A stretch of 33,691 bases of DNA from a virus: the IMG/VR virus record IMGVR_UViG_3300017765_000017. The stretch is one strand, 5' to 3'. Each line of letters starts with the position of its first letter. Within the stretch, counting starts at the first letter, position 1. The position numbers and the translations under genes are program-made. The notes beneath the pieces were generated by a model that saw only the letters and a program-made list of their open reading frames with translations, did no database searches and was not told where the DNA came from. Positions 1 through 33,691 of this stretch are shown piece by piece.

Positions 1-123
1 AAACCGCATCAAAGCTGAAAAAGCTAGTATGAATGCGCTAACACCAAGCCAGCGTGAAGCAATCAAAAAAGCGCATAATGCTTTGCGTGATTTTGTCAAT
101 GAATGGTCAGACGGCTTTGACCT
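1..123. repeat. Terminal direct repeat copy 1, identical to 33569..33691. Indicates a circular or terminally redundant 33,568-bp genome.
   Basis: The first 123 nt (aaaccgcatcaaagctg...ggctttgacct) match the last 123 nt of the window base for base. Confidence 0.95.
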
Positions 124-208
124 TTATAACGCCGAAACACCGCGCAACATAAGCACGGCTTTCTGGCAAATGCACCATCATTTTCATTTAGATGATGATG
201 ATGTTTGA
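2..208 (+). CDS. C-terminal part of an 80-aa hypothetical protein whose ATG is at 33534 (junction-spanning ORF)
   Basis: The frame opened at ATG 33534 continues through the repeat into position 2 and ends at TGA 206-208. It ends in a His-rich/acidic tail (...WQMHHHFHLDDDDV). Confidence 0.6.
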   Translation, partial: NRIKAEKASMNALTPSQREAIKKAHNALRDFVNEWSDGFDLYNAETPRNISTAFWQMHHHFHLDDDDV

Positions 209-425
209 GGCATTAGTCGGAATGTGCATCATGCTATCGGTAAACGGCGACAGGGTTAACCCTTGCTGGATAAAAGCCGATAGCAAGGTGTACATGTCAG
301 CATCTGCTTGTGAGGCGGATGCCCGCCGATTAGAGCGCGACTATGTGCAACAGTTGGTTAAGAAATCAGATGAACCAGTCGTGGCGCATGTCGTCTGCAA
401 TCCAATAAAGGGAAACCAATCATGA
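192..425 (+). CDS. Hypothetical early protein with a hydrophobic N-terminus
   Basis: 77-aa track ORF with four tandem ATGs (192-203) overlapping the upstream stop. Same strand as its neighbours. ATGA overlap with the next ORF at 422. Confidence 0.55.
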   Translation: MMMMFEALVGMCIMLSVNGDRVNPCWIKADSKVYMSASACEADARRLERDYVQQLVKKSDEPVVAHVVCNPIKGNQS

Positions 426-685
426 CCAGTTCAAAACGCCAGACGGTCAGCATCAACGACAAATTCAAAGTTGATGTTGACCCATACAACCACACGCTGA
501 TGCAGCACATGCCCAGCCCACAACGGCCTGACCATTGGGAAGTGGTTGGGTACTACAGCACGATGGCGGGTGCTCTTAACAAGCTGACCCAGACGACCGT
601 CCTTGACGGTGCAGACGCTGACCTTATCAGCTATTGCCAAGCCATACTGGATGAAGCCAAAGCGGTCTGCCATCACAGCAAATAA
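422..685 (+). CDS. Hypothetical early protein
   Basis: 87-aa ORF coupled by ATGA to the upstream ORF and followed by a terminator hairpin. The antisense ORF 431..676 is treated as a shadow. Confidence 0.6.
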   Translation: MTSSKRQTVSINDKFKVDVDPYNHTLMQHMPSPQRPDHWEVVGYYSTMAGALNKLTQTTVLDGADADLISYCQAILDEAKAVCHHSK

Positions 686-694
686 CCAGTGTCA

Positions 695-712
695 CTAAAA
701 TAGCTATTTTAG
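695..712. repeat. Perfect 18-bp palindrome CTAAAATAG/CTATTTTAG
   Basis: Read directly from the sequence. Lies between convergent genes and also contains TAGCTA-ttt-TAGCTA. Confidence 0.9.
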
Positions 713-733
713 CTAGTTTTGCGACAGAGGATC

Positions 734-761
734 AGCCCGGCATTAACCGGGCTTTTCTTTT
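734..761. terminator. Rho-independent, probably bidirectional terminator between convergent transcription units
   Basis: Stem AGCCCGG / CCGGGCT with loop cattaa, followed by TTTTCTTTT. An A/T-rich stretch lies on the other side. Confidence 0.7.
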
Positions 762-762
762 G

Positions 763-1590
763 CTAGAACGGTTTCGGCAAACCTAGACCAATCGCCTTCC
801 ACGATTCATCTGTCTGGTCGGTTAGCATAAAAGCATTAACTGCCTTGAGGATGTCATCATATTTGAAGAACTGATCCTTATACTGATGCGCCAGCTTCAA
901 AGCGGCTGATTTCGCATATTCCTCTTGCTTAGGTGACAGCGTGGCTACCTTCTTGCTCTGACATGCCTTCTTTGGGGCATTGGCGGCACTAGGACGGCGT
1001 TTGACCTCTCTTCGCACCCAACCCTGCCAAAATGCCTTTAAGGACGCATAGGCGGCTTTATTTCCGCCTTGCTCATTCCAGATGCGAATATCCTCTAACA
1101 CCTCTTGCCAATCAAGGCCGCGATCAGTGGCATAGACCTTGTCCTCAGTGTCTGGCACCCAGCCCATTAAAAGCTGTTTTTTCTGCCGCTGTAATTTATT
1201 TGATTTAGTTATATCTGTCTTTTGTTCTTTCTGTTCTTTGTAAGTGTCCTTAAAAACCGGATCCGGTTTTCCCGTATCCGGAAAATGCGGACACGGTGAA
1301 TCCATAACGAAATAGCGGGTTTCAGCAAATTGACCATCATTACGAGCAGATTCGCGCCGCATATATCCTAGCTGTTCCAAGTTTGCCAAAATTCGGTACA
1401 CCTTGTCCTTGCCCCAGCCGAATCGGTTACGCAGATTAGTCGGCCTCACTTGCCAGTCATTCGGCTTTGAAAGCAGATACACCAGCACCGCCAGTGCATC
1501 GCTTGTCAGGTTCTCATCATTAATCATTTCATTGGGCAGCACCGCAAAGTTCTCTTGCAGGTTACTGCGAATTATCAGTGTGTCTGTCAT
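763..1590 (-). CDS. Replication initiation protein (N-terminal winged-helix/HTH, phage O / DnaD-like type)
   Basis: The N-terminus (FAVLPNEMINDENLTSDALAVLVYLLSKPNDWQVRPTNLRNRFGWGKDKVYRILANLEQLGYMRRE) is typical of phage/plasmid replication HTH proteins. A charged KEQKEQK linker is encoded by an AT-rich tract. Confidence 0.65.
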   Translation of the reverse strand: MTDTLIIRSNLQENFAVLPNEMINDENLTSDALAVLVYLLSKPNDWQVRPTNLRNRFGWGKDKVYRILANLEQLGYMRRESARNDGQFAETRYFVMDSPCPHFPDTGKPDPVFKDTYKEQKEQKTDITKSNKLQRQKKQLLMGWVPDTEDKVYATDRGLDWQEVLEDIRIWNEQGGNKAAYASLKAFWQGWVRREVKRRPSAANAPKKACQSKKVATLSPKQEEYAKSAALKLAHQYKDQFFKYDDILKAVNAFMLTDQTDESWKAIGLGLPKPF

Positions 1591-1591
1591 T

Positions 1592-2020
1592 CTATTCCCC
1601 TATCACTTTAAATCTGCTGATCTCAAAATGAGCCACCAGCCCCACATCTTGACTGTCGCCCCGGTCGCGTCTGCCACCAAAGCCAACGTCAAAATCCTCT
1701 GCAAAATTGATCGTTGCAAGTTTGTCAGTCCATTGCACGATCAGATAGCTATCCAGCCCGGTATGCTTTGACAGGTCACGAGCAGCCATCACCTTGTCGA
1801 GGTTGAGCATCATAGTCGGATACCTGTTCATCGGGTTCGTCCTGACCTTGACCTCACAGAAAAACCAGACAAAGCCACTAGCCATTTTGTGCATAGCAAA
1901 GTCCAGCTTGTAACTGATCGGCAGTTTCTTGTAGTCGGCGTTCAGATGCAGCGACACCCTCTCAATGACCTCATGCTCATTACGCAAATCTTGTGCGCTC
2001 TCATATAACGGTCTATTCAT
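1592..2020 (-). CDS. Putative PD-(D/E)XK-fold nuclease-like protein
   Basis: D...E-V-K arrangement (LDFAMH...FFCEVKVR). ATG 2020 overlaps the upstream TGA, with a GGGGGAG RBS. Confidence 0.4.
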   Translation of the reverse strand: MNRPLYESAQDLRNEHEVIERVSLHLNADYKKLPISYKLDFAMHKMASGFVWFFCEVKVRTNPMNRYPTMMLNLDKVMAARDLSKHTGLDSYLIVQWTDKLATINFAEDFDVGFGGRRDRGDSQDVGLVAHFEISRFKVIGE

Positions 2021-2340
2021 CACTCCCCCTTAAACTCATAATCCTGATTATCAGATGTCTTTATCTTGTGACAGTTGGCGCATAGCAGTTGATACACGTC
2101 CTTCGGGTCAGCACCAGCATCAACCATTGAGTTGATGGTGTTTGTGTTCTGCTGACCGTTCATCTTTACCTTGCCATTAGTGCGCCACTGTATCGGCTTG
2201 ATATGGTCAAACTCAAGCACACGATAATCACCGTTACCGCACTCAATGCACGAACCGCCCAAAGCATCTATCGCCAGCCTTCTACGTCTTACCCTTGACC
2301 GCCGTTGCACTGTCCGGCGTTGCTCCGATGTATATGCCAT
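2020..2340 (-). CDS. HNH endonuclease
   Basis: CIECGNGDYRVLEFDHIKP ... LLCANCHKIKT (Cys pairs plus the H-N-H core). I prefer the internal ATG 2340 because it forms a TAATG overlap with the upstream stop. Confidence 0.8.
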   Translation of the reverse strand: MAYTSEQRRTVQRRSRVRRRRLAIDALGGSCIECGNGDYRVLEFDHIKPIQWRTNGKVKMNGQQNTNTINSMVDAGADPKDVYQLLCANCHKIKTSDNQDYEFKGE

Positions 2341-2726
2341 TACGCCCAGCTTTCCCTGACCAACATGCACCACGTTTCAAAGCTGATCGTTGCAAGGTCA
2401 TCCTTGCCAGCATAGTCAGCGTTAATGCTGGACAGTCGCACCACACAGCGTATCGGCTGGCGGTCATATTTGTAGATCAGCACAGGCTCAGTACCAGATG
2501 CGTCACTGGCACGTTCAACCTGTGACCACCACTCATCTTTGTGTGTGACGCCGTGAGCATACCTCTTGGCTTCGACAGTCCAGCCGTCAATGCCAATCAG
2601 GTCGCCGTGGTCTGCGGCTCTGTATTGTTCGATGTCTCTTTTCACATCGTCAATACCCAGTTCGTCCATACACATACGAGCCAATTCGCGTTCAAAATTG
2701 GCACCCTTCCGGCGTCCGTTAGTCAT
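2340..2726 (-). CDS. Holliday-junction resolvase-like nuclease (Hjc / PD-(D/E)XK type)
   Basis: N-terminal RRKGANFERELA followed by D...GIDGWTVEAKRY (D, E-x-K), as in archaeal Hjc-type resolvases. ATGA coupling with the upstream ORF. Confidence 0.6.
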   Translation of the reverse strand: MTNGRRKGANFERELARMCMDELGIDDVKRDIEQYRAADHGDLIGIDGWTVEAKRYAHGVTHKDEWWSQVERASDASGTEPVLIYKYDRQPIRCVVRLSSINADYAGKDDLATISFETWCMLVRESWA

Positions 2727-2962
2727 TTGACCTTCTCCCCATTGCCGCGAAAATCACCCATATCAACGCCGCCCATTAGCTGGCCTTCAGCCAATGACCG
2801 CTTGCTGTACTGACCGTGCTTGTCAGCATCACCTGATGCCGCCGGGTCATCCTCAAAGTTCGGGCAACCCATATTCAATAGTCGCAGCTTTTCAAACTCA
2901 GTCGCGTGGTCAATCGTGTGATTAAACTGGTTCTTATAAAGAATAGATGGTTTTTTAAACAT
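2723..2962 (-). CDS. Hypothetical protein
   Basis: Track ORF, same strand as its neighbours. ATG 2962 is preceded by a GGAGA RBS. Confidence 0.5.
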   Translation of the reverse strand: MFKKPSILYKNQFNHTIDHATEFEKLRLLNMGCPNFEDDPAASGDADKHGQYSKRSLAEGQLMGGVDMGDFRGNGEKVK

Positions 2963-3152
2963 CAAAATCTCCGCACCAATCTTTCAGCCCGACCTTGCCG
3001 CCTGACCACTTATACAACTCCATCATCTTTTGCCCTGATGGTGGTGTCCGATGATAAATCCAGTTATTCACTGACGCTCTTGTGACATTCATAGTCCTTG
3101 CTAGTTCAGACTGTGTAATGCCCCGCATCATCATATATTCTGCCAGTTTCAC
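2955..3152 (-). CDS. Cro/CI-family (XRE/YdaS-like) HTH transcriptional regulator
   Basis: GITQSELARTMNVTRASVNNWI helix-turn-helix. GTG start with an AGGAGA RBS 5 nt upstream. First gene of the leftward operon, facing a divergent promoter region. Confidence 0.75.
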   Translation of the reverse strand: MKLAEYMMMRGITQSELARTMNVTRASVNNWIYHRTPPSGQKMMELYKWSGGKVGLKDWCGDFDV

Positions 3153-3176
3153 TTGGTTCTCCTACAAATATAAATT

Positions 3177-3235
3177 AACATTATGTCAATCTGTATAAAA
3201 TTATTGTTGACAGGTCAAATACTATTTCGTAACAA
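3177..3235. promoter_or_regulatory. Divergent control region: rightward sigma70-like promoter plus TTGAC/GTCAA half-sites and an AACATTATG box
   Basis: TTGACA (3207-3212), a 17-nt spacer, then TAACAA (3230-3235). Inverted TTGAC-ag-GTCAA at 3207-3218, GTCAA at 3185-3189, and AACATTATGTCAAT at 3177-3190. Confidence 0.45.
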
Positions 3236-3271
3236 AGGGTATCAAGCCAATCACGGCCAAGGGAGTTACAA

Positions 3272-4102
3272 ATGGATTTATTAGAAAAAATGAAATCGGT
3301 AGGTGTCTACCATTTCTCACCAAGCCAGTTAAATCGTCCATTGGCGAACTGGATGTTTGAATATGTTTACCTAGCAAAAGAGAAACGCCGCGAGATAATC
3401 GTCGGTGAGAACGCAGCTTTCGGTACTGCCGTGCATACAGTCATACAGGCTGTCGTGTGCCACGGTCAGGACATTGATGAGGCTGTTGAGGAATCTACAA
3501 CAGGTTATGACTTTCACCCTGCAAACTTCTCACAAGATAAGCGTGACAAGTTTCGTGAACTGATACCAGCCGCCGCCAGTGTCGGCATCGACCTACTATC
3601 TCCCTTGTTTGCTGGCGCTCAAGAAGAGCGCAAGATCGAACTGATGCTGGACGGTGTGCTGGTGCCTATTATGGGCTATGTCGATTTGTTTAAGGACGGT
3701 TCACTGGCAGAGATTAAGACCAAGGCACCCCGGCAGGGTCAGGTCAAGAAGGATGGCACTAGAAGCTGGACTAAGGCTTCACTGCCAAAGGAACCAGCGT
3801 GGGAGCATATTATGCAAGCCGCTGTGTATTGGAAGGCCACAGGTGCAACGCCTAACATTGCGTATGTATCGTCTACTGATGGCGTTATCTACAACTCAGA
3901 TAACTGCGAAAAAATGTCAGAGGACGTTCTGAATTTTGCCATTGAGGAGATCCGGCGTAAGGCTATTACCCGGCAGAACTTGTTGGCAGTAAGCACCGAT
4001 CCAAAGGTGCTGGCTGGTTTGATGGAGCCAGACTTCAATCATCCATTCTATTGGGGACATCAATTCGTAAATGATGCAAAGGAGTTATGGAGCAATGTCT
4101 AA
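3272..4102 (+). CDS. PD-(D/E)XK exonuclease (RecB/Cas4-like recombination exonuclease)
   Basis: GYVDLFKDGSLAEIKTK (D...E-x-K) and a downstream QAAVYW (QxxxY) motif. GGGAG RBS. Lies upstream of the annealase gene. Confidence 0.7.
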   Translation: MDLLEKMKSVGVYHFSPSQLNRPLANWMFEYVYLAKEKRREIIVGENAAFGTAVHTVIQAVVCHGQDIDEAVEESTTGYDFHPANFSQDKRDKFRELIPAAASVGIDLLSPLFAGAQEERKIELMLDGVLVPIMGYVDLFKDGSLAEIKTKAPRQGQVKKDGTRSWTKASLPKEPAWEHIMQAAVYWKATGATPNIAYVSSTDGVIYNSDNCEKMSEDVLNFAIEEIRRKAITRQNLLAVSTDPKVLAGLMEPDFNHPFYWGHQFVNDAKELWSNV

Positions 4103-4280
4103 ATATCTATTGATAATGGTCACTCTGACTGGCTTTGAGGATGCAAAGGTGGATGTCATTGGTACATTTGACACTATCTCTGAATGTCACGTTGCAAAGA
4201 CTACGACTACGTTCAAGCAAAATCCTGATAACTATTTCTGCTTTACTACACGCCGTGGCGTAGATTGGAGTGTCAAATGA
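4095..4280 (+). CDS. Small hypothetical protein with a hydrophobic N-terminus
   Basis: Internal ATG 4095 with a GGAG RBS (MSKYLLIMVTLTGF...). ATGA overlap with the next gene. Confidence 0.45.
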   Translation: MSKYLLIMVTLTGFEDAKVDVIGTFDTISECHVAKTTTTFKQNPDNYFCFTTRRGVDWSVK

Positions 4281-4975
4281 GTAATGTATGGGAAACACTG
4301 AGCAAGATTGATTGCTCAAAGCATGTCGAAAAGAAAAACGGTTTTACCTACCTGTCGTGGGCGTGGGCTTGGACTATTCTCAAGCAGCACTACCCGACAG
4401 CACAGGTAACAAAGCATCTGTTCCAAGTGAACGGCAACCAACTGCCGTACATGCTGGACGCAGACGGTCACGCATATGTGACTGTTACGGTCAAGATTAT
4501 GCCAGAGGGTAACGCAAGTGCTGTCACCCCACTGGAATCAGCTACAGAGATTATGCCTGTACTGAATCACGCTAATCGTCCAATCAAGAACCCGAACAGC
4601 TTTGAGGTCAATGCCTCACTGCAACGCTGTATGGTCAAGGCAATCGCCTTGCTGGGTCTTGGTTGCTACATTTACGCTGGCGAGGATTTGCCAGCAACGT
4701 CTGACGCTGGTGGTGGGAGCAGCCTTCCACGCAAGCCAGCAGCGGGGCGTACCCCATCGTCAAACACTTCCGAAACTTGTGATGAGAATACCTCTAGCGG
4801 CGGTGGGGTACAGAAGCCCAAAAAGATTGCGTCTCCTCTTACAGAAGAGCAGGAGATTGCAATGGCCCCAGACAGAGAATCTCTCAGAAGTTTGTATGTG
4901 AGAATGGGGCCTAAAGCGAAAGACTTTAATTATCTATTCACTAAACGTTTAAAGGAGTTAGAAGCTAATGGCTGA
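4277..4975 (+). CDS. Rad52-like single-strand annealing protein (Sak / DUF1071 type)
   Basis: GFTYLSWAWAWTILKQHYP is the hallmark N-terminal motif of the Sak/DUF1071 annealases. A low-complexity Gly/Ser/Pro C-terminal tail follows. Confidence 0.7.
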   Translation: MSNVWETLSKIDCSKHVEKKNGFTYLSWAWAWTILKQHYPTAQVTKHLFQVNGNQLPYMLDADGHAYVTVTVKIMPEGNASAVTPLESATEIMPVLNHANRPIKNPNSFEVNASLQRCMVKAIALLGLGCYIYAGEDLPATSDAGGGSSLPRKPAAGRTPSSNTSETCDENTSSGGGVQKPKKIASPLTEEQEIAMAPDRESLRSLYVRMGPKAKDFNYLFTKRLKELEANG

Positions 4976-5222
4976 TTACGACAACAATATGCGGGGCGTA
5001 CTGTTCCCGAATGACAAGGGCGACAACCCAAAGCGTCCTGACATGACAGGCAATCTTGAAATCGAGGGTACGAAATACAGGGTATCTGCTTGGCAAAAAA
5101 CTAGCCAAAAAGGCACTGATTTTCTGTCCTTCGTGGTTGAAGAGGACGATGGGTCACGTCGTGCGGCACCGCAGCAAAATGGTGCCAATAATGAGCCATT
5201 AAATGACAGCATCCCCTTTTAA
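4968..5222 (+). CDS. Small SSB-slot protein: DUF736-like core with an SSB-type acidic C-terminal tip (..NDSIPF)
   Basis: YRVSAWQKTSQKGTDFLSFVVEEDD resembles the DUF736 core as I recall it. The last residues, D-S-I-P-F, mimic the bacterial SSB tip DDDIPF. Confidence 0.5.
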   Translation: MADYDNNMRGVLFPNDKGDNPKRPDMTGNLEIEGTKYRVSAWQKTSQKGTDFLSFVVEEDDGSRRAAPQQNGANNEPLNDSIPF

Positions 5223-5391
5223 GATCACCGTTGTAACTGATGGCCTCATTGTCCAGACGGATGATGAGGTCTATCGGGTGACGATGGACAAGGATGAAAT
5301 GATGAAGCTGTCAACGGAGATACTGTTGATGCTTACACAGAAAATGCGCGACAAAAGCAGTATGAATGGTTCTGGATATGTGGCCGGGTAA
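5203..5391 (+). CDS. Hypothetical protein
   Basis: 62-aa track ORF in the operon orientation. The start overlaps the upstream gene by 20 nt, so the exact start is uncertain. Confidence 0.4.
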   Translation: MTASPFKITVVTDGLIVQTDDEVYRVTMDKDEMMKLSTEILLMLTQKMRDKSSMNGSGYVAG

Positions 5392-5590
5392 GAAACGTAC
5401 CAAAACAGTAACGGTGAAACGCACGGTCAGGCCGGGTACATGCAGCTCTTGTGGCAAGGGATTTGATTGGAACATAGACCCCGGCATTGTGAACGGGGCA
5501 AAAAAGGAGTTTTGTGGACATGAATGTTTTCGGGAAAATATTGAAAAAGTGGTTCGGCACGACTACGGCGAGGACTTTGACAGCCTCTGA
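5366..5590 (+). CDS. Small zinc-finger protein (CxxC ... FCGHEC, FCS/TRASH-like)
   Basis: CSSCGKGF...KKEFCGHECF gives four Cys in CxxC/CxxxC spacing. Alternative start at ATG 5378. Confidence 0.5.
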   Translation: MVLDMWPGKKRTKTVTVKRTVRPGTCSSCGKGFDWNIDPGIVNGAKKEFCGHECFRENIEKVVRHDYGEDFDSL

Positions 5591-5906
5591 GATTGAGGCA
5601 CCAAAGCATCACTGCTTGCCGCCGATGGAGCGCATTATACGCGCTACATGCACAGTGACTGGCATTACTAGGAATGAGTTGCTGTCAGGTCGTAGGCCAG
5701 CAGAGTTTGTACATGCGCGGCATATCGCTATGTATCTGGCTCGTGAGTATACGACACTAAGCCTTCCTCAGATTGGTCGGGCGATGAACAAGGATCACAC
5801 AACGGTTCATTACGTTGCTAATAAGATGGCGAAGCGTGGCCGTGGTGCAACCAAAGTGAATCGTGACCTTGCCGCTGTAAAGAAGGCCGCTGGGTTAGAT
5901 GGCTGA
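5514..5906 (+). CDS. Stand-alone DnaA domain IV-like DNA-binding protein
   Basis: VHARHIAMYLAREYTTLSLPQIGRAMNKDHTTVHYVANKM matches the DnaA C-terminal HTH signature (R..AMYL....SL..IG.....DHTTV). The start is ambiguous: GTG 5514, ATG 5520 or ATG 5625. Confidence 0.75.
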   Translation: MDMNVFGKILKKWFGTTTARTLTASEIEAPKHHCLPPMERIIRATCTVTGITRNELLSGRRPAEFVHARHIAMYLAREYTTLSLPQIGRAMNKDHTTVHYVANKMAKRGRGATKVNRDLAAVKKAAGLDG

Positions 5907-6126
5907 CGATTTCGTTAATCACCCACCGCATTACAAGCAGGGTGACATAGAGTGTATTGATGCTATAAAGGCTGCACTTGGAGATGGCTACAAATACTAT
6001 CTTCAAGGCAGTATTATCAAGTATATCTGGAGATTTGAACATAAGCAGAATCCCGTTCAAGACTTACAGAAATCATCTTGGTATTTAGACAAACTTATAG
6101 CGGAAATACAGAATGGCGAGAACTAG
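5899..6126 (+). CDS. DUF3310-family protein
   Basis: NHPPHYKQGDIECIDAI...KYIWRFEHK is the characteristic DUF3310 pattern. Confidence 0.65.
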   Translation: MADDFVNHPPHYKQGDIECIDAIKAALGDGYKYYLQGSIIKYIWRFEHKQNPVQDLQKSSWYLDKLIAEIQNGEN

Positions 6127-6610
6127 GCATGTTGCCGTCAAATTTATTGGTCAAACTGTAGCCGGGCAAATCGGTGAACACATAGCAGCCGCCGCAATCT
6201 TACAGCAAGGTTGGGGCGTTGCTCTTGCCACTCAGGATTCTGTTGACTTAGTGGCTTGGAACAAGGACACCGGACAACGCCTTCTTATACAAGTAAAATC
6301 CGCTCAGATCAGTAGAAACAGTCGAAACAAATTAGAGTTTCAACTTGGCCTTGGCGGAAATAAACGCTTACCAACGCGCTATGATTTTGACATAATGGCT
6401 CTCGTTTCAAGCGAACAACGAGCGTGTTACTTTCTACCTGTAACAGCTATCAAACAGAAAAAGATGAATCGCAGCACTGGGTTTTTTGAGAACCCAGAGT
6501 TAGAAGCAGATTCTTGGCAAAAAGCAATAGAGGAACTTTATTATGAACCTACCAAACAGAAGACCTTGCGTGACCACAGACATTGGAGCCGGGCTGGCAG
6601 TGACAGTTAG
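6113..6610 (+). CDS. PD-(D/E)XK endonuclease (free-standing, intron-associated-type fold)
   Basis: GEHIAAAAILQQGWGVALATQDSVDLVAW...LLIQVKS gives the D-x-D...Q-V-K catalytic arrangement. Confidence 0.55.
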   Translation: MARTRHVAVKFIGQTVAGQIGEHIAAAAILQQGWGVALATQDSVDLVAWNKDTGQRLLIQVKSAQISRNSRNKLEFQLGLGGNKRLPTRYDFDIMALVSSEQRACYFLPVTAIKQKKMNRSTGFFENPELEADSWQKAIEELYYEPTKQKTLRDHRHWSRAGSDS

Positions 6611-6764
6611 CTTTCACCCGCATACAGGCGAGGCAGTTGAGGTATTTATGACTGGCCGTGGCAAGGCCAGCGACAACACACTTACTGAGGCACTGTACCA
6701 GTTAGGCGTAACGGCTTCTAAGCTGATGCAGGGCGAACATGATGAGGCTGAAGCAGTAGCATGA
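6543..6764 (+). CDS. Hypothetical protein (possibly TSCPD-like)
   Basis: 73-aa ORF with ATGA coupling to the endolysin gene. EVFMTGRGKASD...LGVTASKLMQG loosely recalls the TSCPD domain. It overlaps the upstream gene by 68 nt, so the start is uncertain. Confidence 0.35.
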   Translation: MNLPNRRPCVTTDIGAGLAVTVSFHPHTGEAVEVFMTGRGKASDNTLTEALYQLGVTASKLMQGEHDEAEAVA

Positions 6765-7210
6765 AACTAGACGTACTCAGGGACGAAATTACGGCTGATG
6801 AAGGCTGTAAATACGAGATATATTTCGATCATCTAGATCTGCCCACAATGGGTATCGGGCATTTAATTAAGGTCGAAGACCCTGAGTACGGTAGGCCTGT
6901 AGGCACCAAGATCACACAAGAACGTGTGCATCAGGCGTTTAATCTGGACATCCTCGTTACAATAGAAGACTGCCGCCGTCTGTATTCTGATTGGGATACA
7001 TTCGGTGATGAGTTGCAGCACATCATTGCTAATATGATGTTTAATCTTGGCTATCCGCGTTTGGAGCGTTTTCGTAACATGCGAGAAGCTGTCAACGAAA
7101 AAGACTACGAAAAAGCGGCAGATGAAATGATAGACAGCAAGTGGTACACTCAGGTTCCGAATCGCGCAGAGCGGTTAGTGAAACGTATGAGAGAACTGGC
7201 TGATGGGTGA
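6761..7210 (+). CDS. Endolysin, T4-lysozyme-like (GH24 muramidase)
   Basis: ADEGCKYEIYFDHLDLPTMGIGHLI aligns with T4 lysozyme (E11 / D20 / T26, TIGIGHLL). Confidence 0.8.
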   Translation: MKLDVLRDEITADEGCKYEIYFDHLDLPTMGIGHLIKVEDPEYGRPVGTKITQERVHQAFNLDILVTIEDCRRLYSDWDTFGDELQHIIANMMFNLGYPRLERFRNMREAVNEKDYEKAADEMIDSKWYTQVPNRAERLVKRMRELADG

Positions 7211-7412
7211 AGTAACAATGGAGCGGTTTCTTCGCTGGAAGATACTGCCCCGGCTAATGATGGTAGCCTTTACGTTAATGGCTTGGAACGTCTGTGACTG
7301 GTTTATGTCACTGGGCGTTGACGCAACAACACAACAAACAGCTTTCGTAAGCACCATAGTCGGAGCGGCTACTGGTGCTTTTGCTGTATGGATGGGACAC
7401 GAAGCAAAATGA
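7203..7412 (+). CDS. Two-TMD membrane protein (holin/antiholin candidate)
   Basis: Two hydrophobic helices (ILPRLMMVAFTLMAWNV and TAFVSTIVGAATGAFAVWMG). Sits between the endolysin and the 3TM holin. Confidence 0.5.
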   Translation: MGEVTMERFLRWKILPRLMMVAFTLMAWNVCDWFMSLGVDATTQQTAFVSTIVGAATGAFAVWMGHEAK

Positions 7413-7804
7413 TACAGGCACTGGTAGGCCCGGTTACAGGGCTGCTGGACAAGTTTATCGAAGACAAAGACCAGAAGAACAAGCTGGCTCACGAACTGGC
7501 TACAATGGCCGACAAACACGCTCAAGAGCTTGCCAAGGGTCAGCTAGAGGTAAACAAGGTAGAGGCCGCTCACAGGTCGCTGTTCGTCGCTGGTTGGCGT
7601 CCTTTTATCGGCTGGACATGCGGCGTTGCTCTGATGGCGCATTTTGTGCTGTTTCCGGCTACTGACTTTGTTGTGGCTTATATGGGCTACGATATACCAC
7701 CGATGCCAGCTTTTGATATGGAAAGCCTGATGACTGTGCTGCTTGGTATGCTGGGTCTGGGCGGTATGCGTAGCTTTGAGAAGATGAAGGGTGTGTCTAA
7801 GTAA
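7409..7804 (+). CDS. Holin of the GTA_holin_3TM type
   Basis: QLEVNKVEAAHRSLFVAGWRPFIGWTCG followed by hydrophobic helices matches my recollection of the gene-transfer-agent holin family. ATG 7409 forms an ATGA overlap. Confidence 0.6.
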   Translation: MIQALVGPVTGLLDKFIEDKDQKNKLAHELATMADKHAQELAKGQLEVNKVEAAHRSLFVAGWRPFIGWTCGVALMAHFVLFPATDFVVAYMGYDIPPMPAFDMESLMTVLLGMLGLGGMRSFEKMKGVSK

Positions 7805-7971
7805 TGGCTAAAAAGAACTACATTAAAGAAGACGCAAAAGAACAGTACCCTGCATATACCAAAGCGTTCTGGACACGGCAAAAGTTTGGTGCTGCATCTG
7901 ATGTGCGCTCTATCAGCGTGGAAGAATATATGAAAGAAAAACCCCCAGCCAAAGCCGGGGGTAAATCTTAA
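7804..7971 (+). CDS. Small hypothetical protein (55 aa, below the track cutoff)
   Basis: ATG 7804 forms a TAATG overlap with the holin stop. It translates as MAKKNYIKEDAKEQYPAYTKAFWTRQKF...KAGGKS and stops at TAA 7969-7971. Confidence 0.4.
   Translation: MAKKNYIKEDAKEQYPAYTKAFWTRQKFGAASDVRSISVEEYMKEKPPAKAGGKS
7933..7961. terminator. Bidirectional hairpin terminator at the convergent junction of the lysis operon and the moron
   Basis: CCCCC(agccaaagcc)GGGGG at 7942-7961. Read on the minus strand it is followed by TTTTTCTTTC. A T-rich stretch also follows it on the plus strand. Confidence 0.5.
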
Positions 7972-8237
7972 TATTTATCTTTTCTTATCACCTTTAAGGT
8001 AGCCCTAGCTGACCTAATTATTGCCCATAGACCATTATCTATAGTGGCGTCCACGTTTGGCTCATCAGCCGCGTAGAACTCGCACCTAGAAACAAACTCA
8101 TCCCAGTCATCTCCGGGCTTTGCGTCTATGTAGTAATGTGACTTTGTTTGCTTGATTATGTTTGGACTTTCAAACTCACTAACGCAATCACGGTGGTCAT
8201 CGTAATACCTTTTAGGTATGCGAATTATTTCGCTCAT
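7968..8237 (-). CDS. Hypothetical protein encoded by an autonomous cassette (moron)
   Basis: ATG 8237 with a GGGAGA RBS (MSEIIRIPKRYYDDHRDC...). The longer track start at 8300 lies inside the promoter spacer. Visibly AT-richer than its neighbours. Confidence 0.6.
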   Translation of the reverse strand: MSEIIRIPKRYYDDHRDCVSEFESPNIIKQTKSHYYIDAKPGDDWDEFVSRCEFYAADEPNVDATIDNGLWAIIRSARATLKVIRKDKY

Positions 8238-8290
8238 TTTAGTCTCCCTAACAATGTTAAACAGCGAAGTCGTTTTCCGACTTAAAAATG

Positions 8291-8319
8291 ATTCTACCAT
8301 TTTTTGAATATTGTGTCAA
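8291..8319 (-). promoter_or_regulatory. Strong sigma70-type promoter for the 7968..8237 gene
   Basis: The minus strand reads TTGACA (8319-8314), 17 nt, then TAGAAT (8296-8291). Confidence 0.65.
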
Positions 8320-8350
8320 GCACAGATTTACACACCAATAAGTGATGAAC

Positions 8351-8386
8351 AAAAAAACCCCAGAGGCCAAGGGGAAACCTCTGGGG
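8351..8386 (-). terminator. Rho-independent terminator ending the late (structural) operon
   Basis: 9-bp stem CCCCAGAGG / CCTCTGGGG (8358-8366 / 8378-8386), followed on the minus strand by TTTTTTT (complement of 8351-8357). Confidence 0.8.
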
Positions 8387-8410
8387 CGGAGTTAGGGAGG
8401 AATAGAAAAG

Positions 8411-8578
8411 CTATGAAAGGGAATAGCTTTCCTCTTTCCGTTCTACCCAACTCAACGCGGCGTTGCAAGCATTAAACGTCAATACTTCCACCAATTCGTT
8501 TTCGTCAAATATCTTTACTATGCACTCACCCATCGGGCTTGTCTGCTCAATCTCGTGCCGAATCCTTGGCTCCCACAT
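8411..8578 (-). CDS. Small hypothetical protein (55 aa, below the track cutoff)
   Basis: ATG 8578 preceded by AGGAGA plus 5 nt. Translates as MWEPRIRHEIEQTSPMGECIVKIFDENELVEVLTFNACNAALSWVERKEESYSLS. Last ORF before the late terminator. Confidence 0.5.
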   Translation of the reverse strand: MWEPRIRHEIEQTSPMGECIVKIFDENELVEVLTFNACNAALSWVERKEESYSLS

Positions 8579-8587
8579 AATTGTCTC

Positions 8588-9064
8588 CTAGTAAGTTACT
8601 CCTAACCATACTAGGCTGACCAATAACGTGGTTATTGTCAATATGAGTATGCCAGCGACAATTATCTCTATAACTTTACGGCGCATCTCTTGTTGCTTGT
8701 AAATAGCTTCCTGACGTTGCTTACGAATACGGCCTTCTAACTGTATCAGATCAGCCCACGCCTGTGGCCCATAACTCATATTCAGAAATGTCTTTAGCTC
8801 CTGACGCTGTGCTTCCAGCTTCTTCTTAGCAGCGTATGCCTGTAACGCCTCTTCCTCGACAGAGCCAGCCGCAAACAGTTTCTTGAACAGTGGCGGGTTC
8901 TTTGACTGCTTCTCAGCTTGGTCAACGTCACTAGCCATCTTCATCCAGCGCGATACATCGCCCATACAGGATTCAATGTCACGCCCGGCTGCAATCATAT
9001 TCTTTATGGTGTTAAACGCCGCTGTAGCGCCAGCAACCGCCGCTGTAATGGTTACTGGCTCCAT
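8588..9064 (-). CDS. Coiled-coil protein with a C-terminal transmembrane anchor
   Basis: 158-aa track ORF with a C-terminal IEIIVAGILILTITTLLVSLVWLGV helix. Confidence 0.55.
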   Translation of the reverse strand: MEPVTITAAVAGATAAFNTIKNMIAAGRDIESCMGDVSRWMKMASDVDQAEKQSKNPPLFKKLFAAGSVEEEALQAYAAKKKLEAQRQELKTFLNMSYGPQAWADLIQLEGRIRKQRQEAIYKQQEMRRKVIEIIVAGILILTITTLLVSLVWLGVTY

Positions 9065-9270
9065 TTCGTCAGCCTTCCCGGTCTTAGCGGATTACACTTA
9101 TATGACCGGGGCATGATCTTCCCTTCATGTATTTGGGCAATTTTGTTGCCCATCTCGTAGGCTCTACTTACGCATTGTTGTCTATCTTCATATGGGCCGC
9201 GTGTGTCGTGGTATTCCCAGCATTGCTCTGGGGACGCTACGCTACAAGCTAGGACGATTGCCTTGAACAT
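9052..9270 (-). CDS. Small Cys-rich protein with an N-terminal lipobox-like MFKAIVLAC
   Basis: 72-aa track ORF whose start overlaps the upstream TGA by 1 nt. Four Cys. The signal-like segment is very short. Confidence 0.5.
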   Translation of the reverse strand: MFKAIVLACSVASPEQCWEYHDTRGPYEDRQQCVSRAYEMGNKIAQIHEGKIMPRSYKCNPLRPGRLTKWSQ

Positions 9271-9494
9271 CAGCCACGCCCTAATACCTTGTCGAGCTTG
9301 TCCTCGACGCGGTGCAGGGCTTCCATAACCTGACGCATGTCGTCACGCATTTCAGCCCGTGTGGCGTATTCCTCGCGGGTCTTGTTCAGCAAAATGTTGA
9401 GCCGCTTCTGCTCTCTGTTTTGCTCAGACAGAAACCACGCAAGGCCAGCCACGACTAGCCCGGTCAGCATGTCTATGAGGCTGGTCATTTCCAT
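9270..9494 (-). CDS. Small N-terminal-TMD plus coiled-coil protein
   Basis: LIDMLTGLVVAGLAWFL helix followed by a charged helical region (EQKRLNILLNKTREEYATRAEMRDDMRQVMEALHRVEDKL). Confidence 0.55.
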   Translation of the reverse strand: MEMTSLIDMLTGLVVAGLAWFLSEQNREQKRLNILLNKTREEYATRAEMRDDMRQVMEALHRVEDKLDKVLGRG

Positions 9495-9670
9495 CAGTCA
9501 GCATCCGCTATGGTCAGCAAGCCCTCGGACTGCTGTCGCATTATTTCTGCGTAGTCTGAATTGTCAGTATCCATCGGCACAGATATTTTTTTGCCGTCAA
9601 CAACAATATTGACGCTTATATTAGCACCGTTAATAGAAAAATATTTAGCTGATGTAATATTCATCATCAT
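9494..9670 (-). CDS. Small hypothetical protein downstream of the fibre gene (58 aa, below the track cutoff)
   Basis: ATG 9670 forms an ATGA overlap with the fibre stop, and its own stop overlaps the next ATG. Translates as MMMNITSAKYFSINGANISVNIVVDGKKISVPMDTDNSDYAEIMRQQSEGLLTIADAD. Confidence 0.45.
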   Translation of the reverse strand: MMMNITSAKYFSINGANISVNIVVDGKKISVPMDTDNSDYAEIMRQQSEGLLTIADAD

Positions 9671-11031
9671 AACTCCGCATTAAAACTTATTTCGCCACTA
9701 GCATCGTTAGTATTAATGCAATAAACAGCGTCACCTGTTGAAAATACATTGCCGTGGTCACATCTTACAAACGCGACAGTCTTACTATTACCTGCATTTG
9801 TCATATTAATAATGTTTGAATTTGTGCTGCTACCTCTGTGCATACCTACTGTTCCAGAAAAAGACACTGATGGATTTGCCCTCATCTCAACAGGAAAATG
9901 AACAAACAAATCGCTGCTGTTACCGTCAAAATTAGCCCCCATCCCGTGACCAGTATATGCTGAGGTTCCCTGTGACCGATAAAAATACCGCTGACACAAC
10001 GCCAGTTCTTCGCCATAGCTGCGATGGACAAAGTCGGTCGCAGTTGAGCCGACTTCTAGCTTGACGCCTGTGATGTGCCACGTTGCACCACTGGTTGTGA
10101 GAATTTCTGTATGCCCCGCAGCGGCGTTTGCCTTAGTAAATGCAGACCACGATGTACCTAGTGTTCCGCTAGTCCAGTTTGTCCCAGCCCCAAGATACCA
10201 ATATACACTTAGGCTTTGTGCGTTGTCGTTATCTAACGCACCAGTTGTATCGCCAGCAAATGTAATAGTTTTGTACTCCCAAGTATTTGCGGCGTTTATT
10301 GTGTAGCTTGCGGCGATAGTGCGGGTGTTATCAGTATCGTGCAGGTTTATAATATATGTTCCAGTTTCCGAACCTTTAATCCAAAAAGATAAAGTTACCG
10401 CCTCTGCACTTGATGTACCCTTTTTTAAGTGCTGTAGGTTTTGACCTTCCATCCGATGTTCTATTCGTATCATCTCATCAGCAGCTAAAGTTGTTTCTGG
10501 CGTTGAAACAGTTATTTTATAAGAATTGGCAAAACCATCTGGTGCATCTGTAACTTGTGCGTGAGTTAACGATAATTGGTCAACAGCATCAGCACTACCA
10601 GTACAACGAAACCTATCAACGGCTATGTAACCTGATACACCAGTGGCACTTGTTGAACGCTGTGCCACAGTCATCGCCCCATTGATGATGAGGCTAGGGT
10701 TCGCGTGTCTATCCGCAAAGCCTAGCTGGCCTGAGCCGTCCGTCTTCAACACCTGATCGGCGCTACCGTCACCGTCTGGGAGTGTAAACGTAGTGTTGGC
10801 TGTCACGCTTGCTGGCGCTTGCAGCTTGATGCTGTTGGTGTCGGTATCGTCCTGTAGCTTCAGAACGTCCACGCCGCTGGTGCCAGACGCAAAGTCAGCG
10901 AGATGGCTCATCTGCTCCCGGATGGCGTTGTTCACGCCACTGGGCAGCATCCCTTCAGCTACAGATATTCCGCCAACATCCGTGTTGTTGGACGCGGTGG
11001 CATCGTAATCAGTGAGCTTATCTTTTGCCAT
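9667..11031 (-). CDS. Tail fibre protein (conserved N-terminal anchor plus distal domain)
   Basis: N-terminus DYDATASNNTDVGGISVAEGMLPSGVNNAIREQMSHLADF...TFTLPDGDGSADQVLKTDGSGQLGFA is a widespread phage fibre N-terminal module. Paralogous to 12912..13409. Confidence 0.75.
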   Translation of the reverse strand: MAKDKLTDYDATASNNTDVGGISVAEGMLPSGVNNAIREQMSHLADFASGTSGVDVLKLQDDTDTNSIKLQAPASVTANTTFTLPDGDGSADQVLKTDGSGQLGFADRHANPSLIINGAMTVAQRSTSATGVSGYIAVDRFRCTGSADAVDQLSLTHAQVTDAPDGFANSYKITVSTPETTLAADEMIRIEHRMEGQNLQHLKKGTSSAEAVTLSFWIKGSETGTYIINLHDTDNTRTIAASYTINAANTWEYKTITFAGDTTGALDNDNAQSLSVYWYLGAGTNWTSGTLGTSWSAFTKANAAAGHTEILTTSGATWHITGVKLEVGSTATDFVHRSYGEELALCQRYFYRSQGTSAYTGHGMGANFDGNSSDLFVHFPVEMRANPSVSFSGTVGMHRGSSTNSNIINMTNAGNSKTVAFVRCDHGNVFSTGDAVYCINTNDASGEISFNAEL

Positions 11032-11040
11032 ATCGTTATC

Positions 11041-11598
11041 CTATTGACTGTCTGTAATACGTTCAAACATAATTGATGTTCTATCATAATCAGTGTTACC
11101 TGCGATGTTACTCCCAGACCCCAAACTGGCAGTTTCAAGTCTGAATCTAAATGTTGATGCGTTTGTGACATTGACTAAAATACTACGGGTCATTGCACCA
11201 CCACCATTGGGGTCACTAGCGGTGCCTCTGACATTGAAATAACCCCTTCGGTCAAAATTAGAACCGCTGTCTGACGACACATCTGCATCAACAGTTACAA
11301 CCGTGTCGCTATTAGAGGTGATGATTTCTACTTGAGGCGTTACTTTATACAAGCCGGTTTTGGGAAATGTAAAAACTCCACTACTTTCGGTCATACCTAT
11401 CCCAGCATATGCAAAAGTAGAATCGTCAGTTCTTTCCCAACCACTAATAGTTGCAAGGTCTGTAGTAAAGTTAGATGTCAGCCGCCAAGCGTCTATCTCG
11501 ACCGTATTTGGCATACTGACCTGACCACTGCCATCAATGGATATAGCCGCTGTGCCGCCACTGCTCTGGATATTATCGACGCGTATCACGCTCGTCAT
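11041..11598 (-). CDS. C1q/TNF-like receptor-binding protein, paralog C
   Basis: SSGVFTFPKTGLYKVTPQV matches the C1q-type G-x-F-T-x-P-x-x-G-x-Y motif. The N-terminus MTSVIRVDNIQSSGGTAAISIDGSGQV is shared with paralogs A and B. TAATG start at 11598. Confidence 0.6.
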   Translation of the reverse strand: MTSVIRVDNIQSSGGTAAISIDGSGQVSMPNTVEIDAWRLTSNFTTDLATISGWERTDDSTFAYAGIGMTESSGVFTFPKTGLYKVTPQVEIITSNSDTVVTVDADVSSDSGSNFDRRGYFNVRGTASDPNGGGAMTRSILVNVTNASTFRFRLETASLGSGSNIAGNTDYDRTSIMFERITDSQ

Positions 11599-11837
11599 TA
11601 TGACCACTCCTCTGTAGGCGCATCAGGCCAAGTCGGGTTGTTTGGATTAGTCTGCCGGATAGTGCGGATGCTGGCACGATAGGTGGCAAACGCCGCGACG
11701 CAGTCTGCTGTCAAGCCGCTGTCTGGTAGCTGTGTCCAGTCGGTTGCCTTTAATATTGCATCCGCTGTGTATATAGCCCCGTTTTCATTCGTGTCTGGGG
11801 CGGGTAGATACATATTTATGTTTTTATAATTTGCCAT
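11598..11837 (-). CDS. Tail fibre assembly/chaperone-like small protein
   Basis: WTQLPDSGL...FATYRASIRTIRQTNPNNPTWPDAP resembles Tfa-type C-terminal motifs. Embedded among the fibre genes. Confidence 0.45.
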   Translation of the reverse strand: MANYKNINMYLPAPDTNENGAIYTADAILKATDWTQLPDSGLTADCVAAFATYRASIRTIRQTNPNNPTWPDAPTEEWS

Positions 11838-11839
11838 AA

Positions 11840-12358
11840 TTACCCCACTAAATAACCACTAAACTGAGTGCCTGTAATAGATAAGTTATAACTAGTGTCA
11901 CTTTGCATGTAATACCACGGTGCGACTACATAACTAGCTGGCAATTCGATGGTTATTGAAGTTTGCAATGATTGGAAATTTGGAGCAGGTGCGCCCTCAA
12001 TTCTATAAGACGAATTAAACAAATCAGATGCGGTTTCCAAAGTTGAAGCGTGATTTGACAACAGTATTATAAGAAATCCAGTACCAACTGAATCAATCCG
12101 TTGACTTAAATTAAAATGATAAACACCCGAGACAGGCGTCGTAAACACACCAGATGACACATTGCCACCAATATCAAAAACCTCATTGTCAAAATTCAAC
12201 CTGTTGTAACCAGTTGCGGATAATCCTGTTTGACTGCTTGACCACCTTACCATAAACGCTGGTCTAGCTGGCGTCAGTATCCGACCACTGCTATCAATCG
12301 TGGCGGCAGACGTGCCGTTGGTGTGTTGCAGTTCCTGTACGCCGATTATGCTTGCCAT
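11840..12358 (-). CDS. C1q/TNF-like receptor-binding protein, paralog B
   Basis: SSGVFTTPVSGVYHFNLSQ motif and a shared N-terminus, MASIIGVQELQHTNGTSAATIDSSGRI. Confidence 0.6.
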   Translation of the reverse strand: MASIIGVQELQHTNGTSAATIDSSGRILTPARPAFMVRWSSSQTGLSATGYNRLNFDNEVFDIGGNVSSGVFTTPVSGVYHFNLSQRIDSVGTGFLIILLSNHASTLETASDLFNSSYRIEGAPAPNFQSLQTSITIELPASYVVAPWYYMQSDTSYNLSITGTQFSGYLVG

Positions 12359-12367
12359 TGTTTTATC

Positions 12368-12910
12368 CTATTGCGCTTGTGCTACACGTTCAAACATCAC
12401 GTTTGTCGTAGTTGTTGTGCTGTTTCCAATGACGTAAGAAGCGTTATCCATACTTGTTGCTCGCAATTTAACTTTTACATTTGAGACATCAGTTACATTG
12501 ATAAAAACTGAACCAGTCGCCGTACCGTTCACGCTATCTGAATCCCCACCGGAGACCGACAAAACTGAATTGTAAGTGCTGTTGTCTGTAGTAACGTGGA
12601 CTTGACCACTCATATTATCAGACGCATCTGAACGAGTTGCTTGTTGGAAAGTTATTTTATACAAACCAGTCTGCGGAAATGTAAAAATACCTGACGAATG
12701 TGACATTCCAGACACTTTGCCAGTGCCAGCCCACGCAACCTGTGACCAAGCTGTAATGTCGCTATCTCCATTAGTTGTATGATGGGCGTTGAGGTACCAT
12801 TGGTCGAAAACATACGATGCGTTCATATCGACACGACCGCTGCTATCAATCGAAAGCGCCGCAACTGCGCCGCCGCTGTGTCTGATTTCATCTACATATA
12901 TTTTGCTCAT
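12368..12910 (-). CDS. C1q/TNF-like receptor-binding protein, paralog A
   Basis: SSGIFTFPQTGLYKITFQQ motif and a shared N-terminus, MSKIYVDEIRHSGGAVAALSIDSSGRV. Confidence 0.6.
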   Translation of the reverse strand: MSKIYVDEIRHSGGAVAALSIDSSGRVDMNASYVFDQWYLNAHHTTNGDSDITAWSQVAWAGTGKVSGMSHSSGIFTFPQTGLYKITFQQATRSDASDNMSGQVHVTTDNSTYNSVLSVSGGDSDSVNGTATGSVFINVTDVSNVKVKLRATSMDNASYVIGNSTTTTTNVMFERVAQAQ

Positions 12911-12911
12911 A

Positions 12912-13409
12912 TCAAACCACCGTCAGGTTGCCGTTAATGGTTATCGTGGCGTTTACAATAAGTGGCCCCGCCGCCAAACCGTTTGTATTAGCCGCAACCG
13001 TCACATCTGTGTCGATCTGCTCTTCGTGGACGCGAATAATATCTCCCAGACCGCCGCCAGCTTCGCCCAAGAACGAGCCACCGCCGCCTAGACCCCAGCT
13101 AAGTGTGCCAGCGCCGTCAGTAAGCAGTGTCTGGCCGTCAGTGCCGTCGCCATCCGGCAGAGTAAGCGTGGTCGTGGTCGTTACCGCGCTGGGCGCTTGT
13201 ATCTTGATCTGTGCGCTGTTGTCGTCGTCTGCGAGTGAGAGGACATCAATGCCCACGGTGCCACTAACGAAATCAGCCGTGTCAGCCATAATCTCGCGGA
13301 TGGCATTGTTGATGCCAGCCGGGGAGCAGCCCTCGCTGATGTCGATTGACTGAATATCAGAGTTATTTGCGTTAGTAGCATCGTAATCGCGTATGCTGTT
13401 CTTTGCCAT
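12912..13409 (-). CDS. Short fibre-anchor protein (paralog of the fibre N-terminus)
   Basis: DYDATNANNSDIQSIDISEGCSPAGINNAIREIMADTADF...LTLPDGDGTDGQTLLTDGAGTLSWG parallels residues 1-105 of 9667..11031. Confidence 0.7.
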   Translation of the reverse strand: MAKNSIRDYDATNANNSDIQSIDISEGCSPAGINNAIREIMADTADFVSGTVGIDVLSLADDDNSAQIKIQAPSAVTTTTTLTLPDGDGTDGQTLLTDGAGTLSWGLGGGGSFLGEAGGGLGDIIRVHEEQIDTDVTVAANTNGLAAGPLIVNATITINGNLTVV

Positions 13410-13449
13410 ATTGTTCTCCTAGAGGCATTACCCCTTTATAGCATCATTC

Positions 13450-15153
13450 CTACTGTTCTGCTAGTAGACCAGCGGGTACACCAGATACCGATGGCATAGC
13501 TGCTGCTCTTTGCATAGCAACGCCGGGAACCTGTAACGCTTTCCTAGCAACCTCAGTGCCTAAACGACCTGTCCTATATATAGCTGGCAAAGCTACACCC
13601 GCAACCGTTGTAACGGCGGGAGCAGCCGCCCCAGCCAAGCCAACTGGCAACAAACCAGCTAATCTAGCAAAAGACATATCCTGTACAGGCTTATCTACTG
13701 GCGCACGACCTGTGCCAAGCACATCAATATACTCTTTAGCCAACTGAGCCTGTGAGCGCTCCATATATGTCGGCCCAAACTGCTTCTCAAGCTGTCTACG
13801 ATACTGTTCTGGCGAGAATATATCCGCACCAGTTGCAGACTTTTGCAATGAACGGATGTCACGATTTACGTCACGGACACGCTTAAACTCATCCGCATTT
13901 TTAGCTTTAGACTGTATGTAGTCTAAGAAATCTTCTCTATAAGCAAACAAGGCTTTGCCTATTTTTCTGTCAGCCGCTCCACCTGACATTTTCGCAGTAG
14001 CAATATCTCCAAGCTGAGAAACCGCATCTTGCATCATATCGCCTGTCATAGCATTATCTTCAATTCTGCTAATAACGGCATCATCAATTTCTTCTTTGAA
14101 AGCACTAAAATCTTTTTCTCTAAGTTTGTATTTCTTTCTGAATCTGTTTATGTTTTCAGGTGTTTTTAATGACATAAAGTCTTTTACAACACCACCAGTT
14201 ACAGGCAGTGACGACTTTCCGACTGCTTTCTTGAACTGCTTATCTGCAAAAATCTTAGCTTGGTTCACCGCTTCAGTCAGAGGTTCGTCTAAGTCAACTT
14301 TGTAACCAAGAGGCTTCATAACATTTTCTACAGCTTCAACATTAAACTGCTCAAATGCTCTACGCTGTGCTTGCGGTATGCCAGCAATCTCACCTAATGC
14401 TGTACGACCTAAAAGACCTTCTACATAACCTGTACCACTGCCTAAAGCCTGACCGGGTGTCAAAGGAACCTTCTTAGCAAGAAGACCAGCTACAGGCTCT
14501 TTTACAGCGCCTATAACAGCGGGTAATGCTGCTCCGCCAGCGGCTAATGTTCCGGCAATACCAGCGCCTATCCCAGCGCCAACGCCACGTTCCGCTAAGT
14601 CACCTTCAGTGCCAAGAAACCCATATGTTGCTCCACCAGCGGCAGGGGCCAATAAACGTGGCAATAACTTGGCACCAGCAAGTCTAGCGCCAGCGGCAAT
14701 ACCTGTAGGCAGTGAACCAGCTATCTCTGCTGTTAATGCAGATGCTGGGTACTCTTCTTTGAACTCTTTACGCTTTGCTTCAAACTCGCCCATACCAGCT
14801 TGAAACTCTGGCATAAACTCTTCGCCGCGCAAAGCAGCCATAGCGCCTCTACCAGCGCCGACAAGTTCACCAGCGCCGCCGAATGTAAGACCCTGCGCTA
14901 ACTCTCTTGCAACGCCGGGTATGAACTTTGCACCAGCAGCCTTGGCCTCTGCTGTGGCCTCGCCAGTAAACTCATCTGGCATATACATCATCTGCTGCTT
15001 AGCGGTAGGCGCACCTGATGGCTTTGTCGCTTTCACTGCTGGTTTTTGCTGTTGTAGACGTTTAATCTCACCAGCAAGAACACGGGCGTCTTCTGTGTTA
15101 CCAGCCTCATGCGCCTTCATAAACGCCGCTTTTAGTCTGTCTAAATCAGCCAC
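13450..15153 (-). CDS. Internal virion / ejection-type protein (Ala/Gly-rich with glycine-zipper segments)
   Basis: 567 aa. GVGAGIGAGIAGTLAAGGAALPAVIGAV-type hydrophobic Gly-zippers. Position between the tail and fibre genes. Confidence 0.5.
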   Translation of the reverse strand: MADLDRLKAAFMKAHEAGNTEDARVLAGEIKRLQQQKPAVKATKPSGAPTAKQQMMYMPDEFTGEATAEAKAAGAKFIPGVARELAQGLTFGGAGELVGAGRGAMAALRGEEFMPEFQAGMGEFEAKRKEFKEEYPASALTAEIAGSLPTGIAAGARLAGAKLLPRLLAPAAGGATYGFLGTEGDLAERGVGAGIGAGIAGTLAAGGAALPAVIGAVKEPVAGLLAKKVPLTPGQALGSGTGYVEGLLGRTALGEIAGIPQAQRRAFEQFNVEAVENVMKPLGYKVDLDEPLTEAVNQAKIFADKQFKKAVGKSSLPVTGGVVKDFMSLKTPENINRFRKKYKLREKDFSAFKEEIDDAVISRIEDNAMTGDMMQDAVSQLGDIATAKMSGGAADRKIGKALFAYREDFLDYIQSKAKNADEFKRVRDVNRDIRSLQKSATGADIFSPEQYRRQLEKQFGPTYMERSQAQLAKEYIDVLGTGRAPVDKPVQDMSFARLAGLLPVGLAGAAAPAVTTVAGVALPAIYRTGRLGTEVARKALQVPGVAMQRAAAMPSVSGVPAGLLAEQ

Positions 15154-16669
15154 CTTGTTGCCCTTCTAAATAGCTATCGACTAGAGCGTCCACATTTGGA
15201 CTTGGTTGGTCAGGGCCAGCAAGAACTTCAGAAGCTGGATCTCGTATGTCTGGTATTTCTACTGGCTTAAAGTTTGGAAGTGTAGAGGCACTTGTACTCA
15301 AAGACCTTTGACGCTGATAGAATGGTAAGTCTGTATTATAATCGTTAGATTTATCCCTTAAAACTTTACCTATAGCAGACTTTACAGTTTCTGGATCAGT
15401 TGTGATGTTTCTTAAATCACCGCCTAAGTATGTGATAAGACGTTGAGCATCTTGCTCAGTCATTACGCCGGGGCCAAGAACATCAACACGAACCTGACCA
15501 AGAACACCTTGCTGCATACCAATAGCAAGTTGTCTAGCCATTTCCTTTGGCGTTAAATCTTTTCCAACAAGTGTCTTTGCTTTTGCTGATAGAGATGTTG
15601 CCAAACCAGCAAAACCACCCTCTACCGCATCTAAGTCTGTATATAATTTATTTAAGGTTTTAACGCCTCTGCTTTGTGTTCTTGTTTCATTAGCAAGGTT
15701 TTTAACCTCTTTTATGCTTAATGCTTCACGGTCTATGTTTTCGGAAGAAATAAATTCTTCGGAATCCTTTACTGGACGGAAACCGCCTTCTGCATCTGGG
15801 TCTTCAACTACTGTAACGTATCCGCCCTCTGCTGTTGTTTTTCTGTATACACGTTTCTTTGACTTTTCACCATTTTCAAGGAACACGCCCTCGACAGGCT
15901 CAAGTTCAGTCTTCTTTACGTCTTTAGGTAAGAACGTATCCCAGCGTACAACACGGCCATACTGGTCTGCCTTTAACGCTTCTGCCTCTGGGCTACCGGG
16001 TGTTACATATGTAACTTCAGCCTTACCTATAGTGCCATCTGGGTGTCTAACATCTTGAAGTTTAAACCCAAGAGCCTTACCAGTTTCTCTCTTTGCTTGA
16101 TCCTGTTCAAAAGCAAACTTTTTTTCTTTTAACCCAAACTCCTTTGCCGCTTGCTCACGCTCATACGCTTGCTGTTCAGCGGCTGCTTGTGCCGCAGCCT
16201 CTTCTTGAGCTTTTCTTTCTTCTGCTGCTTGTCTTTTCTCCATAGCACCAATGCCAGCTTCTGCTGAACGTGCCAGTATCTGACCAATGCTAGGTGCCTG
16301 TGCCGCTGGCTGATAACCACTCATTTCCAGCATAGCGCGACCAGCAGCGCCTAGCCCAGCCATCTGAGGTGTGCCAGCCGCTGGCATTGCTGATGACAAA
16401 CGCTGCATAGGTGATGGCTTTGGAGTAGGGGCAGTCGGTGCCAAGCCATACTTAGCCATCAATGCCTGACGCGATTGGGGGGCTGTAGGAGCGGCTGACT
16501 GTGCCAATACCTGTCTGCGTAGCCCGGCAATGTCCAGAGGCTGTGCAGCGGCCATTGTAGGCCCAGCAGCGGTAGGTGTAGGCGCTGTAGCCGGAGCCAG
16601 CATCTGAGCTAGTGACCTTCGGCCAACGCCCATCTGTTGTCCTGTCATACCTCTAAGAAAAGGACTCAT
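15146..16669 (-). CDS. Internal virion / ejection-type protein
   Basis: 507 aa. Ala/Pro/Gln-rich N-terminal half and a charged coiled-coil centre (AAEERKAQEEAAAQAAAEQQAYEREQAAKE). Confidence 0.45.
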   Translation of the reverse strand: MSPFLRGMTGQQMGVGRRSLAQMLAPATAPTPTAAGPTMAAAQPLDIAGLRRQVLAQSAAPTAPQSRQALMAKYGLAPTAPTPKPSPMQRLSSAMPAAGTPQMAGLGAAGRAMLEMSGYQPAAQAPSIGQILARSAEAGIGAMEKRQAAEERKAQEEAAAQAAAEQQAYEREQAAKEFGLKEKKFAFEQDQAKRETGKALGFKLQDVRHPDGTIGKAEVTYVTPGSPEAEALKADQYGRVVRWDTFLPKDVKKTELEPVEGVFLENGEKSKKRVYRKTTAEGGYVTVVEDPDAEGGFRPVKDSEEFISSENIDREALSIKEVKNLANETRTQSRGVKTLNKLYTDLDAVEGGFAGLATSLSAKAKTLVGKDLTPKEMARQLAIGMQQGVLGQVRVDVLGPGVMTEQDAQRLITYLGGDLRNITTDPETVKSAIGKVLRDKSNDYNTDLPFYQRQRSLSTSASTLPNFKPVEIPDIRDPASEVLAGPDQPSPNVDALVDSYLEGQQGG

Positions 16670-16678
16670 CTAACTCTC

Positions 16679-17428
16679 CTAACCTAACAAGCCTAAGCCA
16701 GCGCCAATAAGAGCGCCGGTGCCGCCACCGAAGCCAGCCATCTGGCCCAGTTCTGCACCAGCTAAACCAGCGCCAAGGATGCTTGTAAGTGGCTGACGCT
16801 GTTGCGCTTCGTAAGTCGTCTGACCCATTTCACCGCCACGAACAGCCGCAAGATACTGCTGCAACTTATCTTGTGGCCGGGCTTGCTCAAACTGGAACCG
16901 TTCAATATCAGCACCCAACTCTGCTTGCTGTTGAGCCTCACGAGCCGCACCAACACCAGCCAATGTCTCAAGGTCAGCAAAGCCAAACTGACGCGCCGCT
17001 GGTGCCTGTGCAATCGCCTGTTGCTGTGCTTGCAACGCCATTGGTGCCAGCGCCTGTGCCAATGCAGCTTGCTGATAGCCAGAACCGTAACGGCCAGCCT
17101 TAGATGCTTCTGCCTGTACTTGCTCAACTACCGGGCGAAAAGCGGCTGATTGCAGTGGGTTTGTACCCATTAGGTTCTGCATCACGACATCTTGTACGCC
17201 TTGAATGAACGGGCTGCCAGTGATTGCTTGCTGGCGAATACCTTGCAACGCCATCTCTGATTCTGGTGAATAGCCTACAACTGTCTGGCCGGGATAATAT
17301 TGAGGCGCACCAGATTCATAAAGCTGTTTCGCTTGAGAAAGACCATACTCTAGGAATGGCTTTTGAAACGCAGGGGGTTCTACAGAACTTGCCTGTACCT
17401 GTCTTGTGTTGCCGCCGCCTTTGCTCAT
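16679..17428 (-). CDS. Internal virion protein (Gln/Ala-rich, Gly-rich hydrophobic C-terminus)
   Basis: 249 aa, ending ILGAGLAGAELGQMAGFGGGTGALIGAGLGLLG. Three overlapping track ORFs here are composition artefacts. Confidence 0.45.
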   Translation of the reverse strand: MSKGGGNTRQVQASSVEPPAFQKPFLEYGLSQAKQLYESGAPQYYPGQTVVGYSPESEMALQGIRQQAITGSPFIQGVQDVVMQNLMGTNPLQSAAFRPVVEQVQAEASKAGRYGSGYQQAALAQALAPMALQAQQQAIAQAPAARQFGFADLETLAGVGAAREAQQQAELGADIERFQFEQARPQDKLQQYLAAVRGGEMGQTTYEAQQRQPLTSILGAGLAGAELGQMAGFGGGTGALIGAGLGLLG

Positions 17429-17429
17429 T

Positions 17430-17807
17430 TTATATTTCCTTTATAAGTACAGTTGACGCGGGACTGTAGTCCTTTAACTGCCGTTCCCAGCCTTTGCGCC
17501 CGATAATTTCCATTCCACTGCATCCGTGGTTTCTAGCCCACGTTACAAGTTCTTTCTCAGCCTCTATCAACTCATCCATCTCACCGCCAGCCAACCAAAT
17601 GCGACACACGGATTTTTTCGGGTAGTCAACTATCTCCGTCACTATAACAGAATTTCCCAGTGGGAAAAACTGCGCTTTTCCTTGCTTAATAGCATCTAGC
17701 ACATCTAGCGAACTATGTGTGCCACCTGAATATGCCAAAGCAGCATCTATGTGATGCGCTAATCTCTCAAACTCATCCAATAATGAGGTATGCAACGTCA
17801 ACGTCAT
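17430..17807 (-). CDS. Hypothetical virion-module protein
   Basis: Track ORF. Start is either ATG 17807 or TTG 17828, and both overlap the upstream gene. Confidence 0.45.
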   Translation of the reverse strand: MTLTLHTSLLDEFERLAHHIDAALAYSGGTHSSLDVLDAIKQGKAQFFPLGNSVIVTEIVDYPKKSVCRIWLAGGEMDELIEAEKELVTWARNHGCSGMEIIGRKGWERQLKDYSPASTVLIKEI

Positions 17808-18096
17808 GTCCGTGATTTTTGTGTTCAATTATCATCGTCCCATTGGTGCTAGTGCTTTTAACAAAAGGCAAACTGTGTTCTAGCGTTTCGTTGTAGCCGG
17901 TAAAAAATACGATACTCTCTACCCCATATCGCGGGTCGTTTACAGTAGTGGTGGTAGAACCCGATGTAAGCGTGGCATACCCAATACTATTTAATCCGCC
18001 ATCAATAGTCCTGTTCAACACCTCTGACACTTCTCTTGTGGTAGCTGTGACAGGGTTTAACGTGCGAAAGTTTACATTACGCTGTGCTGTTGTCAT
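17773..18096 (-). CDS. Hypothetical small structural protein
   Basis: 107-aa track ORF, Thr/Ser/Asn-rich, coupled to neighbours in the late operon. Confidence 0.5.
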   Translation of the reverse strand: MTTAQRNVNFRTLNPVTATTREVSEVLNRTIDGGLNSIGYATLTSGSTTTTVNDPRYGVESIVFFTGYNETLEHSLPFVKSTSTNGTMIIEHKNHGHDVDVAYLIIG

Positions 18097-19556
18097 CTGC
18101 GCCCCACTGGTCTTACATCAACGTCAACGCCGTGTGCGTATGACCATAAACCACTTAACACCATCTTAACACGGTGGTATCTGTCATGCGCTCTAAATGG
18201 CACAAACCCAGACGTATTTGTAGCACCACCATTTTGGAAGTTTACCGTGTCTGTGGGTGTGCCTCTAAGACCTACTGACAAGTTCACAGAGCCACCCTCG
18301 TGATACGGATAAATGCGCGTAACAATAGAGTGATTTCCGACTTTTATAGCCGCCTCACCTGTTACGATAGTTCCTTCCATCGGATCTCCAGAAAAAGCCG
18401 CTATTTTAGCGCCATTTGCGCCGCCAAACAGGTACTGACCGCCTTTGTATAGTGCGCTGTCCAGTGATGCTGGAAGGGCATCTAGGCTTGTGTTGATATT
18501 ATCTAGCTGCTCTAGTGAATAACCAGCCGTAAAAAACGGTGCCACTAGGTCGTTCTTGACCTTTACCAATGACCATCTGTTCAAAGCATAGTTAAATATC
18601 AGTAATCTATCTGGCTGAGAATCTAGCGAACTATTTGACACATATGACCACACAGCAAGCTGGTTTTGCGGGTCAACGGTAGATGTCATCTTGTCCTTAT
18701 ATGAGAAATTAAAATCTTCCTCTAAGAAGAACCTATCTACTTTTTCTGCACCAATAGGCTGAGAACGTGCGCCATCAAACATGTAAAAGCCGTCATCAGA
18801 CAGGTAGAATATGTTGTGGCCGATGTTGCACACAGAACCCGGCACCTGACAGCCTCTAGCAGTCTCGACTTTATCGAACTGAAATATCAGTGGCGGGCCT
18901 GAGTATGTGGCACGAATAATCGCACGTTCCATCAATATGGTGCAATATTCACCGCCAACCATACCAGTAATAGCACCAGCATCTGGGATGTCTTGAAAGT
19001 CAGACTGACCCGTGCCAGCCGTCCAGCTTGTCTGATCGTTAAATCCTGACCATTTAACGCGGTATGGTATCCGGCCAGAACCCTCATCAATATTGCCTGT
19101 CCATACAAAATCACGCACAACTGTCAAAAAGTCTGCTTTTGGTGGTGTTCCAGATAAATTAGAAAACGCTGTGTCGGTGCCTAATTGGAACTTTTGCAGT
19201 TCCTCTCCGATACCGCCTGATGCAATAAGTACGTCACCAAACTGCACAAACCGCCAACGCTCACTACTTTCCAAATCGTAAGCTGGTGTTCCCGCTTTAC
19301 TGACATCATCTAGATTTGTCGTGCCAGCATTGAACAGATACAACTTGCCCTGATCCCCTGCAAACAAACGCACGGTGCCATCATTGTCTTTTGCAGCAAA
19401 CACATTCAACAAAGTGTTTGAGCCAGCATTTGAATAATCGACAAAGTCGCTAAAGCTGCGATAGCCATTATATGCCGGGACTACGTTTGTAGCCTCTACG
19501 ACACCAGCATTTGTAAAATCTGGCTGATCGGGTAGCCATTCGCCAAACTGTATCAT
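18093..19556 (-). CDS. Tail/baseplate structural protein
   Basis: About 487 aa. ATG 19556 forms an ATGA overlap with the upstream stop (MIQFGEWLPDQPDFTNAG...). Position in the tail module. Shares an LDALPASLDSAL motif with the upstream gene. Confidence 0.55.
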   Translation of the reverse strand: MIQFGEWLPDQPDFTNAGVVEATNVVPAYNGYRSFSDFVDYSNAGSNTLLNVFAAKDNDGTVRLFAGDQGKLYLFNAGTTNLDDVSKAGTPAYDLESSERWRFVQFGDVLIASGGIGEELQKFQLGTDTAFSNLSGTPPKADFLTVVRDFVWTGNIDEGSGRIPYRVKWSGFNDQTSWTAGTGQSDFQDIPDAGAITGMVGGEYCTILMERAIIRATYSGPPLIFQFDKVETARGCQVPGSVCNIGHNIFYLSDDGFYMFDGARSQPIGAEKVDRFFLEEDFNFSYKDKMTSTVDPQNQLAVWSYVSNSSLDSQPDRLLIFNYALNRWSLVKVKNDLVAPFFTAGYSLEQLDNINTSLDALPASLDSALYKGGQYLFGGANGAKIAAFSGDPMEGTIVTGEAAIKVGNHSIVTRIYPYHEGGSVNLSVGLRGTPTDTVNFQNGGATNTSGFVPFRAHDRYHRVKMVLSGLWSYAHGVDVDVRPVGRR

Positions 19557-20278
19557 TGTAACGCCCAAACCTCTGTGCCAACTGATTGTATAGTCCAGAT
19601 CTCACTTCCAACAGGAATGTCAGTCCAAACCTCTGTACCCGGTGCAACTACCCCCCATTCTTCACCAAGCCGCTTTGCTTCACATGAAACAGTGATAGCA
19701 GCTTGTGTTTCACCCGGCATAGCAAATATACCATTTGCCGCGCCTGTTGTCGTTGCTGCTATAGATGCCGCGCTTTGTACGTTAAACACATAATTTGAAT
19801 CTGATGTAGCGCTAACAGAAATCGCCTCAGACGCGCTGTCAGTGCGTATACGGGTAGATACTGTAGATTCCGTAACAGCAACGCTCACAGAGGCGTCTAC
19901 CGTTCTTACAGGCGTTATAACAGCGGCAAAGCTGGCAGCACCTGTCACAGAGCCTGACATAGTGCGTATGCGAGTGTTATCTGCCGTAGCGGATGCGGAG
20001 ATAGACACCGCTGCTGGCATTTCAATCGCAAACTGTATAGCCGCTGCTGCTGTTATCGCAGCCGTGGCAGTGCCTTGAAAATGCTTAACGTCAAGATTAG
20101 CTAGTTGCTCAAGGTTGCCGAATGTATCTAACTGCTCAAGCGTACCCCAGTTGTCTAGCTGCTCTAATGTTGGATTAGACCAGTCAACCTTAGTAAGCAG
20201 TAATGCGCTGTCCAGCGAATATGGAAGCGCATCAATGCTGCTAGTAAAGTTGTCTAAACTGGGGGTGCCTGTAGCCAT
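19553..20278 (-). CDS. Repeat-containing structural protein
   Basis: Repeated LEQLD/LEQLA units, two TRIRT-containing repeats, and three C-terminal G(T/S)E(V/I)W repeats. Ala/Thr/Ser-rich. Confidence 0.5.
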   Translation of the reverse strand: MATGTPSLDNFTSSIDALPYSLDSALLLTKVDWSNPTLEQLDNWGTLEQLDTFGNLEQLANLDVKHFQGTATAAITAAAAIQFAIEMPAAVSISASATADNTRIRTMSGSVTGAASFAAVITPVRTVDASVSVAVTESTVSTRIRTDSASEAISVSATSDSNYVFNVQSAASIAATTTGAANGIFAMPGETQAAITVSCEAKRLGEEWGVVAPGTEVWTDIPVGSEIWTIQSVGTEVWALQ

Positions 20279-20287
20279 TAGCTACAC

Positions 20288-20674
20288 CTATGCCGCTGAG
20301 ATGTCTAAATCACCAGAAGAAATCTTTAGAATATCACCCGAATCTATCAGCTTTCCTGTAGTAAAAGCCCCGTGGATCAAAAGATTACCGCCTGAGCTTG
20401 CATCGAACAAACCAAAGTGGCTGACCACGCCCCAGCTTGCTGTGGCTGCTGAAAACTCAATAGCTGCGCTGTTGTCAGCAGTTCCAGAAGCCGCTGCGTT
20501 GAACGTAGCCGCTACACGAGTATAACCGTTGCCAGTCAACTCTGTGCCGCTGTTGTCATCAGCAAACGTGGCAGTTGCCAAGCCAACATACACAGCCGAT
20601 GGCATCGTATATGCGCCAGTTCCTAAGATATGGTCGAGAATCTCGTTCTCTAGGTAATCACTCATTGCAGACAT
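20288..20674 (-). CDS. Virion structural protein (conserved phage family, function unknown)
   Basis: NEILDHILG...VYVGLATATFADDNSGTELTGNGYTRVAATF...NSAAIEFSAATASWGVVSHFGLFDA is a pattern I recognise from many phage structural modules. GGAGAAG RBS. Confidence 0.5.
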   Translation of the reverse strand: MSAMSDYLENEILDHILGTGAYTMPSAVYVGLATATFADDNSGTELTGNGYTRVAATFNAAASGTADNSAAIEFSAATASWGVVSHFGLFDASSGGNLLIHGAFTTGKLIDSGDILKISSGDLDISAA

Positions 20675-20677
20675 GTG

Positions 20678-21319
20678 TTACTTCTCCGCTGTTACATTCT
20701 GCCGTAAGTAGACAGATTTAGTTTGTAGTGGCCCTGTGCCATAGTGTGAACGCTCTTCGTCCATCCGCACCTCATTTATAGCACGAGTGAACTTCTCATC
20801 ATACTGCGCGGCTCTCTGCTCATCCAACAGATACACATATGCTTCTGTTAGTGCGCCGTACAAATATAAGTCAGGTGAACGTATAAACAGTGTAGGAGTG
20901 CTAACATCAGACAATGTATCAACATTGCCAATGTAAATGATCTCCATTGTGTAACCACTGTCTGGTATAGGACGAACTTTCATCTCCTTACCAACTATGC
21001 TGTAGCCTTTTGGTTTGCCCTGACCATTGCTTGAATACTGCGTATCAAGTCCTGTAGGTGATGCGTAGGACAGCACCGTCAGTGGGCTTGTATTCAGCTT
21101 AACTTCTCTGACCTCACGCAAATCTGTCGGCAGAGCAATATACTCATCACCAGCTACAAGCGTTGCCTGTACGCGCTTCTCTTGCTCACGAGTTTCCAAC
21201 TCACGATTAATACGCGCTTCAGCTAACTGAATAAAGTTAGGTATCTGTGCGGTTAAATCATCACGAGCCAGAAAGTTGGCGATAGATGTCTGTAAGTCTG
21301 CGTAAGATGCAATAGCCAT
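20678..21319 (-). CDS. Head-tail adaptor/connector candidate
   Basis: 213 aa (MAIASYADLQTSIANFLARDDL...). Position downstream of the capsid module. Confidence 0.4.
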   Translation of the reverse strand: MAIASYADLQTSIANFLARDDLTAQIPNFIQLAEARINRELETREQEKRVQATLVAGDEYIALPTDLREVREVKLNTSPLTVLSYASPTGLDTQYSSNGQGKPKGYSIVGKEMKVRPIPDSGYTMEIIYIGNVDTLSDVSTPTLFIRSPDLYLYGALTEAYVYLLDEQRAAQYDEKFTRAINEVRMDEERSHYGTGPLQTKSVYLRQNVTAEK

Positions 21320-21639
21320 TAAACTTGTCCACCACCAGTTCTAAAGTCGCGGTTCTCGCTGTCGTTCAGCCACTGCTTCCACGCCTTTGGGTTTTCGCTT
21401 GGCTTGCCAAACTTTTCTACTAGGTGAGCATACACGACATTCGGTATTTCTGCCACATGCTGCATGTGCTTCTGGGTTCCGCGCAAACTGCCCGGACGCC
21501 AATCATTATTCATCTGACTGTTCAGCTTCATCAACGTGTCAAAGTTCTGCGTAGACTGGATGCGCTGAGAACCGTCAGTGTCAGTAACTAAGTCAATCTT
21601 TTTGCCTGTAACGGCATCATTAATTAGTGATCTTTTCAT
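21319..21639 (-). CDS. Hypothetical head-module protein
   Basis: ATG 21639 is preferred over TTG 21651. ATGA-type coupling with the next gene. Confidence 0.45.
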   Translation of the reverse strand: MKRSLINDAVTGKKIDLVTDTDGSQRIQSTQNFDTLMKLNSQMNNDWRPGSLRGTQKHMQHVAEIPNVVYAHLVEKFGKPSENPKAWKQWLNDSENRDFRTGGGQV

Positions 21640-21660
21640 ACTTTGCCCCAATGAGATGAA

Positions 21661-21679
21661 GGGGCGGCAGAACCGCCCC
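21661..21679 (-). terminator. Hairpin directly after the major capsid gene (attenuator or partial terminator)
   Basis: GGGGCGG-cagaa-CCGCCCC. The minus-strand read is followed by TTCATCTCATT, a weak U-tract. Confidence 0.45.
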
Positions 21680-21687
21680 CTCTAGTG

Positions 21688-22638
21688 TTATGATCCGCTC
21701 AGACCGATTACGGCTGCGTGGGCTTTAGGTGCAAGCACCTTCAAGGCCCATTCAGTCACAATCTGGAACTTCTCTGCGTCACCTGTTGGTGCAATTTCGT
21801 TTTCAGAGAAATTACGGCCATTGATGGTGCAAAGTGCAGCGAAGTCTGGGTCGATCAAGAAGACCTTGTCGTCACCCATAAAGCGTGAAGGAGCGACTTC
21901 CAATGTGCCGAAGTCAGTCAAGAAGACTGAAGTCGAACCAACGTAGGTCACTTCCTTGGCCGCTGTCATGTTGACATCGTTGCTGACCAAGTTGCCAGAA
22001 GCTGACAGGTCTGAGAAGTTAGCCCGGTTCGCGGCTGAACACGCCATAATTTTTGGCGATCCACCGTCTGTCCAAGCTGCTTGCATTGCTGTCTCAATCT
22101 GAGCCAGTGTCAACGCACGAGCAGTACCAGTCAGATCAGCTACGTCTGTGCCATCGCCAGTAGCGAAGGCCATATCACCCGGCGAATCACCATTGGTGAT
22201 CCAAGTGATGAGTGATGCTGATTTGCGAGGGTCTGAACCAGAACGAGCCACGTTTGTGTCACCGATTGCTTTTTCGATGTCACGACGAAGTTCCAATGAT
22301 TTCAGTACCTTCTGGTACGCTACTTCACGATCACGGCCAGCTTTTTCAACTGCATCAAGGGTCTTTGATACAGCTACTGCTTTGACTGAGATCTGATGGT
22401 AGTTGCCCAGACGGCTAGTAGCCGTTGGAGCAGCAACGCTGGCGTCTGCACCTTCGTTGACGTAGTTAGTAGCTGACGCGGCGGCCAATTCCTGAACTTG
22501 CCATTCGGTGAAGATACCGTTTGAGGTTTCCTTCTTCAGTGCGCTGAAGATAGGTGTTTCATCGGGGTCAATCCGATAGATGACATCGGCAAGCTGCTCG
22601 CGCTCACCAATAGCTGAAGATGTGGTAAAGGTACTCAT
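21688..22638 (-). CDS. Major capsid protein (HK97 fold, SU10/DUF5309-like family)
   Basis: N-terminus GEREQLADVIYRIDPDETPIFSALKKE...TEWQVQEL...NYVNEGAD matches the SU10-type capsid signature. AAGGAG RBS. Follows the scaffold gene. Confidence 0.8.
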   Translation of the reverse strand: MSTFTTSSAIGEREQLADVIYRIDPDETPIFSALKKETSNGIFTEWQVQELAAASATNYVNEGADASVAAPTATSRLGNYHQISVKAVAVSKTLDAVEKAGRDREVAYQKVLKSLELRRDIEKAIGDTNVARSGSDPRKSASLITWITNGDSPGDMAFATGDGTDVADLTGTARALTLAQIETAMQAAWTDGGSPKIMACSAANRANFSDLSASGNLVSNDVNMTAAKEVTYVGSTSVFLTDFGTLEVAPSRFMGDDKVFLIDPDFAALCTINGRNFSENEIAPTGDAEKFQIVTEWALKVLAPKAHAAVIGLSGS

Positions 22639-22658
22639 TTAATTGCTCCTTCTAAAAG

Positions 22659-23672
22659 CTAGTTACCCATCAAGTATGATACGGCTGCATCTACAGACCG
22701 CTCTTTATTGAGGCGGCTCATAGACTGTTGCCGTGAACGACTTGCAACTTGTTTCTTTGTGCGTGGCTGTCCAGCTTTAGCCATCTTAGGAGCTTGTCTT
22801 GTGCGTTTCTTAGCCGTGGGTTTCTTACGCTGTAGATTGTCCCACTGCATCGCTTTGTACAAAAGTTCCACGGCTCTAGCGTCTGTAGCCTGTGCAACTT
22901 CTTGTTCGCTAAATCCGATGTTACGAGCATACTCAACTACTTCAAGCCGCTCTTTATTCCGAACATCGTCATCCTTCCATTTAGGGATGCGATTTAGCAT
23001 GTCAGACCGTTGCGCTCTTAAATGCTCTTCAAGCATTTTTTGCTGTTCAACAGTCTGCTGTTGAGACAGTGCCTGTCTCTCTTGCTCCACTTTTGCGAGG
23101 TTGGCCTGTCGATTGTCGTACTCTGCTCTAATCGCGTTGTACTCTTCAGCCGTGACCTCTTTTGCTAATGAGACCCAATCAGGTTCCTGAGGAATTGTCT
23201 GTTGAATCTGCTGTGCCAGCACATCAAGTTGCTGTGCGTAGTAGTCTCTTGCTTGCTTTGCTTCGGCTGCTTCTTTCTCAGCAGCTTTCCGCATTTCGGC
23301 GGCTTCCTGACTACGCTTTGTAAAAGCCTGTTGTCGCTGATAACCTTGTAGGGCTTCGTCAAGGCTGACCTCTATTTCTTCACCATCTACTTTGACAGTG
23401 TAGACTGTTTCTTGAGGTTCCTCTTCTCCGTCCTCGTAGTCATCTTCTTCTTCAGACTCTTCGACATCATAAGCATCATCCTCATCATCCTCGTAGGATT
23501 CAGCCTCTAGCTGAGTGTCCTCTTCGGTGACTTCGGCCTCTGCCTCCATCGGTTGAGGAGCTTCTTGCTCCTCTGGTCGCTCTTCCTCTACCTTATCCGG
23601 GATGGGGGTATTTAGAAGGCTAACTGCATCATTTAATGAAATAGACCCGGTTCCTTGCGGATTGTCGGACAT
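22659..23672 (-). CDS. Scaffolding protein
   Basis: Highly acidic N-terminal third (EDDEDDAYDVEESEEEDDYEDGEEE), a long coiled-coil middle and a basic C-terminus. Sits immediately upstream of the capsid gene. Confidence 0.65.
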   Translation of the reverse strand: MSDNPQGTGSISLNDAVSLLNTPIPDKVEEERPEEQEAPQPMEAEAEVTEEDTQLEAESYEDDEDDAYDVEESEEEDDYEDGEEEPQETVYTVKVDGEEIEVSLDEALQGYQRQQAFTKRSQEAAEMRKAAEKEAAEAKQARDYYAQQLDVLAQQIQQTIPQEPDWVSLAKEVTAEEYNAIRAEYDNRQANLAKVEQERQALSQQQTVEQQKMLEEHLRAQRSDMLNRIPKWKDDDVRNKERLEVVEYARNIGFSEQEVAQATDARAVELLYKAMQWDNLQRKKPTAKKRTRQAPKMAKAGQPRTKKQVASRSRQQSMSRLNKERSVDAAVSYLMGN

Positions 23673-23675
23673 AAC

Positions 23676-23963
23676 TTATTTCCTTTTCTCAAATTGTTGG
23701 CGTTTGTGCAACTCCTGTAATGTTGCTTTTGCCAATTTTCCATCTTCCACTACCTTGTGAATGTAGGTCTTAACTGCTTCCAAGTTCTGACAAAGCATAT
23801 ATAGGCGCTCTCTAGCTTCCGTGTCACCTATGCCGCTCTGCTTCCAAGCACTCGTAAATTCGTTCTCTAAATACTCAAAACTTTCTATGAATATTTCATT
23901 GCGTAATACGGCCTCTGCCTTGTCGGCTCTAGCCATCTGTTCCCTTGCTTTTCCTTCGTTCAT
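23676..23963 (-). CDS. Hypothetical coiled-coil head-module protein
   Basis: 95-aa track ORF with ATGA coupling to the upstream gene. Confidence 0.5.
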   Translation of the reverse strand: MNEGKAREQMARADKAEAVLRNEIFIESFEYLENEFTSAWKQSGIGDTEARERLYMLCQNLEAVKTYIHKVVEDGKLAKATLQELHKRQQFEKRK

Positions 23964-25120
23964 GCTAGTAACGTGTATCCTTGTAAGTTATACGGGTCTT
24001 GAAATATGCCAGCCTGTGTTCCAGCACGGCGGCGGTATTCTAAATTTGCTGCCTCAAATTCTTCCGGGGTCATAAATCCTGTGCCGTAAGTTGATGCAAA
24101 ACCGCCCAAGTCTTCTGGTGCTACATCCAGCAAGCCCATACGAGCGTATGTGCCGGGTTCATATGTGAAACCGTCACCGCCTACTGTTTCGCCTACTGTT
24201 TCGCCTACTGTTTCGCCTACGTTAGCTAGTGGTGCGGAAACACGACATGCTTGTATGTCAGCATCGAATACATAACCTTCTGGGCATTGCTGCTCTCCAG
24301 TTACTGGGTTCGTTTGCGTTGGGACGATTTCTCTTTCTGGGCCATCTCCTTGTGGCCCGGCACCCGGCCCTCTTCCAAAGCCAGTATAAACGCCACCAAG
24401 ATCTGCCTCTGTTGTGGGTTCTGGCATAAGGCTAGTAAGCAATCCAGCAATACCGGGCGTAAAACCAAGAATGCTTGGCCCTGTAAAACCAGTAACTTTT
24501 CCAGTGTCATCAAAATCATAATTATAAGCACCAGTAAAGAACGGCGAAGTAGGGTCTAACATAGCTTTCATATAAGATGGCATTGCTTTAAACTGCTCAC
24601 GAGTTAATCCAGCCATTTTTCTTGTGCCACCTATATTGCCTAAAGCCTGACTAACAGCCCTATCTAATTGGGCTTTTGTAGCTGCGCCATAGTCGGTCTC
24701 ATCAAACGCTTGCTTTAAGCCAGCAGCTTTCTCAGCCGCTCTTTTTGCGGCGGTTTCTTGTGCGAGTTTAGCATTTGCTGCGGCTATTCTTTGCCTAGCG
24801 GCTTCACCGGCTGCTTGCCTTTCTCTTTCTTGCGCTGCTTCTCTTGCTCTATCAGCGGCCCTATCTCTAGCAGCTTGCGCCGCATCTCTATCTTCGCTTC
24901 TGCCATCATAATCTCTGCCACGTCCCCCAAATCCGCCCTGAGAGCGACCAGCGTCTGGGCCGCCATAAAAAGCAGGGATACCCATTGGCCCCGGCTTTCC
25001 CGCGCCGCCGTTGTTCATAAGCAACTGTGCCTCATCTGGTGTGATGTAAGCCAGTAAGTGGTCTTGACCGCGAATATCTACGCGGCGTGGCGGATTATTG
25101 CTTTTCATCTTATTCGGCAT
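23960..25120 (-). CDS. Virion-associated protein with a conserved N-terminal LLAYITPDEAQLL...GIPAFY motif
   Basis: The motif HLLAYITPDEAQLLMNNGGAGKPGPMGIPAFYGG recurs in marine phage structural modules, as I recall. Follows the portal gene and contains an in-frame GETV tandem repeat. Confidence 0.5.
   Translation of the reverse strand: MPNKMKSNNPPRRVDIRGQDHLLAYITPDEAQLLMNNGGAGKPGPMGIPAFYGGPDAGRSQGGFGGRGRDYDGRSEDRDAAQAARDRAADRAREAAQERERQAAGEAARQRIAAANAKLAQETAAKRAAEKAAGLKQAFDETDYGAATKAQLDRAVSQALGNIGGTRKMAGLTREQFKAMPSYMKAMLDPTSPFFTGAYNYDFDDTGKVTGFTGPSILGFTPGIAGLLTSLMPEPTTEADLGGVYTGFGRGPGAGPQGDGPEREIVPTQTNPVTGEQQCPEGYVFDADIQACRVSAPLANVGETVGETVGETVGGDGFTYEPGTYARMGLLDVAPEDLGGFASTYGTGFMTPEEFEAANLEYRRRAGTQAGIFQDPYNLQGYTLLA
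24179..24220. repeat. 12-bp tandem repeat, 3.5 copies (gcctactgtttc), in frame, encoding (GETV)n
   Basis: Units at 24179-24190, 24191-24202 and 24203-24214, plus a half unit at 24215-24220. Confidence 0.9.
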
Positions 25121-25121
25121 T

Positions 25122-27134
25122 TTACACTCGCGGCAGGTTGGTTGAGATTTGTGAATCTGTTACAGCTTTCGCCATACGCAACTCAGCTTCGGCTTGCAAC
25201 TCCTGACGGCGTAGTTCCATCTCCATCGTCATTCGCTCACGCTCTAGCTGAATATCGGCTTGCATCTTCTCACGCTTCAACGCCAGTTCTGCTTTCATCT
25301 GCTGCTGCTTCATAGCAATAGCTGGATCTGGCTGTGGTGGCTGCTGCTGTTGTTGCTGTTGCTGCATCTGTATCTGCTGTGGGCTGCTAAAGAACATATC
25401 AGCGTCCTTGAAGCCACCAATCTCAGCAATGCTGCGAAGTGTGTTTACATACTGAGCCATAGTTACAACAGGATTGCTTGGCCCTAACTGCATCAATATC
25501 TGCTCTTGCTTTGCAGCAATCTGTGTCAGGAACGCAATCTTCTGCTCATCATCAGCCGTTCCAAGCCCTACCTGTACTACGACATCGTATTCGCTTGTCC
25601 ACTCACGCGGGTCAATCGGCACAAAGTTATTACGCAAACGCACAATGCGCGGCTTGTTGTCGTACTTTGTGACCAAGTGCAAAATGCCTTTAAATAGCGA
25701 TTTTACGCCTGTCTCAGCCATTGTACGCGCATAGCTTTCCAGCTTTACCTGTGCGCCACGAACTGTCGCACTAATGGCGCTGGCGGTCGTTGACTGCAAC
25801 GCATTTGCATCTAAGCCCTGTGATGCTTTGCTCATGCCTGTACGCTGCTCTTTGATGTTGTCCAGATAATCCATCAAAGGCCGTACTTCTCCGCCTACAG
25901 GTGTGCCTGTAATGGCTTGCACCATACCGGGCTGACGAGCGCGAATGATGCCGCCAGCAGTACCCTCAAGCAAATCATCTAGATTCACCTGACCTTCAAC
26001 AGCAACCATACGAGGCAGTGTGCTGGTGTAAACGCTGTCCAGATACTGACGCATCAGTGTTGACTTGATAACCTGTAGGTCTTCAGTCATGTCGTAGATA
26101 CTGCGGCCAATCAGGCGGTGTGGCATCAATACTGGCGATACCACAGCAAACGGCACATGATCGAATGGCTCGTTATGCAGAATGTGTGTGCCTTCAGCAC
26201 CGATAGCACAGATACGGCGGCGTTCAGCAATGCCATCACCGTCATAATCAACCTTCATAATGCACTCGTAGTACACGACCTCGCGCAATGTCGGGTCAGC
26301 CGCGTCAGTGCCTGTATTAGCTTCTAAATCTTGGAAACGATTTGTGCGTTCTTCATCAACATCCAGATCTGACAAACCAGCGTGTGCCTCTACCTCTTCG
26401 CGGTCATAGCCCATAGCTACCAAGTCTGACACTGTCATTGTAGTGCGGTGGGCAACGAAATACGCCTCATCTAAGCTGGTAGCACGGCGATTAACCAGAA
26501 ACTCTTCCGGCGGTACGTTTATGACCTTAATCTTGCCTTTACGCTCCGTAACACGCACAGACAGATCATACGAACTTTCAAGAGGCACCACCGTTCCGTC
26601 ATCTTCCATATACGAATTAACAACGGTTTCTTGCTGCTCAACCACTTCAACATCTGGGTTAGCCAGTAATACGGCAAGTTCGTTTTCATCAAGCCCGTTA
26701 TATTCTTCCTCAGTGACATTTTCTTCCTCTTCATAGAAATACTTGACCACACCAAGACGAAACAACAAGGCGTCCTTGAACCAGTTATACAGGATTTTAT
26801 AGCCTTCATTGTCGTGGTTGATTATGTAATTTACATAGTCACTGACTTGCTCTGCACGTTCCATATCCTCTGCCGTGCGAGCGCTAAAACGTACATATTT
26901 GTCATTGGCTGTGAAGACGCGCATCAGGTTGGGCATAATAGCCTCAACTGTGTCTGCGACTTCTGTGCTTACTACAGATGATCTACCCTCTACCTCGTTG
27001 CCGAATGGCTCGCCAAGGTAGAAGTCCATAGCGCGAATACGCTCTTGAGAAAACTCACTGTCAAAGTGGTTCAGCGCATCGGTAATTTCCGAAGAAACAA
27101 TGCTATTAAGTTTGTAATCATCCATATCTGGCAT
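25122..27134 (-). CDS. Portal protein
   Basis: About 670 aa. Position between the terminase region and the scaffold/capsid genes. Long C-terminal poly-Q plus coiled-coil extension. ATG 27134 with a GAAGGAAAAG RBS is preferred over 27164. Confidence 0.75.
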   Translation of the reverse strand: MPDMDDYKLNSIVSSEITDALNHFDSEFSQERIRAMDFYLGEPFGNEVEGRSSVVSTEVADTVEAIMPNLMRVFTANDKYVRFSARTAEDMERAEQVSDYVNYIINHDNEGYKILYNWFKDALLFRLGVVKYFYEEEENVTEEEYNGLDENELAVLLANPDVEVVEQQETVVNSYMEDDGTVVPLESSYDLSVRVTERKGKIKVINVPPEEFLVNRRATSLDEAYFVAHRTTMTVSDLVAMGYDREEVEAHAGLSDLDVDEERTNRFQDLEANTGTDAADPTLREVVYYECIMKVDYDGDGIAERRRICAIGAEGTHILHNEPFDHVPFAVVSPVLMPHRLIGRSIYDMTEDLQVIKSTLMRQYLDSVYTSTLPRMVAVEGQVNLDDLLEGTAGGIIRARQPGMVQAITGTPVGGEVRPLMDYLDNIKEQRTGMSKASQGLDANALQSTTASAISATVRGAQVKLESYARTMAETGVKSLFKGILHLVTKYDNKPRIVRLRNNFVPIDPREWTSEYDVVVQVGLGTADDEQKIAFLTQIAAKQEQILMQLGPSNPVVTMAQYVNTLRSIAEIGGFKDADMFFSSPQQIQMQQQQQQQQPPQPDPAIAMKQQQMKAELALKREKMQADIQLERERMTMEMELRRQELQAEAELRMAKAVTDSQISTNLPRV

Positions 27135-27135
27135 A

Positions 27136-27357
27136 TTACTTTTCCTTCGGCTTCTTACGCCCATACATGCAAGTGCCGCTGGCCTTACACATCTTTTTAG
27201 CTACACAACCTTTACAGGCAGAAAAGCCAACATTTTCAACAGCTTCTAATACCGCAGATGCTGAAACGGAAGCCGTCACTTTCGCTTGGGCTTCCTTGCT
27301 TAATTGCAGTGGCCTACGACGCTGTGTGCGTGGCCGCATCATCACTCGTGTGTACAT
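27136..27357 (-). CDS. Tiny basic Cys-containing protein G
   Basis: MYTRVMMRPRTQRRRP...FSACKGCVAKKMCKASGTCMYGRKKPKEK. Coupled start and stop. Confidence 0.55.
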   Translation of the reverse strand: MYTRVMMRPRTQRRRPLQLSKEAQAKVTASVSASAVLEAVENVGFSACKGCVAKKMCKASGTCMYGRKKPKEK

Positions 27358-27563
27358 CAGTCGCTTGCAAAACTTCCTGTCATAACATTTTGACGATCTT
27401 TAGCTGCCTTTCTTTCTTGAGCAGCCATACGCTTTTTTGTTGCTTCTATGCGGCCTTCTGTCATAGGGCGCATTGAGGATGGTGTTCTGCGACCAGTAAA
27501 TTTTTCAATAGCTGTAGGTCGTGGCATAGGCATAGCCATATTGCTTTTACTTTTGTATGTCAT
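27357..27563 (-). CDS. Tiny basic protein F
   Basis: 68 aa, Arg/Lys/Met/Pro-rich, with ATGA-type coupling on both sides. Confidence 0.5.
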   Translation of the reverse strand: MTYKSKSNMAMPMPRPTAIEKFTGRRTPSSMRPMTEGRIEATKKRMAAQERKAAKDRQNVMTGSFASD

Positions 27564-27748
27564 TTCTTTGCGGCCTTCTTTTTTCCAACTTTGCGAAGCG
27601 GTGATGTCATACCAACGCCTGTTGATGTTTTAACAGGAACAGATTCCGGCTCTGGTAATATAACAGGTTCTGCACCATTTTTATAGACTATGCAACGACC
27701 CGCTGGCTCACAACGCCGGGGCATAGGACAATTGTCACAAATATTCAT
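27560..27748 (-). CDS. Tiny basic Cys-containing protein E
   Basis: MNICDNCPMPRRCEPAGRC... with a KVGKKKAAKK tail. ATGA overlaps. Confidence 0.5.
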   Translation of the reverse strand: MNICDNCPMPRRCEPAGRCIVYKNGAEPVILPEPESVPVKTSTGVGMTSPLRKVGKKKAAKK

Positions 27749-27969
27749 GCTTTATTCCTTTTCTTGCCACTAGAAGTCACAGACCAGCTAACGCGCTTCG
27801 GCCCGGTTTTCTTACTAGCTTCTTTCTTGCTTATACGTCCAGCAACCTTTGCGGGTCTACAGGCTGGGTATCCACGCTTCTCGCCTTTAGAGCGACCACA
27901 GGGTTTCCCGGTCTTTACATCGACCCATTTTTCGCCGAACCATTTACCTAAACCCGCCTGTGCAGCCAT
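27745..27969 (-). CDS. Tiny basic protein D (KWFGEKWVD...GYPACRP motif)
   Basis: Internal ATG 27969 forms a TAATG overlap with the unlisted upstream ORF (MAAQAGLGKWFGEKWVDVKTGKPCGRSKGEKRGYPACRP...). Confidence 0.55.
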   Translation of the reverse strand: MAAQAGLGKWFGEKWVDVKTGKPCGRSKGEKRGYPACRPAKVAGRISKKEASKKTGPKRVSWSVTSSGKKRNKA

Positions 27970-28142
27970 TACGCTTTCCTTACACGATTGTCTGAGCCGC
28001 CCCACTTGCCGCCACGTTCTTTGTACCACTTTGCCGCATAAGCATTAGCGTAAGCTGACGGGTAAACATCAAACTTACGCTTTGCTGCTGCTATGGCTTT
28101 TTTCCACAGAGCGGGGTTTTTTGGAACTGATTTGCCAGCCAT
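27969..28142 (-). CDS. Tiny basic protein C (57 aa, not in the track; YPSAYANAYAAKWYKERGG motif)
   Basis: My own translation from ATG 28142: MAGKSVPKNPALWKKAIAAAKRKFDVYPSAYANAYAAKWYKERGGKWGGSDNRVRKA, with TAA at 27971-27969. Confidence 0.6.
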   Translation of the reverse strand: MAGKSVPKNPALWKKAIAAAKRKFDVYPSAYANAYAAKWYKERGGKWGGSDNRVRKA

Positions 28143-28182
28143 TACTTACCGTAACCTTTGCCTTTTTTCTTTCCGTATCCCA

Positions 28183-28359
28183 TTATGTCCTCTTTCTGGC
28201 CTTCTTTTTGGCCGTTTCTGAAAGTTCACCAAAATGGTACAGCCGAACAGAATTTGCTGTATGCTTTGAGCCGCTATGCAAAGAACCGTCAGGCATCTTG
28301 TGCATACCGCCAGCATACTTTGTACCATCACGAAGATAATGCGCTACACCTTTTGCCAT
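28183..28359 (-). CDS. Tiny basic protein B (MHKMPDGSLHSG motif)
   Basis: ATG 28359 (TAATG overlap) or ATG 28365. Lys/Arg C-terminal tail KKKARKRT. Confidence 0.5.
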   Translation of the reverse strand: MAKGVAHYLRDGTKYAGGMHKMPDGSLHSGSKHTANSVRLYHFGELSETAKKKARKRT

Positions 28360-28640
28360 TACCATTTCACCTTATTAGCCCAATAGGCCGCTGAACATTT
28401 ACCTTTGGCAATATTTTTCGCATGTCTTGCTTTGAAGGACTTGCGCCTCGCTTTTTCAGCCATCGTGCGAGGGTTTTTGCCGGCACCGCTAACGCCTTGC
28501 TGACCAAACCTGATTGTCTTAACGCTACCGTCTTCGCATTTTGCCACGACAACGTGGCTCTTTTTAGGATGATTAGGGGTGCGTTTGGGCTTATTATAGC
28601 CAGATACACCAGCGCGTTCCAGCCGTGGATCTCTAGGCAT
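28359..28640 (-). CDS. Small basic protein A (..KSHVVVAK..IRFGQQG..SAAYWANKVKW)
   Basis: 93-aa track ORF. Its start overlaps the upstream stop in ATGCCTAG. Confidence 0.6.
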   Translation of the reverse strand: MPRDPRLERAGVSGYNKPKRTPNHPKKSHVVVAKCEDGSVKTIRFGQQGVSGAGKNPRTMAEKARRKSFKARHAKNIAKGKCSAAYWANKVKW

Positions 28641-28920
28641 CGTATTTAACCTCTTGCACCTTCACGGATTCAAACGTGTCTTCAATCTCTTCCGTAGACA
28701 GCCCGGCTCTCAAGCCAGCATTAACTGCTACAGACATAGCCGCGTCCATCACATGCTGCCATTTTGCGTCAGAAGTGACAATAAGTCCAGCAGTGTGCAT
28801 TTCCATCATCACCACAATGGCCTCGACCATCTCTTCATATTCTTCCTGAGTTTCTTCCAACTCAACCTCAACGTCAATTTCTAAGCCGCGCTTCGGAAAC
28901 TTCAGAATATTGTCAGTCAT
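28633..28920 (-). CDS. Small acidic protein
   Basis: ATG 28920 forms an ATGA overlap with the TerL stop. Contains EIDVEVELEETQEEYEEMVEAI. Confidence 0.55.
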   Translation of the reverse strand: MTDNILKFPKRGLEIDVEVELEETQEEYEEMVEAIVVMMEMHTAGLIVTSDAKWQHVMDAAMSVAVNAGLRAGLSTEEIEDTFESVKVQEVKYDA

Positions 28921-30314
28921 ACTACCCATCCTGTGTTTGGTTTAAGACTGCGCTTGCTACTATACCCTCTAGAGTAGCCTCCTGCAATCGCACCGCTTTC
29001 AGCAAAACTCAAAACAAACGCATCAGCCACATCCGGGCTACGCTGGCCCCTACGTTTCATCTCATCTTTGCTTTCTACCTTCAGTTTACCATTAGACAGA
29101 TATTTATACCTAATGCCAGTGATCTCCTGTATCAAAGTCGCATCATTCGGGATGTTGCAATCCCTTGCCTCAAACCATTCACGGGCGTTCCAAAACAACT
29201 CATCTCTCAGCCGATTAAACCGCTCCTTCAAACTAGCAGTCTCCGACACAGAAATTGCAACGGCTGGTAAATCCAACTCGCGCAACCTGTCAGCCAAGCC
29301 AGCACCAATGCCAATAGCATCAATAAATATGCTTTGAGGACGCAACCGATATGTAGTTGCCTCAAACTCAGACAGCACAATACCAGCCATCTCCATCAAA
29401 TCACGACCCTGATACGTCTTAATCGGCTCCAGAAGCACATTATCCTGACGCTTGGCTATGGCACTCCTATCACCGCCGAATCTTGCAACGTCCACGCCCC
29501 AAACTACAGGTGCCGTGGGTGACGCTTCGACATCTCTCTTAGTCGCTTCTTCCACAAGATGTAGCGGTAACAAGACATCATCCGACTGGGTAGGGAACTG
29601 ACCCAAGACACGAACTCTGTAAACATTGCTATCTTCACCGTATTTTTCCTTCATATTTTCCAAGAACTGCTCAGAAACAGTCGTGGCATCGTGGCAACTT
29701 ACCGTCATAGTAAACCAGTTTTTACGCTGGCTATGATGGCTCTCATAGAAAAAACCCTCAGAACGTGTGGGGTTTCCGCACATTACCGTCTTAGCGCCGG
29801 GGGTAGACATAGCGCCTTCACCGACCTGAAAGACAACATCGGGAATACCTGACGCCTCTTCGCACAAAAACAGCATATTCTCTGAGTGAAAGCCTTGCAG
29901 AGCTTCTGGGTTCTCACGTCTGCTGGTTCTTGCAACGGCAAAGCTATCTGACGCACCCTTCAAGCTAATCTTGTCGCTCTTAAACTCTAGCAACTGCTTG
30001 AAACCTTCCGGCAACTGACGCGCCCATTTGTCGATCTCAGTCCACAGCACATCACTCAACTGGTGCGCCGTGTTCGCCGTAACAGCAACTTTGCACGGAT
30101 AATGCGTTATCAGCCACCACAGCACGAGCCAGCTTTGAAATGCAGTCTTACCAACACCGTGACCAGATGCAATGCTCACCTTGTCATTGTTGCCTACCGC
30201 CCTCAACGCTTCGGCTTGCCACGGCTGGGGTGTCACCTTCAAAATGCTCTCAACGAATAGAACCGGGTCGTTGTGCAGCTTTACGAGCAGATCAGTGTTT
30301 TCGGTTTTTTTCAC
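28917..30314 (-). CDS. terL: Terminase large subunit
   Basis: Walker A SGHGVGKTA near the N-terminus. 465 aa. ATGA-type overlap with the small subunit gene upstream. Confidence 0.85.
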   Translation of the reverse strand: MKKTENTDLLVKLHNDPVLFVESILKVTPQPWQAEALRAVGNNDKVSIASGHGVGKTAFQSWLVLWWLITHYPCKVAVTANTAHQLSDVLWTEIDKWARQLPEGFKQLLEFKSDKISLKGASDSFAVARTSRRENPEALQGFHSENMLFLCEEASGIPDVVFQVGEGAMSTPGAKTVMCGNPTRSEGFFYESHHSQRKNWFTMTVSCHDATTVSEQFLENMKEKYGEDSNVYRVRVLGQFPTQSDDVLLPLHLVEEATKRDVEASPTAPVVWGVDVARFGGDRSAIAKRQDNVLLEPIKTYQGRDLMEMAGIVLSEFEATTYRLRPQSIFIDAIGIGAGLADRLRELDLPAVAISVSETASLKERFNRLRDELFWNAREWFEARDCNIPNDATLIQEITGIRYKYLSNGKLKVESKDEMKRRGQRSPDVADAFVLSFAESGAIAGGYSRGYSSKRSLKPNTGWVV

Positions 30315-30778
30315 TTCTCTTCAGCCTCGCCCTCAATGGTCTTGTCAGCTAGTCGCTGTTGCTCTATCTGCGCTGCCGCCAGCTTCAACTCATCAACAAA
30401 GCTGACGACCTTATGCTCATGCTCGACCTTCTGGTTCTCGCCGTACAGCTTAGGATACAGCTTTGCCGCTCGCCACTTGTAGGTGTCGATGACCACACGC
30501 GCTTGCTGGGCATCCAACTCGCCGTACTTCATCTGCTCAATAGCGTCGTCAATGTCATCATCAATCTTCTGCGCTCGCAGTTCCATCGCAACACGATACT
30601 TGTCGCGGAACTCGCCGTCATCACGCAGCCATTTGCTGATAGTGGGAAACGTAGGCAACTTGCCACTAGAACACGCCTTACGCGCTGACAGGCCGTCAGA
30701 CACCAGTTCTATGAACAAATCTTTCTGTTCGGCCATCTGTGCGCCAGATATGGGCGCGGGGCCTCTTTTCTTCGGCAT
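30311..30778 (-). CDS. terS: Terminase small subunit
   Basis: N-terminal HTH-like region (FIELVSDGLSARKACS), then DAQQARVVIDTYKWRAAKLYPKLYGE, typical of TerS families. AAGGAG RBS. Confidence 0.7.
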   Translation of the reverse strand: MPKKRGPAPISGAQMAEQKDLFIELVSDGLSARKACSSGKLPTFPTISKWLRDDGEFRDKYRVAMELRAQKIDDDIDDAIEQMKYGELDAQQARVVIDTYKWRAAKLYPKLYGENQKVEHEHKVVSFVDELKLAAAQIEQQRLADKTIEGEAEEK

Positions 30779-30845
30779 ATCTCACTCCTTATTTGCCAAA
30801 TAACATCTTTAGTTTAGCAGTGCAAGAAAACTTGCAACGAATTTT

Positions 30846-30906
30846 GGGTGGCAGGGACGTTTTGGGTGGGGGAGATTGAAGGGGGGGGTGAGAGGGTGAG
30901 AGAGGG
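30846..30906 (+). repeat. G-rich arm with a G-quadruplex-type run pattern on the + strand
   Basis: TTTTGGGTGG occurs twice (30842, 30860). A G8 run lies at 30881-30888. GGGGGGGGTGAGAGGGTGAGAGAGGG gives four G3 runs with loops of 7 nt or less. Confidence 0.8.
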
Positions 30907-31011
30907 ACTATTATATATTTATGCCGCCCCCCGCGCAGATTTGATGGGGGGGTGTGGTATCATAGCACCACATGCCGGGATGTTTTAACGTGTTAGCACA
31001 TGAACACGGCC

Positions 31012-31050
31012 AACATTATGCGACAAAGATAATAAACATTATGCGACAAA
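31012..31050 (+). repeat. Two direct 16-bp repeats AACATTATGCGACAAA (iteron/operator candidates)
   Basis: Copies at 31012-31027 and 31035-31050, 23 bp start to start. Confidence 0.9.
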
Positions 31051-31186
31051 ACAAATCGCGCTAGGCTGCGCTGTGACGGCTTGCAACGACTGCCGATGAC
31101 GGATCATACACGGCGGCACCCAAAGCCAGCCAGTGGCCTTCCTATGGCCTTTCGTGCGCGTTGTGGTATTTTATTACCGTATGACG

Positions 31187-31235
31187 CCCTCACCCCCACC
31201 ACCCTCACCCATTCACCCACAACCACCACCACCAC
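31187..31235 (-). repeat. C-rich arm (G-quadruplex-type pattern on the - strand), an imperfect mirror of the G-rich arm
   Basis: + strand CCCTCACCCCCACCACCCTCACCCATTCACCC. The reverse complement GGGTGAATGGGTGAGGGTGGTGGGGGTGAGGG shares GGGTGAG units with 30846-30906. Confidence 0.8.
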
Positions 31236-31275
31236 AAAAAACCGCTAGCCGTTGCAAGATTTTTGCGTTTTCTGT

Positions 31276-31304
31276 TTGCATTATGTCAATTATATATTTA
31301 CAAT
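31276..31304 (+). promoter_or_regulatory. Sigma70-type early promoter
   Basis: TTGCAT (31276-31281), 17 nt, then TACAAT (31299-31304). The spacer contains CATTATGTCAAT, also found at 3179-3190. An AAGGGG RBS precedes ATG 31342. Confidence 0.6.
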
Positions 31305-31341
31305 CTTATAAATAAGACAATAGCGACAAGGGGTTTTTGCT

Positions 31342-32106
31342 ATGAAACAATTATCTAAAACAGAAAAAGCCGTGATGAATGGTGTTAGCGTTTACGGTAA
31401 CCGCGTCAAATCCGTTGCCGACGGAATGGCAAAAACAGAAACAGTTATCAAGAAAAGCACCAATGTAAAGCTTGGCAAGAAAGTGACGAAAGGCAAGCTT
31501 GCCGGATTCCCCATCTATACAGTGACGTTACAAGAACGCGCAACATGCCCGGCCTCATGCATCCATTGGCACGATTGTTATGGCAACAATATGATGTTTG
31601 CCGTGCGTTACAATGCCGACGCTGATTTAATAGCCGCAATGGAATCAGAGTTACATGTATTGCAAAAGAAACACCCGGCTGGCTTTTTAGTGCGTTTGCA
31701 TGTACTAGGCGATTTTTTCAGCGTTTCATATGTGGCGCAATGGGCAAAATGGCTGGCAATGTTCCCGGCTTTGCATGTTTACGGATACACCGCGAATCAA
31801 CCGGATGCATCCGACAACAAAGAACGCGGAATTGGTCAAGCCGTTCTATCGTTGCGTATGGCTTGCGGCATCCGTTTTGCGGTGCGTTTTTCCGGTTCAT
31901 ATAGCGACCAATTCAGCGCGTTATCGGCAGATGATGACAAGGCGGTTGATATGCTTTTCAGAAAGAAAGCTTTTGCTTGCCCTACACAAATCAGCAAAGA
32001 GACTGGAAAACTGGCAAAGAAAGATGAACCGACACTTGTCGATTCATGCGGTGCATGTGGCTTATGCTGGCAAGCTTCAAAGCCAGTCGTATTTTTAACC
32101 CATTAA
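31342..32106 (+). CDS. GP88-domain-like protein with two Cys clusters (possible metal/Fe-S site)
   Basis: TLQERATCPASCIHWHDCYGNN (C-x3-C-x5-C) and C-terminal CPTQ...DSCGACGLCW (C-x2-C-x2-C). The overall pattern resembles the phage GP88 family as I recall it. Confidence 0.5.
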   Translation: MKQLSKTEKAVMNGVSVYGNRVKSVADGMAKTETVIKKSTNVKLGKKVTKGKLAGFPIYTVTLQERATCPASCIHWHDCYGNNMMFAVRYNADADLIAAMESELHVLQKKHPAGFLVRLHVLGDFFSVSYVAQWAKWLAMFPALHVYGYTANQPDASDNKERGIGQAVLSLRMACGIRFAVRFSGSYSDQFSALSADDDKAVDMLFRKKAFACPTQISKETGKLAKKDEPTLVDSCGACGLCWQASKPVVFLTH

Positions 32107-32121
32107 AAGAAAGGCGTCACA

Positions 32122-32235
32122 ATGTACGTTTATAAAAACAAATCCGGTGATATCGTTAAATTCATCAAGCCATTGCCGCGCAAAACGCAAAAAATACTTG
32201 GCTTCAAAAACATACCGCAAAAGCGCAAAGCATAA
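32122..32235 (+). CDS. Possible 37-aa basic peptide
   Basis: ATG 32122 with GAAAGG upstream (MYVYKNKSGDIVKFIKPLPRKTQKILGFKNIPQKRKA). It competes with the GTG-initiated track ORF 32147..32350. Confidence 0.3.
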   Translation: MYVYKNKSGDIVKFIKPLPRKTQKILGFKNIPQKRKA

Positions 32236-32242
32236 ACAAGGC

Positions 32243-32261
32243 GGCACGGCTTGCCCGTGCC
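32243..32261 (+). terminator. Hairpin (weak terminator or attenuator)
   Basis: GGCACGG-cttgc-CCGTGCC followed by ACTTTAT, a poor U-tract. Confidence 0.35.
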
Positions 32262-32339
32262 ACTTTATGCCCGCATCGCGTCAAGTGGTGCTGGCATATG
32301 GTGAAAGCCAGCAATGCAACAATAAGGGAAAAACAACAA

Positions 32340-32642
32340 ATGAAACATGAAACACAAGAGTTATATTTATTTGCCTTGCACGACGGCGATTTATACCGTC
32401 AACAACGCGAAAACATTGAAACCAATTTGCAGCGCAAATTTAATAAAGGCATATATGACCGCGAAAAAGCCGCGAAAATGTGGCTTTATTTTGCCGACGC
32501 AGCCGCGCAAAAATACCACAAAGATTTTCGCTGTTATGGTAAATGGTTTGTCATATTCAATATTGATATTAGGCGCGAATTGGCTGGCCTATTTGAATCA
32601 GAATATTTCGACCTAATGAAAATCAGAACGGATTCAGAATAA
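32340..32642 (+). CDS. Hypothetical early protein (ELYLFALHDGDLYRQ motif)
   Basis: ATG 32340 with an AAGGGA RBS is preferred over 32298. TAATG coupling to the next ORF. Confidence 0.55.
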   Translation: MKHETQELYLFALHDGDLYRQQRENIETNLQRKFNKGIYDREKAAKMWLYFADAAAQKYHKDFRCYGKWFVIFNIDIRRELAGLFESEYFDLMKIRTDSE

Positions 32643-32800
32643 TGAATCGCCGCGAAAAACTAGCAAGCGCAACCGGTACAATATCGGTTGTGCTGGCCTT
32701 TATCATAGCAGCAGCGGGCGACACTAGCACGGCTGGCTTGGCGATATTGTTTGCAGCGTTTGCAGCGAGCGCGATAGCTAGCTTCATTTTGAAAGGATGA
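32642..32800 (+). CDS. Small two-TMD membrane protein (52 aa, not in the track)
   Basis: TAATG-coupled ATG 32642: MNRREKLASATGTISVVLAFIIAAAGDTSTAGLAILFAAFAASAIASFILKG. The track lists only the antisense ORF 32623..32826. Confidence 0.5.
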   Translation: MNRREKLASATGTISVVLAFIIAAAGDTSTAGLAILFAAFAASAIASFILKG

Positions 32801-32869
32801 TTCCAAAATAATGCTTGCAATGGCATTGCATGCTGTTAATCTAAACTTGACACAATAAAGGGGTTTATC

Positions 32870-33115
32870 ATGTCAAATCTAAAACAAGCCGCAAATCGGT
32901 TGAATAATCGGTCAGACAATCGGTCAGTCGTTGTCAGCCGTGACCCGGTTGGTATTCCGATCAAGATTGCCGCCGGTTTGATACCGACTAGCTGTTCAAT
33001 GAACGACTATATCGAAGCAATCGAAACGCTAAAGGCTTTCGGTCTGTCAGAGCGGTATGGTGATTTTCTTATTGCTGAATGTGAAAACAAACTATGGGGT
33101 GAAATAGATGGCTAA
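32870..33115 (+). CDS. Hypothetical early protein with an in-frame 12-nt periodic repeat
   Basis: AAAGGGG RBS. AATCGGT occurs at 32894, 32906 and 32918, encoding NRLN-NRSD-NRSV. Confidence 0.55.
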   Translation: MSNLKQAANRLNNRSDNRSVVVSRDPVGIPIKIAAGLIPTSCSMNDYIEAIETLKAFGLSERYGDFLIAECENKLWGEIDG

Positions 33116-33320
33116 ATTTCATATCGAAGTCACCGCAATGGTGACGCAAACCGTGCTGATTGATGCTGATAGCATTGAGACGGCCGAACAGGTGGCAACC
33201 GATCAATTCAAGAGGCAGCTAACAGATTACCAGTCAGATGCTCAATTCGGTTCAAACATTCAACACGAACCGTTTTCGGTTGGCGATTATGACATTTACG
33301 AAAGTTACGAGGCGGAATAA
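33108..33320 (+). CDS. Hypothetical acidic early protein
   Basis: 70-aa track ORF. Its start overlaps the upstream stop by 8 nt. Confidence 0.55.
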   Translation: MAKFHIEVTAMVTQTVLIDADSIETAEQVATDQFKRQLTDYQSDAQFGSNIQHEPFSVGDYDIYESYEAE

Positions 33321-33541
33321 TGGATAATTACGAAAAAGCATTCTACGACCGTTACGGTGACGACAATCAGTCACAGATTCGGTCAGCATTAGATTTTGTC
33401 CTGTATGTTGAGCATTTTGACCCAACACAGGACGAAATGTCGGCAATGTTTCAGTCACTGCCTGACACTGAGCAACAACGGCTCAAAAACGCGACTAAAC
33501 GCATCAAATCACTAACACAAGGGAAACAAAACAATGGCTAA
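33320..33541 (+). CDS. Hypothetical early protein
   Basis: 73-aa track ORF with a TAATG overlap at its start. Confidence 0.55.
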   Translation: MDNYEKAFYDRYGDDNQSQIRSALDFVLYVEHFDPTQDEMSAMFQSLPDTEQQRLKNATKRIKSLTQGKQNNG

Positions 33542-33691
33542 AAAAGAACAATGGGAAATCGACCGCGAAAACCGCATCAAAGCTGAAAAAGCTAGTATGA
33601 ATGCGCTAACACCAAGCCAGCGTGAAGCAATCAAAAAAGCGCATAATGCTTTGCGTGATTTTGTCAATGAATGGTCAGACGGCTTTGACCT
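33534..33691 (+). CDS. N-terminal part of the junction-spanning 80-aa ORF (continues at 2..208)
   Basis: ATG 33534 overlaps the upstream stop (ATGGCTAA). The frame stays open to the window end and continues through the repeat. Confidence 0.6.
   Translation, partial: MAKKEQWEIDRENRIKAEKASMNALTPSQREAIKKAHNALRDFVNEWSDGFD
33569..33691. repeat. Terminal direct repeat copy 2 (identical to 1..123)
   Basis: Base-for-base identity with the window start. Confidence 0.95.

Follow-up and report, generated by a model that had tools for sequence, protein, structure and literature searches.

A strict nine-nucleotide word points at the non-coding hub of an uncultured podovirus genome from both sides: a tentative Chi-like signal

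Results

The 33,691-nt stretch of DNA analysed here (the window) is a circular assembly, in which bases 1-123 are identical to bases 33569-33691, giving a unit of 33568 bp. Judged by sequence, the phage belongs to a family of podoviruses, uncultured and of estuarine and marine origin, with head and terminase modules related to those of phages phiM5, tf and LUZ24; within the head module, the comparison with tf gave 34% for the portal and 34% for the capsid. The terminase genes adjoin a non-coding hub (Table 1). The ORFs of the window further comprise HNH, PDDEXK_14 and PDDEXK_5 nucleases, a PDDEXK_15/RusA-like gene, a Rec module of the phage's own (Cas4-like exonuclease, Sak and SSB) and, at 5514-5906, a DnaA domain-IV protein. 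No homologue of Gam, Abc2 or gp5.9, and hence no anti-RecBCD gene, was seen among the annotated ORFs.

Table 1 Positions of the terminase genes, hub elements and motif copies in the window
Feature	Position	Strand	Remarks
CTTGCAACG copy	1712..1720	-	Inside PDDEXK_14 gene 1592-2023(-), codons LAT
CTTGCAACG copy	2388..2396	-	Inside PDDEXK_15/RusA-like gene 2340-2726(-), codons LAT
8-mer copy	4190..4197	-	Minus strand reads TTTGCAACG; small ORF 4071-4280(+), between exonuclease and Sak genes
CTTGCAACG copy	8461..8469	-	Small ORF 8411-8578(-); falls outside the block rule when relatives are taken into account
CTTGCAACG copy	14906..14914	+	Tail/structural gene 13450-15153(-), sense codons GVAR
CTTGCAACG copy	17029..17037	+	Gene 16679-17428(-), sense codons ALQ
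CTTGCAACG copy	17242..17250	+	Gene 16679-17428(-), sense codons ALQ
Terminase large subunit gene (TerL)	28917..30314	-	Three motif copies inside; 45% identical to TerL of phiM5, a terminal-repeat phage
8-mer copy ATTGCAACG	29255..29262	+	terL, sense codons AVAI; arises by synonymous codon choice; kept in many relatives
CTTGCAACG copy	29482..29490	+	terL, sense codons DVAR
CTTGCAACG copy	29929..29937	+	terL, sense codons AVAR
Terminase small subunit gene (TerS)	30311..30778	-	PHROG 1482; Pfam Sf6_terminase in an identical contig
Non-coding hub	30779..31341		Between terS(-) and the first early gene(+)
CTTGCAACG copy	30831..30839	+	Non-coding, 53 nt upstream of the terS start codon
Family-wide hub core	30908..30952	-	Minus strand: C-run, ATCAAATCT, GCGCGGGGGG, then ATAAATATATAAT
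Putative short direct terminal repeat, ~180-340 bp, somewhere within	30908..31249		From core element to polarity flip; by inference
Two exact 16-nt direct repeats AACATTATGCGACAAA	31012..31050		31012-31027 and 31035-31050
CTTGCAACG copy	31080..31088	+	Non-coding, hub; final rightward-pointing copy
CTTGCAACG copy	31250..31258	-	Non-coding, hub; first copy of the opposite block

The order of elements in the hub core, a C-run, a G-run and ATATATA, has a counterpart in phiM5 (CCCCCCCCC..GGGGG..ATATATC), which lies 36 nt before terL, where the right edge of that phage's 357-bp terminal repeat is annotated. From this likeness we infer that the core is the terminase cut site and a genome end. The layout of tf, in which terminal repeats of 186 bp adjoin terS, matches as well, and five IMG/VR contigs start at most 45 nt from the core element. 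Whether or not they carry the motif, relatives have TTATGCGACAAA conserved upstream of terL. Besides its direct repeats, the hub also holds an AT-rich patch. Most likely, the hub represents the genome termini rather than an origin, and it probably holds a short direct terminal repeat: the core element and the polarity flip described below are 177-337 nt apart, which is a plausible terminal-repeat length.

An exact recount placed TTGCAACG on the plus strand at 14907, 17030, 17243, 29255, 29483, 29930, 30832 and 31081, and CGTTGCAA on the same strand at 1712, 2388, 4190, 8461 and 31250. All 13 positions are those given in the preliminary description, with zero additional copies, and again 11 of the 13 extend to the 9-mer CTTGCAACG. 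Ten copies are intragenic and occupy the four codon registers previously assigned to them (VAR/VAI/VAK, ALQ, LAT and ACN), while three are non-coding. Two of the non-coding copies are arranged as an inverted pair (I4). The frequency of CTTGCAACG in this phage and its relatives is about 20 times that expected. In the window, Markov models of orders 0-4 predict 0.24-0.76 copies of the 9-mer, compared to 11 observed, and no other 9-mer of the genome is as over-represented (ln P about -25; runner-up about -12.6). The excess also withstood codon-preserving shuffling: in 2 x 1000 shuffles that kept the proteins and codon usage, with the three non-coding copies fixed, the 8-mer occurred on average 4.1-4.4 times and at most 9 times, compared to 13 observed. 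The 27 one-mismatch variants together amount to 15 copies, which corresponds to background, and are not polar; the word is therefore a strict 9-mer. Conservation was not found in the flanks of the motif copies.

Selection acting on the DNA itself maintains CTTGCAACG. In terL, the word arises by synonymous choice at conserved AVAR, DVAR, ALQ and AVAI positions, where motif-less lineages have the same amino acids but use other codons. At the DVAR site (29482..29490), 39 of 81 aligned terL sequences (the window and 80 loci) carry the motif; other lineages keep the DVAR residues and spell them with different codons.

5'-CTTGCAACG-3' points at the non-coding hub from either side, whatever the direction of transcription. 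As described previously, the copies form two contiguous orientation blocks on the circular map, into which all 13 window copies fit; for the window alone, 13 orientations drawn at random on a circle would form two runs or fewer with P = 0.019. Of 17 copies of the 7-mer, 16 obey the rule, the lone rule-breaker being located at 29154. One switch lies within the hub, at 31089-31249, between the copies at 31080..31088 and 31250..31258. The second switch had been placed roughly diametrically opposite the hub, which does not hold: long relatives put it between about 4190 and about 4620, the 4190 site being their last early-block site. With the switch near 4.2-4.6 kb of the window, the copy at 8461 becomes an outlier. 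The blocks thus measure about 6.6 and 26.5 kb, or about 20% and 80% of the genome. Across the second switch, at the exonuclease/Sak junction, we found ordinary coding DNA and no origin-like features.

The polarity extends to dozens of related IMG/VR contigs, although counts among these are not independent. At positions that are new relative to the window, 20 of 23 site classes obey the rule. When exact 9-mers were anchored on the hub core, the 14 classes on the late side (126 occurrences) all had one orientation and the 5 classes on the early side (22 occurrences) all had the opposite one. Early-block sites are located in genes of both strands, and the flip persists in the L058 lineage, in which a single strand holds Rep, a TerS-like gene, the hub and terL; orientation thus follows position relative to the hub and, as had been proposed, not transcription, nor is it a matter of codon use or of a peptide. 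The copies are concentrated around the hub, six of the 13 in the window being at most 2 kb from it (binomial P = 0.002). The terS/terL side has the most sites, and only one correctly oriented copy occurs within 1.5 kb at the early end.

Among the relatives, motif density is about 2.9 per 10 kb at a G+C content of 0.46-0.50, about 0.5 at 0.52 and 0 at 0.44 or below. As relatives with the same hub core (TerL about 78-86% identical) and a different G+C content lack the motif, the latter is a lineage-specific overlay, consistent with host specificity. A variant word was not found in the motif-less sister lineages. No gene family, nucleases included, cleanly separates motif-bearing from motif-less relatives. 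TerS was rejected as reader, being 36-100% identical among motif-bearing phages with a sequence that does not co-vary with the motif; also rejected were the Rep module, which is variable, and the DnaA-domain protein, which both classes possess and which does not differ between L083 and L085. Motif density does in part track the presence of a homologue of the PDDEXK_15/RusA-like gene (2.4 per 10 kb where the homologue is at least 70% identical, 0.31 otherwise), which could point to a phage-encoded reader. One genome-collection scan for a host returned none, and a metagenome scan for close motif pairs yielded only tandem arrays and CRISPR repeats, with no contig of dispersed enrichment among the first 120 matches listed. 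The same 9-mer also occurs in L307, an unrelated IMG/VR contig, where it belongs to an intergenic unit that is repeated and precedes ORFs.

Discussion

It is likely the physical chromosome ends of the phage that determine the orientation of CTTGCAACG. The explanation that fits best, which we hold tentatively and rate as somewhat short of probable, is that the word acts as a Chi-like signal for host RecBCD or AddAB and faces both DNA ends. On both arms, 5'-CTTGCAACG-3' would run outward, towards the nearer chromosome end. A host end-entering helicase-nuclease of the RecBCD or AddAB type would bind linear phage DNA, injected or newly cut, at either end, meet CTTGCAACG from the 3' side of the word within a few hundred bases and, on recognition, switch from degradation to recombination or repair. 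If true, the genome would be protected and end-to-end joining favoured. The outward orientation at both ends and the clustering at the hub together make up the geometry that is active for an end-entering enzyme and are thus counted in favour of this reading, as are the negative searches for a phage reader and for an anti-RecBCD gene. Several points argue against it. The word is not G-rich, resembles no known Chi word and exceeds, with its 9 nt, every described Chi in length. The phage has its own exonuclease, Sak and SSB, whereas in lambdoid phages abundant Chi accompanies the absence of a Rec module (PMC12315714). The early end has a single correctly oriented copy nearby, and density partly tracks with the PDDEXK_15/RusA-like gene. 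Finally, orientation is held 14-16 kb from the ends, where end protection alone would exert little selection. The preliminary description had proposed a Chi- or KOPS-type polar motif, read relative to an origin or to DNA ends. Polarity relative to the hub stands, and a Chi-type reading relative to DNA ends fits best; the symmetric origin/terminus geometry does not hold, and there is no support for a KOPS-like identity or for an origin as reference, the hub core resembling the edge of the phiM5 terminal repeat.

Unlikely, though the main rival, is that a phage-encoded nickase recognises CTTGCAACG as its specific site. Packaged DNA would then carry localised single-strand interruptions at the word, as in T5, the phiKMV group and tf/LUZ24, with the nicked strand differing between the arms. 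In tf, which shares the head module, an over-represented and strand-exclusive 9-mer with the strict consensus TACT/RTGMC marks physical nicks in virion DNA (PMC3517423). This word, with 14 sites on the top and 0 on the bottom strand independent of transcription, came out top in the same k-mer test (11 exact copies, 0.24 expected), a statistical signature nearly the same as that of CTTGCAACG. The preliminary description had not raised this parallel. Like the nick sites of tf/LUZ24, the phiKMV group and T5 (PMC3517423), CTTGCAACG is an asymmetric word, strict over its 9 nt and present in about 11-14 copies where fewer than one is expected, follows a strand rule independent of transcription and occupies positions partly conserved among relatives; as in the tf group, to which the phage is related through the head module, early and late operons lie on either side of the termini. 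The site sequence of nick-site phages co-varies among relatives, and their site-richest genome half is thought to be packaged first, the richest side here being that of terS/terL. A nickase would also suit the partial tracking of motif density with PDDEXK_15 and the HNH, PDDEXK_14 and PDDEXK_5 nucleases encoded. However, all described nick sites are on one strand, whereas CTTGCAACG flips at the hub in every lineage, with a further switch about 6.6 kb from there; in tf, the terminal repeat and its flanks are free of sites, but in the window copies of CTTGCAACG cluster in that region. No nuclease family is shared by all motif-bearing relatives while missing from every motif-less one, comparison of tf with the window revealed no nuclease common to both, and the motif-less sister lineages yielded no variant word. 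The link to G+C content is more simply explained by the host.

As a KOPS-like polar guide, which we regard as improbable, the word would steer a DNA translocase or another hub-directed phage process, loaded anywhere on replicating or concatemeric DNA, to a packaging or terminus site. Like the KOPS and SRS words of FtsK and SpoIIIE, CTTGCAACG is a polar word of 8-9 nt in two orientation blocks that converge on one locus, in all lineages, and its orientation far from the hub suits genome-wide guidance better than end protection. Yet no such phage system has been described, and KOPS and SRS are G-rich words of bacterial chromosomes that converge on dif and diverge from the origin in equal halves; the window is split about 20/80, has no dif-like site, encodes neither an FtsK-type motor nor any candidate translocase besides TerL, and is not enriched in the KOPS and SRS words themselves. 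The relatives that share the hub core and a closely related TerL but lack the motif show that it is not needed for packaging. Highly improbable is a leading-strand motif reflecting replichore organisation, in which one switch would be the origin and the other the terminus: the two contiguous blocks, the direct repeats and AT-rich patch of the hub and the DnaA domain-IV protein would fit, but the blocks are far from halves, the second switch lacks origin-like features, DnaA boxes are not in excess, and what the hub core matches is the edge of a terminal repeat rather than an origin. In the L058 lineage, motif orientation is the same on both sides of four iterons in the Rep gene, which make up a recognisable iteron origin. 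We see hardly any room for a transcription-control site or promoter element, such as a -35-like TTGCAA or an operator, with intragenic copies as incidental sites or decoys. The three non-coding copies do lie near the starts of two divergent operons, two of them as an inverted pair, and the L307 unit precedes ORFs; but the intragenic majority is under DNA-level selection, orientation conflicts with transcription at at least 10 positions in the Rep, Sak and lysis modules, a simple promoter scan did not show the motif used as a hexamer, and its flanks are not conserved. Strongly disfavoured, and barely credible, is the lack of any function, with chance, shared ancestry of sites or a codon-context side effect at work. 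The modest window-only P value, the non-independence of the relatives and the few amino-acid contexts permitting the word at recurrent sites speak for it; the enrichment over Markov models and codon-preserving shuffles, the background level of one-mismatch variants, the polarity of site classes at new positions and the sister lineages with the same proteins but without the word speak against it.

The Chi-like reading can be compared with Chi-rich phages (Genome Res 2025, PMC12315714; earlier Bobay et al. 2013, PMC3784561). In the E. coli phage LLS, 20 of 23 Chi sites are in the active orientation and clustered near one end, and in the Pseudomonas phage MD8 Chi orientation is 32 versus 0 (PMC12315714). 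CTTGCAACG differs in facing both ends in two blocks, in being a 9-mer unlike any known Chi, and in belonging to a podovirus that probably has terminal repeats and carries its own Sak, exonuclease and SSB, unlike the described class, which has no Rec module. Like Chi in LLS and MD8, it is a short asymmetric word that occurs many times above expectation in a phage genome, clusters towards a terminus and is lineage- or host-specific.

Genome organisation and relatives

Bases 1-123 recur exactly at 33569-33691. This 123-nt direct repeat is the overlap of a circular assembly, so that the unit is 33568 bp long, and the G+C content of the phage genome is 47.6%. The principal features are listed in the table. 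The late minus-strand block additionally contains scaffold, capsid, tail and ejection genes, while lysozyme and holin genes belong to the plus-strand module with the exonuclease, Sak and SSB.

Table. Features of the phage genome, in window coordinates
Feature	Coordinates	Strand	Remarks
Late block	30778 down to 9667	-	
terS	30311-30778	-	
terL	28917-30314	-	
Portal gene	25122-27164	-	
Non-coding hub	30779-31341		563 bp; divides the late block from the plus-strand early genes
Hub core, part 1	30908-30952	-	C-run, short spacer, G-run, then ATATATA
Hub core, part 2	31012-31050		one or two copies of TTATGCGACAAA
Early genes	31342-685	+	across the circle junction
Replication initiator (rep)	763-1590	-	module shared with PDDEXK, HNH and RusA-like/PDDEXK_15 genes
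RusA-like/PDDEXK_15 gene	2340-2726	-	
Cas4-like exonuclease	3272-4102	+	
Sak	4265-4975	+	
SSB	4968-5222	+	
DnaA domain-IV-only protein	5514-5906	+	130 aa; RDHTTV motif; TIGR00362 E = 8e-21
TGCCTGTA copies	4554, 8837, 11869, 17111, 17390, 20266, 21164, 21603, 25835, 25904, 26309	+	
TGCCTGTA copies	7413, 14200, 27213	-	

Searches of GenBank phages with TerL and portal (tblastn) returned no close cultured relative. The closest record is Phage C72C1 (TerL 79% identical), for which no host is recorded and which carries one copy of the motif described below. Sinorhizobium phage phiM5 (TerL 45%) is more distant, as are, judged by the portal, OM43 phage Venkman and pelagiphage HTVC106P (about 42%) and the tf/LUZ24 group (34-36%). 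In IMG/VR, relatives number more than 400, and the sample identifiers of many are ones that we take to be estuarine or marine. With four protein anchors, 183 related loci were retrieved, and several long contigs were rebuilt.

A strict 9-mer is highly over-represented

The preliminary description had listed an over-represented 8-mer and its extension to a 9-mer. An exact recount reproduced every coordinate of the 8-mer and yielded no extra copies. The 9-mer, CTTGCAACG or its complement CGTTGCAAG, occurs 11 times against 0.24-0.76 copies expected under Markov models of orders 0-4 (about 0.5), which bears out its over-representation; it is by far the top over-represented 9-mer of the genome. The enrichment also withstood synonymous shuffling that kept all proteins and the codon usage: with the three non-coding copies fixed and counted in the mean, the shuffled sequences held about 4 copies of the 8-mer on average and never more than 9, compared to 13 observed. 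The ten coding copies fall into four codon registers, as had been noted before. Within terL the word results from the choice among synonymous codons at conserved AVAR, DVAR, ALQ and AVAI positions, where related lineages have the same amino acids encoded by other codons. Together, the 27 one-mismatch neighbours of CTTGCAACG reach a background level of 15 copies without any polarity, which makes the word a strict 9-mer. The flanks of the copies are not conserved.

A second 8-mer, TGCCTGTA, has 14 copies where about 2 are expected, and codon-preserving shuffles likewise show it to be enriched; the same relatives as for CTTGCAACG share this enrichment. It lies on the plus strand in 11 of 14 cases. 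As its orientation is unchanged across the hub, it was rejected as a similar polar word.

Motif orientation is set by the side of the hub

Eight copies of the 8-mer are located on the plus strand and five on the minus strand, in two blocks. All 13 point outward relative to the hub, with the arrow 5'-CTTGCAACG-3' aiming at it from either side, and six are found within 2 kb of it (P = 0.002). In the window alone, a two-block pattern would arise by chance with P of about 0.02. The polarity extends to related phages: in all motif-bearing loci anchored on terL, the motif takes one orientation upstream of the hub and the other from the hub into the late genes, and the rule is kept in 20 of the 23 site classes (in window coordinates) that are absent from the window. 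When exact 9-mers were anchored on the hub core, the 14 site classes of the late side (126 occurrences) had a single orientation, and the five classes of the early side (22 occurrences) were all opposite to it. Orientation is independent of transcription, as previously proposed, since the early block has genes on both strands. In the lineage of the related contig L058, a single strand carries Rep and a TerS-like gene on one side of the hub and an inserted 450-aa ORF and terL on the other, and the flip is still found at the hub.

Two further features of L058 were observed. At 6869-8652, a Rep gene with four iterons (GGTGTCACAGAGACACC) is followed by the TerS-like gene on the same strand and then by the hub. 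The 450-aa ORF, inserted ahead of terL, has no annotated function and harbors three motif copies.

The second switch had been placed roughly opposite the hub, which is not so. Four rebuilt relatives have it in ordinary coding DNA where the exonuclease and Sak genes meet, within the stretch from about 4190 to about 4620. This divides the circle into one block of about 6.6 kb and a second of about 26.5 kb, and makes the copy at 8461 an outlier. Of the two forms of the initial proposal, a polar motif read relative to an origin or to DNA ends, the second fits the data better. A replichore model, in which motif orientation follows origin/terminus organisation, is disfavoured by the unequal blocks and by the iteron origin of the L058 lineage, across which the motif keeps one orientation.

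The hub as a candidate site of the physical termini

The hub core is kept upstream of terS or terL throughout the family, motif-less relatives included. In phiM5 (L321, 315-357), the arrangement CCCCCCCCC..GGGGG..ATATATC coincides exactly with the right edge annotated for the direct terminal repeat of 357 bp and precedes terL by 36 nt; the terminal repeats of phage tf, 186 bp long, occupy the equivalent position with respect to terS. Based on this resemblance and on the repeat layout of tf, we infer that the hub contains the terminase cut site together with a short terminal repeat. Five IMG/VR contigs start at most 45 nt from the core element, which points weakly to ends at this position. The polarity flip (31089-31249) is located 177-337 nt from the core element on the early side, a distance that would be a plausible length for the terminal repeat. 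If the hub represents the ends, the motif would face outward at both of them, and the only copy in the wrong orientation would be that of the 31081 site which the terminal repeat places at the right end. Judged by its sequence, the core could serve to mark termini across this group of phages. A possible target of the DnaA domain-IV protein is the hub repeat TTATGCGACAAA.

Distribution of the motif and candidate readers

Relatives with a G+C content of 0.46-0.50 have about 2.9 motif copies per 10 kb; the density is near background at 0.52 and zero in a clade with 83-86% TerL identity and a G+C content of 0.38-0.44. Some lineages of similar G+C also lack the motif, which is a lineage-specific overlay. 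In motif-less sister clades, nothing else rose above noise as an alternative polar word; the candidate CCGTATACG in L039-48 proved to be a local palindromic operator pair. Contigs L043-L048 of the low-G+C, motif-less clade possess a 14-bp palindrome, AACCGTATACGGAA, in one or two copies about 1250-1670 nt upstream of terL, which by its sequence looks like an operator.

An all-against-all comparison of 12 motif-bearing and 10 motif-poor contigs did not yield a gene family that cleanly separates the two classes. TerS was rejected as a reader, being 36-100% identical among motif-bearing phages (36-40% in some motif-rich lineages), with closer TerS proteins (66-71% identical) in motif-less ones. 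The Rep initiator was likewise discarded, as its module is limited to 13 loci and differs from one motif-bearing phage to another; the rep gene of the window has no iterons. The DnaA domain-IV protein, too, occurs in both motif classes, its RDHTTV motif being identical in the two, and DnaA boxes are not in excess in the phage genome. This protein is conserved family-wide, with or without the motif. The best partial association was obtained for the PDDEXK_15/RusA-like gene, where motif density is 2.4 per 10 kb in the presence of a homologue of at least 70% identity and 0.31 otherwise; this may merely mark a shared gene pool. The protein had no match in PDB or NCBIfam. In relatives it is 92-100% identical where neighbouring genes are only 40-80% identical, which suggests a recent sweep or unusual constraint.

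Possible functions of the polar motif

Phages have been described to accumulate the Chi word of their host, with most copies oriented so as to act on RecBCD that enters from a DNA end, and concentrated close to this end (2025; PMC12315714); in LLS, 20 of 23 Chi copies are so oriented, and in MD8 the ratio is 32 to 0 (PMC12315714). The present genome similarly has many copies in the end-active orientation with terminal clustering, taking the hub, by reference to phiM5 and tf, as the DNA end. Outward orientation at both inferred ends and the terminal clustering suit a host-read, end-referenced signal, and so do the G+C-linked distribution and the lack of an identifiable phage-encoded reader. By analogy, CTTGCAACG may be a Chi-like signal for the RecBCD or AddAB enzyme of the host, a tentative assignment to which we give somewhat less than an even chance. 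Against it stand the length of 9 nt and a sequence unlike the Chi words known from E. coli, Haemophilus, Bacillus, Lactococcus, S. aureus and Pseudomonas, none of which is enriched in the genome, as well as an orientation that is kept far from the ends. Moreover, the LLS class has no Rec module of its own, whereas this phage encodes a Cas4-like exonuclease, Sak and SSB; no Gam or Abc2 homologue was seen as an anti-RecBCD gene. Our literature search found no description of the 8-mer or 9-mer, and nothing useful on C72C1 or its accession. If Chi-like, CTTGCAACG would be the first candidate Chi of an uncultured host from marine or estuarine environments, which could then be found by counting the 9-mer in MAGs, that is, by phage-host pairing from sequence only. 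It would also extend the Chi-rich concept from recombinase-less lambdoid phages to a podovirus with its own Sak system, probably with terminal repeats and with sites facing both ends. Alternatively, CTTGCAACG could be the site of a single-strand nickase, as in T5, phiKMV and the tf/LUZ24 group; in phage tf, all 14 copies of the strict 9-mer TACT/RTGMC lie on one strand, and the word marks physical nicks of unknown function (PMC3517423). Our k-mer test also recovers the tf word (11 copies against 0.24 expected), with a signature near-identical to that of CTTGCAACG, an asymmetric consensus in several exact copies far above expectation. All known nick-site cases, however, have one strand orientation, while the copies here are split 8 to 5 between the strands in two blocks with a conserved flip; neither a candidate nickase segregating with the motif nor a variant word in sister lineages was seen. 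We regard a nick site as rather unlikely. The genomes of Venkman and phiM5 contain no comparable polar 9-mer. Nick marks would provide the first case of a nicked strand that switches along the genome and would constrain the still-unknown function of phage nicks. On either reading, the polarity flip would predict, from sequence alone, the physical termini in circular contigs of this abundant group.

Each of the remaining explanations is less probable than a Chi-like signal or a nickase site. We consider it improbable that the motif is an undescribed end-referenced polar code of a terminal-repeat podovirus, neither Chi nor nick site. Such a code would guide a translocase, resection or replication-restart factor to the termini from anywhere in the genome, which would explain the orientation kept 15 kb from the ends and the strand switch at the terminal repeat. 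The KOPS/SRS words, G-rich octamers recognised by FtsK/SpoIIIE (GGGNAGGG or GAGAAGGG), resemble CTTGCAACG in that it converges on the hub as they do on dif, but CTTGCAACG is not G-rich; in the genome, the KOPS word occurs once and the SRS word is absent, neither being enriched. A DnaA box or origin iteron was rejected because CTTGCAACG does not match the 9-mer consensus TTATNCACA, the Rep module is variable and the iteron origin of L058 shows no flip. Terminase pac/cos repeats are at odds with the mismatch between TerS identity and motif, with the retention of the hub core in motif-less relatives and with the genome-wide dispersal of the copies. DNA uptake sequences (DUS/USS) are over-represented 9-12-mers that lack positional polarity and frequently form inverted pairs at terminators, as opposed to the strict block polarity of CTTGCAACG; its only inverted pairs are the widely spaced hub copies, with 155 and 410 nt between the arms, which are not terminator-type hairpins.

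Host search and occurrences in other contigs

Scanning the genome collection with TerL brought up nothing beyond weak matches to MAGs, and looking up contigs by exact protein gave only phage contigs from seawater metagenomes. Among the matches listed, scans for close motif pairs gave tandem or hairpin repeats in unrelated contigs for IMG/VR, and tandem arrays as well as a CRISPR repeat (GTTGCAAGCCTACC...) for metagenomes. The metagenome contigs L415, L341 and L365 carry CRISPR-like arrays that repeat about every 67 nt and match the motif by accident, as the repeat begins with GTTGCAAGCCTACCTATGAGGGATTGAAAT. In L307, an IMG/VR contig with 60% G+C, CTTGCAACG occurs seven times on one strand between 2472 and 7631, each time within a hairpin-like unit (CCGCG-CTTGCAACG-CGG) that precedes an ORF starting with MES... 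by about 25 nt. This unit is a repeated promoter or leader-like intergenic element, a phenomenon different from the polar motif. In the Methylophilales phage Venkman (L320, MT375522), the palindrome GTTTAAAC is present 34 times against about 2 expected; 12 of these copies are embedded in TGTTTAAACA, a palindrome of greater length, and several of the 12 are situated at gene boundaries.

What the first reader, a model, noticed from the sequence alone, without database searches (positions are those of the whole stretch)
9494..13409. Receptor-binding locus with three C1q/TNF-like paralogs, two paralogous fibre anchors and a chaperone-like gene
Gene order on the minus strand is as follows:
1. A 165-aa anchor (12912..13409).
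2. C1q-like paralog A (12368..12910).
3. C1q-like paralog B (11840..12358).
4. A Tfa-like 79-aa protein (11598..11837).
5. C1q-like paralog C (11041..11598).
6. A 454-aa fibre (9667..11031) whose first ~105 aa are paralogous to the 165-aa anchor.
7. A 58-aa ORF (9494..9670).

The three roughly 180-aa proteins share an N-terminal (I/V)xxxx(I/L)xxSGG...IDSSG(R/Q)(V/I) segment. They also share the C1q-style G-x-F-T-x-P-x-x-G-x-Y motif, and they diverge elsewhere.

This looks like one virion displaying several alternative receptor-binding heads on a shared attachment module (a branched or multi-valent fibre). Separately encoded C1q-like heads are unusual for a 33-kb phage.
Basis: partly seen in the sequence, partly recalled or inferred. 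Interest (0 to 1): 0.65.

Follow-up and report, generated by a model that had tools for sequence, protein, structure and literature searches.

The report
Headless fibre adapter with three swappable heads
This marine podovirus-type phage genome encodes a short "headless" tail-fibre adapter followed by three small, separately encoded receptor-binding heads with a TNF/C1q fold, plus a second complete fibre; it is a modular multi-receptor kit of a known general design built from undescribed parts.

Summary
All seven minus-strand ORFs exist, are tightly packed, and are under purifying selection.

**Fold and family**
- Paralog A models confidently (pLDDT 92). Its best PDB matches are TNF and C1q domains.
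- Paralog B passes Pfam's C1q cut-off.
- Paralog C is 38% identical to A.
- The 79-aa protein is a Phage_tail_APC chaperone.

**Architecture, from about 80 related loci**
- Module 1 is the 454-aa fibre plus the 58-aa ORF.
- Module 2 is the 165-aa anchor: an N-terminal domain, a Gly-rich hinge and a conserved C-terminal cap ("ancC"). It is usually followed by three small head genes.
- Each head carries a slot-specific N-terminal peptide of about 20 aa.
- Head bodies recombine freely behind these peptides at the invariant IDSSG(R/Q)V junction.
- The peptide set co-varies with the last ~17 residues of ancC, not with the anchor's N-domain.
- Genomes without ancC have one fused fibre and no free heads.
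- AncC always ends its protein.

**Interpretation**
It most likely works like the K1-5/SP6 adapter or the KP32 branching system, but ancC shows no similarity to T4 gp10. C1q-type RBP genes beside pelagiphage fibres were reported in 2014, so the heads are not unusual. Physical docking and stoichiometry remain unproven.

The parts
12912..13409 (-). Headless fibre adapter ('anchor'), 165 aa, made of ancN + hinge + ancC
   Evidence: The family has 319 relatives. The best 120 are nearly all 162-172 aa at 57% identity or more. dN/dS is 0.12-0.33. It lies directly after the ejection-protein genes.
13095..13409 (-). ancN (aa 1-105), the presumed tail-attachment domain, paralogous to the N-terminus of the 454-aa fibre
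   Evidence: 57% identity to fibre aa 1-103. The same domain heads every fibre-like gene of the related loci. Its first 50-60 aa recur at the N-termini of fibre, 'tail collar' or 'hyaluronidase' genes of related cultured podophages. Attachment to the tail is inferred.
13044..13094 (-). Gly-rich hinge (aa 106-122, WGLGGGGSFLGEAGGGLG)
   Evidence: Conserved GGGGSFLG..GGG in alignment A4. Residues 109-128 are disordered in the AF2 model. It only matches scFv linkers in the PDB.
12915..13043 (-). ancC (aa 123-165, DIIRVHEEQIDT...ITINGNLTVV), the conserved C-terminal cap and proposed docking hub for the heads
   Evidence: It is the most conserved part of the anchor. It is at the C-terminus in essentially all of 114 representative clusters, in proteins of about 60-1000 aa. 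Its last ~17 aa co-vary with the head N-peptide set. Free heads occur only in loci that have ancC.
12368..12910 (-). Head A (slot 1), 180 aa: N-peptide MSKIYVDEIRHSGGAVAALS + IDSSGRV junction + TNF/C1q-fold jelly roll
   Evidence: AF2 pLDDT 91.8, pTM 0.85. Foldseek PDB top hits are Eiger TNF, Caprin-2 C1q, C1QL and APRIL, with probability 1.00 and TM up to 0.81. dN/dS 0.21.
11840..12358 (-). Head B (slot 2), 172 aa: N-peptide MASIIGVQELQHTNGTSAAT + IDSSGRI + C1q domain ending FSGYLVG
   Evidence: Pfam C1q E 4.3e-5 over model positions 1-127 of 127, above the gathering score. Ten of 15 relatives hit C1q. dN/dS 0.26.
11598..11837 (-). Tail-fibre assembly chaperone (Phage_tail_APC), 79 aa, linked to the B-type head
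   Evidence: Pfam PF16778 E 2.8e-8 and PHROG 'tail fiber assembly'. In all six loci that carry it, it directly follows a B-type/C1q head.
11041..11598 (-). Head C (slot 3), 185 aa: N-peptide MTSVIRVDNIQSSGGTAAIS + IDGSGQV + TNF/C1q-fold head
   Evidence: 38% identical to A over the full length. It is in the same family alignment used for the model. It is 100% identical at nucleotide level to the L017 copy, whereas the anchor has dS 0.32.
9667..11031 (-). Second, complete fibre, 454 aa: ancN paralog (aa 1-105, 10717-11031) + C-terminal tip domain fibC
   Evidence: PHROG 4492 'tail fiber protein' E 1.5e-63. CBM_4_9 hits in 2 of 19 relatives and a weak match to the phage 'Spike (GP13)' chain 9t9r_H. 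dN/dS 0.26-0.45.
9494..9670 (-). 58-aa partner of the 454-aa fibre (function unknown, possibly an assembly factor)
   Evidence: It lies immediately downstream of the fibC-type fibre in the great majority of related loci, even where the module order is swapped. dN/dS 0.35.

Best explanation
The locus is the host-recognition kit of a small marine podovirus-type phage. It holds two fibre systems that share one type of tail-attachment domain (ancN).

System 1 is an ordinary one-chain fibre. It consists of the 454-aa protein (ancN plus a beta-sandwich-like tip) and its small 58-aa partner.

System 2 is a split, adapter-type fibre.
1. The 165-aa anchor binds the tail through ancN.
2. It extends through a flexible Gly-rich hinge.
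3. It ends in a ~45-aa cap, ancC.
4. Three separately translated proteins, A, B and C, each fold into a TNF/C1q-type jelly-roll head. These are presumably homotrimers.
5. Each head attaches non-covalently to ancC through its own ~20-residue N-terminal peptide.
6. The B head is folded with the help of the adjacent APC chaperone.

The result is a multivalent fibre that can recognise up to three different surface ligands. I favour all three heads being mounted at once.

New specificities are acquired by recombination that swaps head bodies. The exchange runs between the invariant IDSSG(R/Q)V junction and the next gene start, and it leaves the docking peptides in place.

Shown here: gene content, folds, paralogy, purifying selection, mosaicism, and the phyletic and co-variation links between ancC and the head peptides.

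Inferred: tail attachment by ancN, physical docking of the peptides on ancC, homotrimeric state, stoichiometry, and the nature of the receptors.
For: Fold:
- A model with pLDDT 91.8. PDB best matches are all TNF/C1q superfamily.
- B passes the Pfam C1q cut-off.
- A vs C is 38% identical.

Rosetta-stone fusions:
- P0084 is the anchor N-domain (70% identity) + shaft + A-type head (64% identity) in one chain. It has neither ancC nor an N-peptide.
- P0018, P0038 and P0050 fuse another N-domain to C- or A-type heads.

The anchor is a conserved stand-alone family with a strongly conserved C-terminal part.

Mosaicism:
- Every N-peptide class occurs with A, B and C head bodies, joined at IDSSG(R/Q)V.
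- L004 and L002 carry other heads behind the same three slot peptides.

Co-variation:
- The ancC tail PLIVNATITINGNLTVV is always followed by the W1/W2/W3 peptides.
- Other ancC tails are followed by their own peptide triplets.
- L014 has an ancN 85% identical to the window's, but a different ancC tail and non-W heads.
- L021 has two anchor types in one contig, each followed by its cognate heads.

Phyletic pattern: all complete loci without ancC have a single fused fibre and no free heads.

AncC is C-terminal in essentially all of 114 representative clusters.

Three heads per anchor is the mode, at 26 of 36 modules. The cultured myophage Melnitz also has an ancC protein, three ~170-aa heads and a Tfa.

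All genes are under purifying selection.

Precedent for the mechanism: adapter, branching-domain and docking-peptide systems (PMC6872550 and PMC13352976).
Against: - No physical evidence exists. No multimer prediction, proteomics or microscopy was possible here.
- The anchor monomer model is poor (pLDDT 66) and has no structural match.
- AncC is only ~45 aa per chain. If the anchor is a symmetric trimer, it is unclear how it would offer three different sites.
- Slot-specific peptides could be conserved simply because recombination leaves gene 5' ends in place.
- Co-variation of ancC and the peptides is confounded by shared ancestry, apart from L014 and the two-anchor contigs.
- Some modules have two heads, not three.
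- AncC shows no similarity to the known branching domain, T4 gp10 or K1-5 gp37.
Confidence: 0.6

Rival explanations
1. One head at a time. Each anchor trimer carries a single head trimer, joined end-to-end and coaxially. A, B and C compete for the same site, so each virion is a stochastic mosaic of single-headed fibres and not branched ones.
For: - In fused relatives the N-motif lies inside a continuous shaft just before the head.
- All N-peptides share one consensus, M-[SAT]-x-h-x-[VA]-[DN]-x-h.
- AncC is small and, if trimeric, symmetric.
- A weak T-x-x-G-N-x-x-V similarity runs across the ancC-end / head-start junction when aligned with the fusions.
Against: - The three peptides of each cognate set are very different from each other, yet each is individually conserved.
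- Three heads is the modal number in four divergent peptide sets and in a myophage.
- The junction similarity is not significant: shuffles reached the score 63-339 times out of 500 in six of seven fusions.
Confidence: 0.25
2. Heterotrimeric head. One chain each of A, B and C assembles into a single C1q-like heterotrimer, as the A, B and C chains of complement C1q do (from my own knowledge of C1q). The three N-peptides set the chain registration.
For: - Three genes with three distinct conserved N-peptides is the modal arrangement.
- All three window heads share the TNF/C1q fold.
Against: - Head bodies are shuffled freely among slots, which would break co-adapted interfaces.
- In L002 and L012 slot 1 is a Peptidase_S74-type protein next to two jelly-roll heads. 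From my own knowledge, S74 intramolecular-chaperone proteins are known as homotrimers.
- Single-chain fusions with A- or C-type heads exist, implying these heads can homotrimerise.
- Some modules have only two heads.
Confidence: 0.08
3. The small heads are not mounted on the anchor. They bind elsewhere on the virion (nozzle, capsid or the 454-aa fibre), or act off the virion. The anchor would then be a short fibre or whisker in its own right.
For: - No interaction has been demonstrated.
- In Melnitz the module lies beside neck genes, away from the tail-fibre genes.
Against: - Free heads occur only where ancC occurs, and fused fibres replace both.
- The head peptide sets track the ancC tail and not ancN.
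- AncC always ends its chain.
- The stop of the anchor gene and the start of the first head gene are tightly coupled.
Confidence: 0.07

Closest known systems
Adapter-type dual RBP system of coliphages K1-5/K1E and Salmonella phage SP6 (gp37 adapter plus two tailspikes), as summarised in PMC6872550
   Same: - A short, headless protein with an N-terminal virion anchor.
- Several separately encoded RBPs, each with a short conserved N-terminal peptide.
- RBP bodies exchanged horizontally, and host range widened.
   Different: - The hub here is a ~45-aa C-terminal cap behind a Gly hinge, with no detectable similarity to K1-5 gp37 or T4 gp10 (hhalign probability below 1%).
- Usually three RBPs, not two.
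- The RBPs are ~180-aa TNF/C1q-fold heads, not large enzymatic tailspikes.
- The hub is also found in a myophage.
Anchor-branched RBP systems (coliphage G7C gp66/gp63.1; Klebsiella phages KP32, K11, KP34), PMC6872550 and PMC13352976
   Same: The pairing of a branching element on the primary RBP with a conserved docking peptide on the secondary RBP. That pairing has been shown experimentally to be necessary for incorporation of the second RBP.
   Different: - In those phages the primary RBP keeps its own receptor-binding domain, and the branching element is T4gp10-like.
- Here the primary protein is headless, and the presumed hub is unrelated by sequence.
C1q-domain putative RBP genes next to the tail fibre of HTVC010P-like pelagiphage genomes (Mizuno et al. 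2014, PMC3909814); also cryoconite phages (PMC7468147)
   Same: - Small, separately encoded C1q-type proteins beside the fibre gene.
- A hypervariable head with a better conserved N-terminal end.
- Marine podoviruses.
   Different: Those papers did not describe any of the following: the headless adapter, its conserved C-terminal cap, the three slot-specific peptides, the IDSSG(R/Q)V junction, or the link between cap and peptide set.
TNF/C1q superfamily trimeric jelly-roll heads (C1QL, Caprin-2 C1q, APRIL, RANKL, Eiger); among phages the PRD1/PR772 spike P5 knob and the lactococcal phage 1358 RBP
   Same: - Predicted fold of head A: Foldseek probability 1.00, TM 0.73-0.81.
- The C1q-type G-x-F-T-x-P-x-x-G-x-Y strand motif.
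- B ends in the C1q-like FSG-x-L motif.
   Different: - Sequence identity is 9-19%.
- A- and C-type heads do not reach any Pfam C1q score (0 of 79).
- Matches to PRD1 P5 are only E 0.07 by sequence.
- There is no collagen stalk.

Membership tests
Pfam C1q domain (PF00386) | Sequence score at or above the curated gathering score over the whole domain | tested here: met
   Paralog B only: 24.2 bits against a cut-off of 23.7, model positions 1-127 of 127. Ten of 15 B-type relatives match at E up to 0.01. The call is borderline but consistent.
Pfam C1q domain (PF00386) | The same sequence criterion applied to paralogs A and C | tested here: not met
   No C1q hit for A or C at E up to 1, and none for any of 79 A/C-type relatives at E up to 0.01.
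TNF/C1q structural superfamily | Compact all-beta jelly-roll superimposable on solved TNF/C1q domains | tested here: met
   Head A: AF2 pLDDT 91.8. The top 45 PDB matches are all TNF/C1q members, with E about 1e-6 to 2e-5 and TM up to 0.81. C follows by 38% identity to A.
TNF/C1q structural superfamily | Trimeric assembly of the head | not testable with these tools
   Only monomer prediction was available.
Adapter / anchor-branched RBP systems (K1-5 gp37, G7C gp66, KP32 RBP1) | N-terminal anchor domain on the primary protein, conserved within the phage group | tested here: met
   AncN is conserved at the N-terminus of all fibre-type genes of the group. Attachment to the tail itself is inferred.
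Adapter / anchor-branched RBP systems (K1-5 gp37, G7C gp66, KP32 RBP1) | T4gp10-like branching domain as the docking site | tested here: not met
   hhalign of the anchor profile against K1-5 gp37 gives probability 0.06%, and against T4 gp10 0.3%. There are no Pfam hits. AncC is much shorter than a gp10 domain. This was a sequence-level test only.
Adapter / anchor-branched RBP systems (K1-5 gp37, G7C gp66, KP32 RBP1) | Secondary RBPs carry short N-terminal peptides conserved within the group while the rest of the protein varies | tested here: met
   Three slot-specific ~20-aa peptides are conserved across loci, with exchanged head bodies behind them.
Adapter / anchor-branched RBP systems (K1-5 gp37, G7C gp66, KP32 RBP1) | Physical interaction between hub and peptide, required for incorporation into the virion | not testable with these tools
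   Only indirect evidence is available: co-occurrence, co-variation and fusions.
Phage_tail_APC (PF16778) tail-fibre assembly chaperones | Sequence score above the gathering score | tested here: met
   The 79-aa protein scores 33.9 bits against a cut-off of 26.6. It also hits PHROG 'tail fiber assembly' at E 1.1e-8.
T7 gp17-type fibre N-terminal domain (PF03906) | Sequence match to the Pfam model | tested here: not met
   No Pfam family was found at E up to 1 for the anchor or the 454-aa fibre. The analogy to gp17 rests on gene position only.

The most novel reading that the evidence does not exclude
A ~45-residue C-terminal cap unrelated to T4 gp10 is a new, widespread branching hub. It mounts three different trimeric TNF/C1q-type heads on one fibre at the same time, each through its own cognate N-terminal peptide. 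Marine podophages, and some myophages of streamlined oligotrophs (SAR11/OM43-type hosts), would then carry tri-specific fibres whose heads are swapped as cassettes.
Probability: 0.3. Interest if true: 0.75.

Novelty: new variant of a known kind. Interest (0 to 1): 0.55.

Why it matters
- If the docking model is right, it defines a compact plug-and-play receptor-binding system: a hub of about 45 aa, docking peptides of about 20 aa, and heads of about 150 aa.
- The system occurs in a very abundant but poorly cultured group of marine phages.
- It would explain, mechanistically, the hypervariable 'C1q islands' seen in marine viromes.
- It would give explicit rules for which part of each gene sets virion attachment and which sets host specificity. 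That helps host prediction and phage engineering.
- The hub would add a second, structurally unrelated solution to fibre branching beside the T4gp10-like domain.
- The cultured myophage Melnitz carries the same module, so the model can be tested directly.

Tried and rejected
1. **Nucleotide search.** Megablast of the locus against 50,697 phage records found nothing.
2. **PDB sequence searches.**
   - Single sequences gave only sub-threshold C1q hits for B and nothing for A, the anchor or the fibre.
   - Profiles gave weak PRD1 P5 (E 0.07) and C1QL (E 0.12) matches.
   - The scFv hits to the anchor are Gly-linker artefacts.
3. **Anchor structure.** The monomer model is of low confidence, and its fold search gave nothing.
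4. **Host from prophages.** The scan of 185,579 reference genomes found only four partial matches (aa 56-105) in MAGs.
5. **Indexed homology search with the 60-aa ancC.** This returned three hits and was uninformative. The exhaustive search replaced it.
6. **'Split fibre' test.** I asked whether the sequence upstream of the head motif in fused relatives resembles ancC. The result was not significant in six of seven cases.
7. **Recoding fusion of anchor and head A.** The junction reads GGTGGTTTGATATG. I rejected this for three reasons:
   - GGTGG sits at a normal Shine-Dalgarno distance from the ATG.
   - The frame relation between the anchor and the first head is not conserved. It is a 1-nt gap in the window's clade and an ATGA overlap or 0-nt gap in others.
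   - Free heads have their own conserved starts.
8. **Pseudogene or redundant-duplicate reading.** Rejected by dN/dS of 0.1-0.45 and intact ORFs in many genomes.
9. **Literature.** The name of the closest cultured relative (C72C1) retrieved no relevant paper.

Full report
**1.

The window carries, on the minus strand, ORFs at 12912-13409 (165 aa), 12368-12910 (180 aa), 11840-12358 (172 aa), 11598-11837 (79 aa), 11041-11598 (185 aa), 9667-11031 (454 aa) and 9494-9670 (58 aa). The gaps between them are 1, 9, 2, -1, 9, -4 and -1 nt.

The paralogy is far beyond chance:
- Anchor vs fibre N-terminus: 57% identity over 103 aa, E 7e-38.
- A vs C: 38% over the full length, E 3e-30.
- B resembles both over its first ~90 residues. 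A profile-profile comparison gives 98.8% probability.

**2. Genomic context**

The window looks like a small podovirus genome, and no tRNA gene was found.
- It has a T7-type portal, 79% identical to that of the uncharacterised Phage C72C1 and 40-45% identical to those of freshwater-spring, OM43 and SAR11 podophages.
- It has a major head protein, an adaptor-like protein, a nozzle-like protein and ejection proteins.
- The locus follows the ejection-protein genes. It is followed by small membrane proteins that look like a spanin pair and a holin-like protein.
- It therefore sits where T7-like phages keep their fibre gene.

**3. Folds and families**

- Head A, modelled with a 79-sequence alignment, gives pLDDT 91.8 and pTM 0.85, all beta.
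- Its best PDB matches are exclusively TNF/C1q superfamily members. These include Eiger TNF, Caprin-2 C1q, C1QL1/3, APRIL, RANKL, BAFF and EDA. Probability is 1.00 and TM reaches 0.81. The lactococcal phage 1358 RBP appears further down the list.
- Head B passes the Pfam C1q gathering score over the whole model, as do 10 of 15 of its relatives.
- A- and C-type proteins never reach Pfam C1q (0 of 79). They are C1q/TNF-like by structure only.
- The 79-aa protein is a Phage_tail_APC chaperone.
- The 454-aa protein's C-terminal 350 aa match PHROG 4492 'tail fiber protein' at E 1.5e-63. Weak hints point to a carbohydrate-binding beta-sandwich: CBM_4_9 in 2 of 19 relatives, and a phage 'Spike (GP13)' chain at E 0.026.

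The fold is jelly-roll, and none of the genes is degraded (dN/dS 0.1-0.45).

**4. The heads are not rare**

- The A/B/C profile finds 961 relatives, almost all about 180 aa and unnamed.
- The viral structure library holds many phage proteins already named 'C1q domain containing protein'.
- Mizuno et al. 2014 described C1q-domain genes next to the tail fibre of HTVC010P-like pelagiphage contigs. [quoted passage not shown]
- Bellas et al. 2020 saw the same in cryoconite phages (PMC7468147).

**5. What is new is the architecture, seen by comparing about 80 related loci**

There are two separable modules, and their order can be swapped.
- Module 1 is the fibre (ancN + tip) with the 58-aa gene immediately downstream in the great majority of loci.
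- Module 2 is the headless anchor followed by small head genes.

The anchor is a conserved stand-alone family: 319 relatives, with the best 120 nearly all 162-172 aa. It has three parts:
- ancN (aa 1-105);
- a Gly-rich hinge, disordered in the model and matching only scFv linkers in the PDB;
- a strongly conserved cap, ancC (DIIRVHE-QLDT-VTVA-NTNGLAAGP...).

An exhaustive search finds ancC in 114 representative clusters, in proteins of about 60 to 1000 aa. It is at the C-terminus in essentially all of them.

**6. Slot peptides and swappable heads**

In the window's clade the three genes after the anchor begin with these peptides, whatever head follows:
- slot 1: MSKIYVDEIRHSGG...
- slot 2: MASIIGVQELQHTNG...
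- slot 3: MTSVI(K/R)VDNIQ...

Examples from related loci:
- L004 has a C-type head in slot 1 and a different C1q head in slot 2.
- L002 has a Peptidase_S74 protein in slot 1 and A-type heads in slots 2 and 3.
- L012 and L020 carry yet other heads.

Across about 125 family members, every N-peptide class is found with A-, B- and C-type bodies. The junction is always the invariant IDSSG(R/Q)V.

Recombination is also visible directly. Between the window and L017 the C gene is 100% identical at nucleotide level and the APC gene has dS 0.02. By contrast, anchor, A and B have dS 0.26-0.51. The APC gene directly follows a B-type/C1q head in all six loci that have it, so it behaves as part of a head-plus-chaperone cassette.

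**7. Evidence that the heads belong to the anchor's cap**

(a) *Fusions.* P0084 joins the anchor's N-domain (70% identity) through a shaft to an A-type head (64% identity). It lacks both ancC and the N-peptide. Other fusions join a different N-domain to A- or C-type heads.

(b) *Phyletic pattern.* All complete loci without ancC carry one fused fibre in that position. It has an ancN N-domain, mostly of the anchor's own subtype, and often a Peptidase_S74 end or an adjacent Tfa-like gene. None of these loci has free heads. Every ancC-bearing locus with enough downstream sequence has free heads.

(c) *Co-variation.* The ancC tail PLIVNATITINGNLTVV always goes with the W1/W2/W3 peptides. Other tails go with their own triplets:
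- MSTLKADTI / MSEIKVDTLTGKT / MAGKIVADTLEHST
- MSSQINVD / MASEIKVN / MSTLNVDAL
- MASILNVDQ / MSTLYVD / MTSILKVS

L014 has an ancN 85% identical to the window's, but another tail and non-W heads. L021 has two anchor types on one contig, each followed by its cognate heads.

(d) *Number.* Three heads is the mode, at 26 of 36 modules.

(e) *Portability.* The cultured OM43 myophage Melnitz has a 115-aa protein ending in ancC, three ~170-aa heads (one of them C1q-B-like) and a Tfa.

**8. Most likely mechanism**

- The anchor attaches to the tail by ancN, and ancC is a distal docking hub.
- Each head docks on ancC by its N-terminal peptide.
- This gives a multivalent fibre that works alongside the separate 454-aa fibre.
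- Head bodies are exchanged as cassettes.

This is the logic of the K1-5/SP6 adapter and of the G7C/KP32 anchor-branch systems. In those, a branching domain and a conserved docking peptide are interacting partners (PMC6872550 and PMC13352976).

It is not a member of that family in the strict sense. The anchor profile shows no similarity to K1-5 gp37 or T4 gp10 (probability below 1%), and ancC is far shorter than a gp10 domain.

**9. What remains open**

Nothing here shows physical contact, oligomeric state or stoichiometry.
- Three different, individually conserved peptides per set, and a modal number of three heads, make me favour simultaneous mounting (branching).
- A small hub that is symmetric if the anchor is a trimer argues for one coaxial site with competing heads.
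- A C1q-style A/B/C heterotrimer is unlikely. Heads shuffle freely between slots. Peptidase_S74 proteins, which as far as I know are only described as homotrimers, occupy slot 1 in some genomes. Single-chain fusions also exist.
- The similarity across the ancC-end / head-start junction to fused shafts is not significant.
- The host is unknown. No full anchor occurs in reference genomes. The nearest cultured relatives of individual parts infect SAR11 and OM43.

**10. Verdict**

This is a real and well-organised receptor-binding locus. The heads themselves are a known and common feature of aquatic phages. The adapter with its conserved cap, the cognate sets of three docking peptides and the fixed recombination junction appear to be undescribed in the literature I could search. 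Together they make a new variant of the known adapter/branched-RBP design.

Noticed in passing
window 8588-9494 (minus strand): Three small genes sit directly downstream of the RBP locus.
- 9270-9494 (74 aa): an N-terminal TM segment plus a coiled coil, with weak Rz-like spanin and 'lipoprotein' PHROG hits.
- 9052-9270 (72 aa): a signal-peptide-like start with a possible lipobox (VLAC).
- 8588-9064 (158 aa): a C-terminal TM segment.

Together they look like an i-spanin/o-spanin pair plus a holin-like protein. They are conserved next to the fibre genes in most related loci.
   Followed up: partly
window 11041-11837 vs L017 8558-9354: There is a recent recombination tract. The C gene is 100% identical at nucleotide level and the APC gene has dS 0.02 between the window and L017. 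The adjacent anchor, A and B genes have dS 0.26-0.51.
   Followed up: yes
L021 (3377-8558); also L019 + L062 (one 33-kb contig): Some related genomes carry two anchor-plus-heads modules of different cognate types and no fibC-type fibre. Either fibre position can therefore be 'split' or 'fused'.
   Followed up: partly
L022-L064 and others, e.g. L026 5841-6674: In the more distant anchor clade, two further conserved genes of unknown function accompany the three heads. One is ~152 aa (MQTPxFKGTHLFDRLCWAKENL...). The other is ~120 aa (MAVTTYIVDKDGNQIDAS...). They may be assembly factors. The heads of that clade are 117-163 aa and all end in GDLA.
   Followed up: no
L088 (Methylophilales phage Melnitz MZ577097, 114226-116582): The ancC + three heads + Tfa module sits between the tail-sheath-stabiliser gene and the small-terminase gene, beside the neck genes. 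In a myophage it may therefore form neck or collar fibres and not baseplate fibres.
   Followed up: partly
window 12905-12925 (minus strand junction ...GGTGGTTTGATATG...): The anchor's stop codon and head A's start codon are 1 nt apart, with a GGTGG just upstream. It superficially recalls an RF2-type +1 frameshift site, but it fits ordinary translational coupling better. The frame relation is not conserved in other clades.
   Followed up: yes
P0003 (A-type head, 91% identical to window 12368-12910): The cluster record lists a longest contig of 104,430,999 bp. This suggests the phage sequence is present, as contamination or a mis-join, in a very large and probably eukaryotic assembly.
   Followed up: no
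window 1-8000: Coding strand and GC skew switch near 3 kb and 8 kb. The plus-strand block at 3.2-7.8 kb is probably the early, replication and lysis region, going by relatives that carry Sak, DnaA_C, lysozyme and GTA_holin_3TM genes there. I did not examine it.
   Followed up: no

Follow-up and report, generated by a model that had tools for sequence, protein, structure and literature searches.

What are the small, highly basic proteins that a virus encodes between the gene for its terminase large subunit (TerL) and that for its portal, and what might they do? The question is raised by IMG/VR virus record IMGVR_UViG_3300017765_000017, referred to here as the window (the whole stretch of 33,691 nucleotides that was analysed), in which a chain of overlapping small basic genes on the minus strand occupies the interval between TerL and portal. 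An earlier note on this DNA, made from the sequence alone, had counted seven such genes and had proposed that their products are co-packaged, protamine-like condensers or neutralisers of DNA, or else ejected effectors, with a small acidic protein as a possible chaperone.

A chain of small basic genes between TerL and portal

The seven tiny basic ORFs of the earlier note are real and chained as described, and the chain grows to eight with the addition of a Gly/Lys micro-ORF (Table 1), which has a Shine-Dalgarno sequence, AAGAGGA, 5 nt upstream and belongs to a family of 13-35 aa peptides (M.YG.K..GKKGG..TGKYC[SG]) found at the same position in many loci. All the motifs and Cys patterns quoted in that note could be located in the ORFs, and the cluster is indeed preceded by a small acidic protein (acid), which in its 98-aa form (start at 28929) has a pI of 4.2 and a net charge of -15. 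The start of O4 is the ATG at 27969 and not the GTG at 28029, and the small basic proteins of the chain have pI values of 9.6-11. Of the two flanking genes, TerL has relatives in IMG/VR, 411 of them confirmed by tblastn and the best 80 of these being 77-100% identical, while the portal gene matches phrog_1216 (E=6e-157) and shares 78% nucleotide identity with the portal gene of phage C72C1.

Table 1. Features of the TerL-portal interval, listed from TerL to portal; the last column gives the junction with the following feature.
Feature	Position	Strand	Product	pI	Net charge	Junction
TerL, terminase large subunit	28917..30314	-	465-aa ORF; upstream boundary of interval			ATGA
acid, small acidic protein	28633..28920	-	95 aa (ATGA-coupled start) or 98 aa (upstream ATG)			ATGCCTAG
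O1	28359..28640	-	93 aa	10.95	+19	TAATG
O2	28183..28359	-	58 aa; 60 aa with alternative start 28365	10.2 (60-aa form)		TAATG
micro-ORF MGYGKKKGKGYGK	28142..28183	-	13 aa, Gly/Lys			TAATG
O3	27969..28142	-	57 aa	10.4		TAATG
O4	27745..27969	-	74 aa	10.8		ATGA
O5	27560..27748	-	62 aa	9.6		ATGA
O6	27357..27563	-	68 aa	11.0		TGATG
O7	27136..27357	-	73 aa	10.3		TAAtATG
portal	25122..27134	-	ATG at 27134; downstream boundary of interval			

Conservation of the interval

The same interval layout is present in 51 related contigs of one phage group, with constant flanks (acid-O1 and O5-O6-O7) and a variable centre. All 51 intervals contain acid, O1 and O5, O7 was called in 46/51 and O6 in 40/51, and O2 occurs in 8/51 related loci only. 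The ORF junctions across these intervals are mostly overlapping, by 1 nt (n=103), 4 nt (n=62) or 8 nt (n=42). The dN/dS values, computed for the relatives against the window, were 0.22 for acid, 0.09 for O1, 0.13 for O3, 0.06 for O4, 0.27 for O5 and 0.20 for O7, giving a range of 0.06-0.27 for O1-O5 and O7, and 0.58 for O6; the ORFs of the chain are under purifying selection. Neither promoter-like nor terminator-like sites were found on the minus strand within the TerL-portal interval, and an Rfam search of the window gave no RNA family. The overlapping starts and stops, the lack of internal promoter- or terminator-like sites and the dN/dS values together show that the genes are real and support their arrangement as an operon.

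The composition of these proteins (K+R content 19-28%, and a summed net charge of +84 for O1-O7 at one copy each), the Arg-rich arm of O7 and an acidic partner that is always there are the features that speak for bulk neutralisers condensing the packaged genome in the manner of protamines, with acid as their chaperone. We consider this strong form of the earlier note's proposal very improbable, since single copies would offset about 0.1% of the ~70,000 phosphates of a ~35 kb genome, and neutralising 10% would take ~80 copies of each protein, or ~4.5 MDa of protein against ~23 MDa of DNA, from a low-expression part of the operon, where coupling is with TerL and portal, both needed in low copy, instead of with the capsid gene. 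Many relatives moreover do without O2, O3, O4 and O6. As for a chaperone, the sole basis for such a role is the invariable presence of acid; no link was found between it and the basic proteins, and acid itself has no Pfam match and weak PHROG matches.

O3 and O4 align with the two halves of DUF5872

O3 aligns with positions 1-42 of the DUF5872 model (PF19197; 18.3 bits) and with phrog_27331 (3e-10), while O4 aligns with positions 46-89 (27.0 bits) and also matches phrog_23735, each by itself falling below the DUF5872 gathering cut-off of 27.5 bits. The concatenated O3+O4 sequence, in turn, is 57-65% identical over 90-95% of the query to the fused proteins P0001-P0010, which carry PF19197, and the homology of both halves to DUF5872 follows through fused members of 132 aa. 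In the fused proteins the join, between '...DNRV.KA' and '..GGLGKWF', lies at the exact place of the window's TAATG, where the single polypeptide gives way to a stop and restart. The pair is encoded as two ORFs in 28/28 related loci that carry it, and the annotation of phage C72C1 includes a CDS for an O3 homologue. On this alignment DUF5872 has been cleanly split into two genes, O3 and O4. O4 homologues begin M[AP]AQAGLGKWF, and in their segment 'PCGR...YPACRP' the residues C, G, R, Y, P, A, C, R and P are at least 90% conserved. Among variants of DUF5872 we also observed a permuted form (P0039) and proteins with other N-terminal modules (P0066 and P0088).

Stand-alone modules and their fused relatives

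O1 belongs to phrog_7595 over its full length (E=1e-37), and its match to DUF5754 (16.8 bits, cut-off 27.4) leaves it outside that Pfam family. Residues H24, H29, H73, W87 and W93 are invariant. The Cys of O4, O5 and O7 are near-invariant. O1 differs in that its two Cys vary within the family; they do co-vary, and two independent co-varying Cys pairs in O1 would fit disulfide bonds in a particle outside the cell. O1 occurs in 47 cultured-phage records, in at least 8000 metagenomic clusters at 90% identity and in metagenome bins assigned to almost all phyla. The mini-genes are among the commonest unannotated genes of ocean viromes, and they are of a kind that gene callers routinely miss or mis-start. 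In phage S-CBS2 the O1 homologue, gp46, is annotated as hypothetical only and its neighbours are labelled structural. Because O1 and DUF6321 both contain an 'RRKSF.AR' motif, homology between them was considered, and then rejected on an hhalign probability of 0.9%. O2, which carries the motif HKMPDGSLHSG, matches 222 representatives of 50%-identity clusters at E<=1e-3, some of these matches being a domain within proteins of 170-460 aa, and its homologues adjoin O3/O4 in roseophages CRP-207 and CRP-902.

The earlier note had suggested looking for relatives that encode these proteins as one fused polyprotein, and for O1-O4 such relatives exist: the four occur as consecutive domains in single proteins of 270-500 aa in other aquatic phages. 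The 403-aa protein P0388 has the domain order O4-like, O3, O2, O1, with support from hhalign for O3 (98.6%) and O1 (93.9%, E=1.5e-7) and from phmmer for O2 (1.9e-5, library-wide). A 307-aa protein of L102 combines an N-terminal phrog_23735 domain (O4), then the N-terminal part of DUF5872 and a C-terminal phrog_7595 domain (O1); the 537-aa gene downstream of it, tried as a terminase, proved to encode a radical SAM protein. A third case is T4-GC119 of the cyanomyoviruses, which in phage S-BM3 (SBM3_00185) matches O3 at residues 160-206 (66% identity, E=4e-17, hhalign 98.6%) and also contains DUF6321. Both an O3-type and an O4-type module are present in it, the O4-like N-terminus being the weaker match (hhalign 44% against RB11-B; BLASTP 1e-3 against P-SSM2), and it is a single polypeptide ending in DUF6321, whereas the genes of the window are separate and without DUF6321. 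T4-GC119 was found in purified virions of S-SM1, with 13 peptide counts, and is entered as '-', not detected, for Syn9 in the same table (PMC3037559 Suppl. Table 8).

By these comparisons at least four of the mini-genes (O1-O4) are unbundled, stand-alone forms of domains that are joined elsewhere. As the pieces are interchangeable, DUF5872, phrog_7595, the O2 family and perhaps DUF6321 are brought together as a single functional unit, and a protein that belongs with this unit, T4-GC119, has been detected in virions.

A variable slot, mobile modules and giant viruses

Between O1 and O5, relatives carry a slot for larger proteins, among them an FkbM methyltransferase (PF05050, 6e-21), a PBECR5 nuclease (PF18814, 1e-19; 71.9 bits, above the cut-off) and an ART-PolyVal-like protein (PF18760, 8e-6; 27 bits, short of the cut-off of 31.2). 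Two families of the slot, f17 and f24, have common N- and C-termini and different centres. In this podovirus lineage the stretch between TerL and portal is a site where effector-like cargo is swapped, and as such it is useful for the mining of anti-defence functions. A 'Ribosomal L37ae' label on a neighbouring gene in MW202701 found no Pfam support.

O1 and the genes that accompany it show high mobility, with several distinct genome positions. In unrelated phages they stand in structural or packaging modules: in CRP-207 the order O1-O3-O4-O2 lies directly upstream of TerS-TerL-portal, in the T7-like phage P-SCSP1a module genes lie between the major capsid protein and gp11, in a podovirus with an SU10-type adaptor between capsid protein and adaptor, in cyanomyoviruses the module gene adjoins gp16, and in cobavirus ICBM2 module genes lie near the end of the late operon, followed by one small gene and a terminator. 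Terminase-adjacent regions are recombination hot spots and sites of accessory genes in cyanophages, and the cassette neighbours of T4-GC119 in cyanomyoviruses are petE, PTOX and gnd (PMC3037559). The position next to terminase is thus a weak argument when taken alone and may reflect tolerated insertion, not function.

Such mobility, together with the hypervariable centre of the interval, the cassette shared by the fused relative with petE, PTOX and gnd, and homologues in S-CBS2 and Syn9 that have no virion-protein record, would fit late accessory ('moron-like') factors that bind nucleic acid, or ribosomes and RNA, act in the cell and never enter the virion. These may protect or organise replicated DNA, modulate late translation or counter defence, at a site that is only insertion-tolerant. 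We think this unlikely, if deserving of serious weight, given that the module genes stand on the late or structural strand in all cultured phages inspected, that particles of S-SM1 contain the fused relative, and that O5-O7 are fixed directly upstream of portal in nearly all related genomes.

The modules extend beyond phages. The motifs that the earlier note placed in marine phages and some giant viruses do recur there. O3 and O4 match DUF5872 and O1 matches DUF5754 weakly; DUF5872 and DUF5754 are both listed for the giant algal virus CpV-BQ1, and DUF5872 for CeV-01B. Finding such modules in giant algal viruses as well as in phages speaks for a ligand that is universal, for instance nucleic acid.

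The portal-proximal genes O5, O6 and O7

O5 and O7 have in common a CX2CX5CX5C motif. In O5 this motif is N-terminal and is followed by a Pro-rich middle and a Lys tail, its four Cys being kept in almost all copies (51/51 loci), while in O7 it stands between an Arg-rich N-terminus (RVMMRPRTQRRRP) and a Lys-rich tail, with Cys spacing identical in all copies listed. Neither protein has a match in Pfam, PHROG or PDB. A word-indexed homology search returned 11 database clusters for O7, all within its own phage group, and none for O5. A regular-expression scan found similar knuckle mini-proteins adjoining O1 in other aquatic phage contigs, and these may, by the motif they share, be homologous to O5 and O7. 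O6 is Pro/Lys/Arg-rich, probably disordered and without a family match in Pfam or PHROG, and is very divergent save for its C-terminus, TG.[FY][AS]SD; a C-terminal peptide of this kind (TG.[FY].S[DN]) is common to O6, f12, f30 and the micro-ORF.

That peptide, on an otherwise fast-evolving O6 and on its fellows, looks like a docking motif, and acid, O1 and O5 invariably, and O7 nearly so, lie between TerL and portal and are overlap-coupled to both. O5-O7, and possibly acid, may on these grounds be cofactors of assembly or packaging that are not kept in the particle and serve in portal incorporation, terminase docking, DNA-end handling or head closure, as portal-adjacent morphogenetic factors do. 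This seems to us rather improbable. The proteins have no similarity to annotated morphogenesis families in Pfam or PHROG, and O1-O4 occur in giant viruses and in phages whose portals and terminases differ widely, a spread over unlike packaging machines that is hard to reconcile with contacts specific to one machine.

Function of the mini-proteins

When O1, DUF5872, O5, O7 and S-BM3 T4-GC119 were compared with the PDB by sequence and by profile, nothing significant came up. AlphaFold2 models of O1 and of fused DUF5872 were of low confidence (pLDDT 67.6 and 60.4), Foldseek matched neither of them to a PDB structure at better than E=0.5, and matches in BFVD were to uncharacterised phage and giant-virus proteins only. 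With low-confidence models and neither a PDB neighbour nor a sequence relative, no DNA-binding fold can be claimed. In the literature no discussion was found of the function of DUF5872, DUF5754, DUF5824 or DUF6321, and the publications on cobaviruses and P-SCSP1u hold no proteomic information on small proteins.

The explanation that we tentatively prefer, while giving it somewhat less than an even chance, is that the mini-proteins are low-copy, nucleic-acid-binding proteins that the phage makes late and loads into its head, and that probably leave with the DNA on ejection. The TerL-portal interval would then be a late, translationally coupled 'cargo' locus of a marine podovirus lineage, with highly basic products of 13-93 aa that would be largely disordered or made of a single mini-domain, O5 and O7 contributing putative Cys4 knuckles between Arg/Lys-rich arms. 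The packaging operon would yield these proteins at low, portal-like levels; they would bind each other and nucleic acid by means of their charge, their aromatic residues and their metal knuckles, enter the head as minor internal components and leave it together with the DNA. The larger effector-type proteins at the relatives' mid-locus swap site would take the same route.

As to the claim that these are packaged or ejected proteins, motif recurrence, fused relatives, the detection of T4-GC119 in S-SM1 virions and the polyvalent-type effector domains in the slot all support it, and do so indirectly. For the window's own proteins we infer virion location, nucleic-acid binding and ejection. The sole virion evidence for our preferred reading is a distant fused relative, in which module order and partner domains differ. 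The reading does offer a testable hypothesis (minor internal, DNA-associated, co-ejected proteins) for phages that can be grown, namely C72C1, CRP-207, HMO-2011, cobaviruses and cyanomyoviruses.

A bolder version, which we put forward as a long shot, is that some ten tiny basic modules form a hitherto undescribed toolkit common to aquatic phages and some giant algal viruses, whose members assemble into a DNA-bound virion complex. The toolkit may include O1-O4, the CX2CX5CX5C knuckle, f8, f9, the Gly/Lys micro-protein, DUF5824 and DUF6321, and the complex may be a hetero-oligomeric internal one, a minimal 'phage chromatin' or an escort for ejection. Polyprotein, pairwise fusions and arrays of overlapping mini-genes may then be interchangeable ways of encoding it, translational coupling fixing the stoichiometry.

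Comparison with known systems

The comparison of O1-O7 with protamine- and histone-like condensers is one of composition. The retroviral nucleocapsid zinc knuckle has the pattern CX2CX4HX4C and the WhiB-type cluster motif is CX2CX5C; O5 and O7 place four Cys within 16 residues between Arg/Lys-rich flanks and have the look of a minimal metal knuckle that binds nucleic acid, in which the metal may be Zn or Fe-S, but their spacing of CX2CX5CX5C, without His and without a profile match, sets them apart from the retroviral knuckle.

The internal proteins IPI, IPII and IPIII of phage T4 are small and basic, are packaged in hundreds of copies and are injected with the DNA, and they carry an N-terminal capsid-targeting sequence that is cut by the prohead protease. 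They offer a precedent for small, basic, late proteins that are co-packaged and co-injected, although they have no homology to those of the window, which are probably present in far fewer copies. A scan of ten late genes identified portal, scaffold, capsid and tail proteins but no prohead protease, and neither a capsid-targeting sequence nor a common N-terminal motif was recognised among O1-O7. T7 gp6.7 and gp7.3, as Kemp, Garcia and Molineux are said to have described in 2005, are small virion proteins that are ejected and whose genes lie just upstream of portal gene 8. O5-O7 are likewise small and encoded directly upstream of portal in a podovirus late operon; sequence and profile give no relation between the two sets, O5-O7 having no annotated PHROG or Pfam match.

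Polyvalent proteins, or polymorphic phage effectors, were reportedly treated by Iyer and colleagues in 2017, and ART-PolyVal and PBECR are Pfam families of effectors of the polyvalent type. The relatives' O1-O5 slot resembles these systems in its PBECR5 and ART-PolyVal-like domains and in constant termini with swapped centres. The window's modules differ in being tiny and basic, without an enzymatic domain or predicted catalytic residues, and Pfam found no effector domains (ART-PolyVal, PBECR and the like) in the window's ORFs, but they resemble the effectors in occurring as small modules both alone and fused into larger proteins.

The DUF5872 family itself has members in giant algal viruses and aquatic phages and, unlike the fused members, is represented in the window by two genes. 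T4-GC119 (S-SM1 SSM1_115, P-SSM2 PSSM2_123 and S-BM3 SBM3_00185) differs from the window in being one polypeptide of 270-495 aa, in placing the O4-like module before O3 and in having DUF6321 instead of O1 at the C-terminus, but it has in common with the window an O3 module, an O4-like 'L.DWF..GW...GKC..PKC' module and a basic C-terminal module, and, like the window's locus, it is encoded beside a terminase gene, that of the small subunit.

The array and its conservation

The window represents the genome, or nearly the whole genome, of a marine podovirus (G+C 47%). Within the phage collection, phage C72C1 is its sole cultured relative; the two portals are 78% identical at the nucleotide level. 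Between TerL and the portal gene, the seven small basic ORFs of the earlier note (here O1 to O7, in TerL-to-portal order) were confirmed with their proposed starts by reading the sequence. Their products have pI values of 9.6–11.0 and net charges of +7 to +19, and all junctions of the chain overlap (ATGA, TAATG, TGATG or ATGCCTAG) except the last, a 1-nt gap. All seven are present, but the count has to be raised to eight by a micro-ORF which is flanked on both sides by TAATG and has a good Shine-Dalgarno sequence of its own. It belongs to a conserved family (M.YG.K..GKKGG..TGKYC[SG]) of 13–35 aa, whose versions in relatives occupy the same position and end in TGKYC[SG] or CGKYASRK. No promoter-like or terminator-like site was found on the minus strand inside the interval, and an Rfam search of the window returned no RNA family.

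A TerL scan of IMG/VR gave 411 relatives, the best 80 of which (77–100% identical) were kept; the loci spanning TerL to portal number 51, the window and C72C1 included, with intervals of 1.1–5.3 kb. ORF clustering shows a constant TerL end, with the acidic ORF that follows TerL and O1 in 51/51 loci, while at the portal end O5 is found in 51/51, the very divergent O6 in 40/51, and O7 was called in 46/51. Junctions across the family are mostly overlapping (1 nt, n=103; 4 nt, n=62; 8 nt, n=42). These overlaps, the dN/dS values and the conserved micro-ORF family place the observation far beyond chance: the mini-genes are real and form a coupled array that is conserved.

Features of the window and of other contigs (L136, L189, L190, L199); f8 and f9 are ORF families of related loci, and dN/dS, calculated against the window, is rough because dS is near saturation
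Feature	Position	Strand	dN/dS	Remarks
TerS	30311..30778	minus		first in late-gene order
TerL	28917..30314	minus		after TerS
Acidic ORF	28633..28920	minus	0.22	95–98 aa; precedes the small-ORF chain
O1	28359..28640	minus	0.09	
O2	28183..28359	minus	0.13	
Micro-ORF	28142..28183	minus		MGYGKKKGKGYGK; 13 codons, Gly/Lys; between O2 and O3
O3	27969..28142	minus	0.13	
O4	27745..27969	minus	0.06	
O5	27560..27748	minus	0.27	
O6	27357..27563	minus	0.58	C-terminal peptide at 27357..27380
O7	27136..27357	minus	0.20	
Portal	25122..27134	minus		after the small-ORF chain
Portal C-terminus	about 25200..25330	minus		poly-Gln run (QQIQMQQQQQQQQPPQPD), then charged coiled-coil-like tail
386-aa protein	23960..25120	minus		directly after portal; no Pfam or PHROG family
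Scaffold, then major capsid protein		minus		after the 386-aa protein
L189 array	2411..3058			f8, Cys4 knuckle, f9, O1; fully overlapping
L190 array	4700..5264			f9, knuckle, O1; fully overlapping
L136 pair	5282..5694			adjacent ORFs, 61 + 98 aa
L199 ORF	5425..5820			131 aa; L136 pair as one ORF

The poly-Gln/charged tail of the portal is shorter in C72C1. The 386-aa protein has a 'HLLAYITPDEAQLL' motif at the N-terminus and '...GYTLLA' at the C-terminus, and also contains a stretch rich in Ala, Arg and Glu and a tandem repeat of GETVGETVGETV; it might be the constant internal or ejection protein of the lineage.

A split DUF5872 and fused relatives

O3 matches positions 1–42 of the Pfam family DUF5872 and O4 positions 46–89. 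The concatenated O3+O4 query retrieved 1767 proteins, among them fused 132-aa DUF5872 forms 57–65% identical over both halves. As the fused homologues join exactly at the stop and restart of the window ('...DNRVNKA-AGGG-LGKWF...' versus '...DNRVRKA*' / 'MAAQAGLGKWF...'), O3 and O4 are a clean fission of DUF5872. The two are present, always adjacent, in 28/51 loci, and the fission is kept in 28/28. A permuted DUF5872 form also exists (P0039), and in P0066 and P0088 the O4 module is preceded by a different N-terminal module. Another pair of small basic modules, split in L136 and fused in L199, carries the motifs 'GQWSARKAQL..YKKSGGGY' and 'L.KWT.EKW...RYLP' in a layout resembling DUF5872.

The idea that relatives encode the small proteins as one fused polyprotein was borne out for O1 to O4. 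The 403-aa P0388 joins, in order, O4-like, O3 (hhalign 98.6%), O2 and O1 (hhalign 93.9%, E=1.5e-7) modules. In a 307-aa protein of IMG/VR locus L102, the N-terminus matches the O4 family (phrog_23735) and the C-terminus the O1 family (phrog_7595); this protein also matches an f9-type module and DUF5872-N. Elsewhere, therefore, at least four of the window mini-genes are domains of a single polypeptide. An exhaustive search with O2 gave 222 cluster representatives, some with the O2 module inside larger proteins; Pfam and PHROG searches found no family for O2, O5, O6, O7 or the acidic protein.

O1 belongs to phrog_7595 (E=1e-37) with a sub-threshold match to DUF5754. Its family has invariant H24, H29 and H73 and two independent co-varying Cys pairs, at residues 35/82 (AKCEDGS...GKCSAAYW versus AKEGD...GKMSAAYW) and 18/90 (YNKCKRTP...ADRCKW versus YNKPKRTP...ADKVKW); since its members co-vary, each pair may well lie close in space, as a disulfide or metal site. 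Among cultured phages, 47 records carry O1 (roseophages SIO1 and the CRP series, cobaviruses, HMO-2011, cyanosiphoviruses, a Vibrio phage), and it lies on the late strand in all those inspected. In the genome collection it was found only on metagenome-bin contigs, from bins of every conceivable phylum; these are effectively contigs of marine and freshwater phages. Two homologues lie on very long bin contigs, L129 (466 kb, Rickettsiales bin) and L132 (390 kb), and may reflect prophages or chimeric assemblies.

O5 and O7 share a CX2CX5CX5C knuckle, kept in nearly all O5 and all O7 copies, and Lys-rich tails, O7 having an additional Arg-rich N-terminus. Similar knuckle proteins of 30–55 aa ('C.GCP.P.KC.A.GKC') overlap with O1, f8 and f9 in arrays on unrelated aquatic phage contigs (L189 and L190); as a cassette, the array of mini-genes therefore travels outside this group of phages too. 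O6, the families f12 and f30 and the micro-protein (loci L015, L037, L048 etc.) have a common C-terminal peptide, [TS]G.[FY][ASC]S[DN], which may be a short docking motif; they are otherwise unrelated or fast-evolving. This peptide and the fixed position of the constant members would fit a role of those members as packaging cofactors, which we consider improbable.

Between O1 and O5 the array is variable, holding O2 (8/51), O3+O4 (28/51), other mini-genes (f8, f9, f12, f18, DUF5824-like) or, in some loci, larger genes. An FkbM-family methyltransferase (PF05050, 6e-21) of 264–267 aa directly follows O1 in about 14 relatives (L015, L017–L019, L034, L043, L045, L047, L053, L060, L061, L065, L073), and large polymorphic proteins of 440–760 aa occupy the slot in L045, L047, L053, L054, L043, L042, L060 and L001. 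Many large slot proteins have a G-L-L-type motif at the start or end; f17 and f24 have the same roughly 200-aa N-terminus and C-terminal 'QQPQGLL' with different centres, that of f24 containing an ART-PolyVal-like segment (PF18760, 8e-6, below cut-off), and f67 carries a PBECR5 nuclease domain (PF18814, 1e-19). Their architecture is that of polymorphic or polyvalent phage effectors, and relatives hold effector-type cargo in the same slot; the window, in contrast, has no such large protein. Effectors of this type reportedly travel with the DNA.

Possible roles

Our tentative reading is that O1 to O7 are minor internal components of the virion, which would bind nucleic acid and exit the particle together with it. 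Packaged or ejected proteins, as the earlier note had proposed, are plausible, whereas DNA condensation and a chaperone role of the acidic protein for the basic ones are unsupported. Bulk protamine-like charge neutralisation is very unlikely because of stoichiometry, +84 per seven-protein set against about 70,000 phosphates, and an unfavourable expression context. Searches for solved relatives by sequence (O1, DUF5872, O5, O7 and the S-BM3 T4-GC119 protein) or by fold (O1 and fused DUF5872 models) found none, so that a fold-based function cannot be claimed; the AlphaFold models are poor (pLDDT 60 for fused DUF5872, 68 for O1). The literature search found nothing on the function of DUF5872, DUF5754, DUF5824 or DUF6321.

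Comparison with other viruses

The modules recur within structural and packaging regions: CRP-207 has an O1-O3-O4-O2 array directly upstream of TerS-TerL-portal, T7-like P-SCSP1a a DUF6321 gene between the capsid protein and tail-tube genes, and cobavirus ICBM2 has O1 close to the late-operon end, after endolysin. Among giant algal viruses, CpV-BQ1 is listed with DUF5754 and DUF5872, and CeV-01B with DUF5872. The window array is an unbundled form, with a split DUF5872, of a widespread multi-module aquatic-virus protein family; the unbundling and the split are new here, the family itself being uncharacterised.

DUF6321, found with fused DUF5872 in another podovirus, forms the C-terminus of the T4-GC119 protein of T4-like cyanomyoviruses (P-SSM2 PSSM2_123, S-SM1 SSM1_115, S-BM3 SBM3_00185), whose gene lies beside the terminase small-subunit gene. 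The same region also holds petE, PTOX and gnd, as would suit a reading of O1 to O7 as late cytoplasmic accessory proteins in an insertion-tolerant region, the main rival to internal virion components though itself rather unlikely. T4-GC119 is listed as a structural protein, with 13 peptide counts in purified S-SM1 virions; the S-PM2 genome has no such gene, and in Syn9 the protein was not detected (Sullivan et al., 2010, Suppl. Table 8, PMC3037559). The S-SM1 detection is the sole experimental datum bearing on the family and comes from a distant, fused relative. As in the window, the O3 module is unmistakable in S-BM3 T4-GC119 (66% identity, E=4e-17, hhalign 98.6%), a protein that differs in joining this module to DUF6321 and to an O4-like N-terminus, an assignment with weak scores in T4-GC119 proteins as compared with L102 and P0388.

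Follow-up and report, generated by a model that had tools for sequence, protein, structure and literature searches.

Results

A gene-free hub between terS and the early genes

The window, a stretch of 33,691 nucleotides of viral DNA, contains a gene-free region of 563 bp (30779-31341) that is by far the largest non-coding stretch of the genome and lies between the start of terS (30778, - strand) and the first + strand gene (31342, GP88-like). This region, here called the hub, has no ORF longer than 60 aa, and its small ORFs cannot be conserved because the indels seen in relatives are not multiples of three; the absence of a credible ORF claimed in an earlier note, made from the sequence alone, is thus borne out, and every sequence feature listed there is present where it had been placed. 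No tRNA, tmRNA or Rfam 15 family matches the hub at the gathering score or at E<=5, and the right part of its core shows no RNA covariation (RNAalifold covariation term -0.43), so that a structured RNA was rejected.

The hub was compared with about 60 related marine phage contigs, the conservation of arms and blocks being counted in 26 relatives (retrieval of whole relatives with the 567-aa protein encoded at 13450-15153 as query gave only two loci). Across relatives its architecture comprises three layers, a terminase-linked module, a variable core, and a clade-specific C-tract arm with early promoter. The alignment supports the view that the hub is a conserved and probably functional non-coding centre, rather than the simple divergent spacer that the earlier note had kept as its fallback.

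The terminase-linked module

The terS gene (30311-30778, - strand) encodes a small terminase homologous to Sf6 gp1 (Sf6_terminase and PDB Sf6 gp1 matches, E = 2e-13). Its 5' leader and ribosome-binding site, AAGGAG read on the - strand (30779-30817), are kept within the clade and are followed by the block CAGTGCAAGAAAACTTGCAACGA (30818-30840), identical in 26 relatives, which holds both the palindrome TGCAAG-AAAA-CTTGCA (30821-30836, fold z = -3.4) and the first copy of a polar word described below (30831-30839, + strand). Read on the - strand this block has the form GTTGCAAG-N12-GCTAAACT, which we take to be a candidate terS promoter of alphaproteobacterial type. It is missing from the Type 2 relatives, in which the G-tract arm abuts the terL ribosome-binding site.

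The G-tract arm (30842-30906, + strand) is made of T4G3 repeats, a G8 run (30881-30888) and GGGTGAGA units (30884-30901), and TTTTGGGTGG occurs twice (30842 and 30860). Its length and sequence are hypervariable while its composition is kept (G 44-57%, C 0-7%), and a shorter version is found in all family members, spanning only 20-45 nt in Type 2 relatives. Next to it lies an invariant 15-bp AT block, TATTATATATTTATG (30909-30923). Throughout the family its + strand has TATATT, and TATAAT on its - strand is confined to this clade; the block might act in DNA unwinding or as a -10 element. The dyad that follows, CCG-C6 and G7 separated by 13 nt (GCGCAGATTTGAT, 30924-30952), is a family-wide signature, found as a single copy down to 62% portal identity. 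Its runs are always poly-C then poly-G and so show no covariation, and its fold energy is unremarkable (z about -1); that this and the other small hairpins are unusually stable structures is unsupported (z between -0.4 and -1.2). Together, G-tract arm, AT block and C6-N13-G7 make up an ancient module of which each of about 40 relatives has a single copy, in one of two gene layouts. It always adjoins a terminase gene: in this clade it lies upstream of terS, and in the sister clades (Type 2) it separates terS from terL.

A variable core that partly follows the replication genes

The core opens with the palindrome TGTGGT-N8-ACCACA (30953-30972), the left copy of a 25-nt direct repeat whose partner lies at 31162-31186 (72% identity), and which in relatives is swapped for other cassettes. 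Beyond it are a GTRTTAGCAC cassette (TGTTTTAACGTGTTAGCACATGA, 30981-31003), present in 0 to 2 copies in relatives, and the two 16-bp direct repeats that the earlier note had called iterons. These are exact copies of AACATTATGCGACAAA at 31012 and 31035 (span 31012-31050, + strand), 23 bp from start to start and 90 bp from the invariant AT block; the spacing of about two helical turns is iteron-like, in two copies only. Their core, TTATGCGACA, is the reverse complement of a box, TGTCGCATAA, found family-wide whatever the replication protein. The second copy of the polar word (31080-31088, + strand) lies inside the conserved GTGACGGCTTGCAACG and is followed by a conserved right core (31089-31186) with a small variable insert (31135-31150), a CGCGCG box (31153-31161) and the palindrome GTGGTAT-N-TACC (31162-31180). 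In relatives the right core reads TGATATAAT, an extended -10-like sequence.

The proposed trans-acting partner of the core repeats is an O/DnaD-like replication initiator with a winged HTH N-domain (type I, 763-1590, - strand), inside whose gene no iteron array of the lambda kind was found. The AACATTATGCGACAAA pair is present in 4/4 genomes with a type I initiator vs 1/8 with type II (L175 and L196 being exceptions, and the counts being uncorrected for shared ancestry), and this association appears in two TerS sub-clades despite the 4-5 kb of mosaic genes between the loci. Another cassette, ATCAATCGCA, is confined to type II initiator genomes (3 lineages), and a perfect DnaA box at a fixed offset of about 100 nt is found in 8/11 primase-helicase genomes vs 0/17 with an O-like initiator; this window has none. 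The genomes with a DnaA box may represent a single lineage. At the level of sequence, then, core cassettes tend to follow the replication genes, a partial association, and the repeats behave partly like origin iterons as the earlier note had proposed, the match to initiator type being imperfect. The same cassettes come and go among genomes with near-identical TerS, and the TTATGCGACA box, present or absent among such genomes, is therefore not a TerS site. The invariant module never varies. GC skew in the window follows gene strand only and gives no origin signal.

The C-tract arm and early promoter

The right-hand arm (31187-31235, + strand; reverse complement GGGTGAATGGGTGAGGGTGGTGGGGGTGAGGG) is C-rich and is followed by an A6 run. 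It occurs only in genomes with the hub upstream of terS, is missing in Type 2 relatives, and is hypervariable, with CCCTAA-like units in L007. To its right are the third copy of the polar word, in opposite orientation (31250-31258, - strand; CGTTGCAAG on the + strand), and a predicted sigma-70-like early promoter, TTTGCA-N18-TACAAT (31275-31304, + strand), in which ATGTCAAT...TACA is conserved and which lies upstream of the GP88-like gene.

A bipolar word centred on the hub

The polar word, CTTGCAAC(G), has 9 bases and is about 20-fold over-represented. CTTGCAACG occurs in 11 copies against 0.59 expected, a count reached in 0/100 shuffles, and the word is the top polar 8-mer of the genome (14/14 copies, the runner-up having 8/10). 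Its orientation flips twice, at 31089-31250 in the hub, where the copy at 31250-31258 is the first of the right-hand run, and at 11458-14905, the antipode being at about 14.3-14.4 kb; the change of orientation remarked on earlier is real, conserved and exceptional. Polarity is independent of gene direction, with copies at 1713, 2389, 8462 and 11450 anti-oriented to transcription, and the word occurs in several reading frames. The polarity outlasts site turnover in relatives and holds also in the GenBank phage C72C1, where an 830-bp stretch just right of terS contains five copies of GTTGCAAG, all anti-oriented to transcription. The word is over-represented and has a polarity set by genome position and not by transcription, as in Chi-type words and skewed oligomers.

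Type 2 relatives were found to have no polar word of this kind. The GP88-like gene also occurs in T7-like RCA roseophages; these have 0-1 copies of the word, and their upstream regions are unrelated. A search of the available literature for the word and for C72C1 found nothing, and a search for the host through prophages found no close relative among 185k species genomes, the best genome match having 50% portal identity. The phage itself encodes a Cas4-like exonuclease and a Sak annealase. The orientation of the word is that expected of a Chi-like or replication-skewed sequence, and such a role may be its function here.

Chi, KOPS and 'AIMS' are skewed chromosomal octamers. The word resembles them, and the words of the Chi-rich lambdoids LLS and MD8, in being an over-represented 8-9-mer with orientation by genome position and copies near a presumed DNA-end or replication-start region. 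In LLS and MD8 oriented Chi clusters adjoin the open packaging end, and in LLS they are unipolar (PMC12315714), whereas here two opposed runs meet in the hub and near the antipode. The Chi-rich lambdoids also lack Rec modules (PMC12315714), unlike this phage with its own exonuclease and annealase.

Discussion

A candidate replication origin joined to packaging and transcription signals

The reading we favour, to which we give a probability of roughly 0.45, is that the hub combines a replication origin with packaging and transcription signals, in the form of a terminase-linked element and two promoters that point outward. The module at 30842-30952, directly upstream of a terminase gene, would probably serve late-operon expression or terminase entry. 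The core at about 30953-31186, a patchwork of short candidate protein-binding cassettes, would most likely be the origin, where the O/DnaD-like initiator would bind the two 16-bp repeats beside the AT-rich block; sister clades with a primase-helicase in place of the initiator have the perfect DnaA box in the same position. In this clade the module appears to have been put between divergent operons, gaining the C-tract arm and early promoter. Both outward-reading strands share one layout, a C-tract array, an A-run, CGTTGCAAG and a T-run, and DNA synthesis or DNA ends starting in the hub would explain why, to the left as to the right and as far as the antipode, CGTTGCAAG stands on the strand that reads 5'->3' outward.

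An origin is suggested by the size of the hub in a genome whose initiator gene holds no iterons, by a family-wide module kept once per genome, by the three cassette associations (the AACATTATGCGACAAA pair with type I, ATCAATCGCA with type II, the DnaA box with primase-helicase), by a TTATGCGACA box that does not follow TerS, and by the enrichment of a polar word that flips in the hub and near the antipode. Against it stand the small number of iterons, the two exceptions to the initiator association, the presence of the TGTCGCATAA box regardless of replication protein, the possible descent of all DnaA-box genomes from one lineage together with the lack of that box in this window, a polarity switch that lies to the right of both iterons and AT block, and a GC skew that tracks transcription. 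The constant adjacency to terminase is moreover what a pac or cos site would show.

In known iteron-type theta origins (lambda ori with O; P1 oriR and plasmid origins with DnaA boxes) direct repeats likewise lie about two helical turns apart with an AT-rich block nearby, and the comparison extends to a phage-encoded winged-helix initiator of O/DnaD type, whose N-terminal DNA-binding domain can be swapped, and to the DnaA box of the sister genomes. The hub differs in having two repeats only, and the putative origin would lie outside the initiator gene, 3-5 kb away, with a terminase-linked module joined to it and G/C-tract arms on its flanks.

Packaging

A pac site is the alternative that holds up best, unlikely as we judge it to be. 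The pac site of a headful packager would then comprise the whole hub or, at the least, the invariant module at its left, with the Sf6-type TerS assembling on the G-tract, AT block and C6-N13-G7, TerL making its first cut nearby, and packaging proceeding leftwards through terS; both of the DNA ends so created would be met by inward-facing Chi-like words. In SPP1, pacL-pacC-pacR lie upstream of and inside terS, in P1 repeat arms flank the pac cut, and P22 and Sf6 are further headful systems. The hub resembles these regions as a non-coding element next to terS, with repeat-bearing arms around a central segment and an Sf6 gp1-type TerS; a cognate small terminase with the candidate site next to its gene, as expected of such phages, is found here. 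TerL, whose nearest relatives are those of C72C1, phiM5 and clostridial phages, none T7-like, is distantly similar to P1 PacB, and in all relatives, regardless of how the genes are ordered, the module lies directly against terS or terL. The genome, like the complete-size relatives, was assembled as a circle opened at an arbitrary point, which is compatible with circular permutation without proving it. The oriented Chi clusters beside the open packaging end in LLS and MD8 provide a precedent (PMC12315714). Also in favour are the five GTTGCAAG copies to the right of the C72C1 terS.

The variable cassettes do not track TerS, however, and no TerS-specific covarying motif was found. The hub is larger than known pac regions and follows the replication genes in part; neither a conserved DnaA box nor an initiator association would be expected of a pac site. 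The word is bipolar, not unipolar as in LLS, and scattered contig ends say nothing on where packaging starts. The pac sites of P22-type and Sf6-type phages, finally, are usually within terS.

Transcription

More doubtful is a purely transcriptional hub, with a late promoter whose -10 lies in the AT block, C6-N13-G7 as an activator dyad, and the early promoter; the arms would encode C-rich, G-poor leaders for Rho loading or insulation, and the cassettes would serve swapped regulators as operators. Consistent with this are the predicted sigma-70-like promoter and the TATAAT on the - strand, a dyad centre about 40 bp upstream of that -10, which we would equate with a class II activator position, a base composition of 56-58% C and 2-3% G in any transcript leading outward through either arm, and a swapping of cassettes that resembles that of immunity regions. 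In Type 2 relatives, however, terS and terL flank the module within a co-directional operon, the - strand -10 departs from TAnnnT, and the G-tract arm measures only 20-45 nt. The polar word ignores gene direction, and the covariation expected of an anti-SD interaction is absent: a C-rich leader sequestering the terS ribosome-binding site was rejected, duplex energies with own and other partners being equal (-9.97 vs -9.73 kcal/mol).

G-quadruplexes and pairing of the arms

The earlier note described the arms as G4-type elements on opposite strands. The strict G4 pattern (four G3+ runs, loops <=7 nt) is indeed confined to the two arms within the 33.7-kb window (30846-30872 and 30881-30906, + strand; 31187-31218, - strand), but it is kept in only 10/26 G-arms and 14/26 C-arms of relatives, and allowing loops up to 12 nt raises this to 13/26 G-arms and, more favourably, to 24/26 C-arms. 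As 39% of shuffles matched to arm composition also yield the strict pattern, conservation of the motif does not exceed what composition alone yields. What is conserved in the arms is an extreme G/C strand asymmetry, a depletion of C, and not tract geometry. That the arms work as G-quadruplexes folded on opposite strands, which might for instance block forks or polymerases on either side of the core, is accordingly improbable.

The imperfect inverted pair seen in the two arms is real as complementarity (17-20 nt at 80-82%). It is no better than that with other genomes, the mean score being 17.9 for pairing with the own C-arm vs 18.9 with C-arms of other genomes; a co-evolving stem was therefore rejected, and the inverted pairing is compositional.

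Possible DNA ends in the hub

A long shot is that DNA ends or rolling-circle tails arise inside the hub and that both flanks carry a dedicated end-protection architecture. The arms would then be sub-terminal arrays, with the G-rich strand running 5'->3' toward the end on both sides as in telomeres, and the bipolar words, Chi-like as 5'-CTTGCAACG-3', would be met from the 3' side by a nuclease leaving the hub, the nearest of them standing no more than about 100-200 bp away on either side. If so, the word would tell us which Chi sequence the AddAB/RecBCD of an uncultured marine host recognises.

Least probable of all are physical genome ends in the hub, either cos ends at C6-N13-G7 or a short T7-like terminal repeat spanning the core. 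In T7 the concatemer junction is ordered SRR-terminal repeat-SRL, with arrays of a fixed 7-bp unit in direct orientation. The G-arm, core of about 280 bp and C-arm are superficially like this, as short-repeat arrays lying on either side of a few hundred bp of DNA near terminase genes, the word polarity would suit nuclease entry from ends in the hub, and the G-arm is a hotspot of metagenome contig breaks, with many also at the dyad, reached from both sides. These breaks nevertheless scatter over about 300 bp (window-equivalent 30762-31056) and do not pile up at one or two coordinates, which leaves no precise physical terminus in view; they fall on G8-G10 homopolymers and on a hypervariable array, typical trouble spots of assembly and sequencing. 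The T7-type analogy drawn earlier is unsupported on several counts, TerS being Sf6-type, the terminase neither T7-like nor lambda-like, and the arms mirrored and hypervariable, without a fixed 7-bp unit and, for the C-arm, without a counterpart in Type 2. Nor was a terminal repeat as in T7 seen in the window: its 123-bp end overlap is coding DNA far from the hub, an assembly artefact of the circle, and complete-size relatives are likewise broken at arbitrary places. The ΦGT1/ΦM5 paper holds no data on termini. As a practical caveat, the G8-G10 tracts fragment metagenome assemblies exactly at the hub.

Implications

If the hub is an origin joined to packaging and transcription signals, an abundant family of uncultured marine podophages has a cis-signature beside its terminase genes, a G-run, AT block, C-run, N10-16 and G-run, which could anchor genome orientation, the prediction of origin or pac, and annotation; two annotated 'hypothetical proteins' of C72C1 fall inside this signature. 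The swapping of core cassettes with initiator N-domains or with a DnaA box would, if true, amount to a natural experiment that tests origin specificity cleanly. The most unexpected element is the bipolar CTTGCAACG word, 20-fold enriched, genome-wide and transcription-independent in a 34-kb phage, which may offer a direct route to a Chi-like or replication-linked recognition sequence of the uncultured host.

Genome organisation and relatives

The window is a circular phage genome assembly whose coordinates wrap: when its ends are compared, bases 1-123 and 33569-33691 prove identical and fall within a coding region, which leaves 33,568 bp of unique sequence. The minus strand carries the genes for an SU10/LUZ24-type portal, the large terminase (terL, 28917-30314) and an Sf6-type small terminase (terS, 30311-30778), and a long late operon keeps to one strand throughout (7968-30778). 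A GP88-like first early gene (31342-32106) lies on the plus strand, and further round the circle are encoded an O/DnaD-like initiator (763-1590), a PD-(D/E)XK protein, an HNH endonuclease, RusA, a Cro-like HTH protein, a Cas4-like exonuclease, a Sak annealase, an endolysin and a holin. The genome yielded no integrase. TerS is clearly homologous to Sf6 gp1, whose structure has been solved (E = 2e-13). Among isolates, the closest is the unpublished 'Phage C72C1' (L041, GenBank OQ984150; L-numbers denote relative genomes or contigs), with 79% identity in TerL and portal, the more distant relatives being Sinorhizobium ΦM5, OM43 phage Venkman, Pelagibacter HTVC106P and LUZ24-like phages. Neither prophage relatives nor a host were found in a search of species genomes. 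At the nucleotide level the GP88-like gene is ~70% identical to the gene that comes first in the T7-like RCA roseophages CRP-361 and CRP-114 (L001, 812-1582; L002, 1-771), suggesting an exchange of genes and giving a hint of a roseobacter host; the regions upstream of this gene are unrelated between the window and these phages. A second short divergent control region (3152-3272) separates the Cro-like gene (2955-3152, minus) from the exonuclease/Sak operon (3272 onwards, plus), and a 12-nt inverted repeat (3054-3065/3270-3281) is found there.

Three-part architecture of the hub

The 563 bp between terS and the first early gene (30779-31341, the hub) are the sole large non-coding region of the genome. 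When the sequence was re-checked, all the features that the earlier note had listed here were present at the positions given, and its view that the hub holds no credible ORF was borne out, as no conserved ORF was found; searches for tRNAs and Rfam families were likewise negative, the latter up to E ≤ 5. Three parts make up this composite control region: an invariant, terminase-linked module, which would serve terminase entry or else late expression; a core that is variable and origin-like; and a clade-specific C-tract arm (C-arm, 31187-31235) with the early promoter. The module comprises a G-tract arm (G-arm, 30842-30906, plus strand), a 15-bp AT block (30909-30923) and a C6-N13-G7 dyad (30924-30952).

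Searching IMG/VR and JGI metagenomes with TerS, the portal, the initiator and DNA patterns recovered ~60 related contigs. When aligned across 26 genomes, a comparison proposed earlier as a way to find conserved blocks, the hub proves to be a mosaic in which invariant blocks (CAGTGCAAGAAAACTTGCAAC; ACTATTATATATTTATG-CCGCCCCCC-GCGCAGATTYGAT-GGGGGGG; GTGACGGCTTGCAACG; a CGCGCG box; CGTTGCAAGTTTTT; and the early promoter) are interspersed with the G- and C-tract arms, both hypervariable, and with swappable cassettes (30953 to 31060). A relaxed module signature (G-run, AT block of at least 8-9 bp, C-run, 6-30 nt, G-run) is present once, and once only, in each of ~40 relatives, the most distant with 62% portal identity. 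Its place is invariably directly upstream of a terminase gene, and after it there usually come a GTTAAC-type palindrome and a TGTCGCATAA(C/T)GTTnATTATG box, the reverse complement of which is the core of the window's 'iteron'. In the Type 1 layout (the window clade, L049, L056, L062) the module lies upstream of terS and is followed by the C-arm and divergent early promoter; in Type 2 (L065, L071, L084, L088, C72C1 and others) it lies between terS and terL in a co-directional operon, with no C-arm and with the G-arm abutting the terL ribosome-binding site. Presence of the module in both layouts, always at a terminase gene, therefore indicates that the left half of the hub is ancient and terminase-linked, and that the C-arm and early promoter were added later. 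In C72C1 the family module, with G6, G9 and G7 runs and the TGTCGCATAA box, occupies 19280-19495 between terL and terS, and the annotated CDS0032 (19292-19405) and CDS0033 (19414-19521) inside it are probably spurious. The conserved CGCGCG box closing the module (31153-31161 and its equivalents in relatives: TCGCGCGTGTGG; in Type 2, GTCGCGCGTGCGCG) holds GCGCGTG in most relatives, which is the Lactococcus Chi sequence; the match is probably coincidental.

An origin-like core

The explanation best supported by these comparisons is an origin-centred composite control region, to which we would give a probability of about 0.45. Initiators of the relatives combine a common C-terminal domain with one of two unrelated N-terminal winged-helix domains (types I and II), the exchange point falling at about residue 100-135 (the window's 763-1590 product; L055, L122, L133, L050, L132, L048, L051), and this would represent modular swapping of origin specificity. 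A AACATTATGCGACAAA pair is present in 4/4 type I genomes, from two TerS sub-clades, versus 1/8 type II, and a cassette with ATCAATCGCA is restricted to type II genomes of three lineages, these being raw genome counts that include shared ancestry. The associations persist across 4-5 kb of unrelated intervening genes, with L175 and L196 as exceptions. Similarly, a perfect DnaA box, TGTGGATAA, lies ~100 nt from the module G-run in 8 of 11 Type 2 genomes in which a primase-helicase replaces the O-like initiator, versus none of 17 O-like-initiator genomes. Confined to the sub-clade with this 634-aa primase-helicase, the box holds a fixed position (L067, L080, L081, L084, L088-L090, L092, L095, L099, L112, L113), within CCTGTGGATAAC, and is followed by a T-rich tract. 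The initiator gene itself contains no iterons. As the associations are imperfect and may partly reflect shared ancestry, and as the TGTCGCATAA box is universal irrespective of replication protein, the origin reading is best supported, not proven.

That pac is the main function of the hub is doubtful: the constant place of the module at terminase genes speaks for it, but the cassettes do not follow TerS, near-identical TerS proteins occurring in genomes with different cassettes. It is improbable that the hub serves transcription only, as its early promoter and the possible role of the module in late expression might suggest. These readings partly overlap, so the weights attached to them are not meant to sum to one.

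A bipolar word centred on the hub

The 9-base word CTTGCAACG occurs in 11 copies against 0.59 expected, and when all 8-mers were scanned without bias for polarity that switches at the hub and its antipode, CTTGCAAC ranked top with 14/14 copies polar (runner-up 8/10). Plus-strand copies run from 14906 to 31080 and minus-strand copies from 31251, over the window end, to 11450. The word therefore flips at 31089-31250, so that the change of orientation reported earlier within the hub is real, and again at 11458-14905, an interval containing the hub antipode (~14.3-14.4 kb). It flips inside the one-strand late operon, copies at 1713 and 2389 oppose transcription, and copies in different reading frames encode VAR, A/ELQ or LAT. 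Polarity is constant in relatives despite gain and loss of individual sites, and is the same in C72C1; in distant Type 2 relatives the word is absent and no analogous polar word was found. On both sides, the strand running 5' to 3' outward from the hub reads CGTTGCAAG, and a nuclease travelling away from the hub would meet 5'-CTTGCAACG-3' from its 3' side. The nearest parallel comes from the Chi sites of lambdoid phages LLS and MD8 (PMC12315714), which are oriented and cluster terminally. Those sites are unipolar and in phages without recombination modules, whereas the present word is bipolar and its phage has an exonuclease-annealase pair. No mention of the word was found in the literature searched, and both it and the module appear to be undescribed.

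Several local arrangements accompany the word. In C72C1 five GTTGCAAG copies lie in one orientation within 830 bp (21195-22023), in and just upstream of the initiator gene, a neighbourhood equivalent to that of window copies 1713 and 2389. Within the late-operon region, 288 bp without coding sequence (8300-8588) hold one copy (8461, minus). One polarity exception recurs: in the 86%-TerS sub-clade (L021, L031, L048, L050-L052) terL contains a conserved pair of copies in opposite orientations, spaced by ~130 bp and lying ~1.41 and 1.54 kb to the left of the AT block; in the window, degenerate 7-mers are found at 29154 and 29255. D-L-A-T-I-S is encoded across the word in two unrelated genes, RusA-like (GACCTTGCAACgATcAGc, 2383-2400) and 11041-11607 (GACCTTGCAACtATtAGt, 11444-11461), and an extended motif, CTTGCAAC-N-AT, is hinted at.

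The G- and C-tract arms

The arms, described earlier as an imperfect inverted pair, are not a co-evolving stem, because complementarity of a G-arm with its own C-arm (17.9) is no higher than with those of other genomes (18.9). Their description as G4-type is accurate for the window, where a scan of the whole sequence confines the strict pattern to the two arms, but the motif is kept in only 10/26 G-arms and 14/26 C-arms, and it appears in 39% of shuffled sequences of matched composition. Conservation extends to base composition instead, one strand having 44-57% G and 0-7% C. G4 folding as the mechanism of the arms, a question that overlaps the other readings, seems to us quite unlikely. Hairpin energies in the hub are ordinary, except for the small TGCAAG-AAAA-CTTGCA palindrome; the right core lacks RNA covariation, and the C-rich leader does not covary with the ribosome-binding site.

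Genome ends

The earlier note saw in the hub a candidate origin, pac or genome-end region, a view that is borne out in part: an origin-like core is the best supported reading, whereas fixed ends and the likeness to T7 are not supported. Contigs bearing terS stop at window-equivalent 30832, 30887, 30895, 30904, 30924, 30942 and 31050, early-side contigs at ~30957, 30925, 30893, 30865, 30783 and 30762, and assemblies of complete-size relatives break at arbitrary places; the hub thus shows no sign of cos ends or of a terminal repeat like that of T7. The T7 terminase family also differs from the Sf6-type TerS of the window, which counts against the analogy, and fixed ends here are very unlikely. 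The scatter overlaps the G8-G10 runs and hypervariable array, which points to assembly failure, not a terminus. Independent metagenome contigs running in both directions stop in the G-arm or dyad (window-equivalent 30762-31056; L003-L005, L013, L033, L036, L182, L187, L196-L198, L200, L207). The G-arm/dyad element systematically fragments metagenome assemblies of this phage family.
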